A DNA stretch of 40,578 nucleotides, taken from the NCBI GenBank assembly GCA_027319905.1, contig DAHVMJ010000005.1:1-40578 (forward strand). The letters are read 5' to 3'. Position 1 is the stretch's first letter. Every line of letters starts with the position of its first letter. Shown one piece after another: positions 1 to 40,578 of this stretch. Origin of the DNA: Candidatus Micrarchaeota archaeon. GTDB taxonomy: Archaea > Micrarchaeota > Micrarchaeia > Micrarchaeales > CABMGC01. Both the position numbers and the translations under genes were made by a program. The notes beneath the pieces were generated by a model that saw only the letters and a list, made by a program, of their open reading frames with translations, ran no database searches and was not told the DNA's origin.

Positions 1-75
1 AGATTTGAACTCTCGCACCCACAAAGGGAACGGGTCCTAAGCCCGCCGCATTTGGCCAAGCTCTGCCACCCCTGC
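1..75 (-). tRNA. tRNA-Leu (anticodon TAG), 3' end cut by window edge
   Basis: Reverse complement reads GCAGGGGTGGCAGAGCTTGGCCAAATGCG-GCGGG-CTTAGGA-CCCGT-long variable arm-GAGAGTTCAAATCT: D-loop GG, anticodon loop CT-TAG-GA, long variable arm typical of Leu/Ser tRNAs, T-loop GTTCAAAT. Confidence 0.93.
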
Positions 76-99
76 GCATAAGCAATTCTGTAGAGAAAC

Positions 100-108
100 T
101 TTATATAT
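100..108. promoter_or_regulatory. Probable TATA box, possibly serving both the tRNA (minus) and the HAD gene (plus)
   Basis: TTTATATAT lies about 25 nt upstream of the tRNA 5' end, between divergent genes. Confidence 0.5.
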
Positions 109-158
109 CAGCCAAGGCATAGTAATACCGTCCAGAGGACGATGGCGATGCCGGGCCA

Positions 159-509
159 ATCAACAAAGCTGATAAGCGGATTCTAATCATAGACCTAGAT
201 GGCACGCTCTGTGAGGACATAGAAAACGAGGAGGGAGCCATGCGAATGCTCCGTGCGAAGCCCTTCCGCGAGACTATAAGGCGCATAAACAGGTTGCGGC
301 GGGCGGGGCACTATATATGCATCTTCACTGCAAGGACGGATGAGCACGAGACTGCCACGCTGAAATGGCTGACGAAGCACAGAGTAGGTTACGATAAGAT
401 AGTCTTCAACAAGCCGAGAATCTACGGCTACTCCGGCTATTACTACGTAGACAATGTGAATGTCGTGGCAACGAACCACGGAAGGCACTTTCACGAGGGA
501 CTGATATGA
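159..509 (+). CDS. Small HAD-superfamily phosphatase (capsule-biosynthesis phosphatase-like); start uncertain, possibly frameshifted
   Basis: The frame of ORF 240..509 is open upstream to 126 and encodes ILIIDLDGTLC (motif I at 192-206), then FTAR (motif II), KP (motif III) and YVDN (motif IV). No in-frame ATG/GTG/TTG precedes motif I. Confidence 0.75.
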   Translation: MNKADKRILIIDLDGTLCEDIENEEGAMRMLRAKPFRETIRRINRLRRAGHYICIFTARTDEHETATLKWLTKHRVGYDKIVFNKPRIYGYSGYYYVDNVNVVATNHGRHFHEGLI

Positions 510-551
510 GCGTCAGGTTTTTAATTACGAAGTTGATAGTTAAGTGAGCTT

Positions 552-1856
552 ATGACAAGCACGAAGTACATCAGAGACAATCTAGAAGCAATTAAAAAAT
601 CTCTCGCGAAAAGGAACAGCAAGTTTCCGCTGGATGAGTTGCTTGCTCTTGATGAGAAGGCCAGAAAGAGCGAGCACGAAGTACAAGAGCTGAGAACTGA
701 AAGGAATAAAGGCAGCGAACAGATATCGGATGCTAAGAAAGCAGGAAAGGAAGCTGATAAAGACCTACTTGGGAAGCTGGCGGAAATCAAGGAAAAAATA
801 GAAGAGATAGAGGGCACATTACCCAAGGACAAGGAACGTATTGACTATCTTCTCTGGAACATTCCGAACATCGCGCACGACAGCGTGCCTAAAGGCAAAG
901 ACGATAGCGAAAACCCTGAGATAAGGAAGTGGGGAACTGCAAAGGAAGGTAAACCGGATGGCACGCATGAAGAAATATTGAACAGGCTAGGGTTTATTGA
1001 CATAGAAACCGCAGCTAAGGTCTCGGGCGCCAGATTTTTCTATCTGAAAGGGGACCTTGCGCTACTTGAACAGTCGGTCCTCAGATTCAGCACGGACCTT
1101 CTGGCAAAGAAGGGGTTCATGCCAATCTCTCCACCTTTCATGCTCAGAAAAGAGGTCTATAACGGGATAGTGCCGTTTGCAACTTTTGAAGATGCACTAT
1201 ATCGCGTCTCTAGCTTAAGGGAGATAGCAGAAGGCAATAGTTCGGAGAAGATGGACGAAGACCTCTTTCTCATCTCTACAACAGAGCACCCGATGATTGC
1301 TCTTCACGCCGGTGAGATGATACCTGCATCCAAATTGCCAATAAAGTACGTCGGGCTCAGTCCTGCATTTAGGAAAGAACTCGGCGCGCATGGCAAAGAT
1401 ACGAAAGGCATATTCAGGGTTCATCAGTTCGTGCAGACTGAACAGGTAGTGATCTGCAGACAGGAGGATTCGTGGAAGTTCTTCAACGAGATGATAGGTA
1501 ACATTGAGGAGATTTGGAGAACCTTGGGAATACCACACAGGGTCATAGAGATATGCTCGGGTGACCTTTCTTCCAGAGACGCTAAATCTTACGACTGCGA
1601 AGCCTGGATACCGAGCCAGCAGAAATACCGCGAGGTAGCTTCCTGCTCCAACGTGACAGACTGGCAGAGCAGAAGACTTGGAATAAGGTACGAGGAGGGC
1701 GGCGAGAGAAAGTATGCGCACACGTTGAATGCGACAGGTGTGCCTACACCTAGGGCGCTGATACCAATAATTGAGAACAACCTCAACAGTGATGGCACGG
1801 TCACCGTTCCCGATGTTCTTGTGCCCTACATGGGCAAGAAGCTAATCGGCCGGTAG
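552..1856 (+). CDS. serS: Seryl-tRNA synthetase (bacterial/eukaryal-type class II)
   Basis: N-terminal coiled-coil arm, TTEHP (TxE), FRKELG...GIFRVHQF (motif 2), REVASCSN, HTLNATG..PR (motif 3). Confidence 0.95.
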   Translation: MTSTKYIRDNLEAIKKSLAKRNSKFPLDELLALDEKARKSEHEVQELRTERNKGSEQISDAKKAGKEADKDLLGKLAEIKEKIEEIEGTLPKDKERIDYLLWNIPNIAHDSVPKGKDDSENPEIRKWGTAKEGKPDGTHEEILNRLGFIDIETAAKVSGARFFYLKGDLALLEQSVLRFSTDLLAKKGFMPISPPFMLRKEVYNGIVPFATFEDALYRVSSLREIAEGNSSEKMDEDLFLISTTEHPMIALHAGEMIPASKLPIKYVGLSPAFRKELGAHGKDTKGIFRVHQFVQTEQVVICRQEDSWKFFNEMIGNIEEIWRTLGIPHRVIEICSGDLSSRDAKSYDCEAWIPSQQKYREVASCSNVTDWQSRRLGIRYEEGGERKYAHTLNATGVPTPRALIPIIENNLNSDGTVTVPDVLVPYMGKKLIGR

Positions 1857-1909
1857 CAGTTCCTATCACGCGTAAGGTTAAATTAACCGGGAGCGTAAAG
1901 TATGATGGC

Positions 1910-3103
1910 ATGAAGAAGGAGTATAACCTATTGAGGGAGATAAAGAGGCTCAAGTCGGTGCGCGGTTACGGGACGCAGTTGGTAAGCGTCTACATACCAG
2001 CGGGCTACAACATCAACGAAGAGGTATCAAGGCTGAGGAACGAGTACAGCACCAGCAGCAACATAAAGTCGAAGCAGACGAGGACCAACGTCCTCGGCGC
2101 GATCGACAAGATACTCCAGTACCTGAAGCTCTACCGCGAGACTCCAGAGAACGGTCTCGTGGTGTTCGCGGGCAACGTCTCGAACGACCAGAGCAAGAGC
2201 GACATCGAGCTCTTCTCGATGGAACCTCCGGAGCCGCTCAAGGTCAACATATACAGATGCGACTCCACCTTCGTGCTCGACCCGATAGAGGCAATGGTGG
2301 ACACGAAGGACACGTACGTGATGGTGGTGCTCGACGGCAGGGAGGCGACAGTAGCGACGCTGCGCGGATCTCACATACAGGTGATAAAGAAAGTACATTC
2401 GATGGCACACGCAAAGATGAAGAAGGGCGGTCAGTCTGCGAACAGGTTCAAGCGGGCTATTGAGGAGAGCATAGAGGACTACTATGGAAGGGTGAGCGAG
2501 GTCATAAACGAGATTTTCCTGAGGAGTGAGTTCAAGGAACTCGGGCTGATAGTCGGAGGTCCGGGACCCACAAAAGAGAACTTCGTGAAGGCGAAGGCGC
2601 TCAACTACCAGATCAAGGTACTGGGCGTCTACGACACCGGCTACACCGATGAGACGGGACTGAACGAAATAGTAGAGAAGGCCGGAGACCTGCTCAAGGA
2701 GCAGGAGGCAGCGAAGGAGAGGAAGGTTCTGGAGAGGTTCATGAGAGAGGTCGCTAGCGGAGGCTTGGCCGTGTACGGATACGAGAAGACGAGGGTCGCA
2801 CTGGAGAAGAGGCAGGCGAACACGCTGATACTCAACGACACTGTAGAGATAGCTAACGTGAAGTACAAATGCAGCGTCTGCGGCAACGTGATAGAGAGGA
2901 CAGAGTTCGGAGACGTGCGCCAGGCAAAGCACGATGACGGCGGCACGCTCTCAGTGGTAGAGGAGCACGACGCAATAGAGGAGCTGATAGACCTTGCGGA
3001 CGGCAACGGAGCAGAGACCGTGTTCGTCTCTAGCGAGAGCTCGCTTGGGAAGGAGTTCATCATGGGATTCAAGGGAATCGGAGCGCTTCTGCGCTATAAG
3101 TAA
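1910..3103 (+). CDS. prf1: Archaeal peptide chain release factor aRF1
   Basis: GTQLVSVYIP, NIKS, YRCD and GGQS motifs; C-terminal GIGALLRY. Confidence 0.97.
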   Translation: MKKEYNLLREIKRLKSVRGYGTQLVSVYIPAGYNINEEVSRLRNEYSTSSNIKSKQTRTNVLGAIDKILQYLKLYRETPENGLVVFAGNVSNDQSKSDIELFSMEPPEPLKVNIYRCDSTFVLDPIEAMVDTKDTYVMVVLDGREATVATLRGSHIQVIKKVHSMAHAKMKKGGQSANRFKRAIEESIEDYYGRVSEVINEIFLRSEFKELGLIVGGPGPTKENFVKAKALNYQIKVLGVYDTGYTDETGLNEIVEKAGDLLKEQEAAKERKVLERFMREVASGGLAVYGYEKTRVALEKRQANTLILNDTVEIANVKYKCSVCGNVIERTEFGDVRQAKHDDGGTLSVVEEHDAIEELIDLADGNGAETVFVSSESSLGKEFIMGFKGIGALLRYK

Positions 3104-3136
3104 TGGAATGGGTGCGCAGAAGGATATAATAATCTT

Positions 3137-3158
3137 TATCTGTATACATATATAGATA
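3137..3158. promoter_or_regulatory. Inverted repeat just upstream of vapB, candidate autoregulatory operator
   Basis: TATCTGTATA-CA-TATATAGATA; arms pair at 9 of 10 positions; ends 2 nt before the vapB ATG. Confidence 0.55.
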
Positions 3159-3160
3159 GT

Positions 3161-3382
3161 ATGAGAACCATAATGATAACAGATGACGTGTACAACAGAC
3201 TGGCGAGGATGAAAGGCAAGAAAAGCTTTAGCGAGCTGCTAGCAGAACTATCGGCAAAGCGCGCAGAGTCCGGGAAAAGGGCACTTCTGAGAGTAGCAGG
3301 GGTACTAACGCATGAAGAAGCTGAAGAGATGAGGCGCATGATAGACAGGACGCGAAGATATGGCTGGGGTGGTGCGCCATGA
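3161..3382 (+). CDS. vapB: VapB-type antitoxin (archaeal, DUF217-like)
   Basis: MRTIMITDDVYNRLARMKGKKSFSELL signature; stop overlaps vapC start (ATGA). Confidence 0.85.
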   Translation: MRTIMITDDVYNRLARMKGKKSFSELLAELSAKRAESGKRALLRVAGVLTHEEAEEMRRMIDRTRRYGWGGAP

Positions 3383-3771
3383 AGCTGTTTCTCGACACCT
3401 CGGCGATTGTGGAGCTGATGCACGGCAATGAAGAAGTAGAAGACGCCATCGAGAGTTCGGAGAGCGCGAACGTAAGCCCGATAAGTGTTTTTGAAGTGCT
3501 CATAGGGCTGAAAGCAAAGGAGAGAAAAGGAGGAATTCCTGGAGAAGTGGCGGCATTTCCAGTCGTACCGCTTACTTCAAGAGACGCGAAACGCGCCTCT
3601 GCTTCGTTTGCTCTGCTCAGCAATAAGGGGAAAACGGTAAAGCTGCCAGATCTGCTCATCGCGGCGCAAGCCGCCGAAAGAAACGCAACTCTCATTGCGG
3701 CAGACAAGGATTTCGATGTTATAGCGAGCGTGGATAGCGGGCTCTCTGTGCGTCAGATAGCGCAGAAGTGA
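3379..3771 (+). CDS. vapC: VapC PIN-domain ribonuclease toxin
   Basis: FLDTS, SVFEV, PDLLIAAQA, ADKDF acidic PIN motifs. Confidence 0.9.
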   Translation: MKLFLDTSAIVELMHGNEEVEDAIESSESANVSPISVFEVLIGLKAKERKGGIPGEVAAFPVVPLTSRDAKRASASFALLSNKGKTVKLPDLLIAAQAAERNATLIAADKDFDVIASVDSGLSVRQIAQK

Positions 3772-3855
3772 ATACCACTACTCATGCAACCAGGGATGCT
3801 TTTTAAAGCTAATTAAGGGATAGCTACTACACATTTTCTGAATCACGGTGTTTGA

Positions 3856-4137
3856 TTGGGGGAGAGGGCATTCAGTCTTTACGATATTGAGCAGTTCATA
3901 AGAGAGGCGGGCGCAGAGCGGGTAACCGAAGATGCTGTCCGCGACCTTGAACGCAGGCTCGAGAAGCTGACCGAGCTGATGGCAAACAGGGCGGCGAGGT
4001 ATGCGGCTCACGCTGGCAGGAGTACGCTGATCAAGAAGCAGGACGTGCTCTTCTCCAAGAGGATCGTCTACAGGAACCCGCCGAGCTTGAGCCCGAAGCC
4101 CAGGAGCACAAAGACGACTTCCAGCAGCGACAGGTAG
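3856..4137 (+). CDS. Archaeal histone-fold protein with C-terminal extension (TTG start)
   Basis: IREAGAERVTEDA...AARYAAHAGRSTLIKKQDV matches the HMf-type fold (AGAERVS..A, HAGRKT...D); GGTG ribosome-binding-like site at 3847-3850. Confidence 0.88.
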   Translation: MGERAFSLYDIEQFIREAGAERVTEDAVRDLERRLEKLTELMANRAARYAAHAGRSTLIKKQDVLFSKRIVYRNPPSLSPKPRSTKTTSSSDR

Positions 4138-5108
4138 AGCGCGATATCTATCTCAGTGGCCCTCTTGAGATTCATCACAAGGTGGGTGAGGCTGTATATC
4201 TTCCTGCCGTAAGGAGCCTTGAAGGTTCCGTCCCTCTGCCTCACGCCCAGGTCGGTGGTGTGGAACTTCTTCCTGAGGTGCAGGAAGAACTCTATTATCC
4301 AGGGTATGAAGAGTATTACTCCGAAATCCTCAGCGTTTCCCATCGCCATTATTGCTACGAAGATCGCGCCTATCGCATAGGTGAAGCTGTCTCCAGGCAT
4401 TATCTTGGCCCTGTATGTGTTGAATGGCAGGAATGCGAGCACTGAAGCGAAGAGTATCGCAGAGAGCAGCGCGCCTATGTAGTTCCCGAAGAAGATAGAA
4501 TAGATGAGAAACCCGATGCTTGCGATAAGCGCGGTTCCGGTCTGCAGTCCGTCGTATCCGCCGAGCAGGTTGAACGCGTTGGACACAAAGACCACCGCGA
4601 GCGGCAGCACCACCAACGGGTAGGCTATGCCCAGGTCCAGTGTGCCAAGGAAAGGTACAGCCACAACGCTCACCCCCGCATTGATGGCCATGAGCGGCAG
4701 CGCGCCTATCACTGTGAGGAGTGGTTTCTGCCACTGCCTAAGCCCCTGCTTCTTGTCCAGCAGGTCGGTTGTCATCACCTTCCTTGCCTTGATGTGTATA
4801 TCGTCGAGGAACCCGACGAGCGCGATGAGAAGGATGGCCAGCCCCACGGCGAACAGGTCAGATATCTGGACCACCGGAGTGAAGATGAATGTGCCGCCGA
4901 ACGCATAGACTAGTATTCCAACTATTATCCCGAACGCCACGGCTATTCCGCCGCTCGTCGGAAGAGGCACGCTCTTCTCCTTGTTCTTGTCATCGATGAT
5001 TATGCCTGAAGATGTCAGGTAGCCTATCACGAACTTTGTGCTGACAAGCGTGATTATGAACGTGATCAATGCGGGCACCAGCAGCGTCAGGAAGGTGTTG
5101 TAGGCCAT
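4068..5108 (-). CDS. aglH: UDP-GlcNAc:dolichyl-phosphate GlcNAc-1-phosphotransferase (MraY/GPT/AglH family)
   Basis: Multiple TM segments; PTSGG, GFLDD, NAFNLLGGYDGL, FNTYRAKIMPGDS motifs. Family is clear; exact sugar specificity is inferred. Confidence 0.85.
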   Translation of the reverse strand: MAYNTFLTLLVPALITFIITLVSTKFVIGYLTSSGIIIDDKNKEKSVPLPTSGGIAVAFGIIVGILVYAFGGTFIFTPVVQISDLFAVGLAILLIALVGFLDDIHIKARKVMTTDLLDKKQGLRQWQKPLLTVIGALPLMAINAGVSVVAVPFLGTLDLGIAYPLVVLPLAVVFVSNAFNLLGGYDGLQTGTALIASIGFLIYSIFFGNYIGALLSAILFASVLAFLPFNTYRAKIMPGDSFTYAIGAIFVAIMAMGNAEDFGVILFIPWIIEFFLHLRKKFHTTDLGVRQRDGTFKAPYGRKIYSLTHLVMNLKRATEIDIALYLSLLEVVFVLLGFGLKLGGFL

Positions 5109-5188
5109 GCAAGGTGTTCTCTGCTTACCAATAAAAAGCTTGTGCGCACTCGCTCAGGAATATAAGCGTTAGAGCCCAAGTAAGCCGC

Positions 5189-6265
5189 ATGTCACTTCTT
5201 CTGGACGCGTACCTGACTTTTGTAACCTTTGTCTTCCTCTGCCTGCTCGCGATGGACATAAACGGCACGCTTAGGAAGCCTGATGACACACAGACACGAT
5301 CCAAAACATACAGGCCCAGGGTGCTCGTGATGGTCCCATGCAAGGGCGAGGAGAAGCGCCTGAGGCAGAACCTTGAATCGCTCAAAGCACAGGCATACGG
5401 AAGGTACTCCGTCGTCGCAATAGTGGACGCGAAGACCGACGGTGCGGTAGCCGCCATAAGGCAGAGTGGTGTCAGCATGATGGTCGCCTCAGGGCCGCGG
5501 GGCGCTGGCAGCGGAAAGGTGCGCGCGCTCCTGCATGCGATGAAGAGACTGCGAGGCTTCGAGGTGTATGTGGTGGCAGACTCTGATGTTAATTTCTCAA
5601 GGGAGTGGCTGGGCAGACTGATCGCACCGCTCTCTAACAAGCGCGTTGGCATCTCCACCTCGTATCCGTTCTTCGAGCCCAAAGCGGGGTTCTGGAGCAG
5701 GGTCAAGATGGTATGGGGTTTCGTTGGCAACAGCCTGATGGAATCGAGCCTGACCAGGTTCGGATGGGGAGGATCCCTGGCTTTCAGGAAGGCGCTCATG
5801 GACAGGCGCGCTATGGAGAGAATGAGCAGATCTGTGTCTGACGATATCTCGGTAACAAACACCTGCAAGATGAAGGGGCTTAAGATAGCATACGTTCCTG
5901 AGGCGCGTATGAGGATAGCCTGCGACGACACGCTCCTGGTATTTGCAGAGTGGGCCAACAGGCAGACGAGCCTGTCGGTGCTCGGCAACAGGCGCGTCCT
6001 CTACTATGGCATAACGTACTACTCAGCGGAGATCCTGGTGCTGCTGACTGGCATTATCGGAACCCTGCTGCTTTCGCCCCTCTTTCTGGTCCTGTTGCTC
6101 CATGCGGCACGCAGCGTGTGGAAGACATTCGCCAGGGCGGGAGAAGTACGTGCAGACACGGCGCTGATCGCGCTGCTAATTCCATTCATATATCTGGTCA
6201 ACCTCGCGGCGGCCACGGGCACCAGGAGCATAACATGGCGCGGTGCGCGCTACAGGCTTCGCTGA
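5189..6265 (+). CDS. Membrane GT2-fold glycosyltransferase (ceramide-glucosyltransferase-like)
   Basis: N-terminal TM, VPCKG, SGKVRAL, VADSD, WGGSLAFR, SDD, EWANRQ, C-terminal TMs and ITWRG. Confidence 0.85.
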   Translation: MSLLLDAYLTFVTFVFLCLLAMDINGTLRKPDDTQTRSKTYRPRVLVMVPCKGEEKRLRQNLESLKAQAYGRYSVVAIVDAKTDGAVAAIRQSGVSMMVASGPRGAGSGKVRALLHAMKRLRGFEVYVVADSDVNFSREWLGRLIAPLSNKRVGISTSYPFFEPKAGFWSRVKMVWGFVGNSLMESSLTRFGWGGSLAFRKALMDRRAMERMSRSVSDDISVTNTCKMKGLKIAYVPEARMRIACDDTLLVFAEWANRQTSLSVLGNRRVLYYGITYYSAEILVLLTGIIGTLLLSPLFLVLLLHAARSVWKTFARAGEVRADTALIALLIPFIYLVNLAAATGTRSITWRGARYRLR

Positions 6266-8820
6266 CTTCCGGCGAGTCCGTTGACGCGCATCAGCTTGAT
6301 GTTTGCGTCTATTCTCTCCAGCGTCCTGTTCAGCTCTGGCACGATCTCCCCGTTCCTGTTCTCCTTCCTGGCGAAGAACCTCGCGATCTCCTGGCGGGCC
6401 TGGCTCTCCTTCTGCGAGCTGAGGAAGCCGACAAAGAACTTGAGCATCATCGTTCCGGCAGGGTAGCGCTTCTGCAGCACCGGCCAGTTCTTCAATGTCC
6501 ATCTCAGCAGCAGCTTGCCTGCGTGCGGGTTGCCCGACGCGACCGCAGGTATGCTCAACGTATCCTGGAACCTGACCTTTTCAGAGAGGCAGAAGTCCAG
6601 CGCGTGGCCCAGCAGTTTAAGGTCGTAGAATCTCCCGAGGACTGCGAGGAACCTGAGCTTCTCTTCGGGGATGAGCTCGTCCGCATAGTGCTTTTTGAAC
6701 CACTCGAACGTCTTGGCGTTTCCCCTTCGCGCCACAGTTCCGAAGATAGCGGACTTGATGTTGGAGTCTATCTGAACCCTTCCCTTCGTATACTCGGAGA
6801 AGATCGACTTCGCCTTTGCCACTACGTGCTCATCTCCTATCATTCCCAGGCTGGATATCACGATGCCTCGCAGCAGGGTGTCGAAGCTGCTCTCTCCTGG
6901 CTTCCTCTCGAACCCCAGGCGCTTGAGCAGCGCGTTGGCAAACCTGGAGATGAGCTTTGATATATCAGTAGAGAGCTGGGTGCCGTTAAGCATCAGGTAC
7001 AGGGCGGCAAGGTGGGAGAGCAGGTTCTCATTGGTAGGGTAGTCGCAGTCCATGCAGTATTCGGATATGAACGAGAGGTACTGCCTCACCGGTATCTTGC
7101 CAGCGCGCGCAAACATGAAGAGGTCGTTCTCCACGCCCCACGCCTCGACGCCCTTCAGCTTCTTGTTGAGTATCGCAGTGCCGAGCAGGGCGAGCAGCTT
7201 CTCGTCGTACCAGACTCGGTACATGCCCTTCTGGCCGCGATTGAGCTTGACAAATTCGTTCCCGCTGAGCTTGATCTTCGTTGAAAGCGAAGAGGAGCTG
7301 AACAGGAGCATGCCCTCCTTGCCGCTTCCGGTGATGTAGTGCACAGGAACGGGCCAGCTTTTCTTTGTCTTCGCTCCGTCGCTTATAATGAATCTCTCCT
7401 GCCTTAGCTGCACCCCCTTTGCCGTCCTGCTCGCGTATACGACAGGATATCCTGGGTTGTCGACCCAGTAGCCTGCCACGTTCCCCACGTACTCGCTCTC
7501 TTTTGCGCGCTTCCCCGCGGCCTCGTCTATTGCATTCCACAGGTCGTACTTGGTGGCGTTAGAGTAGGCGTGCTTCTTGAGGTAGATGTGTAGGCCGCGC
7601 CTGAACGCGTCTTTGCCAGCGTAGTCCTCTATCATGCGGAGTATCGCGCCGCCCTTGTCGTAGCTTATGTTGTCGAATATCGCGCTTATCTCCTTGGGGT
7701 CGCGTACGTGTGTGCTGATCGGGTGCGTTGCCTTGAGCTGGTCAGCAGAGAACGCCAGGTCCATGCTGTCAAGGGTCTCGCTGAGCAGCCCGTCGCCTAT
7801 CGCCCAGGCCGGGAACGTTGCTGCGAGCGTCTTGTAGCTCATGAACGTAGCGAAACTCTCGTTCAGCCATAGGTCGTCCCACCATCTCATCGTGACCAGG
7901 TCTCCGAACCACTGGTGGGCTAGCTCGTGAGCGACAACCTCGGCTATGCGCTGCTTGACAGCTATCGAAGACTTGTCGTTGCCGAGCAGGTCGGCCTCCC
8001 TGAACGTCACTGCGCCCCAGTTCTCCATGGCACCGGCAGCGAAATCAGGTATGCCCAGAAGGTGCAGCTTGGGCAGCGGGTAAGGTATCCTGAAATATCC
8101 CTCGTAGAACTTGACGAACGTCTTCGCGTACCCAAGCGGAAGCACTGCCAGTGACCTCTTGCCCTTCGTAGTCGCAACCGTCTCTTCTATCTTCCCTATC
8201 TTGCCCCTGACCTTCTCGAAGTTGCCTATGCCGAGGTAGAGAAGGTATGTGGACATCTTGAGCGTCTCGTGGAACGTTACCCGCTTCCTTCCGCCGCTGA
8301 GCCTCTCCGTCTTCCGTATCGGCGTGTTGGAGATGCAGTCCAGGCCGTTCTTCACGACCATCGAGACGCTGAAGAGCGCCTTCAGCTCTGGCTCGTCGAA
8401 ACAGGGGAAGCACCTGCGCGCGTCCGCGGCCTCGAACTGCGTTGTGAGAAGGTACCTGGCCCTGCCGCCGTCCACGTACCTGCTCCTGTAGAAGCCATGC
8501 ATCTTGTCGTTGTTTATTCCGGTGAACCTTATCGTTATCCTGGCGTTGCCAGATACCCAATGCTTGAAGCGCAGTGTCAGCAGCTCGTTCTTGGCGTCCA
8601 GCGAGACCTTTGCCCTCTCCTCTTCGTGCCCATGGTGCACGCTCGCGCTCTGAATCTTAAGCTCCGCAGCGTTGAGGACTATCTTCTGCGTCCCCTCCCT
8701 GACCGCGACCTCTATCGTCTCTTTGCCGAGGAACCTGAACGTCTTGAAGTTTGGCTCGAACTCTAGCGAGTAGCGTATCGGGACTACGTTGGTGCCGAGT
8801 GTCTGGTGCTGGTTCTGCAT
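6250..8820 (-). CDS. M1-family zinc aminopeptidase (tricorn-interacting factor F2/F3-like)
   Basis: TQFEAADARRCFPCFDEP, GAMENWG, HELAHQWFG...WLNES, YDKGG, ERAP1-like C-terminal domain. Confidence 0.96.
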   Translation of the reverse strand: MQNQHQTLGTNVVPIRYSLEFEPNFKTFRFLGKETIEVAVREGTQKIVLNAAELKIQSASVHHGHEEERAKVSLDAKNELLTLRFKHWVSGNARITIRFTGINNDKMHGFYRSRYVDGGRARYLLTTQFEAADARRCFPCFDEPELKALFSVSMVVKNGLDCISNTPIRKTERLSGGRKRVTFHETLKMSTYLLYLGIGNFEKVRGKIGKIEETVATTKGKRSLAVLPLGYAKTFVKFYEGYFRIPYPLPKLHLLGIPDFAAGAMENWGAVTFREADLLGNDKSSIAVKQRIAEVVAHELAHQWFGDLVTMRWWDDLWLNESFATFMSYKTLAATFPAWAIGDGLLSETLDSMDLAFSADQLKATHPISTHVRDPKEISAIFDNISYDKGGAILRMIEDYAGKDAFRRGLHIYLKKHAYSNATKYDLWNAIDEAAGKRAKESEYVGNVAGYWVDNPGYPVVYASRTAKGVQLRQERFIISDGAKTKKSWPVPVHYITGSGKEGMLLFSSSSLSTKIKLSGNEFVKLNRGQKGMYRVWYDEKLLALLGTAILNKKLKGVEAWGVENDLFMFARAGKIPVRQYLSFISEYCMDCDYPTNENLLSHLAALYLMLNGTQLSTDISKLISRFANALLKRLGFERKPGESSFDTLLRGIVISSLGMIGDEHVVAKAKSIFSEYTKGRVQIDSNIKSAIFGTVARRGNAKTFEWFKKHYADELIPEEKLRFLAVLGRFYDLKLLGHALDFCLSEKVRFQDTLSIPAVASGNPHAGKLLLRWTLKNWPVLQKRYPAGTMMLKFFVGFLSSQKESQARQEIARFFARKENRNGEIVPELNRTLERIDANIKLMRVNGLAGSQRSL

Positions 8821-8824
8821 CGGA

Positions 8825-9283
8825 TCAACTTGGCGCGCTCTTCAGGAATTCAAGAACTTCGCTGCTGTGTACCTCGGGCTTGACCTTCTCGTATATCTTA
8901 ACGATCACGCCATGACCGTCTATTATGTACGTCTTCCTGAGGGTGCCGATCCCGAATACGCCCCTGTCCCCATAAGCGTCATATGCCTTTATGGTCTTGC
9001 TGTCTGGGTCGGAGAGCAGCAGGAAGTTGAGCTTGTACTTGCTGCCGAACTTGCCGTGCGATGCTATGCTGTCCTTGCTTATGCCCACTATCTCCGCTCC
9101 CGCCTTCCTTATGTCGCCAACCATGTCCCTGAAGCCGCACGCCTCCGTGGTGCAGCCCGGGGTGTCGTCCTTGGGGTAGAAGTAGAGCACAAGGTACTTT
9201 CCCTTGAACTCGCCGAGCGTATGCTTCTTCCCGTCAGATCCCTCCAGTTCAAAATCAGGCGCTTTTGTCCTTTCCGCTATCAT
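8825..9283 (-). CDS. bcp: Bcp/PrxQ peroxiredoxin
   Basis: YFYPKDDTPGCTTEACGFRD with peroxidatic and resolving Cys. Confidence 0.95.
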   Translation of the reverse strand: MIAERTKAPDFELEGSDGKKHTLGEFKGKYLVLYFYPKDDTPGCTTEACGFRDMVGDIRKAGAEIVGISKDSIASHGKFGSKYKLNFLLLSDPDSKTIKAYDAYGDRGVFGIGTLRKTYIIDGHGVIVKIYEKVKPEVHSSEVLEFLKSAPS

Positions 9284-9365
9284 GCCAACCCCCTGTAACC
9301 GATTTGGTCAAAAAAGGTTTATAAGTTAAATCCGAGCATGCTTACTAATTTAAAATCAGTAGATT

Positions 9366-10067
9366 GTGGTCAGTTTGGTCGACGTGTTTGGATTTCTCAG
9401 GGGGCACGGAAAAGAGAAGAAGGCTAGCGCAGCTGGCACGAACATAACCAGCATAGGGATAAGGTACCTGGGCGACAGGCACGGGCTCGACGGCATGCAG
9501 GTGCACGAGAAGGTGTTCGAGCTCAGCATACCGTTCCGCAACAAGACCGGCAGCGACCTGCTTGACGACAGCCTCAAGAGACCTGACCTCAAGATTGAGA
9601 ACATAAGCGTCAGCAAGCCCTTCGAGCTGGTAGACGTGAGCCCTAAGGTGCCCATAGCCGTCAAGTACACTGAGGGAGTCACGCTGAAGCTCAGGATACG
9701 CGCTCCTGACCTGCCATACTCTGGTCCGCTGGAGGTCTCACTCGGAGAGAAGGAGAGCGGCATGGTCCGGGTGCAGATCGAGAAGATGATCGCGGTAGCA
9801 AACGGGAAGAAGACAGTGCTTGAGGAGGCGCCGAGCGTGCTCAGCGTGCAGAAAGGCCAGGTTCTCAAGCGCGACGTTCAGCTGTACAAGTTCATGAAGT
9901 ACGGAGACAGCGTCAGCAAGATAGACGTAAGCCTGCCGTTCGTCTTCTCTGGCTCGGAGCCCAAGCCCCCGTTCAGGATAGACGAGAAGAACAGCTACAT
10001 AATAAGCGTCTTCGTGCTCGCCCCGGACTACAGCTACGCGGGTCCGCTGGAGATACACATCTCATAG
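9366..10067 (+). CDS. Hypothetical protein with two tandem beta-sandwich-like repeats
   Basis: Genome-like codon usage, GTG start after TATA-like AAGGTTTATAAG (~9315); internal duplication ending APDLPYSGPLEV / APDYSYAGPLEI. Confidence 0.75.
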   Translation: MVSLVDVFGFLRGHGKEKKASAAGTNITSIGIRYLGDRHGLDGMQVHEKVFELSIPFRNKTGSDLLDDSLKRPDLKIENISVSKPFELVDVSPKVPIAVKYTEGVTLKLRIRAPDLPYSGPLEVSLGEKESGMVRVQIEKMIAVANGKKTVLEEAPSVLSVQKGQVLKRDVQLYKFMKYGDSVSKIDVSLPFVFSGSEPKPPFRIDEKNSYIISVFVLAPDYSYAGPLEIHIS

Positions 10068-10628
10068 CGAGTTCCAGAGGGTCCAGAACCTGCGCTTCAG
10101 CTCCTCCACCTCACGCTTGTCCGTTATCAGCCGCACGCTCTCAACATTCTTGTGCATTCCCGCATATGTGAGGTTCGCGGATCCCTCAACCGCACGCTTG
10201 TCGCCAACGTATAGTTTTGCGTGCACGAACTCCTTTGGCACCTTGAGGTAGATGCTGTTCCTGTGGAGAAGCGAGTATGCGAGAAGCGCGAAGCCCGCGG
10301 AGATCGTGGCGAACGCTAGGAGCGGATTGAACGAGTTGAGCAGCAGCAACAGCCAGTTTACCGATACCGCGATGAACGTGGCAACTGCGGGGCTGCCCGC
10401 CTCCCTGCGGCGCAGTCTCTTCGCTGCGCTGCCCCTGATCGATGACGAGATTATGTACAGCCTCTTGCCGTGCGCCAGCCTCGCTAGGTATGCGGCGTAG
10501 TAGTCATCCAGGTACGGTGAGATGATCAGCAGGTTCTTCTCCTCCCTCAGCAGTTTGTCGACGTATTTGTACGCGCGTTTTCCGTAGTATGAACTGGTTC
10601 GCTCTTTCAATAGGCTTAAAAAGCCCAT
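10062..10628 (-). CDS. Single-HKD phospholipase D-superfamily protein with internal transmembrane hairpin
   Basis: ISPYLD, HAKLYVGD-x5-GSANLT, NVE motifs. Start placed at ATG 10628 (MGFLSLL); 10652 is also possible. Confidence 0.85.
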   Translation of the reverse strand: MGFLSLLKERTSSYYGKRAYKYVDKLLREEKNLLIISPYLDDYYAAYLARLAHGKRLYIISSSIRGSAAKRLRRREAGSPAVATFIAVSVNWLLLLLNSFNPLLAFATISAGFALLAYSLLHRNSIYLKVPKEFVHAKLYVGDKRAVEGSANLTYAGMHKNVESVRLITDKREVEELKRRFWTLWNSL

Positions 10629-10663
10629 GACAATATTAGATATGAAAAGCAATAAATGGTATT

Positions 10664-11404
10664 ATGGCGAGCGGGCAGAAGCTAGATCTGGTTCTAAGGA
10701 CAAAGATGCCTCATGCTGAACAGCACTCGCGCCCCACCCTGCTATCGAACTTCATCCTCGGCTGCCAGGATGGGCTTGTGAACGTGCTCGGAGTCATACT
10801 GGGAGTCAGCGCCGCGACTAGCGAGGTGCGGATCATATTCGTTGCCGCGCTTGCTGCGCTCGCCGCGGAGTCTATCTCGATGGGAGCGGTGGCGTACACA
10901 TCCACCATAGCGAGGAGGAAGCACTATCTGCGCGAGGTGGAGAGGGAGAAGCACGAGATGAGGACCATGCCCGAGACGGAGAGGGGGGAGGTGCGCGACA
11001 TATTCAAGAAGTGGGGCTACAAGGGCCGGACCCTGGAAGACGTCACTGACAAGATAGTCTCGAATCCCAAGGCGTGGCTCGAGTTCATGATGGCGCACGA
11101 GCTCGACCTTGAGCCCGTGGAGAGAAGGGCTCCGCTGCGCAGCGCGTGGGTGGTGGGCGGAGCCGCGGTCGTGGGCTCGATAGTGCCTCTGATACCCTTC
11201 TTCTTCACCGGAAGCAACATAGCAATGGGCACGGAGACTGCGGTGGTGATAAGCGGCATAGCGCTGTTCGGGATAGGCGTATACGAGGCGAAGACCACCG
11301 TGGGCTCGCTCTGGAGGAGCGGATTGCAGATTGCCATAATAGGCCTGGTGGCTGGATTCGCCGGGTATCTCATAGGCAGCCTGCTCGGAGCCGCCCCAGT
11401 CTAG
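10664..11404 (+). CDS. VIT1/CCC1 family Fe/Mn transporter
   Basis: ILGCQDGLV, SISMG, Glu-rich cytoplasmic domain (EREKHE...MMAHELDL), five TM segments. Confidence 0.93.
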   Translation: MASGQKLDLVLRTKMPHAEQHSRPTLLSNFILGCQDGLVNVLGVILGVSAATSEVRIIFVAALAALAAESISMGAVAYTSTIARRKHYLREVEREKHEMRTMPETERGEVRDIFKKWGYKGRTLEDVTDKIVSNPKAWLEFMMAHELDLEPVERRAPLRSAWVVGGAAVVGSIVPLIPFFFTGSNIAMGTETAVVISGIALFGIGVYEAKTTVGSLWRSGLQIAIIGLVAGFAGYLIGSLLGAAPV

Positions 11405-11453
11405 ATGGCGAAAAGCAATAAGAATATTCGTTGTATATGAGTTTGGGAGCGCC

Positions 11454-12584
11454 TTGGAGACAAAGAGCAAGAAGGAGATCAAGGGAAGGATGCTGCGCCT
11501 GCTCAGCGTAGACGCGCGCATGAGCATGCAGGACCTGGCCAACAACCTCAAGACCACCAAGGTAAACGCATACAACGCATTCAACGAGCTGTCGGGCGAG
11601 TACGGGATGAGATTCGTGCCCGAGATAGGAATAGACAAGCTCTGGAAGTGGGAGTTCATCAAGAGGGCCAGGCTCAGGACAAAGCGCGGCATACTGGCCG
11701 AGGCGGTGGAGGAGCTGCCGCTGACCGGCTTCGGCGAATATCTCGTATTCGTGAAGTTCATAGGCAAGAAGCCGGAAGACGGCGAGATAGTGAAGGCGAT
11801 GGGCGGCTCATACGCCGCGCAGTTCGCCGCGAAGGTCAATGGGGAGAACGACCTTGTCATATACGTGGTGGAGAGGAGCTACGAGGATGCTGTCCGCTTC
11901 ACCGACGTGCTGAGCAAGAACCTGAGCAGGTACAAGATGGTCGCATCGACAACCAAGGTGTGGAGCAGGTTCGGCTTCTTCCCTCTGAGCAACAAGCTGA
12001 TAGAGCAGTTCGACATATTCGACACTTACAAGAACCTGCTCTTCGGCCTCAACGATGGCGGGAGGAACACGTTCACCGACATAGGCAAGCGCTTCAACCA
12101 GGGGCCTGCGCAGATGCTGTACGCGTATGACAGGCTCGCGCGCACCGAGATACTCAAGCGGGTAAGCTACTTCGAGGCCAAGCCGAGGAGTACCTACAGG
12201 ATAGTGGCCGTGGCAAAGATAGAGAACGACAAGGAGTACGAGGAGGCGAAGAACGGCTGGTTCATCAAGCTGGTCAAGGAGTACGAGAAGAGGGAGAACG
12301 AGTTCGTCTTCATGTGCGACACGCCAAGCCCGCGCGGCGCGGTTGTCATAGCAGAACTGGCAAGCAAGACGGCAGCCAACAAGTTCCTGTCAAGGATGAA
12401 GAGCGGGCTGAAGGGAGCGGAGATAAGCAGCATGCAGCTCACCAAGGTGCTCGTGGGCAATTTGGGGGTGCGCGACTTCGACATGAGGTACACGTCGCAG
12501 TACAAGCGCCTTGAGAGGAACAGGGTCGTGCCATCGATCGCAGAAAAGGGAGTCGAGGCGGTAGAGAACCCGAACGCGATCTGA
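11454..12584 (+). CDS. Tandem (double) wHTH Lrp/AsnC-like transcriptional regulator
   Basis: LSVDARMSMQDLANNL HTH, second HTH-like GGRNTFTDIGKRF, GFFP linker motif shared with the neighbouring gene. TTG start. Confidence 0.7.
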   Translation: METKSKKEIKGRMLRLLSVDARMSMQDLANNLKTTKVNAYNAFNELSGEYGMRFVPEIGIDKLWKWEFIKRARLRTKRGILAEAVEELPLTGFGEYLVFVKFIGKKPEDGEIVKAMGGSYAAQFAAKVNGENDLVIYVVERSYEDAVRFTDVLSKNLSRYKMVASTTKVWSRFGFFPLSNKLIEQFDIFDTYKNLLFGLNDGGRNTFTDIGKRFNQGPAQMLYAYDRLARTEILKRVSYFEAKPRSTYRIVAVAKIENDKEYEEAKNGWFIKLVKEYEKRENEFVFMCDTPSPRGAVVIAELASKTAANKFLSRMKSGLKGAEISSMQLTKVLVGNLGVRDFDMRYTSQYKRLERNRVVPSIAEKGVEAVENPNAI

Positions 12585-12594
12585 CCGCTTATCC

Positions 12595-13599
12595 CTAAAG
12601 CGTATACCTGTACACCGCCTTGGCATCTACGTTCCTAAGCGGCAGGCTGCCCACAGGCACGCTCGTTATCACCGCGTGCACAGCCTTCGACTTGCCGAAT
12701 CTCCTGAACGCATTCCTGAAGGCGGTCACCATGTCCACGTAGGCACGGTGCCTGTTCCTGAATGAGCCGAGAACGAAGAAGCCGTAGCTGCCGGCTAGGG
12801 CTGCTGTCGCCTGATACCTGTTCAGCATGCCCTCGGCATCGTCGTGCGTGAAGAGGTTCACCGTTACCAGTGCGGTTCCCTTGGCGTCATCGGAAGGTAT
12901 GAACCTGCTCAGCAGGGTCATCGGCACCACGCCCTCAGACATTCCAGCCGATACAGTGAACCTCTTTATGTAGCCCCTTGCAACCAGCCTCTTGATGTGG
13001 TACGACACGCTCTTGTAGCCTATGCCCGTAGCTCTGGAGATCGCGTCAAGCGGCATCCTGGAGTTGGAGTTGAGAAGCAGGAGTATCTTCCTGTCCTTCT
13101 CCTTGAGAGGAGATCTCGCTATAGCCTCATTCCTTACCGGCAGGAACCCGAGCCTCTGATACGATATCTCCGACTCCTCCCATCGCGTCCTGTATGGAAG
13201 TATCAGCTTGTTGCGCATCGTCGCATTCCACGCGTAGTATTCTTCCTTTGAAAATGCGTTAGCGTATACGATCATGTCGTACTGCCCGGACGTCAGCGCG
13301 ACCAGCTGGGTCACGTGCGATCGCGAGAGCAGCTCGATAACGCGTCCGTATGCCGGTCTCCTTCTGAACTTCATCACTATGAGATGAGGCTCCGTGAGCC
13401 CTATCGCGCGAGGATCCAGCTCCAGAAGGTATCTCAGGTTGAAATGCTTCTCCGTGGCGGCTAGCCTCCGCTGAACGTTTGGGCGGGAGACTCCCAGCGC
13501 GGCCGAGAGATCGCTTATGCTCGCCCGTGAGTTCATTGAAAGCTCCCGAATCAGCCGGCCGGTATATGCGCTGTGCCAGCCTGTTTTCTCATCCACCAT
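12595..13599 (-). CDS. Tandem (double) wHTH Lrp/AsnC-like transcriptional regulator
   Basis: LSMNSRASISDLSAALGVSRPNV and DRKILLLLNSNSRMPLDAISRATGI...IKRLVARGYIKRFT Lrp-type HTHs; SGQYDM RAM-like motif. Confidence 0.85.
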   Translation of the reverse strand: MVDEKTGWHSAYTGRLIRELSMNSRASISDLSAALGVSRPNVQRRLAATEKHFNLRYLLELDPRAIGLTEPHLIVMKFRRRPAYGRVIELLSRSHVTQLVALTSGQYDMIVYANAFSKEEYYAWNATMRNKLILPYRTRWEESEISYQRLGFLPVRNEAIARSPLKEKDRKILLLLNSNSRMPLDAISRATGIGYKSVSYHIKRLVARGYIKRFTVSAGMSEGVVPMTLLSRFIPSDDAKGTALVTVNLFTHDDAEGMLNRYQATAALAGSYGFFVLGSFRNRHRAYVDMVTAFRNAFRRFGKSKAVHAVITSVPVGSLPLRNVDAKAVYRYTL

Positions 13600-13706
13600 G
13601 ATTCTTGATATTCAAAATAAATTTAAAAAGTATTCCTATAATACGACTGTGACGTTTTCAAAAATCTAAAGATACGTTAGAAAGTTTAGCAAAAAATCAA
13701 GACGTT

Positions 13707-13726
13707 TATATCATGTTTGTGATATA
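13707..13726. promoter_or_regulatory. Palindrome overlapping TATA box between divergent regulator and HD genes
   Basis: TATATCA-TGTTTG-TGATATA, a perfect 7-bp inverted repeat overlapping TTTATA in an AT-rich intergenic region. Confidence 0.55.
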
Positions 13727-13739
13727 GAGCAGTGAGATC

Positions 13740-14447
13740 TTGGAAACTGTTGTGAAGAACGGGCACAAGATAGAGGAAGAGGCGCTGCGTGACGTCAGGC
13801 GCATGCTAAGCTACGCCGAATCGCTGGGCCTGCACTACCACAACATCGAACACACGGTTGGCGTGGCAAAAGAAGCAGGAAGGCTGGCGGATATCGAGGG
13901 CATAGGCGGTAGCGACAGGACGCATCTGACGCTGGCGGCGCTGTACCACGATACCGGCATGCTGATAAGGCAGAAGGGGCACGAGGAGGTCGGAGCCGCA
14001 ATCGCGCGGAACTGGCTCGAGAGCAGCCAGTATGGAAACCAGGACATAAAGGAGGTGGAGAGGCTGATAGTCTTCGGCACGAGGATGCCTCCAAACCCCA
14101 GGGACCTGCTTGAGGAGATAATCTGCGCGTCGGACCACAGGAACATATGCAAGCCGGAGTTCTTCTCTGACAACATCAGGCTGAAGCGGGAGCGCGAGGC
14201 GCTGGAAGGCAGGCAGATACCGATGCTCGAGTGGTATGCGGCAACCCGCGACGGCTACCTGGAGGCTCTTCTGAAGAACGAGAGGTTCATGCACGCAATC
14301 AGGAGGTTCGGCATGGAATCTGGAATGAGAGAGAACTACTCGAAGCTGAGTACGCTGATAGAGGACCTGGCGCTGGACAACCTTCCCAGATACGTGCCCA
14401 GGACCGACTCCACATTCGGCAGGCTGAGCACGGCCAGAAGGACCTAG
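13740..14447 (+). CDS. HD-domain metal-dependent phosphohydrolase
   Basis: YHNIEHT, AALYHDTG, GHEEVG, ICASD motifs. TTG start. Confidence 0.88.
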   Translation: METVVKNGHKIEEEALRDVRRMLSYAESLGLHYHNIEHTVGVAKEAGRLADIEGIGGSDRTHLTLAALYHDTGMLIRQKGHEEVGAAIARNWLESSQYGNQDIKEVERLIVFGTRMPPNPRDLLEEIICASDHRNICKPEFFSDNIRLKREREALEGRQIPMLEWYAATRDGYLEALLKNERFMHAIRRFGMESGMRENYSKLSTLIEDLALDNLPRYVPRTDSTFGRLSTARRT

Positions 14448-14466
14448 GGGCACGCCGAGCTGGATG

Positions 14467-15858
14467 CTATTCCAGCTTGCCCTGCTCCTTGGTGTAGAGT
14501 ATGAGCTCCGGATGCCTTCTCGGCATCGGGTTGGCGCGTATGCCGTATATCGCCTTTATGCCCTTCTCGAGCGAGAGCTCTACAAGGCGCTGTGTTATCA
14601 CGCCGTCGAGCACGAGAGCGTATGCGCCGCTCATGTCCTGCAGCGTTGTGAGGAGCTCTCGTATCGGCACCTCCTTGATCACATTGCCGTCTGGCGAGTA
14701 GACCCTGCTCCTCAGCGATCCTGAAAGCTCCACCAGTCCGTTGGCCAGCTGGCCCAGAAGGGCGCTCTCCAACACAGGCTTGGCCTGGGCGCCGGCGGCG
14801 CCGGAGTAAGACGAGACAGGGGAGCTCTCTATCTTCTGCAGGCCCTCGTGCTGCTCCTCTTCCTCGTTCCTCAGGTCCTTGATGTACGGCTTGTCAACCT
14901 GTTCGAACATCTCATCGTTCTGCTGCGCAGGCTCGGGCCTGGGCTGCTGCTGGCGCTCGTACTGCTGCTGGTGGTGATGGTCCCTGCGGTCCCTCCTGTC
15001 CTGCCCGTGATTGTACTTGTTCCTCTCTGCCCCGAGGTACTGCTCTATCGGCACCTTGCTCCTGAGCGCCTTGATCACCTCCTTCCTTGCCAGCTCCTCC
15101 ACCTCCTTTCCGTCAGGGGCCTTGGCCACGAAGTCGACGTCGAGCACGCTGAGCAGCGACCTTATGACCAGGTCTCCGCCCCTGTCACCGTCGACAAACA
15201 CGGTAACCTCCTTCTCTGCGGCTAGGCCGATTATCGTCTTTGGCACGTTGGCCGTCGCGCCGCCTATTGCTATGGAGTTGGTTATGTTGTTCCTGAGCAG
15301 GTTGATCACGTCAGCCCTGCCCTCTACGAAGATGACCTCGTTGTTCTTGGCGATGTCTGGCCCGGCAGGAAGGTGGTCCTGTCCAAACTCGACTATCTCG
15401 CTGCTCTTGACCTCGCTCTGCACCAGCTCGGAGAGCTCCTTGCTGTCCGGTATCTCCGTCGCGAGCAGCTGCTTCATGAGCATCTTCGCCCTGTCGAGTA
15501 TGTGCCTGCGCTTCTCCGCCCTCGTGTCCTCGACCTTCTCCACCTGGAACTGGGCCTCGAACGGTCCGACGCGGTCTACAGACTCAACCGCAGCCGCAAG
15601 TATGCAGGTCTCTACCCTGTCAAGCGACGCCGGAAGGAAGAGCTTTCCGTAGGTCTTGCTTCCCGATTGCGACACGTCAATCTCTATCCTTCCTATCTTG
15701 CCGCTCTTCTGCAGCTCCCTCAGGTCCAGCTCGTCGCCGAGCAGGCCCTCGGTCTGCCCGAAGACAGCGCCTATGATGTCGGGTTTGTCAACCAAACCCT
15801 CTATCCCGAACTTAGCCGTAACCATGTACTTTACAATATCCAAATATGTTTTTGCCAT
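14467..15858 (-). CDS. dnaG: Archaeal DnaG (toprim; exosome-associated RNA-binding protein)
   Basis: VDKPDIIGAVFGQTEGLLG..LDLRELQKSGKIGRI, VEGRADV, DGDRGG, C-terminal DGVITQRL. Confidence 0.96.
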   Translation of the reverse strand: MAKTYLDIVKYMVTAKFGIEGLVDKPDIIGAVFGQTEGLLGDELDLRELQKSGKIGRIEIDVSQSGSKTYGKLFLPASLDRVETCILAAAVESVDRVGPFEAQFQVEKVEDTRAEKRRHILDRAKMLMKQLLATEIPDSKELSELVQSEVKSSEIVEFGQDHLPAGPDIAKNNEVIFVEGRADVINLLRNNITNSIAIGGATANVPKTIIGLAAEKEVTVFVDGDRGGDLVIRSLLSVLDVDFVAKAPDGKEVEELARKEVIKALRSKVPIEQYLGAERNKYNHGQDRRDRRDHHHQQQYERQQQPRPEPAQQNDEMFEQVDKPYIKDLRNEEEEQHEGLQKIESSPVSSYSGAAGAQAKPVLESALLGQLANGLVELSGSLRSRVYSPDGNVIKEVPIRELLTTLQDMSGAYALVLDGVITQRLVELSLEKGIKAIYGIRANPMPRRHPELILYTKEQGKLE

Positions 15859-15859
15859 G

Positions 15860-16285
15860 CTATCTCCACTTTTCGCCGTCTACCTTTCCTCCGTCTCCTT
15901 TTCGCAGCAGTCTAACTGTCGGCCTCCTAAGCTCCTCCGTGCACCTCACTCCGGCATCCAGGTGAACTTCGCGCCCGGGCTTCGTATCCACTACAGAATG
16001 GGGGTACTGGAAGCGTACGAAAGGAACAAGGTTCTTCTCAAGCTTCTCCTTGCCGCTAGGGTCGCTATCGAGCATCGAGATTATCCGAAGGCCGTCGAAT
16101 GCGTGCCCGTTGAGCACGAACTCGTCGAGCTTGTAGATGCTCTCAGCAGGTACCAGGAATGGTTCCCCTACAAGCACTCGCTTGTCGTGTTCGCCCTCGA
16201 CCACCTTGGGCACAGAAGGATCGCGCAGCAGTTCTATGTTCCTTGCCATACGCCTGGATTTCTCCTCGTATCTTGTGCGCTGCAC
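15860..16285 (-). CDS. Small stand-alone toprim-domain protein
   Basis: VVEGEHD and LDSDPSG toprim motifs; ends 1 nt before the dnaG start. Start may be the ATG of MARNIE. Confidence 0.75.
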   Translation of the reverse strand: MQRTRYEEKSRRMARNIELLRDPSVPKVVEGEHDKRVLVGEPFLVPAESIYKLDEFVLNGHAFDGLRIISMLDSDPSGKEKLEKNLVPFVRFQYPHSVVDTKPGREVHLDAGVRCTEELRRPTVRLLRKGDGGKVDGEKWR

Positions 16286-16466
16286 CGTATACTCACTGCA
16301 CAGCCGTGGCTAGAGAGAAAAAGGCACTTGTACTACTTTACCCCCGAAAAAACAGAGTGAAGTAAGAATTACCATGGTACTCTCTATCCAGCCTGAAGCT
16401 GCATACCTATTGACCAGGATACCATTATATAGGTTTTCTATAGGTTAGCAATATGGCGGCGACCAC

Positions 16467-16850
16467 GTGACCAGATACGATAAAGGGGCCAGGAGCGAGC
16501 GCGAACTGCTCAATATGCTTGACCAGAAGGGCTACTCCGTGCTCAGGAGCGCCGGTTCTGGCGTGAACGCGCTCAGCCCCGATCTCATAGCCCTGAGGAA
16601 GGGGAAGGGCCTCGTGATAGAGTGCAAGGCATGGGAGAAGAGCAGCCTGAGCCTCGCCCCGGAGCAGTTCGAGAAGATACTGGAGTGGGAGACGCGCACC
16701 GAGTTCCCAACGTTCGTCGCCTGGCGCATGAACGGCATGGGCTGGTTCTTCATAAAGCCTGCTGAGTTCGTGCGGGGAAAGAGCAACTGGAACGTGACCA
16801 GGAGGAATGTGCTGCAACGCAACCGCAAGCTGGAGGATGTGCTTGAATAG
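16467..16850 (+). CDS. hjc: Archaeal Holliday junction resolvase Hjc
   Basis: KGARSEREL, VLRSAGSG, PDLIA, IECK (PD-(D/E)xK). Confidence 0.93.
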   Translation: MTRYDKGARSERELLNMLDQKGYSVLRSAGSGVNALSPDLIALRKGKGLVIECKAWEKSSLSLAPEQFEKILEWETRTEFPTFVAWRMNGMGWFFIKPAEFVRGKSNWNVTRRNVLQRNRKLEDVLE

Positions 16851-16859
16851 TGCCAGATG

Positions 16860-17414
16860 TCAAGACAGGTCCACCGCTATCGGGCACTGGCTCATGTAGG
16901 GGCTGTCGCCGTTGACGTAGAGCCTCGAGGTCGTTATCCGCGTCTGGTTCGTAGAGCTGTAGTTGAGTACCACGCTGGGCTCGCTCATCGTCATGTTTAT
17001 GCAGTTCTGTATCGTGTTAGTGGCGAGGTTGACCGTGTGCCCGAGCCCTCCGACGGGGTAGGTGCACGTTGTTCCGTTGAGCACGAAGAAGTCTATGCTC
17101 GACGCGTTGCGCGAGTGTGCCGCTATCTGCACCACCTGCGTGGCGCACTGCAGCACCGCGCCAGAGTAGGAGTTGTTCGAGTACTGCGCAACAACCGCGA
17201 TGCGCGACGATGAGAGGAAGTTGGACTTGAAGGTGCTGAACGGGACGCTCAGCATCGGGAGCACAACAGCGAAGAAGATAACGAAGACGACCAGCAGCGG
17301 CACGCCTATCATCAGCGCAGCCTTCAGGTCTGAGCGCTCCTGTCTCCTCTCCTTCCTCTCCTCGCTTGCCTTGGCCCTTGCCCTCTCCTTCCTGTTTGAA
17401 GCCTCTTTTGCCAT
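16860..17414 (-). CDS. Type II membrane protein with extracellular 4-Cys domain
   Basis: Highly basic N-terminus, one TM, Asn/Ser/Thr-rich domain with N-x-S/T sequons and four Cys. Confidence 0.8.
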   Translation of the reverse strand: MAKEASNRKERARAKASEERKERRQERSDLKAALMIGVPLLVVFVIFFAVVLPMLSVPFSTFKSNFLSSSRIAVVAQYSNNSYSGAVLQCATQVVQIAAHSRNASSIDFFVLNGTTCTYPVGGLGHTVNLATNTIQNCINMTMSEPSVVLNYSSTNQTRITTSRLYVNGDSPYMSQCPIAVDLS

Positions 17415-17418
17415 AGAA

Positions 17419-19485
17419 TCATCTGTTGAGCAGCATCGATACGTAGCAGTCTCCCATCACCGTGGAGTTGCCGCTGACGCTCAGCACCGTACCGTACAGG
17501 GAGTAGAGCCCCAGGTTGCTGTACGAGCTGTTAGTGAGTATTATGACCGGTATGTTGGCCTTCGCGTAGAAGTTCAGGCAGTCGTCCGCGCTGCTTGAGC
17601 TGTTGCCCACGAGGCACAATCCGTTGGAGAACTGCGCTATAGTGACCGTCTTGTTCTGCTCCGTGGCCTTCGTGCTTATCCTGCTCGCGCAGGAGGTCAT
17701 GTTGAGCGTCGTTGTGCCGTTGAGGGCTACGACCAGGTAGTGCGATGACACATACGCACCCTGGAACGCGCTGAACGGCGCGGACGTGTTGGCCCCGGAG
17801 AGCAGCGCGTATGTTATGATTATGTAGAGCACCACTATGCCGGCTACGGCAAGCAGCACCTTGCGCCAGTTCTGCGCCGTGCGCTTGTCAGCACGAAGCT
17901 TGTGGTGGAGCCCAAGGTATGAGCGGAAGAAGATCAGCGCGCCCAGTACGAACACGCCGATTATCAGCGAGAGTATCGTGCCCAGGAGCGGCGACATGCC
18001 AACGGCAGATGCATACGTGAGGCCAAATGACGAGGCCAGCCCACGGATGAACGGCGAGTCTATCGCGCGCGCCACCTCTGTGAACGTGATCGGAGAGGTC
18101 GAGTACTGCTTCACCTGAGCTGCCACAGCCTCCACCTGGGCGTCGAGCTTGGTGACATTGGTTATGCCCCCTGTGGAGATCTGGTCGTTTATCGCGAGCT
18201 GCGCGAGCGCGAGGTCGCTTATCTGCGAGGATAATCCGCTGCCGCTCGCCAGCTGGAGCTCAAGTATGCGCGCTGTGTTGTTCTTCGCTGCGCTGAGCAG
18301 GTCGCTGTACGTTGCGTTCAGGCTGGCATACACCGACTGCAGCGCCGCGTACTGGATAGCCAAGGTCCTGTTCGCCTTGGTAAGGTTGGAGTAGAAGTAG
18401 TTCGCTGTCGTGTTCCTGTACGTGCTTGTGAGCGCGTTGAGCTGGCTTCTCAGCGAGGAGTTGCTTATGTGGCCGAGGAGCTGCGTGCTGGAGTTCACCA
18501 GAGAGGAGTAGTCTGGTATGGTGCCGTTCAGTATGGAGTTGAGCACCGCAAGCCTCTTCTGCGAGAGTATCGGATACGCGAAGACGCTCTCGTTGGCGCT
18601 AACGTTCTCGGCCAGGGCGAAGATCTGCGAGTTAGAGAGCGGCAGCTTGTTTATGTTGCCCAGCAGTATGCTCAGGTAGGCGAGCTTGGTTGTGTTGTAG
18701 TTTACGTTGCCGCAGTAGCCTATGGCGTTGCAGTACCACGGGGCGACGCTCTGGTTGACATACGCTGAGCATCCGGCTATGACATTCGGCGTTATGTTGG
18801 CCGTGGGAGGAAATATGGGGTTGAGGTAGATGTTCTCGGTGAGGTTGGTTATGTTGGCGAAGGCGCTGCCCATCTGCGCCACCTTCTGCAGCACGTTCGA
18901 CCTGCTTATTCCAGAAGTGGAGGTATTGAATGCGTTAAAGCTTGCGTTGAGTGACGCATACTGGCCCTCAAACTGTGCTATCCCAGTGCCAAATATGCCA
19001 GCCGCGCCCCCGGTCTGGTCAAGCACCTTCTTGCAGTTGGGTATGAACTGGCAAGATTCACAGTAGTTAGCGACAGTACATGTGGCGCCAGAGCTTAAGC
19101 CCGTCTCGACCACACAGTCGTTTATGCTGCCGCTCCCAGACTGCTCGTAGAGCAGCATCTGGGCGTTGAGCTGGGTGAAGTTCGCCTGCGCGAGCGAGTC
19201 GTTTATCGTCTGGTTGCGTATTATGTTGTATATGGCAGTGGAGTTGAGCACCAGGGAGTAGTTGCCCGTGAGGTTGACTATGAAGTATGGGTTGCTGTAG
19301 TTGTACATGCCCAGGTACTGGTAGCCGTTGTAGCTTATGCTTACGGGGTGCACTATGGCGATAAGGGCGCCCGGTACGTTGTAGTTTGCGAGAAGCGCGT
19401 TTACGGCAGAGAGCGAGTAGGCGCTGGCCACCAGAGGCAGGGAGAGTGCTAGAATTGCGAAGACAATCACGGACGCGGCTCTCAT
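17419..19485 (-). CDS. Large Cys-rich surface glycoprotein (signal peptide, helical ectodomain, 2 TM, C-terminal 4-Cys domain)
   Basis: Signal peptide MRAASVIVFAILALSLPLVASA, Cys clusters, many sequons, two hydrophobic segments separated by a basic loop. Confidence 0.85.
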   Translation of the reverse strand: MRAASVIVFAILALSLPLVASAYSLSAVNALLANYNVPGALIAIVHPVSISYNGYQYLGMYNYSNPYFIVNLTGNYSLVLNSTAIYNIIRNQTINDSLAQANFTQLNAQMLLYEQSGSGSINDCVVETGLSSGATCTVANYCESCQFIPNCKKVLDQTGGAAGIFGTGIAQFEGQYASLNASFNAFNTSTSGISRSNVLQKVAQMGSAFANITNLTENIYLNPIFPPTANITPNVIAGCSAYVNQSVAPWYCNAIGYCGNVNYNTTKLAYLSILLGNINKLPLSNSQIFALAENVSANESVFAYPILSQKRLAVLNSILNGTIPDYSSLVNSSTQLLGHISNSSLRSQLNALTSTYRNTTANYFYSNLTKANRTLAIQYAALQSVYASLNATYSDLLSAAKNNTARILELQLASGSGLSSQISDLALAQLAINDQISTGGITNVTKLDAQVEAVAAQVKQYSTSPITFTEVARAIDSPFIRGLASSFGLTYASAVGMSPLLGTILSLIIGVFVLGALIFFRSYLGLHHKLRADKRTAQNWRKVLLAVAGIVVLYIIITYALLSGANTSAPFSAFQGAYVSSHYLVVALNGTTTLNMTSCASRISTKATEQNKTVTIAQFSNGLCLVGNSSSSADDCLNFYAKANIPVIILTNSSYSNLGLYSLYGTVLSVSGNSTVMGDCYVSMLLNR

Positions 19486-19590
19486 GCATTCACACTGGTC
19501 TGCGTTAATAATGAAGCCAAGACTTAAATACGTTGCTCACGAACGATTCTGCTTTTGCGACGTCATTTAGAAGCGCTTGCGCTGAAGGAA

Positions 19591-19633
19591 CACAAAACAA
19601 AAAAATAAGAAAAAGAGGGGCAAAACGCCCCTC
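19591..19633 (-). terminator. Hairpin plus U-tract terminator of the S-layer gene
   Basis: GAGGGGC-AAAAC-GCCCCTC (19615-19633), followed on the minus strand by TTTTTCTTATTTTTTTGTTTTG; about 30 nt past the S-layer stop. Confidence 0.8.
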
Positions 19634-19662
19634 CTTTCATCTGCTAATTGCTACTGTGCGGT

Positions 19663-22602
19663 CTATGACCCAGCCGAGCTCAGGAGCGCCTGGATGAACT
19701 GGTTGCCAGCCTGTACTGTCTGGTTGGCGTAGTATCCTGCTACCAGTATCCTGTTGCTTCCGAATGCCTGCGCGACCACGCTTCCCGGTCCGAAGCTTGA
19801 GTCCAAGCTCGGGTTCTGCGAGAAGATCTGCTGCGCCACGCTGTTGACGTACTTGCTTCCTACGACTATGAGCGTGCTTGCAGAGTTCGCGTTGCTGTCC
19901 AGCACTACCAGAGGCTGTGTAGCTGTGTTCAGCTTCACAGGGGTTGTTGCATTCTGGACCGTCGGTACGCCAGTCAGGTTACCCATGCCGCTTACGGTGC
20001 AGCCGCTTCCGGCTCCTGTCACAGTGCACTTCGCCGTTATGTTGGCGATCGTGACGTTAGGCAGGTTGGTGCTCTGGCCTATGCTGTAAGGTCCTACCGT
20101 CTTGCCCGAGCTGCTTGACACTGTGCTGTTCACAGTTCCAACTACGAACTGCAGCGAGTCTACGTTCTCTGCCATGTCGAACGCCAGATTCGTGGGTCCA
20201 ATGCTCGCGACCTTGCTGCCACGTTCAGAGATGAATCCCTGAGGCGCAAGTACCGAGTTGCCCTGGCTGCTTTGGTACGTAACGTTGTTGTGCGCATCCG
20301 TTGCCGAGTAGTTCAGGTAGAAGAGCGTTGTTGCCCCAACTCCAGCAGTTGAGTTCACTATGTTGAAAGCGAACTGGTCCTGCGAGCTAGACTGCGACGG
20401 CACGTTGATCTCGTTCATGGTGTACTGGAAGAAGCTGTTCTGGCTTCCAAAACTCACCGGGCTTGATGGCGCTGTCAGGTCGAACTTTGTCGTTGGCTGG
20501 CCGTTCTGTTGGTTGTAGGTCACGCTGGCTCCCGATGCGAGGCTCTGGTAGTTCTGTCCCGTCACAGTGTACATCACCTGAGGCTGTGACGTGGTTGACA
20601 GAGTCGCTAGAACGTTACCAGTTCCGCCTGTTCCAACCTGCGCCGTTATAGTCACTCCAGGTAGTGCCCTGTTCAGGGTTATTGATGTTATGTTGTAGAA
20701 CCTAGTACCTGTGGCGAACGTGCCGCTTGCACCAGAGAAGGTTGCAGTTGCCGTAGTCGGCGTGCCTGTGTTGCCATAGCCCTTTATCGTTGCAATCAAC
20801 TGGTATGTTGATGTAACGAACGGCGTTGCACCTGTGCCCATAGTGAGGACCGCATTCACAACTGCGTTTCCACCGACAGTAGTGCCGAGTCCGTTGGCTG
20901 TCTCAGCGAGCGCGTACGGAGTAAGGTCGTATGTGACCGTGCTGCCCGTGAAGCCACCGACAGTAAAGGCATCAGGTATGGTGCTTGTCACCACGAGCTC
21001 CTGCGCCGTCTCGTTTATGTTGTTTATGTTGCCGAGACCATTTCCTGTCGAACCAGGTGTGTTGGCGTAGTTTACCGAGCCTGCGTACTGCGATGCCACA
21101 GTCACGTGGTCGTAGTTGTTTCCGAGCGTGTCTCCCGCAAGAGTCACCTTGTAGGCCTTAGGGTCCTGTATGAAGGTGAAGCTCTGTCCGGAGGTCAGCA
21201 TCGTAGGCGTGCTGTTGTACAGGATTATGCCCGAGAGGTCCGATGGGGTATCTGTTGTCTTGTTGGTCCAGAGCAGGTAGACGTTCCATCCTGGGTTTGT
21301 GGTCTGGTTGAATACACCGCCAGATCCGCTGATGTTGTACACACCAGAGTACATCTGAATCTTGGCCCACTTCTGGTAGGCGTAGAGTCCTGCGAAGGTC
21401 TGGTTGACCTTAACGTACAGGTTTGATCCAGAGACGTTGTACTTGACAGTGTTGCCAGGGTAGATGGACGAGCTGTTGGTAAGAACGCCATTGTAGTAGA
21501 CGTTGATTGCCGCAGGGCTCACTCCACTCGTGCCAGCCTGTCCAAGGTCTGCAAGCTGTACAGTGAACGGACCGCTTGTCAGGTTCTTTCCTACATATAC
21601 TGTAGATAGAGGAACCAGAGATGCCGCAAGTCCAATCTTTCCTCCTGTGGTCGCAACCGTGGATGAGACTCCCGTAGTTGTGCCAGGCAGCGTTGCGCTG
21701 ACTATCGTCCAGTTCTGGCCAAGAAGGCTTATCTCGGCGTTGTTTATGCCGTTTGTTCCGACTGTTACTGATCCTCCTGATATGCCGCTGGATGAAGAGT
21801 GCACCCATGGCTCGTGTATAGGGTTGTTGAAGAGTACCTCATAGGCTCCACCAGCGTTGAGAACTGCGAAGTTCTTCACGCTAGGCGAAGAGGTCTGCTG
21901 ATCGTAGACAGGGAATCCTGTCAGGAACAGGTACTCGCTCTCTCCATGTGTTCCGGCGTTGCTCATGAGCGTAGGGAACTGGCTGTTTCCAATCACCATG
22001 AGGTTGTCTCCGCCAAGAGTGTTGGAGAATCCGTTGAATGCCATGCCGCCTCCGTTGTACGACGCCGTAGCCGACATAGAGGTAGGTACAGTTGTGCCTA
22101 TGTAAGGCGAGTCAGGAGGGCTGTTGGTCGTTGTGTACAGAGCCACGTCGTTCTGCGACGCATAGCCGCTAGCAAATGACTGCGGGGTCTTGGTGCTTAT
22201 AGGAGAACCAAGGGTTATTCCTCTGTTGAGCACGGATCCGATGAGTGCAGTGAAGCCGTAGCTTCCCGCAGGCGTCGATGTTCCGCTCTCTCCCAGGTAG
22301 ACCTGCTGGCCTGACACTGTGCACGTAGCCGTTGTTACAACGCAGCTCAGTCCGCCCTTCCCGGCGACTGTCGCTGTAACAGGTGTGGTTGTGAAGGCAA
22401 GGTTGCCTATCACCGCCGCGATGTTAGCAGCTACGACTCCGTCAGACGGCTGCGCCTGTGATCCTACGACCACCTGCACTACCGGCTGTCCGGCGCTGTT
22501 TATTATCGGTATGTTGCTAAAGGACACAGGTCCTGCAACTGCGAGTCCAAAAAGAAGGCTCGCTGCCAAAACTCCTATTCGCTTCGCGTTTAGTCTATTC
22601 AT
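19663..22602 (-). CDS. S-layer glycoprotein (Methanococcus/Thermococcus-type split N/C anchoring domain)
   Basis: Signal peptide, VVVGSQAQPSDGVVAANIAA (N-half), LIVVGSKYVNSVA...ILVAGY (C-half), 979 aa Thr/Ser/Gly/Asn-rich with many sequons, clear TATA box and terminator. Confidence 0.88.
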   Translation of the reverse strand: MNRLNAKRIGVLAASLLFGLAVAGPVSFSNIPIINSAGQPVVQVVVGSQAQPSDGVVAANIAAVIGNLAFTTTPVTATVAGKGGLSCVVTTATCTVSGQQVYLGESGTSTPAGSYGFTALIGSVLNRGITLGSPISTKTPQSFASGYASQNDVALYTTTNSPPDSPYIGTTVPTSMSATASYNGGGMAFNGFSNTLGGDNLMVIGNSQFPTLMSNAGTHGESEYLFLTGFPVYDQQTSSPSVKNFAVLNAGGAYEVLFNNPIHEPWVHSSSSGISGGSVTVGTNGINNAEISLLGQNWTIVSATLPGTTTGVSSTVATTGGKIGLAASLVPLSTVYVGKNLTSGPFTVQLADLGQAGTSGVSPAAINVYYNGVLTNSSSIYPGNTVKYNVSGSNLYVKVNQTFAGLYAYQKWAKIQMYSGVYNISGSGGVFNQTTNPGWNVYLLWTNKTTDTPSDLSGIILYNSTPTMLTSGQSFTFIQDPKAYKVTLAGDTLGNNYDHVTVASQYAGSVNYANTPGSTGNGLGNINNINETAQELVVTSTIPDAFTVGGFTGSTVTYDLTPYALAETANGLGTTVGGNAVVNAVLTMGTGATPFVTSTYQLIATIKGYGNTGTPTTATATFSGASGTFATGTRFYNITSITLNRALPGVTITAQVGTGGTGNVLATLSTTSQPQVMYTVTGQNYQSLASGASVTYNQQNGQPTTKFDLTAPSSPVSFGSQNSFFQYTMNEINVPSQSSSQDQFAFNIVNSTAGVGATTLFYLNYSATDAHNNVTYQSSQGNSVLAPQGFISERGSKVASIGPTNLAFDMAENVDSLQFVVGTVNSTVSSSSGKTVGPYSIGQSTNLPNVTIANITAKCTVTGAGSGCTVSGMGNLTGVPTVQNATTPVKLNTATQPLVVLDSNANSASTLIVVGSKYVNSVAQQIFSQNPSLDSSFGPGSVVAQAFGSNRILVAGYYANQTVQAGNQFIQALLSSAGS

Positions 22603-22641
22603 TTTCTCACTTAATGTTTGCTAAGTGGTATAACTATAAGC

Positions 22642-22653
22642 TATTTAAACCTT
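22642..22653 (-). promoter_or_regulatory. BRE/TATA promoter of the S-layer gene
   Basis: Minus strand AAGGTTTAAATA, about 40 nt upstream of the ATG; GTGAG site just before the start. Confidence 0.7.
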
Positions 22654-22801
22654 GCGCAATTGTGGCTCTCCGCGCCTTTGAAAGTTCGACAGTTGTTGTA
22701 TAGGGCTTCTTACATAGGCTAAGTCATTCGACGTAAGGCATAGCAGCACAGACGGCAGCCCTTTCCAAGTCCCTGCCCAAAAGCTCATGGATCCACGCTC
22801 C

Positions 22802-23075
22802 CTATATATAGTATATTACGCATCGAAGGTTGATAAAGGGATAGGAGAGGCGGCCCTATGAGACCGGTTATGGCCCTGCGTGCGTAGAGCAGGCCCAGAA
22901 AGTCCGCCGAGTATAAGTTCGAAAAGGCCACATTTGCGATGAATCCCTCTCATTGATGCTATCGAACAGAACGCATAACAGATACAAACCAGCGTTCCTA
23001 AACAGTCAGGTTTGGACGTCTCCGCACGCACTCTATATATAGTATTATTACGAATCTAAGGTTGATAAAAAGATC
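22802..23075. repeat. Two-copy ~42-bp direct repeat, period ~231 bp
   Basis: CTATATATAGTAT-ATTACGCATCGAAGGTTGATAAAGGGAT (from 22802) versus CTATATATAGTATTATTACGAATCTAAGGTTGATAAAAAGAT (from 23033). Confidence 0.85.
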
Positions 23076-23120
23076 AGTAGGCTCGGAAGCGATCTCAGAT
23101 ATAGCGTATGAGCGGATTGC

Positions 23121-23942
23121 ATGGGCAAATTAGTATCTATACTTATTCCGACTTTGAACTCAGAGCGGACTCTAGCAAGGTGCATAGATTCTGTGAAACG
23201 ACAGACCTACAAGAATATAGAGATAATAGTAGTTGATAGTTTCTCTAAGGATAGCACCATAGACATTGCCAAGCGATATGGCTGCAGGGTCATAAGAACT
23301 AAATGGAAGCTCCTTGGTGCCAGGTTCATCGGGACACAGAAGGCAAGAGGAAAGTTTGTGCTGATGCTCGATTCTGACCAGGAGCTTAGAGGAAATAGCG
23401 TCATCAGCAGGGCGGTTGACCTGATGAAAAGGTACGATATGTTAATCTTGGAGGAAAGCAGTTATGGAAAAAGGCTGCTCGACAAAATGGCTGATGCCGA
23501 TAGACAGCTGAGGCACCACCTTGAAATCCAGAAGGACCCAGTGGAGGGGACGCTACTGCCCAGGTTCTTCAGGAAAGAGGTTCTGGTGAGGGCGTTCAGG
23601 AGCATGGATATGGGAAGCCTACACGACGTGGTGATATTCGACCACGCAATCATATACTACGAGGCCTGCAAGGTATCTGACAGAGTCGGCATGCTCAAAG
23701 ATGCAGCATGGCACTTTGAACCGCAGGGACTTTTGGAGATATTTGAGCACAACTACAGGTACGGAGCTACCGCTCGGAAATTTGAAGGAATGGAGCGCTA
23801 CAGAGACCTGATTAAAAAAAAGGTAAGACCGAGGAAAGGCACGCTGGCTGCAGATAATGGCTCACTAGCAATACAAAGCGCAGCGTTACTGATGTTTAAG
23901 GGCATTGCTTACGGTCTAGGGTACCTCACAGGCAGAGAATGA
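23121..23942 (+). CDS. GT2 glycosyltransferase
   Basis: VSILIPTLNS, IIVVDSFSKDST, LMLDSD. Confidence 0.92.
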   Translation: MGKLVSILIPTLNSERTLARCIDSVKRQTYKNIEIIVVDSFSKDSTIDIAKRYGCRVIRTKWKLLGARFIGTQKARGKFVLMLDSDQELRGNSVISRAVDLMKRYDMLILEESSYGKRLLDKMADADRQLRHHLEIQKDPVEGTLLPRFFRKEVLVRAFRSMDMGSLHDVVIFDHAIIYYEACKVSDRVGMLKDAAWHFEPQGLLEIFEHNYRYGATARKFEGMERYRDLIKKKVRPRKGTLAADNGSLAIQSAALLMFKGIAYGLGYLTGRE

Positions 23943-23946
23943 TTGG

Positions 23947-24915
23947 ATGACAAATAACAAACTGGTTTCCGTAGTGATCCCGACCTGGAACCGGAGGGAG
24001 ATGGTTGTGCGTTGCATAGAGAGCGTGCTGCGCAGTGGCTACGAGAACATAGAAGTGCTGGTTGGCGAGGATCCTTCTAAAAATGAAGCGGAGCCTGAAA
24101 TCAGAAGAAAATATGGGAAAGACAGGAAGGTGAAGTATCTAAAAAACAAAAAGATGGCTTTAGTGGCAGCTACTGTCAACAAGCTCCTGAGGCTTTCAAA
24201 AGGTGAGTACATCTTTCTTCTAAACGACGACAACGTAATTGACAAGAGATGCGTGGAGGAGCTGGTCTCGAGTCTCAAAAGACACAAGGAAGTTGGAATT
24301 GTTGGGCCTCTGGCCTTCTACTACTCTCATCCCAAAATAATCATGCATGCGGGAACGGTCAGGAGCGGTTTCATGAGAGCGTTTACCTCTCCGCATGCGA
24401 ATGAGAAATGGCACGGCCAGATAAGAGAGGGTGATGTCGTGGATGATTTCGGCAATGCCTTCATGTTCAGGAGAGAAGCAATGCTGAAGGCTGGCATGTG
24501 GGACCTGCTTGTGCCCACCCAAGGCGAAGATGGCGATTTTGAGGCTCGCGTCAAGAAGGCAGGCTACGGTGTGATAATTAATCCTAGGGCGAAGACGTAT
24601 CACGATATACCTTATCTTCCCGTTTCAAACACCGTGTCGTTGTTCTTCCTGAGGGTTGACCAGGTTAGATTGTACAATGCGATGCACAGTAAGATACTGT
24701 ATGAATATAGATACGAAAGCACGATTAATAAACTGACGTTCACGCTTTCGTTGCCAGTCTATTACTCCTACTATGTGTATGCTATTATGAAAACCCCGAA
24801 CTACCACACCCTAGAAGATAAGCTACACCTTTTTGCTCTTCTGAACACAGGAATACTGAAGGGGTTCTGTGATGCGCTGTTTGCAAGAAACATGATAGAG
24901 TACATCAAGCGGTAG
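23947..24915 (+). CDS. GT2 glycosyltransferase
   Basis: VSVVIPTWNR, FLLNDD, GIVGP, GEDGDF...R motifs. Confidence 0.92.
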   Translation: MTNNKLVSVVIPTWNRREMVVRCIESVLRSGYENIEVLVGEDPSKNEAEPEIRRKYGKDRKVKYLKNKKMALVAATVNKLLRLSKGEYIFLLNDDNVIDKRCVEELVSSLKRHKEVGIVGPLAFYYSHPKIIMHAGTVRSGFMRAFTSPHANEKWHGQIREGDVVDDFGNAFMFRREAMLKAGMWDLLVPTQGEDGDFEARVKKAGYGVIINPRAKTYHDIPYLPVSNTVSLFFLRVDQVRLYNAMHSKILYEYRYESTINKLTFTLSLPVYYSYYVYAIMKTPNYHTLEDKLHLFALLNTGILKGFCDALFARNMIEYIKR

Positions 24916-24965
24916 TTGATGGCTAAAGTGATGCAATCTAAAGAATTGTATCGTGAGAGTGAATA

Positions 24966-26693
24966 TTAGCGGCTTTCAAGGTATTTCATCAAATAGTAAA
25001 AACCATCATCAAGTCTTGTGGGCTCCGTGGTATTCTTGAGGTACTTTATAGTTATATCATCAAAACTTTTCACTCTATGTAGCTGCGTCTCTCTTGCCTG
25101 ATAGTTATCGATAGATACTATTGGGACATTAAGTTGCATAGGAAACCTCATAGCCCCAGATGAGGTAAACGTGTTTTCCTGTGCAAATAATATATGCGTA
25201 CACACGCTGAGCTCGCTCAACGCCTTCTCTCGATTGAAGCTATTTATTATCTTTATCTTATTAGACCCATATTTGTTTCTGAGTCTTCGTATCTCAGCCA
25301 GCCCCTCTTCCTCAACCTCCCCGGAGACGTTAGATACGCCCAGGACTATGACTGCCTTTATTCCAAGTCTTTTGGCAAGATTACAAATTTTGTCTACGTT
25401 CTTTGCACGGGTAGCAAATCCAAATGTGCCTATGCAAAGACCCTTCTTGATTTTCTTTTTAAATCTGATATATGGATATTTGATGTGGGGCATTATTGTA
25501 TATCTTTTGAACATGCCTTCAACGAGTTCGTTATTAAAAACTAAGAGAGGGTGTTTATCACTTAACTTCGATTGTCTTTCATTCATAGATAAAAAGTTTT
25601 TTACGCTATGCAAAGGATGCCGCCAGACTGGGGATTTGATGGTGAATATGCTCATTATTGTCTGTATCTTATTCTGCATGTTTGGAAAGGTGTGCAACTC
25701 TATTATCACGTTTTTATCATTTGGGAGTCGGGCTTCCTTCATTCCAGACTCGAACTGCAGTATTGTCGGATATTTGTTTTTGATCGCCTCGAGATGTTTG
25801 AACAAGTTCACTCTTACACCCACTTCATCGAATCTTTGAGCGAGAGCATAAGAGTACTCGCTTATTCCATCTTTCAATCCAAGGCTTGCGCACACTATAT
25901 TTACCTCTTTTATAACACGTATCTTCATCACTTTTTTAAGCCTGAGAGTAATCTGTAGAAATGCATAATCCTTGTTTATTGCTGAGCTGTGTATGGGTGC
26001 CCCTTTCTGTTTGGGCAGTTTGCTATTTTTGTCGTAAAGCTCGAACCCGATTTTTTGGGCATAGTTTATTATCTCATTTATCTCTTTTGCATTGAAGATG
26101 TGCCATCGCTTTTTGAATGCAGTATGCTTGCCGGTATCTATGCGAGTCTCGTTGTAGTCAGTAGTAATAAACAGGATTCCGTTGTTCTTTAGCAAGCGTT
26201 TTGCTTCTTTTAAGAATGACTTGAAATAGTTTACACCATCACCGTGCTCTATTGCGCTTATCGAGAGCACAGCATCGAACATGTTTGATGGAAAATGGGT
26301 ATCAAGCATATCGCCATACATATATTTTATACGCCATGAGAAGGGCATATTAAGTATGTCTCTGTTGAGATCTATGCCATAAAGATGTTGGAAGCCGAGT
26401 TCAGAAAGGTACCATAAACTTGCATCTTTATATGCTCCTAGATTGGCTATGTGCGCCGATTTACCAAAATTTTTCTGGATTATCTCCAAGGCCAATAAAT
26501 AATCGCAGCCTTTCAGTCTGTCCTGAACTCTTATTACGCCCTCGCGATCGGGATTTAAGAATGATGTCATTTTCTTTGTCTTAATATCTGAAAACCTAGA
26601 ATCGAGCTCCTTATTGCTTGCATTTATCTCACTGACATTGTCTATAATTCTTATCATATAGCTATCACTCCTTTTCAAAGCGACGTCCGGCAT
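24966..26693 (-). CDS. Fusion: class I SAM methyltransferase plus GT-B (GT4-like) domain
   Basis: NLGA, YGIDL, GDMLDTHFPSNMFDAVLSISAIEH, LLKNNGILFITTD; then GISEYS..L, GTFGF..KN, SSGA. Confidence 0.75.
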   Translation of the reverse strand: MPDVALKRSDSYMIRIIDNVSEINASNKELDSRFSDIKTKKMTSFLNPDREGVIRVQDRLKGCDYLLALEIIQKNFGKSAHIANLGAYKDASLWYLSELGFQHLYGIDLNRDILNMPFSWRIKYMYGDMLDTHFPSNMFDAVLSISAIEHGDGVNYFKSFLKEAKRLLKNNGILFITTDYNETRIDTGKHTAFKKRWHIFNAKEINEIINYAQKIGFELYDKNSKLPKQKGAPIHSSAINKDYAFLQITLRLKKVMKIRVIKEVNIVCASLGLKDGISEYSYALAQRFDEVGVRVNLFKHLEAIKNKYPTILQFESGMKEARLPNDKNVIIELHTFPNMQNKIQTIMSIFTIKSPVWRHPLHSVKNFLSMNERQSKLSDKHPLLVFNNELVEGMFKRYTIMPHIKYPYIRFKKKIKKGLCIGTFGFATRAKNVDKICNLAKRLGIKAVIVLGVSNVSGEVEEEGLAEIRRLRNKYGSNKIKIINSFNREKALSELSVCTHILFAQENTFTSSGAMRFPMQLNVPIVSIDNYQARETQLHRVKSFDDITIKYLKNTTEPTRLDDGFYYLMKYLESR

Positions 26694-26704
26694 CCACTAA
26701 TCAT

Positions 26705-27721
26705 CTACCTTTTATAGAGATCTATATCAACAAGGTTGTTCTCCATGAGATACTTAAACTGCTTTTCTGCCCAATAGTATGGCTGATTGAACTCTTCTGA
26801 AGTCAGGGGCTTAGAAACATATAAATCATACACTTCTTTTATTCCGTCTTTTACAGTAATTCTAGGTTTATAACCAAGTTCTTGCTCTGCTTTTGAACCA
26901 TCAACTTTGTATGATCGGGCATCCTTGTCTGGCAGCATGATGCTCATCTTCATTCCTAACATTTCTGCTATTTCTTTCCCTAGGTCTATTATTCGGTAGT
27001 TTTCACCAACTATAGAATATATGCCTGTAATGCCGTCCCTCAAAGCTAACGAGTAGGCTTGAGATAAGTCTTCGATGTGCACAAGCGCACGCCAAGCCGA
27101 TCCGTCTCCGCGCAGCCTTATCTCTTTTTCCAGATATCCGTATCCAGTTATATTATGTACAACCATGTCGAACCGCATGCGTGGAGAGACTCCGAAACAT
27201 GTTGCATTTCGCATGCATGTGACAGTAAAGTCTTTATCTGCTAGAGCCATCAACGCCTGTTCTGATCGATACTTAGACCATGCATATGGTGTCAGAGGAT
27301 TTGGCTCATCCTCTTCATTTATCAGCTCATCACCTTTTGCGCCGTAGACGGAACAAGAAGAGGCAAATATAAGTTTCTTGACCCCAGCGCTCTTTGCAAT
27401 CACTGCCAATTCTTTGGTTGCAAGGAAATTTATTTTATTAGTCATTTCTGGTGCGAGATTGGCAGCGAAATCGTTCGGTAGGGCTGCGAGATGCACCACA
27501 GCATCGATGTCCTTCAACAGATGCGCAAGTTTGTCGGTAGATCTTATATCTATTTTATATGTTTTAACTTTGTTTGATGCTTCGTAAGCATCAAATCTCC
27601 CGAATACTTTGTTTGGAGGGAAATAATCACAGTCGACTCCTATAATATCGTGTTTTGAGATTAAGTTTGCTGTTAATACTCTCCCGATATACCCATGATT
27701 CCCTGTTATTAAGATTTTCAT
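26705..27721 (-). CDS. NAD-dependent NDP-sugar epimerase/dehydratase/reductase (extended SDR)
   Basis: ITGNHGYIG, HLAA, ASSCSVYG, YAWSK, RNATCFGVSPRMRFD. Confidence 0.93.
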   Translation of the reverse strand: MKILITGNHGYIGRVLTANLISKHDIIGVDCDYFPPNKVFGRFDAYEASNKVKTYKIDIRSTDKLAHLLKDIDAVVHLAALPNDFAANLAPEMTNKINFLATKELAVIAKSAGVKKLIFASSCSVYGAKGDELINEEDEPNPLTPYAWSKYRSEQALMALADKDFTVTCMRNATCFGVSPRMRFDMVVHNITGYGYLEKEIRLRGDGSAWRALVHIEDLSQAYSLALRDGITGIYSIVGENYRIIDLGKEIAEMLGMKMSIMLPDKDARSYKVDGSKAEQELGYKPRITVKDGIKEVYDLYVSKPLTSEEFNQPYYWAEKQFKYLMENNLVDIDLYKR

Positions 27722-28473
27722 TAAATTCCCTTATCCAGCATGCCCCACTTTGCTATAATCTTCTCTGCTTCTTTCAACTCTTTTTGTGTGTTTACAGTTG
27801 CCCACCCTTCTCCTTTTCGCAGCATATACCCTACGAGTTTTCCAGTGCCAGCCATTTTTTTAAATACAGTGCCTTCGATGGAACCGGAACGTGGTATATG
27901 CCTTACGATTTTTTTGTTAAAAATGTATACACCTATACTGATGGGAAGTTCGTTGACTATCTTACCGTACTCGAACTTTTGAACCTTTGAACCGTGCCCC
28001 TCGACAGTCGGTTGGTCGCTATCTTTATCAAAGCTTATAACGCTAAATTTACATAGAAGGGGGACGAGGGCGAGAGTGGCAGTAGCCTTATAGCTGAGAT
28101 GTGCCTTCTCCATCTCTGTTAGGTTCATGTTTGTGAGCTCATCGCCGTTCATAGCGATAAAATCTCCTTTGGGCTTCAGTTTCATTATCGCAAGTCTAAA
28201 TGCCTCGGCAGTACCACCTTCAACAGGGGGATTCTCGCTACATTCTATCTTGATGCCAAAGTCATTCTTTGCTAAGTAGTCATATATTTTTTCTTTCTTA
28301 TATGCGACCGCCAGCACTATGTGCTTGATTCCGTTCTTTTTGAGCCATTTAATTATCCAATATAGAAGTGGTCTTCCATTTACTTCTACGAGAGGCTTTG
28401 GTTTATTCTCAGTTGAAGCATTTAGTCTGCTTCCTCGCCCTCCGACCAGTACTATTGCCTCATTTAACGTCAT
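27721..28473 (-). CDS. Sugar-1-phosphate nucleotidyltransferase
   Basis: LVGGRGSRL...KPKPLV, GGTA, MNGD. Confidence 0.92.
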   Translation of the reverse strand: MTLNEAIVLVGGRGSRLNASTENKPKPLVEVNGRPLLYWIIKWLKKNGIKHIVLAVAYKKEKIYDYLAKNDFGIKIECSENPPVEGGTAEAFRLAIMKLKPKGDFIAMNGDELTNMNLTEMEKAHLSYKATATLALVPLLCKFSVISFDKDSDQPTVEGHGSKVQKFEYGKIVNELPISIGVYIFNKKIVRHIPRSGSIEGTVFKKMAGTGKLVGYMLRKGEGWATVNTQKELKEAEKIIAKWGMLDKGI

Positions 28474-29779
28474 TCAAATCGCCGTATACCTTCAGTTTTG
28501 GCACTAGGGTTATTAGTTTTCCTCCTCCAGCAAGGAAATCGCTCTCCTGATTGACAAACTCTCTAATGAACTGATAGGGTAAAACGAGAAGATAATCTGG
28601 AGCTTCCGCTCTATATGAACCATATGGCAGGATCTTTATTCCAGTATCTGCTATATATCTGTTAAATTTGTCTTTATTCTTATCTGTTGCGTATCTTATG
28701 GTGGCTTTATCTATTCCCATATATTGTAGCATTACCAAACCTCTAGTTGATGCTCCGAATATCATGACCTTCTTACCCTCTTTAGTAACGTTATGGAGAA
28801 ATCTTAACGTATCACTCTTCAGCAGCTTGATTTTCTTTGCGAACTCCACATATGTCTCTTTTTTATCCAACCTTTCCTTCTTTTCTTTGTTCTTTAACAT
28901 TTCCAAGGATGATCTGTTTGGATTTTCCGAGGAACTTGCATGCCTAACGTAAATCTTAAAGCTACCACCATTCACATCATTTAACTCAACGTCATCTATT
29001 CGCAACCTGTGTTTTGAGAGCAAGTAATCTAATGAGAGAAGCGAGTAGTACTCCAAATGTTCGTGCGAGATGTTATCAAATGTCTGATTTTTAATCATAA
29101 GCCCTAGATAGTTCATCTGTATTATCCATAGCCCATCTTCAGATAGGCACGCCCGTATGTCTTCTACGAACTTATTTGGATCATCTAAGTCATAGAACAT
29201 CGCGATAGATGTTATGATCTTGGCTTTTTTATTTCCTATTTTTAAAATAAAAGTTTCGTAATTGAAGAAATCATTTATAATAATGCTATTTTGCATCTCA
29301 GGAGTGTATTTTACAAGATTTGAAGGCTCGAAGCCTACTTTCGTAATTTTATTTTGATAAAAGGTCAGAAGTGTTCCATCGTTCGAACCTATGTCAATTA
29401 CCATGTCATCATCGTTCAGTTTGACGCGGCTTGATGCGTCTTCTACAACATCCATTAATGTTTTAACCATAGTGGCGCTTATGCCAGAACGATACCAATA
29501 GTCCTTATACAGAATACGGTGATTAAATGTATGTTTGAGCTGCAGAAGTTTGCAGTTAGAGCAGAGTACCAGTGTTAAAGGTGCTTTAGGTACAGCATCA
29601 TTTTCCTTTTCAGGGAAGCTCACAACGGCCTGATCGCCCAAAGACAAGATGTATTCCAATCTGTTGTCATTGCACACTCTACAGCTTAATATTTCTTTTA
29701 TAGGCAGTTCATCGTCGTCAATATGTTTGCTGGAGTACGCTCGAAATCGATCTGCTTTACTTACAGTTTTGGAACTCAT
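28460..29779 (-). CDS. NDP-hexose C-methyltransferase (Zn-binding N-terminus, SAM domain, C-methyltransferase C-terminal domain)
   Basis: CRVC...CSNC, YWYRSG, DIGSNDG, FDNISHEHLEYYS, NGGS, FGASTRG: architecture of sugar C3-methyltransferases such as TcaB9/NovU. Confidence 0.9.
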   Translation of the reverse strand: MSSKTVSKADRFRAYSSKHIDDDELPIKEILSCRVCNDNRLEYILSLGDQAVVSFPEKENDAVPKAPLTLVLCSNCKLLQLKHTFNHRILYKDYWYRSGISATMVKTLMDVVEDASSRVKLNDDDMVIDIGSNDGTLLTFYQNKITKVGFEPSNLVKYTPEMQNSIIINDFFNYETFILKIGNKKAKIITSIAMFYDLDDPNKFVEDIRACLSEDGLWIIQMNYLGLMIKNQTFDNISHEHLEYYSLLSLDYLLSKHRLRIDDVELNDVNGGSFKIYVRHASSSENPNRSSLEMLKNKEKKERLDKKETYVEFAKKIKLLKSDTLRFLHNVTKEGKKVMIFGASTRGLVMLQYMGIDKATIRYATDKNKDKFNRYIADTGIKILPYGSYRAEAPDYLLVLPYQFIREFVNQESDFLAGGGKLITLVPKLKVYGDLNDVK

Positions 29780-29855
29780 AAAAACGATTCATTATGTGTA
29801 AAACAGCTTTAAATAGATTGTATGTGTGAACTTATGAAGATTTTGGGCGAATTAC

Positions 29856-32312
29856 TTGGAGGAAAGCAGGCATGATGATGCAAGAATAGCTGATTCAGAA
29901 CATTACACACCTAAGAAAAAACATAGCACGTATGCAGTCTACGTGTTCCTGTTAGCCATTGCTCTTATTCTGATAGTAACAATTTACTTCCGCATCCCGA
30001 TGCTTCACTTCTACGGCTTCTATGAGCCAGATGGCTATTTCCACTACTCCGTTATCAGAGCTGCAGTAAGTAATGGCTTCGCCATACCCCAACAGCTTTC
30101 GACATCAGGTTGGCCTCCCACATGTGTCAGCTATCCGCCCTGCTCTCCTGCTATTCCAGACCATGAAGCCTTCGGTCTATATTTTGTAACATTGATCCCT
30201 TACTTCTTCCTGCAGTTCGCCGGGGTCAGCTATTACGACATAATGCGTCTAATACCAGTCCTCTTTGCCATTCTTGACGTTCTTCTGGCATACTTCCTAG
30301 CCAGCTACTGGAGCAAGAACAGGGCGTTCGGTTTACTAGTCATGCTCCTTGTCGCTCTCAACATGGGCAACGCGGCGCGCACCAGCGCGCTCATCTACCG
30401 CGGCGACGGCTTCGTAACGCCTTTTCTGCTAGGGGTGCTCATCGTCACCATAGCTCTATTCCGAACTACCGATAGAAGGAAGAGGTACGAGTACGCGGCG
30501 CTTGCTGCAGTGCTCCTCGCTCTGTGCAACCTCGTCTGGAACGGCGCGCCGTTCAGTACAGCAGTCTTCATCTTCGCATTCGTGCTCATCCTGTTGCTCG
30601 GTTTTGTTTACAACAGGAAGAATCTGGTGGACGGCAGTTTCTTTATGCTCGTCACAATGGTGGCGTGGTTTATATTCGTAAGCATCTTCCATGCATTTGC
30701 ATGGATACTGGGGCAGACATTCACCGGCTTGCATTTCTTCATACTGCTCGTACCGATGGCCGTAGGCTGGTATGCTGTAGACTACCTCGTCAACAAGAAG
30801 GGCGAGCATAGGCTGCCCTTCATCGGCACGCCCACACAGCGCTTCCTCTTCTTCGTCGGCGCATCCGCCGTGGTCTTCATCGCCATCTTCGTACTCATAC
30901 CGAGCTTCGTAGAGTCAATCTTCGTCACCAACGGTTTCTACATAACCTCGGCCTTCGCCTCGACCATACAGGAGCTTCAGCCGCCCAGCTACTCATTCCT
31001 CTTCGCCAGCTTCAACTTCCAGAACTTCACCAATCCGATGAGCATACTCATGGTCATCGCCACCTACTTCCCGTCCTCCCTAGTTATCTTGTTCTGGCTC
31101 ATCCTGCTTGCGCTCTTCATCCCCTACTTCTTCATGCACATCGAGCATGAGGATGGCGATGGCTGGCTCGGTGGCAAGGCGGTGTGGCGCTTCGAGTTCA
31201 ACGAGACCACGCTGATACTCGTGTCGTACTTCGCGCTCACCGCGTACCTTCAGATGAACGCCATACGCTTCAACTCCCTCGTCTCCGTACCAGTCTCGAT
31301 ATTCAGCGCCTATACTATCTACTGGTTGGTTATGTGGCTGAGGAACCGCGGCCTCTCCCTACATCTTACTGGGTTCAGGTATGCCTACTACGCATCCCTG
31401 CTTCTGATAGTGCTGCTAATCGTCTTCATGATACAGGCAGACATTGGATACACGACAGGCCTCGCTCCAGCTGACGAGATCAACCCGCAGTTCATCCAGG
31501 CGCTGGCGTGGATGCACAACAACACCGCTGCGAACAGCGTCACGCTGACACTGTGGCCCGACGGCTCCGTAGTGGAAGGCGTAGCCAATCGCACAGTGGT
31601 CACCGACAGCGTAGAGTCGCAGAACGGACCCAAAGGAGATCTCTTCGCAGCATGGCTCTACAACTCTAGCTCAGACCCAGGCTTCCTGCTGGCGAACTAC
31701 ACCGGCGCGCCGAACTACCTGCTAGTGAGGCAGGCATGGATGGTTGAGACAGGAGGCATCTTCACTGAAGCGGGCATAAACGGCAGTTCGCAGGGCTATG
31801 GATACAACCCGTTCACCAGCGTGAGCGAACACGCAAACGCTACCTCTCAGGTGCTGCAGTTCTTCGGAAGCGGAGGACTTGAAGAGGACACTGTCATAAC
31901 CAACAGCAACACCACCGGCAGGACGATCGCCAGCTACCTCAGGTTCAGCAACGGCATACAGCCGTTCGAGTACGTTGGTTTCTACAACGTGCTGACCGGC
32001 AACTGGTCAATGATAAAGCAGACCGCGTTCAACGTCACCAACAACGAGACATTCCTTATCACATACTCACCGCTTGCGTCGCCCGGCAAATATGTGAATG
32101 TAACTGGCGCCTACATGCTGGGCCAGTCGCTTGCGAGCAGCAACATGGTCAAGTTCCTGTTCCAGTGCAACTCGATCGGCTGCGCCTGGAACAACAACGC
32201 GGCAAGCCTGAAGCTGGTCTACATCAACCAGGACACCAAGATCTTCCAGATCGAGTACAACATGAGCAACTCAACCATAGCCTCGATGGTGGCGAGGTAT
32301 CCAAGAGCATGA
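29856..32312 (+). CDS. aglB: STT3/AglB-family oligosaccharyltransferase paralog 1 (non-canonical WWDYG)
   Basis: EPDGYFHY, YRGD, TIQE, IRF, ALAWMHNNT..LTLWPDGS...ANR..VTD; multi-TM N-terminus and soluble C-terminal domain. TTG start. Confidence 0.85.
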   Translation: MEESRHDDARIADSEHYTPKKKHSTYAVYVFLLAIALILIVTIYFRIPMLHFYGFYEPDGYFHYSVIRAAVSNGFAIPQQLSTSGWPPTCVSYPPCSPAIPDHEAFGLYFVTLIPYFFLQFAGVSYYDIMRLIPVLFAILDVLLAYFLASYWSKNRAFGLLVMLLVALNMGNAARTSALIYRGDGFVTPFLLGVLIVTIALFRTTDRRKRYEYAALAAVLLALCNLVWNGAPFSTAVFIFAFVLILLLGFVYNRKNLVDGSFFMLVTMVAWFIFVSIFHAFAWILGQTFTGLHFFILLVPMAVGWYAVDYLVNKKGEHRLPFIGTPTQRFLFFVGASAVVFIAIFVLIPSFVESIFVTNGFYITSAFASTIQELQPPSYSFLFASFNFQNFTNPMSILMVIATYFPSSLVILFWLILLALFIPYFFMHIEHEDGDGWLGGKAVWRFEFNETTLILVSYFALTAYLQMNAIRFNSLVSVPVSIFSAYTIYWLVMWLRNRGLSLHLTGFRYAYYASLLLIVLLIVFMIQADIGYTTGLAPADEINPQFIQALAWMHNNTAANSVTLTLWPDGSVVEGVANRTVVTDSVESQNGPKGDLFAAWLYNSSSDPGFLLANYTGAPNYLLVRQAWMVETGGIFTEAGINGSSQGYGYNPFTSVSEHANATSQVLQFFGSGGLEEDTVITNSNTTGRTIASYLRFSNGIQPFEYVGFYNVLTGNWSMIKQTAFNVTNNETFLITYSPLASPGKYVNVTGAYMLGQSLASSNMVKFLFQCNSIGCAWNNNAASLKLVYINQDTKIFQIEYNMSNSTIASMVARYPRA

Positions 32313-32340
32313 GGCTCCGAACGATTGCGCGGGCGCAGGC

Positions 32341-33831
32341 ATGATGAGGACATCTGCATATCTTATAGCAGTAATTCTCTTGGCTACGGCCTTTGCAGCT
32401 TTCTGGATCCACTATGGCGTCTTTACCTACAGCTCTTTCAGGGACGGCTATTTTGACATAGGGATAGAGACAATCAGCATGTACCAGCACCTGGCCTGCA
32501 ACGCTTCCAGCCAGCTAGCCAACCTGCCCGTATTCGGCAACCACCAATCTCCGACATTCCTTCTCTTTTTGCCTATATTCGCAGCCTTTCAGAGCCCAAT
32601 CACGCTCTTTGTGATCCAGGACATTGCGTTGGCTTTAACGGCGGTGGTGGCTTACCTGGTCGGAAGAGATGTGCTTAAGAGCGAAAAGATAGGGTTCGCG
32701 CTTGCGTTTGCGTTCATAATAAACCTTGGGGTGAGCAGCATGGCGTCTTTCGACTTTCATGCTGAAGCGTTCATACCGCTCTTCTTCGTCCTTGCGTTCT
32801 ACTTCTACATGACCAGAAGACCGAAGTTCTTTCTTGCCAGCCTACTTCTGCTTATGGGCCTCATAGACATATACTCGTACATAATAGCGGCCACGCTGGT
32901 CGCCGCGCTCCTCCTTTACGAGTGGCATTATGAGTCCAAAGAGCCAGGGCACGCGCCCCGGATGAGGCTGCTCATGTTCGCGGCCGTGATGATAGTTGTG
33001 CTCGCTGCGGCAGAGCAACTACTGGCGATCTATATAACGTCACAGACGCAGTTGCTGGGACTGACAATTCCACCTACCCTCAGACTCGCATATGGACAGC
33101 TGAGTTTGGGCAATGTGTTTGGGGGGAGTGCATCGGTTAACCAGAACATACCAGTTGAAGCGTTGGGAGTGCTTCTCGTGTTCTTCGGATACGGCTATAC
33201 CTCACTTTCCAACCTTTTCATAAGCCTGCTCATGTTCGCTCCGTGGCTCAAGGGAGCGCTCATCTCCCCCGCAAATCAGGCGCTCTTTGGTTTGCAGTAT
33301 TATGGGTTTGTCGAAGGAGCAAGCGTTGTCGCCGCGGTAATAGGCATACTTGTACTGAGGAAAAAAGGTAAAAACTTGAGTGACGGCTTCCTGATGAAGT
33401 CCATACTCCTCTTTGCGATTCTGATTCCTTTATTGGCCGCATCCGCAGCGTCGGTCCTCGTGTTTGACATGGCCAACTCGTTCCTTGGACTACACGGATT
33501 CATGCAGGCCTCAGAACCTACAGCATACTCTTCGCTCTTGAAGGCGATAAGCCTGATACCCCGTAACGCCAGCGTGCTGTCCCAATCCGAGATAGCCCCG
33601 CACCTGTATTACATATGCAATTTAGAATACTCGAAATCCCAGGTTCCGGGCATGCCGCTGTCCATAGCGTTATACGTCAAGCCCCAGTACATAATCATGG
33701 ACAAGTACCTGGGTGATTATCAGTCGTTCATTGACCCGAGCGTGTTCAACATTACCGGCTATATTTCAGGCAATTATACGCTGGTCTATAACCAAAGCGG
33801 AGCGATGCTCTACAAAGCAAACGGCAGCTGA
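32341..33831 (+). CDS. DUF2079-like GT-C membrane protein
   Basis: YFDIG, FGNHQSP, TLFVIQ, DFHAEAF, QYY, IPRNASV..PHL motifs in a multi-TM protein. Confidence 0.8.
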   Translation: MMRTSAYLIAVILLATAFAAFWIHYGVFTYSSFRDGYFDIGIETISMYQHLACNASSQLANLPVFGNHQSPTFLLFLPIFAAFQSPITLFVIQDIALALTAVVAYLVGRDVLKSEKIGFALAFAFIINLGVSSMASFDFHAEAFIPLFFVLAFYFYMTRRPKFFLASLLLLMGLIDIYSYIIAATLVAALLLYEWHYESKEPGHAPRMRLLMFAAVMIVVLAAAEQLLAIYITSQTQLLGLTIPPTLRLAYGQLSLGNVFGGSASVNQNIPVEALGVLLVFFGYGYTSLSNLFISLLMFAPWLKGALISPANQALFGLQYYGFVEGASVVAAVIGILVLRKKGKNLSDGFLMKSILLFAILIPLLAASAASVLVFDMANSFLGLHGFMQASEPTAYSSLLKAISLIPRNASVLSQSEIAPHLYYICNLEYSKSQVPGMPLSIALYVKPQYIIMDKYLGDYQSFIDPSVFNITGYISGNYTLVYNQSGAMLYKANGS

Positions 33832-33856
33832 CGCATTAAAGACGCGTGCGAAAAGC

Positions 33857-35224
33857 TCAGGAGCTCTGCAGGACTTTCAGCAGATACTGCAAACCGTCGT
33901 CCAACGAGATGGATTCAGTCGTATGCCTGAGGTAGTCTACGGTTATGTCGGACAGCCGTTTGACACGGTAGACCTGGGCTTCCTTGGCCTGGTAGTTGTC
34001 CAAGCTTATGACAGGCTTGCCAAGGCTGATCATGTATCTTATGCTGCCGCTTGTGCCAAGGGCGTTGTTCTGCGCGGATACAAGATGCGTGCATGAAGAG
34101 AGGCGACGCCGCATCTCTCCGTAGCTAAATACGCCATTTCCAGGAGCAGTGACTATCTGTATGCGGTCGCTGTTGTATCTCTCGTACAGTTTTTTAGAGT
34201 ATGCCAACTGCAGGCTCCTGCTGTGCTTATTGAGATTTGTTATGCTCAGGAGTATAGTGCACCTTATCTTCAATGCGGAAGCCAGATCGCATATCTTGTC
34301 GAAGTTCTTACTCTCGCTTGCAAACCCAAAGCTGCCTATGTGCAGCTCTTCCTGCATGGCCCTTGCAGCCCTGGCGGAGCTGCCCTGAGGATAGGCGATG
34401 TGCGGCATGATTGTGTATCTCTTAAGGTGTGAAGCGCGCGCGAGCTCATTGCTGCGCACAAGCAGGGTCTGGAGCTGTAGCTTTCGTAGCTCCTGCCTGT
34501 TGCCGAGTCGCTTGAGTACGCTGAGCACGTATCCTGAGTGAAATGCCAAGAGGTACAGGATGTTTAGTATATCTGCAGGGTCCCTGACAAGGCCGATAAT
34601 CCTATTCTTCATCTCAATCCAGAGAAGAAGATAGCTAGGAGTGGCGTGGGCCTCTATGATGTAGCCCTTTGCGCTGTCCGGAAGCGCGTTCTTCAATCCA
34701 GGTTCGTACTGTATGATTGTTTTGAGTCTTTTGTTTCGCACCTCTTTCTCGCTCTTGAAGAGATGTGCTACAATGCCCGCTTCTTTAAGGCGCGCTTGGA
34801 GCACTCGTGTATACTGGCTTATTCCATCATTCTTGTCCAGGCTTGGGCAGATTATGTTGACTTCGTGAAGTCTGCTTTTAAGTTTCTGTTTGCGCACTTT
34901 TATCTGCCTGGAGTCATCGGCTCGCGGGTTCGTAGACGAGGGGCCCACGATGGCCAGCGTGCCTCCATCTTTTGTGATTCTGCGCGCCTCGCGTATCTGT
35001 ACTGGATCATCGCGTATAGCGTATACATAATCAAACATGCTATCGGGAAAATGAGTTGCCAGAGGGCTACTTACGGAATACTTGATTTTGTTAGAGAATG
35101 GCAGGTCATAGATCTTCTTGCTTGTTGAGAGTCCATAGAGGTGTCTGTAACCAGACTTGGCAAATCTTCTGAGTTTAGTGTCGTCTAATGCCTCCATGCA
35201 TAGGATAAAAGCATCTTTATTCAT
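33857..35224 (-). CDS. Paralog of 24966..26693: degenerate methyltransferase plus GT-B domain
   Basis: HLYGL, THFPDSMFD, EVNIICPSL..DGISQY, RYTIMPHI.YP, GSFGFA..KN.DKIC, SLDNYQAKEAQVYRVK all align with the paralog. Start placed at the ATG overlapping the upstream stop; 35257 is also possible. Confidence 0.75.
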   Translation of the reverse strand: MNKDAFILCMEALDDTKLRRFAKSGYRHLYGLSTSKKIYDLPFSNKIKYSVSSPLATHFPDSMFDYVYAIRDDPVQIREARRITKDGGTLAIVGPSSTNPRADDSRQIKVRKQKLKSRLHEVNIICPSLDKNDGISQYTRVLQARLKEAGIVAHLFKSEKEVRNKRLKTIIQYEPGLKNALPDSAKGYIIEAHATPSYLLLWIEMKNRIIGLVRDPADILNILYLLAFHSGYVLSVLKRLGNRQELRKLQLQTLLVRSNELARASHLKRYTIMPHIAYPQGSSARAARAMQEELHIGSFGFASESKNFDKICDLASALKIRCTILLSITNLNKHSRSLQLAYSKKLYERYNSDRIQIVTAPGNGVFSYGEMRRRLSSCTHLVSAQNNALGTSGSIRYMISLGKPVISLDNYQAKEAQVYRVKRLSDITVDYLRHTTESISLDDGLQYLLKVLQSS

Positions 35225-36122
35225 GGACAACCTCAATTGCATTGTTCTTTCCCCCATAAAGGTATTTATTTTCGAAGCACAGGACCATGCAGCCGGTTTG
35301 TTCGTACAACTCTCGCGCTTCGACTATAAGAGACTCATAGAAGACGAATGGCCTATGGCTCTTAATCGCGTTAGCTTTCACCTCTATGGCACTCTTCTCA
35401 TCATTTCGCATCATTAGCATCCCGTATTCGACATTGTGCCTTCTCAACCAGCCTTCTGTTACGGCTCTGTGTTTCTCGTGCCTGCCAGTAGCCAGGAAGG
35501 CCACCTTGTAGGCGGGAATGAACAGCTCTTCTGCATTCTTATAGAAATTGGTCAGGAGTGCGCCACTCAACCCGGCGGGAGGGTCGGCGCAGAGAACTCC
35601 ATCTATATCCATTGCGATGTTGTCTCGGGGATGCTGGGCCAAATCAGATTCAAAAAACATCTCGTCCCCGACAACCTTTTTGTACGCGATCTTGCCAGCC
35701 ATCCGAGTAGAAGCATACGGCGCAGCAATGATTATCTCCGCGCCTTTGAGTTTTTCGAGTATGCTCCTTTTGGCATCCATGCTCGTCCGACCAGAAGTAA
35801 CTGAATCATCGACAAGCAGGATTCGCATAGTCTTAAACGTGATCTGTTTTCCTTGGATGTCTTTCTTATTCCTGACAGAGGATGGCGTGGCCAGGGGCTT
35901 ACCTAGAAATACCGATGCCGCGGCGCCGCTGATAAGCCCGAGGCGGGGTATGCCGACTACGCAATCAACATTGTGCGGCAGTGTTTTCGCCCATTCCGCG
36001 TTGACCAACATGAAATCAAAAAAGGGGACGAATTCGTAGTGGATGCGATTTTTAAGGTAAGCAACGTACGTCTTGTACTTGTTCTGATTTCTCTGCAGAA
36101 CGCCCTGGATTCTACCTAGCAT
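35217..36122 (-). CDS. Fusion: type I phosphoribosyltransferase plus HAD phosphatase
   Basis: VVGIPRLGL and LLVDDSVTSGRT (PRPP-binding loop); then MDIDGVLC, ATGR, K, FYES (HAD). Start placed at ATG 36122, overlapping the upstream gene's end. Confidence 0.85.
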   Translation of the reverse strand: MLGRIQGVLQRNQNKYKTYVAYLKNRIHYEFVPFFDFMLVNAEWAKTLPHNVDCVVGIPRLGLISGAAASVFLGKPLATPSSVRNKKDIQGKQITFKTMRILLVDDSVTSGRTSMDAKRSILEKLKGAEIIIAAPYASTRMAGKIAYKKVVGDEMFFESDLAQHPRDNIAMDIDGVLCADPPAGLSGALLTNFYKNAEELFIPAYKVAFLATGRHEKHRAVTEGWLRRHNVEYGMLMMRNDEKSAIEVKANAIKSHRPFVFYESLIVEARELYEQTGCMVLCFENKYLYGGKNNAIEVVHE

Positions 36123-37224
36123 GATAGTTTGCCTCTTTAATAAAAACAAATTCAGGCATAGATGTGACAAGCTTGAATCCTTGCGAGCTTATAATTTTCA
36201 GAATTCTGTGTTTTCCGGAGGTTTTTTTGCCTTCTTCTGGAGGGTGCGGTTCCAATTGAATCAGATAAACATTAGAAAGATCGATTTTGGCTCTTATTGC
36301 TTCGTATTCGCTCCCTTCTATGTCTATCTTCAAAACTATATTGCTCTTGGGAGGGAAAGTTTTGAGCAATGAATCAAGGGTCTTTTGGGGGACCTCTACG
36401 TAGCCTGCGGCTTTAGAAAGATGTTCTGATACTGTATTGCCGCTATTTTCGTTAGTGCCGTATCTTAGATTCAGAATCTTATCTTCTCCGCCTATGGCCA
36501 TCTTTGCATATTTTATTTTCCCATAGACGCTTTTTGGTTGCCTGCTGTAGATGTTTCTATAGCCTTCTTCATAAGTGTATGGAATCGGTTCGAACGCATA
36601 AACAATCTTTACATTTGGATTCTTGGCGAACGCTATTGCCGTATCTCCTATGCTGGCGCCAAGATCGAGAAAGATGCTATTTGGCTTTATTTTATCATAA
36701 AGTAGCTGAGTTTGCAAAAGGGAGTCTCTGGACCAATCTTTCAATCTGGTTTCTTCCTCAGCGTCCCTTGCGGAAAATCTCCCATTGGCCCTTGCCCTCA
36801 TTTTCCTCGTGCGATCCAGGATATCTGTTAACTCGCGTGTCGGTATCCGTAGCGCCTCATTCACAGCCATCTGGTTCTCGAGAAGCACGATGGCGGTATC
36901 GTACGAGAGTATCTCCTTGTCGCCTATGGGGTAGTTGAGGACCGGGTTGGCTTCGGTGCTCACCTGATGCTCCCTTCCCCAGAAACCAGAGCGTTTCGAC
37001 ACAATTCCTATCACGACGGACGCTGCAACCAGGATCAGTCCTATGAAAGCATACGTGTAAGGATTTGCCGGAACGTACTTGTATAGCAGGAAGTTATAGA
37101 TTATGGTGAAGTAGGCGACAAGTCCCAATACCAGCGCAAGATAGTTTGCCCAGCCCAGTTTGAAGTACATGTAGGCTCTTCCAAACAGGTCTACCGTCTT
37201 CGTTTTTACTCCTTCGTACTTCAT
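36112..37224 (-). CDS. FkbM-family methyltransferase with N-terminal two-TM domain
   Basis: FLDLGASIGD, YAFEP, LKIDIEGSE motifs; two hydrophobic segments in the first ~80 aa. Confidence 0.85.
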   Translation of the reverse strand: MKYEGVKTKTVDLFGRAYMYFKLGWANYLALVLGLVAYFTIIYNFLLYKYVPANPYTYAFIGLILVAASVVIGIVSKRSGFWGREHQVSTEANPVLNYPIGDKEILSYDTAIVLLENQMAVNEALRIPTRELTDILDRTRKMRARANGRFSARDAEEETRLKDWSRDSLLQTQLLYDKIKPNSIFLDLGASIGDTAIAFAKNPNVKIVYAFEPIPYTYEEGYRNIYSRQPKSVYGKIKYAKMAIGGEDKILNLRYGTNENSGNTVSEHLSKAAGYVEVPQKTLDSLLKTFPPKSNIVLKIDIEGSEYEAIRAKIDLSNVYLIQLEPHPPEEGKKTSGKHRILKIISSQGFKLVTSMPEFVFIKEANYHAR

Positions 37225-37294
37225 TTTTACTCACATGCGAAAGATATCAATAATTAGACGATACAAGTTATAAAACACTTCTGTAGGTATCTCT

Positions 37295-39703
37295 ATGGGT
37301 AATGAGGCTATGAAGAAAGGCGCCAGGATGGGAAGCCGAAAACGGACGATACTTCTGGCAGCTGCTGTTTTGGCGATAGTAGTCCTAGCCCTAGTCCTTC
37401 GAACTCACTTGCTGCAGTACTATGGATTTTTCGAACCTGACGGCTATTACCATTACGCTGTCATTGAAGCCGCAATACACAACGGCTATTCCGTTCCTGC
37501 TAACCCGCCGCTCTCCGGATGGCCGCCCAACTGCAACATAGTGGTAGGCAACTCTACCTGCTCACCGGCCATCCCGCACGGAGAGCCGGTGGGATTCTAT
37601 ATGCTGACGCTCATCCCTTATCTCATACTTGGTTTTTTGGGAATCAGCGCATACTCGATAATGCGCATAGTTCCGGTTATCTTCGGACTCTTGGGCATGC
37701 TGTTCGCGTACATTCTGGCCATGCGCTGGAGCAATAACAAGGGTTTCGGGATTCTGACGATGCTGTTTGTGGCGGTGAGCATGGCAAACATCTCCAAGAC
37801 AGAAGCCCTCAGCTACCGCGGCGACGCTTTCGCCACAGTATTCTTGCTAGCGGCGCTGATTGTGACGCTTGCGATGCTTGATGCTGAAAAAATTAGGACA
37901 AAACTCACGTACCTGCTCGGCGCGGCGTTGTTGCTTTCCCTATGCAACCTGGTGTGGAACGGGGCTGCGTTTGCAACTGCGGTGTACGCATTTGCCATAA
38001 TGTTGATATTGCTATACGGTTTTGTTTTTAAGAACAGAAAACTGGTTAGCGACAGCGTATACATGTCTGGCGTACTCCTCCTGTGGTTTGCTTTGGTCTC
38101 GCTGTTCAATGCAATCGGGCTGATTCGGGGTCAGACATTCACCGGGCCTCCGTTCTTTCTGGCGCTACTGCTCTTGTCCATAGCAGTATATGCAGGGAAG
38201 CGCATGCTTGATTTGGGAATGGATGAACGTGTCTACGTCATTAGCACCGCAAAGAGACGACTGGCGCTCGCGGCGATCGTGGCGCTGGCATCCACAGCGG
38301 TAATCAGCCTGGCTATTCCCGGCTATCTGGGGCACATAGCTGGCCTTGCAGGATACAACGGAAATAACAACTTGCTAGCAACGATACAAGAGCTGTTTAG
38401 GCCTAGTCCCCTGTACTTCTGGAACAGTTTTGGATTGCAGAACCTGATGACTCCCTTAGGACCAGTGATGATGCTCGCGGCAGCCCTGACTTCCGGAAGC
38501 TCGACAGCAATGTGGGTCGTGCTGCTCTTCTTTTCAATGTGCTACCTATTCATGCAGATAAACAAAGAAAATGAAGGCGAAAATGGCGAGCAGGCTGCAG
38601 TCAGATTCGCGCCGAATACGACTACGCTTGTGCTCATCTCCTACTTCTCGCTTACCGCATACCTCCAGATGAGTGCGATCAGGTTCGGATACCTCATATC
38701 TATTCCTATGGCCATATTTAGCGCGTTTACGCTTTACTGGCTGTTCCTGTACTTACGAAGATGGAAGGCTATACGTATGGCGTCCATCGCAGTAGGCATA
38801 GTTATCGTGGTCTTTGTGTGCTATGCAAGTTTCAATTCAATTTCAGGCATTGTGCCAAGCGATAGCATAAACACGCAGTTCATCCAGGCGCTGGCGTGGA
38901 TGCACAACAACACTCCCTCGAATAGCGTGGTGCTTACGTTGTGGCCTGAGGGATCCGTGGTAGAGGGCGTGGCCAACAGGACAAGCGTCACAGACAGCGT
39001 TACAGCGCAGTCGATATACAAAACAGCGCAGTTCGCGGCCTGGCTATATGACTCTGGCGCCGACCCCGCTTTTCTGCTAGCCAACATCACCGGCGCTCCA
39101 GACTACCTTCTCGTGAGGCAGATGTGGATGAATGAGACACTATCGATATTTCTGGAGTCAAACATAACCGAAGTCAATTCGTCCGCGTACGGTTATACGT
39201 CCTTCAGCAGGTTGACCGAACTGACCAATAGCACGTCCAAAGTGTACAAGTTCTTTAACGGAGCGGCTGAGGCTGACATGGTTGTGGCGACGAACAAGTC
39301 AGGCGGCACAGTCTCAGCCTACTTCAAATCCGGGAGCATACTGCAACCATTCAGGCACATAGCTTTCTACAACACAGTTACAGGCAACTGGTCAGTAGCG
39401 AATCAGACCTCTACTGGAGACATAACCGCGAATAACTTCACCTTCTTAGTGCTCTACTCTCCGGTGAACACCGCGCACGGATACCTGAACGTGACCGCGG
39501 CCTATGCGTTAAGCCCGTCGCTTGCGAGCAGCAACATGGTCAAGTTCCTGTTCCAGTGCAACACTCTTGCGTGCTCGTGGGACAACAACGTGGCAAGCCT
39601 GAAGCTGGTCTACATCAACCTTGACACCAAGATCTTCCAGATCGAGTACAACATGAGCAACGCGAGCGTCGCTGCAGACGTGGCAGAGTATCCGCGCGTT
39701 TAG
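37295..39703 (+). CDS. aglB: STT3/AglB-family oligosaccharyltransferase paralog 2 (non-canonical WWDYG)
   Basis: EPDGYYHY, YRGD, TIQE, IRF, LTLWPEGS; colinear with paralog 1 over its full length. Confidence 0.85.
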   Translation: MGNEAMKKGARMGSRKRTILLAAAVLAIVVLALVLRTHLLQYYGFFEPDGYYHYAVIEAAIHNGYSVPANPPLSGWPPNCNIVVGNSTCSPAIPHGEPVGFYMLTLIPYLILGFLGISAYSIMRIVPVIFGLLGMLFAYILAMRWSNNKGFGILTMLFVAVSMANISKTEALSYRGDAFATVFLLAALIVTLAMLDAEKIRTKLTYLLGAALLLSLCNLVWNGAAFATAVYAFAIMLILLYGFVFKNRKLVSDSVYMSGVLLLWFALVSLFNAIGLIRGQTFTGPPFFLALLLLSIAVYAGKRMLDLGMDERVYVISTAKRRLALAAIVALASTAVISLAIPGYLGHIAGLAGYNGNNNLLATIQELFRPSPLYFWNSFGLQNLMTPLGPVMMLAAALTSGSSTAMWVVLLFFSMCYLFMQINKENEGENGEQAAVRFAPNTTTLVLISYFSLTAYLQMSAIRFGYLISIPMAIFSAFTLYWLFLYLRRWKAIRMASIAVGIVIVVFVCYASFNSISGIVPSDSINTQFIQALAWMHNNTPSNSVVLTLWPEGSVVEGVANRTSVTDSVTAQSIYKTAQFAAWLYDSGADPAFLLANITGAPDYLLVRQMWMNETLSIFLESNITEVNSSAYGYTSFSRLTELTNSTSKVYKFFNGAAEADMVVATNKSGGTVSAYFKSGSILQPFRHIAFYNTVTGNWSVANQTSTGDITANNFTFLVLYSPVNTAHGYLNVTAAYALSPSLASSNMVKFLFQCNTLACSWDNNVASLKLVYINLDTKIFQIEYNMSNASVAADVAEYPRV

Positions 39704-39831
39704 TAGGGCTTCTCCGCTGTTATCTCTGCTATCATTTCAAAGTCCTTTACGTTCTGGGTCAGGAGTTTGCAACGAAGATTGATCGCTGTCGCAGCTATCA
39801 TCGCATCGATAAGGTTTGTGCCGTACTTTCT
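39700..39831 (-). pseudogene. 3' remnant of a vapC PIN toxin gene
   Basis: Unannotated minus frame reads RKYGTNLIDAMIAATAINLRCKLLTQNVKDFEMIAEITAEKPY*; the N-terminal half is missing. Confidence 0.85.
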
Positions 39832-40063
39832 CCTCGGCCTCGCGCCTTATGCGTCGGGTGTACTCCGGGCCCGTCTCCTTCATCTTCCAGCTGCCGAATG
39901 CACGCTCAAACGCACCCTCCCTACTCTTCCCTTTCTTCGTCATACCCTTCAGCTTCTCGTTTATCAACCTTGAGAGCGCCTTCGTGGTGCCGTACCTGTG
40001 CATGGCCTCCTTGAAGAGCTCCCTATATACTTCGGTATCAAGATTTATAGTTGTCTTCACCAT
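39737..40063 (-). CDS. VapB-like antitoxin whose native stop is lost; reads into vapC remnant out of frame
   Basis: MVKTTINLDTEVYREL (RHH-like), AFGSWK..ETGPEYTRRIRRE; the last ~30 aa are junk from vapC DNA. Confidence 0.75.
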   Translation of the reverse strand: MVKTTINLDTEVYRELFKEAMHRYGTTKALSRLINEKLKGMTKKGKSREGAFERAFGSWKMKETGPEYTRRIRREAEEKVRHKPYRCDDSCDSDQSSLQTPDPERKGL

Positions 40064-40222
40064 GCCATTTCGCCATCTTCATTCACCTCTCGAGATATAT
40101 GAAGCTTCAGATGGCGGCACGGGGCCGGAATGGGCTTCCGCTCGGCGTATGAAAACAAAAGAAATTCGCTCTTTCCCCGCCTTTATGCTTCTCCCTGACG
40201 GCGACGGCCAGAGCAAATGGCC

Positions 40223-40578
40223 TCAGAAGAGGCGCGCTGCCGATTTAAGTGTCTCTATCTCGCGTGTGTACGTGTAGTAGGCCGGCTTCCTCTCAAGGTT
40301 TGAGTTGAGCAGCCCGAAGTCGCCGCTTCCATCGTCTACCAGTTCATACCAGAAGATCTTGCTTGCCCCGCCACCAATCAGGGCCGGGTACGCACCGGTT
40401 ATGTACTGCTGCTGCCCATACTGCGACGTCTGTCCTGTCTCTGTGACCCAGACCTCCCTGGCCAGTGAGACATATGCGTCAACATTGCTCTCATAGGCGC
40501 CAGCCACGTCGGCGTCCATGCCCCCATACGGGTAGGCATGCACCGATATGGCGTCGGAGTACCCGCACACCCCAAGAT
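40223..40578 (-). CDS. C-terminal part of a clan GH-A glycoside hydrolase (5' end outside window)
   Basis: DAISVHAYP, VWVTETG (nucleophile Glu), IFWYELVD, FGLL...KPAY; frame open to the window edge. Confidence 0.85.
   Translation of the reverse strand, partial: LGVCGYSDAISVHAYPYGGMDADVAGAYESNVDAYVSLAREVWVTETGQTSQYGQQQYITGAYPALIGGGASKIFWYELVDDGSGDFGLLNSNLERKPAYYTYTREIETLKSAARLF

Follow-up and report, generated by a model that had tools for sequence, protein, structure and literature searches.

Our analysis of a 40,578-nucleotide window from a Micrarchaeota genome suggests, with moderate confidence, that the region from 22.8 to 40 kb is a strain-variable surface-glycosylation island beside an S-layer gene, and that this island is a mosaic of two kinds of components rather than a duplicated unit. 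The host (Micrarchaeales, DPANN) is a tiny symbiotic archaeon. One kind of component would be sugar-tailoring cassettes around a rare methyltransferase-GT4 fusion, which may spread among archaea without being tied to any oligosaccharyltransferase; the other would be a GT-C family with STT3 fold, of which the island has two copies and the genome three or more, alongside a canonical AglB. This interpretation draws on gene families, folds, motifs, distribution, composition, a gene-conversion signature and a gene remnant.

An earlier note on this DNA had described a repeated layout, and this layout is real, i.e. all ten of its ORFs are present where it placed them, and two STT3-family paralogs each stand head-to-head with a compact tailoring operon (modules 1 and 2). 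As claimed there, the outer genes are paralogous between the modules, far above chance (methyltransferase-GT-B pair, 33% identity, E 6e-82; STT3-like pair, 48% identity over 790 aa, E 0); the cargo that they enclose is not the same in the two modules. The divergent intergenic regions comprise 76 bp (29780–29855, TTTAAATA some 40 bp before the STT3-like start) and 70 bp (37225–37294, TTATAAAA some 20 bp before the ATG); each contains an AT-rich TATA-like element, and their comparison revealed no significant similarity and no common motif beyond AT-richness. As the modules differ in age and composition (GC), they were not born as a single duplicated unit, and this origin was rejected.

The STT3-like genes, both on the plus strand, encode proteins of 818 aa (copy 1, 29856–32312; Pfam STT3 22.1 bits) and 802 aa (copy 2, 37295–39703; 42.2 bits). 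Copy 1 is the orthologous copy of an order-specific family, with 64% identity to its orthologues in the related genomes G007 and G002. When its model (pLDDT 91.6) was searched with Foldseek, the 19 best matches were STT3/AglB/PglB chains (E 1.5e-13 to 4e-10, TMq 0.42–0.58), followed by DPY19 (3e-8) and then ArnT (1e-4), and the soluble domains of PglB and P. furiosus STT3 were also matched separately. The family keeps the EPD, RGD and TIQE motifs, and E57, P58, D59, R182, G183, D184, E373, R471, W567, P568, G570, S571 and E574 are invariant in 93 family sequences; LWPDGS stands where WWDYG would. WWDYG was sought in both genes of the window and is absent, as is the WWD triad in all 93 members. 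WWD forms the Ser/Thr pocket, as stated in PMC3703281, and the sequences suggest that the pocket reading Asn-X-Ser/Thr has been lost in this lineage-specific family.

The names aglB1 and aglB2 used in the earlier note are thus misleading: neither gene has WWDYG, and the canonical AglB, a 1013-aa ORF with SWWDYGDW, sits on a separate contig (C11). Canonical AglB was found in 61 of 61 relatives (44–84% identity), with WWDYG in all 16 extracted orthologues, and the STT3-like family was matched in 55 of the 61. In a sample of the phylum the latter occurs in 85 of 91 Micrarchaeales genomes and in none of 109 genomes of 23 other families. In a global profile alignment (probability 97.6%, E 1.7e-11, 730 columns), the family and 16 canonical AglBs pair at EPD/EFD, RGD/AGE, TIQE/TVQE and LWPDG/WWDYG; the local profile alignment of both families is weak (probability 62.6%), and only 40 columns align to a single canonical AglB sequence (9% probability). 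Taken together, the STT3-like genes of the window represent an order-specific STT3-fold family that is separate from housekeeping AglB.

Copy 2 is a fast-evolving extra paralog. Trees with and without the last 130 aa both place it inside a genus-level clade (SH-aLRT 97), and its end branch measures 1.52 vs 0.25 (1.23 vs 0.17 without the last 130 aa); an orthologue was sought in 60 relatives and not found, the best match having 50% identity. Copy 2 retains all 46 family-invariant residues, is alone in the family in carrying D569E (WPEG for WPDG) and differs at 22 of 151 conserved columns, more than any other of the 93 sequences (median 5, next-highest 13). The changes cluster near the RGD loop (G171–I180), R471 (N473, S474) and WPDG (D569E, G587, S588), and at these conserved loops they would fit a change in specificity. 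We regard copy 1 as the vertical orthologue and copy 2 as a within-genus duplicate that has evolved about six times faster and has probably shifted in specificity.

The 3' tract of copy 1 (repeat D2, 32090–32302, plus strand) has 81% DNA identity to 39481–39693 of copy 2, and among identical residues of the two copies the share of identical codons rises gradually from 0.23–0.5 in the first 340 codons to 0.87 in the last 60. This tract is a probable gene-conversion or recombination anchor, i.e. the conserved 3' end of the STT3-like genes may serve the turnover of cassettes. The short contig C25 carries the 3' end of a third STT3-like copy, a sulfatase gene and a 49-codon remnant; its positions 1–452 match 40291–39839 of the window at 85% identity, and it might derive from a variant strain instead of a second locus. 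An orphan antitoxin-like ORF of 108 aa (39737–40063, minus strand) has 74% identity over 69 aa to a C25 ORF preceding a PIN-domain gene; the PIN partner is missing at the window locus, and the ORF appears to mark a rearranged right border. Contigs from two runs of another study match 31677–32151 and 32241–40576 with no more than 9 differences in 3.6 kb, for the 5'-terminal 1.5 kb of copy 1 the same-run contigs reach only 86% identity (211 differences in 1537 nt), and contigs of those two runs continue into unlike sequence before 29982. The 86%-identical contigs may stem from a different co-resident Micrarchaeon and not from an allele of the island locus.

The tailoring genes of both modules lie on the minus strand. 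Module 1 starts with an NDP-sugar 3-C-methyltransferase of the TylC3/TcaB9 type (28460–29779; PF08421, PF13489 and PF08484, Methyltransf_13/14), whose best solved relative is the D-mycarose 3-C-methyltransferase 4rv9 (E 1e-47, residues 29–428), followed by a sugar-1-phosphate nucleotidylyltransferase of 250 aa (27721–28473; PF00483 NTP_transferase, 87.5 bits; GC 0.422) for which a search of the NCBIfam equivalogs gave none above cut-off, an extended SDR of 338 aa (26705–27721; PF01370 Epimerase, 134 bits; GC 0.409) and, as last gene, the long-form methyltransferase-GT4 (GT-B) fusion (24966–26693; Methyltransf_11, 41.4 bits; GC 0.391). These four genes look foreign because their GC (0.375–0.422) is far below the genome mean of 0.54 (395 long ORFs: mean 0.538, sd 0.035, 1st percentile 0.388), the C-methyltransferase (0.375) lying under the 1st percentile. 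A related cassette in G007 shares only 45–52% identity, has a GC of 0.47–0.49 and is rearranged. A 3-C-methyl branched sugar is a reasonable prediction for module 1: the nucleotidyltransferase would activate hexose-1-phosphate, the TylC3-type enzyme would put a 3-C-methyl branch on a 4-keto intermediate, the SDR would then reduce or epimerise the sugar, and the GT4 half of the fusion might move it to a lipid-linked glycan, with O-methylation by the methyltransferase half. The SDR carries SCSVYG and YAWSK, not the TDE triad, its closest solved structures are UDP-GlcA 4-epimerase-type proteins (6zl6 at 1.4e-27), and by sequence it is more like an epimerase/ketoreductase than a 4,6-dehydratase. 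A clear 4,6-dehydratase was sought, and three SDRs matched TIGR01181, all far under the cut-off; therefore the 4-keto substrate of the C-methyltransferase is unaccounted for, which counts against the preferred reading.

Module 2 (GC 0.446–0.496) starts with an FkbM-family methyltransferase with two N-terminal TM helices (36112–37224; PF05050 67.6 bits, TIGR01444 71.8 bits), continues with a PRTase-HAD two-domain protein of 317 aa (35217–36170; PF00156 28.2 bits; PRPP loop ILLVDDSVTSGRTS; HAD motif I DIDGVL), which probably begins at the Met of codon 17, and ends with the short-form methyltransferase-like-GT4 fusion of 466 aa (33857–35257; GC 0.496; no Pfam match). A PRPP-dependent ribosyl step and a methylation may reasonably be expected, i.e. 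the PRTase-HAD would add ribofuranose from PRPP and strip the 5-phosphate, the membrane-anchored FkbM enzyme would methylate, and the short-form GT4 would add a further sugar. The proposal of a C-methyl branched versus a ribosyl/methyl glycan is thus reasonable as chemistry predicted from the gene families. The PRTase, a soluble type I domain with HAD, matches the cytoplasmic bipartite ribofuranosyltransferase and is unlike the membrane UbiA-type polyprenyl-phosphoribose synthase of the bacterial three-component system.

The C-terminal half of the long-form fusion has no Pfam match; in a model of mean pLDDT 63 residues 261–575 align to GT4-type GT-B enzymes (7fg9, Z 14.9, 269 aligned residues; PimA, Z 14.5), confirming by fold match that it is GT-B, and residues 43–255 align to class I methyltransferases (Z 15.7). 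Read by sequence, the methyltransferase half has no canonical GxGxG loop, which counts against the preferred reading. The methyltransferase-like domain of the short form is about 90 residues shorter and had been called degenerate; five other proteins of 449–471 aa share this reduced N-domain, i.e. the reduction characterises a conserved short subfamily and is not local decay. At E ≤ 1e-30, the fusion family has 73 cluster representatives in a set of 1.84 billion. Of 61 related genomes only 5 gave a match, in two cases a weak one confined to the methyltransferase domain. A conserved linkage to STT3-like genes was rejected, as only one of 20 loci in relatives shows the pairing, and among 26 fusion loci from other genomes and metagenomes, many on short contigs, only one has any STT3-type neighbour; the synteny check thus went largely against the earlier note. 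One of the 26 is from a Thermoplasmata MAG, and 13 contain FkbM homologues. Moreover, the cargo sets recur without an STT3 gene: locus L067 has the fusion, FkbM and PRTase-HAD at 37%, 41% and 55% identity, and L068 has a C-methyltransferase, an SDR and two fusion genes.

The S-layer gene (19663–22602, minus strand; 979 aa; PF05124 S_layer_C, 57.8 bits) likely encodes the main acceptor of the island glycans. It had been termed sequon-rich, which is correct relative to the genome (20 N-X-S/T sequons; median of long ORFs 0.38 per 100 aa), but its own composition predicts as many (shuffle mean 18.6, sd 3.7). Module 1 is not directly adjacent to it, as had been stated; two tandem GT2 glycosyltransferase genes (23121–24915, plus strand; 273 and 322 aa; PF00535, 92.3 and 87.4 bits; GC 0.476 and 0.464) intervene. 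This pair, within the island and outside the coordinates of the earlier note, is also found upstream of the STT3-like gene in G004 (L043; 55% and 50% identity). Of 20 loci in relatives, only 7 have an S-layer homologue (39–52% identity) no more than 10 kb away from the STT3-like gene, and in some relatives the latter stands amid housekeeping genes, e.g. topoisomerase and tRNA methyltransferase, which counts against the preferred reading. Between the modules, a DUF2079 membrane protein of 496 aa (32341–33831, plus strand; PF09852, 95.8 bits), absent from the earlier note, is encoded 28 nt after copy 1 and co-directionally; DUF2079 occurs in 22 of 61 related genomes, where it is unlinked to the STT3-like gene.

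The pairing of each transferase with its own glycan operon agrees with architecture and predicted chemistry and fails for linkage in relatives. We therefore find it doubtful that this is a true two-cassette system, in which each STT3-like transferase would be dedicated to and co-regulated with the glycan of the neighbouring operon, yielding two alternative surface glycans. The repeated head-to-head architecture with its TATA-like elements argues for such a system, as do the clustered changes in copy 2, which look as a donor or acceptor change would, and the module-1 gene set retained beside the STT3-like orthologue in G007; in the two runs of the other study module 2 is near-identical and the 5' part of copy 1 and its upstream region have diverged, i.e. 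transferase and operon could swap together. However, the fusion is rarely found beside STT3-like genes, only 4 of 21 STT3-like copies have a divergently oriented upstream neighbour, cargo sets exist without an STT3 neighbour, and the intergenic regions share only AT-richness.

Alternatively, although we consider this unlikely, the STT3-like proteins could be extracytoplasmic glycan-modifying GT-Cs, adding a side-chain sugar from dolichol-phosphate to an attached glycan or lipoglycan, similar to bacterial three-component pentofuranose or Gtr-type systems, and not protein oligosaccharyltransferases. As the WWD triad is missing throughout the family and canonical AglB is present in every relative, a second protein oligosaccharyltransferase would not be needed; the predicted ribosyl chemistry of module 2 and a second GT-C-type candidate after copy 1 (DUF2079) point the same way, and in bacteria a GT-C enzyme can attach ribofuranose side chains on the outer side of the membrane (PMC11127046). 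Yet the closest structures by a wide margin are catalytic subunits of oligosaccharyltransferases, C-terminal globular domain included, the EL5 TIXE-type motif and both acidic motifs are invariant, the PRTase is of the cytoplasmic type, and neither module has a gene for a flippase or a polyprenyl-phosphate sugar synthase. We consider it very unlikely that module 2 and copy 2 represent redundant duplicates being lost, with relaxed selection behind the fast copy 2 and the reduced methyltransferase domain: the deviant conserved columns, the unique WPEG, the missing orthologues and the shortened domain would agree with this, but both ORFs are intact, all family-invariant residues are kept, the short form is a conserved subfamily, the module-2 trio is intact in L067, and copy 2 clears the Pfam STT3 threshold by a wider margin than copy 1 does.

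According to the preferred reading of a mosaic island, the STT3-like enzyme would act outside the membrane in an oligosaccharyltransferase-like manner, having kept the putative metal/amide-activating acidic motifs E-P-D, R-G-D and T-I-Q-E and apparently swapped the WWD Ser/Thr pocket for L-W-P-D-G-S. It may thus transfer lipid-linked glycan to surface proteins, the S-layer among them, at sites recognised by something other than a Ser/Thr at +2. Within the island, this non-canonical STT3 family deserves the most attention.

The window is the entire contig C36 of a genome of 855 kb in 40 contigs that is estimated to be 91% complete. Judged by the source names of its closest proteins, it belongs to Micrarchaeota (Candidatus Micrarchaeia / Micrarchaeaceae). 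The earlier note saw in it two AglB paralogs, each paired with its own divergent glycan-tailoring operon, beside an S-layer gene, and all ORFs it named are found at their coordinates, with profile matches placing them in the families described. Two operons on the reverse strand (module 1, 24966-29779; module 2, 33857-37224) each lie opposite an STT3-like gene on the forward strand (copy 1, 29856-32312; copy 2, 37295-39703), the divergent intergenic regions being 76 and 70 bp long. The outer genes of the two modules are paralogous far beyond chance, i.e. the fusion proteins composed of a methyltransferase and a GT4-type GT-B part (MTase-GT-B) are 33% identical (E 6e-82) and the STT3-like proteins 48% over 790 residues. 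Overall, the observation is confirmed, with annotation corrections, and its interpretation is partly supported. Two GT2 genes intervene between the S-layer gene and module 1, so that the S-layer gene is not the direct neighbor it was said to be, and a DUF2079 membrane-protein gene that the note lacked follows straight after copy 1. DUF2079 was discarded as a conserved partner of the STT3-like gene, as it is present in 22 of 61 genomes and mostly unlinked. A tandem duplication of the whole module was rejected as well, as the fusion genes differ in GC (0.391 vs 0.496) and subfamily (long vs short) and DNA repeats (62-296 nt, 72-81% identity) occur only between the STT3-like genes. Alignment of the two divergent intergenic regions and their counterpart in a relative (G007) yielded scattered identities only and no common promoter motif, and the one RNA run compared with the window gave a single 37-nt match of <90% identity.

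Several further features surround the island. The S-layer/GT2 intergenic region contains two adjacent direct repeats (22794-22842 and 23025-23074; 21 and 29 nt, 86-90% identical, 231-232 bp apart), each starting with a CTATATATAG element, which may represent a duplicated promoter. On the reverse strand a 688-aa ORF without Pfam match (17419-19485) adjoins the S-layer gene. It overlaps an open frame of 705 aa that very probably represents the same gene and that, with about 4.5 sequons/100 aa, ranks among the ten richest long frames of the genome; in three relatives (L038, L039, L050) the S-layer gene is flanked by homologues of about 680-700 aa. This ORF probably encodes a second envelope glycoprotein. 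A membrane protein with a Glycos_transf_4 domain (PF00953) is encoded on the same contig at 4068-5108 (-), at a distance of 18 kb upstream from the island; proteins of this type initiate lipid-linked glycan synthesis (AglH/WecA-like).

The most consequential correction concerns the name AglB. Neither STT3-like protein contains WWDYG, the corresponding position reading TLWPDG and TLWPEG, respectively, and the canonical AglB of this genome is a 1013-aa ORF with SWWDYGDW on another contig, C11. Canonical AglB is present in 61 of 61 related genomes (44-84% identity; WWDYG in 16/16 extracted orthologues), and the STT3-like family of the window in 55 of these 61. In an even sample of the phylum the family occurs in 85 of 91 genomes of the order's two main families, compared with 0 of 109 from 23 other families; the unpublished genomes G050 and G220 are counted in these tallies, though none of the conclusions rests on either. 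Some members of the family are labelled 'Stt3' in the sources, and a full-text literature search found no paper on this LWPDGS STT3-like family.

Based on fold neighbors, invariant motifs and the LWPDG sequence at the WWDYG position, we regard the family as one with an STT3 fold, predicted to have kept its catalytic loops and to have rebuilt its acceptor pocket, that exists beside canonical AglB. The model of copy 1, built with a 93-sequence alignment, has a pLDDT of 91.6 and is predicted to adopt the GT-C fold typical of GT66, i.e. a multi-span N-terminal domain followed by a C-terminal globular domain. Chains of STT3, AglB or PglB make up its 19 best Foldseek neighbors in the PDB (TMq 0.42-0.58, E 1.5e-13 to 4e-10), followed by DPY19 (3e-8) and ArnT (1e-4), and it also matches the isolated C-terminal domains of PglB and STT3. 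Thirteen residues of the catalytic region are invariant in the family alignment (n=93), namely E57, P58, D59, R182, G183, D184, E373, R471, W567, P568, G570, S571 and E574. E57-P58-D59 forms the first acidic (DXD-type) motif in EL1 and pairs with E-F-D of 16 canonical Micrarchaeales AglBs, and at the position of the second acidic (DXD/DXE-type) motif R182-G183-D184 stands against canonical A-G-E, with a single acidic residue evident. In EL5, T-I-Q-E, including E373, pairs with T-V-Q-E of canonical AglB, a motif of the TIXE/SVSE type. Where canonical enzymes have WWDYG with its pocket for the +2 Ser/Thr, 20 of 24 aligned sequences have L-W-P-D-G, the four variants being copy 2 (WPEG), L040 (LWSDG), L045 (VWPDG) and L038 (VWTDG). 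According to PMC3703281, the sequon's +2 Ser/Thr is accommodated in a pocket formed by Trp-Trp-Asp of WWDYG, and paralogs within one organism are proposed to have the same pocket type, a rule from which the coexistence of the STT3-like family with WWDYG AglB in the same genomes departs.

Sequence profiles recover this relationship to varying degrees. A global profile-profile alignment of the family with the 16 canonical AglBs has a probability of 97.6% (E 1.7e-11, 730 columns) and pairs EPD/EFD, RGD/AGE, TIQE/TVQE and LWPDG/WWDYG; the local alignment is weaker (62.6%), and the family profile against a single canonical AglB gives 40 columns at 9% probability, in the WWDYG region only. With PF02516 (cut-off 24.5) copy 2 scores 42.2 bits and copy 1 22.1 bits as ORF and 25.2 bits in the genome scan, with TIGR04154 the two proteins reach 63.6 and 52.3 bits vs a cut-off of 450, and PF21436 and PF22627 do not discriminate, as even canonical AglB stays below their cut-offs (16.1 and 11.6 bits). 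A sequence search of the PDB with copy 2 gave 0 matches at E<=1. Elsewhere in the genome, a 507-aa ORF on contig C37 contains a sub-threshold STT3 Pfam match of 16.8 bits (13404-13787, -).

The earlier note took the locus for a cassette system; the repeated layout stands, but the linkage of transferase and cassette is mostly not conserved in relatives. The regions surrounding the STT3-like gene (17-20 kb each) were compared for 20 loci of 19 relatives, and a single one, in G007, contains an MTase-GT-B homologue; G007 has the complete module-1 gene set there, rearranged and 45-52% identical. The MTase-GT-B query matches 5 of 61 related genomes: the genome itself, G007 (full length), G019 (short form), and G031 and G006, where weak matches cover the methyltransferase domain alone. 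G019 (84% complete) gave no match to the STT3-like query. The family is small, with 73 cluster representatives at E<=1e-30 in a set of 1.84 billion proteins, and an STT3-type neighbor is found in 1 of 26 MTase-GT-B loci from other genomes and metagenomes, again G007, many of these contigs being just 2-12 kb long; both genes are adjacent in only one other genome. Among 21 copies of the STT3-like gene, 4 have a divergent gene immediately upstream, and what recurs near this gene is variable glycan machinery (GT4, GT2, SDR, nucleotidyltransferase, FkbM), together with an S-layer homologue in 7 of the 20 loci. FkbM homologues accompany the fusion in 13 of the 26 MTase-GT-B loci; locus L067 contains the module-2 set of fusion, FkbM and PRTase-HAD (37%, 41% and 55% identity), L068 a C-methyltransferase, an SDR and two fusions, and one of the 26 loci comes from a contig of a Thermoplasmata MAG. 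Judged from this gene content, the tailoring cargo appears to travel with the fusion gene rather than with the STT3-like gene. The absence of conserved linkage argues against a fixed two-cassette system.

Two types of ORF recur in the relatives' loci. In five relatives the STT3-like gene is directly followed, in the same orientation, by a giant ORF of about 2,000-2,345 aa (L033 1-7037; L037 1784-8128; L039 1080-8093; L047 12182-18178; L049 1074-7943); the one scanned, in L047, has no Pfam match, and these ORFs could encode large surface proteins and be candidate acceptors. A conserved small ORF of about 120-150 aa without Pfam match lies beyond the 3' end of the STT3-like gene, on the opposite strand, in 9 of 21 copies, as first downstream ORF in seven loci and as third in two (e.g. 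L035 11237-11611, -). The window has no homologue at that position, and the 108-aa ORF downstream of copy 2 was dismissed as its equivalent, as the two do not align.

Module 1 is a tight operon with overlaps or gaps <=14 nt, all genes on the reverse strand. Its C-methyltransferase is of the TylC3/TcaB9 sugar 3-C-methyltransferase type (4rv9, E 1e-47, residues 29-428; similarity to TcaB9 about 1e-35) and exceeds the cut-offs of PF08421 (43.0 bits), PF13489 (38.8 bits) and PF08484 (140.7 bits). It resembles TylC3, TcaB9 and KijD1 over the full length, with all three Pfam domains including the zinc-binding N-domain; those enzymes act in antibiotic deoxysugar pathways, whereas the gene described here lies in a DPANN protein-glycosylation island and has no recognisable 4,6-dehydratase partner, three SDR matches to TIGR01181 all being far below the cut-off. 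The operon further encodes a nucleotidyltransferase of the sugar-1-phosphate type and an extended SDR (SCSVYG, YAWSK) that looks more like an epimerase or ketoreductase. The long-form fusion (575 aa, 24966-26693) combines a putative class I methyltransferase with a GT-B domain. In its model, which is of moderate quality (pLDDT 63), residues 43-255 match the methyltransferase fold (Z 15.7), and residues from about 260 to 575 match the GT-B fold of 7fg9 (Z 14.9, rmsd 4.0, 269 aligned), PimA (14.5), WbnH (14.1) and WaaG (13.4; VIA-align). The N-terminal half reaches 41.4 bits with PF08241 (cut-off 21.2), its motif-I position reading LGAYKDAS and not GxGxG, and the C-terminal half of either fusion matches no Pfam family at E<=10, Glycos_transf_1 and Glyco_transf_4 included.

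Module 2, also on the reverse strand, contains the short-form fusion (466 aa, 33857-35257), a paralog of the long form without about 90 residues of the methyltransferase half; the earlier note called it degenerate, yet it belongs to a conserved subfamily and is not a decayed copy. The FkbM methyltransferase of this module has two N-terminal membrane helices and passes both curated cut-offs (PF05050, 67.6 bits, cut-off 22.7; TIGR01444, 71.8 bits, cut-off 37.7). The PRTase-HAD protein has the PRPP loop ILLVDDSVTSGRTS and the HAD motif DIDGVL, scores 28.2 bits with PF00156 (cut-off 26.3) and matches HAD profiles weakly (PF03767, E 0.18). According to PMC11127046, bacterial bipartite ribofuranosyltransferases consist of a gPRT domain and a HAD phosphoribose phosphatase; the protein of the window likewise has a soluble PRTase-type domain with a PRPP loop, fused to a putative HAD part that shows a DxDG motif I, and its gene is part of a glycan gene cluster. 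In contrast to the bacterial proteins it is archaeal, short (about 300 aa) and without a separate GT module, and it is likened to them by domain layout.

Composition points to different ages of the cargo. The four module-1 tailoring genes have a GC content of 0.375-0.422, those of module 2 0.446-0.496 and the STT3-like genes 0.52-0.53, compared with a mean of 0.538 (sd 0.035, 1st percentile 0.388) for 395 long ORFs of the genome; the cassette of G007 has 0.47-0.49. As the GC content of module 1 departs further from the genome mean, its cargo looks recently imported and that of module 2 older. Long ORFs with GC 0.35-0.40 also occur on contigs C7, C35, C40 and C22 of the same genome, three of them on C7 (overall GC 0.47), and may be further imported islands or binning contaminants.

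The STT3-like genes have diverged unevenly. All STT3-like proteins of the relatives are closer to copy 1 than to copy 2, which lies inside a genus-level clade (SH-aLRT 97), where its end branch measures 1.52 vs 0.25 (1.23 vs 0.17 in a tree without the last 130 residues); copy 2 as sister to copy 1 is not rejected (AU p 0.06). Copy 2 deviates at 22 of 151 columns conserved to at least 90%, the highest value of 93 sequences (median 5, next 13), the changes including a run beside the RGD motif, two residues after R471, and, at the WPDG motif, D569E, G587 and S588. The 3' ends of the two copies share a 213-nt tract of 81% identity, and the fraction of identical codons among identical residues, 0.23-0.5 over the first 340 codons, reaches 0.87 over the last 60, a signature suggestive of gene conversion at the 3' end. 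Contig C25 (2850 bp) contains the 3' end of a third STT3-like copy (60% identical), cut by the contig end, and a 49-codon remnant of the 3' end of yet another copy, together with a sulfatase-family gene (PF00884) and a PIN/antitoxin pair. Over its first 452 bp C25 is 85% identical to 40291-39839 of the window, and of the PIN/antitoxin pair the window retains an antitoxin-like ORF only; C25 may stem from a second locus, or from a strain variant of the right border of the window.

Metagenomic contigs give hints of turnover. In two runs of another study, 31677-32151 and 32241-40576 of the window are matched with <=9 differences per 3.6 kb. For the 5' 1.5 kb of copy 1 the only counterparts are 86% identical and lie on contigs that turn unlike before 29982. 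This hints at allele and cassette replacement with a breakpoint inside copy 1, and no more than hints, because the 86% contigs may come from another resident Micrarchaeon. Runs X2 and X3 have no contig of at least 85% identity over most of 23800-29800, i.e. the second GT2 gene (GT2b) and the module-1 operon, and negligible depth in three bins, a hint that the low-GC module-1 cassette may be missing in this population, a coverage hole being no proof of absence.

How the island might work can be proposed from the enzyme families. Cytoplasmic enzymes would decorate a dolichol-linked glycan, module 1 adding a 3-C-methyl-branched, possibly O-methylated, sugar and module 2 a PRPP-derived ribofuranose, by analogy with the bacterial gPRT-HAD enzymes (PMC11127046), methyl groups and a further sugar; outside the membrane the LWPDGS enzyme would transfer the glycan to surface proteins. 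A serious rival to this last step is that the LWPDGS protein is a glycan side-chain GT-C. Since the proteins appear to have kept the acidic motifs as well as the TIXE-type loop and a C-terminal domain of the OST type, we favor an OST-like reaction. That each STT3-like copy may serve the adjoining operon would fit the faster change of copy 2 at conserved loops. In its furthest form, the OST-like reading would make the LWPDGS proteins a second, AglB-independent class of archaeal oligosaccharyltransferase that kept the Asn-activating machinery, recognizes a determinant other than the +2 Ser/Thr or else glycosylates a different residue, and whose paralogs diversify with horizontally swapped cassettes via recombination at the conserved 3' end, a proposal that we consider rather unlikely as a whole. 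In a cultured Micrarchaeon the S-layer protein is glycosylated (PAS stain, shift of about 30 kDa), and the same organism is reported to lack activated-sugar synthesis (preprint 10.1101/2021.04.28.441871).

Among known systems, the STT3-like family is closest to AglB, STT3 and PglB of GT66 (A. fulgidus AglB-L, 7e9s/3waj; C. lari PglB, 3rce), with which it shares the full-length GT-C fold with C-terminal globular domain, the acidic EL1 motif, the TIXE-type EL5 motif and perhaps an acidic EL2 motif, and from which it differs by LWPDGS in place of WWDYG. Several paralogs per genome are also found in Archaeoglobus with its sets of multiple AglB proteins. In Archaea, N-glycosylation gene islands centred on aglB, such as the agl cluster of Haloferax volcanii, likewise contain an STT3-type gene amid glycosyltransferase, nucleotidyltransferase, SDR and methyltransferase genes near an S-layer gene, with a content that varies between relatives. 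In contrast to them, the central transferase here is not canonical AglB and is present in two to three copies, and horizontal exchange of the cassettes is suggested by their low GC and by the fact that they recur on Thermoplasmata and unassigned metagenome contigs. The repeated layout is best explained by a glycosylation island that is mosaic and swap-prone. Loci of this kind are known, and the picture of repeated modules is in itself ordinary for glycan islands; the new elements are an order-wide STT3-like family with a rebuilt acceptor pocket and a small family of MTase-GT4 cassettes.

Surface glycosylation in Archaea is commonly ascribed to one enzyme type, AglB, defined by WWDYG, and to our knowledge AglB-independent N-glycosylation and the enzymes of archaeal O-glycosylation are still unexplained. 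A whole DPANN order keeps, beside canonical AglB, a second family that appears well folded, with catalytic motifs and a rebuilt acceptor pocket, often near an S-layer gene and sometimes multiplied. The LWPDGS family is therefore a concrete candidate for non-sequon glycosylation that is testable in the existing Micrarchaeum/Thermoplasmatales co-culture. Moreover, a symbiont with a 0.86-Mb genome appears to diversify its coat through the import of cassettes, and a Thermoplasmata contig carries a relative of one of them. Such diversification is of interest since Micrarchaeota rely on contact with the cells of their Thermoplasmatales hosts. If the proposal of a second oligosaccharyltransferase class were true, DPANN symbionts would carry strain-specific S-layer coats, tuned to their Thermoplasmata hosts or to viruses.
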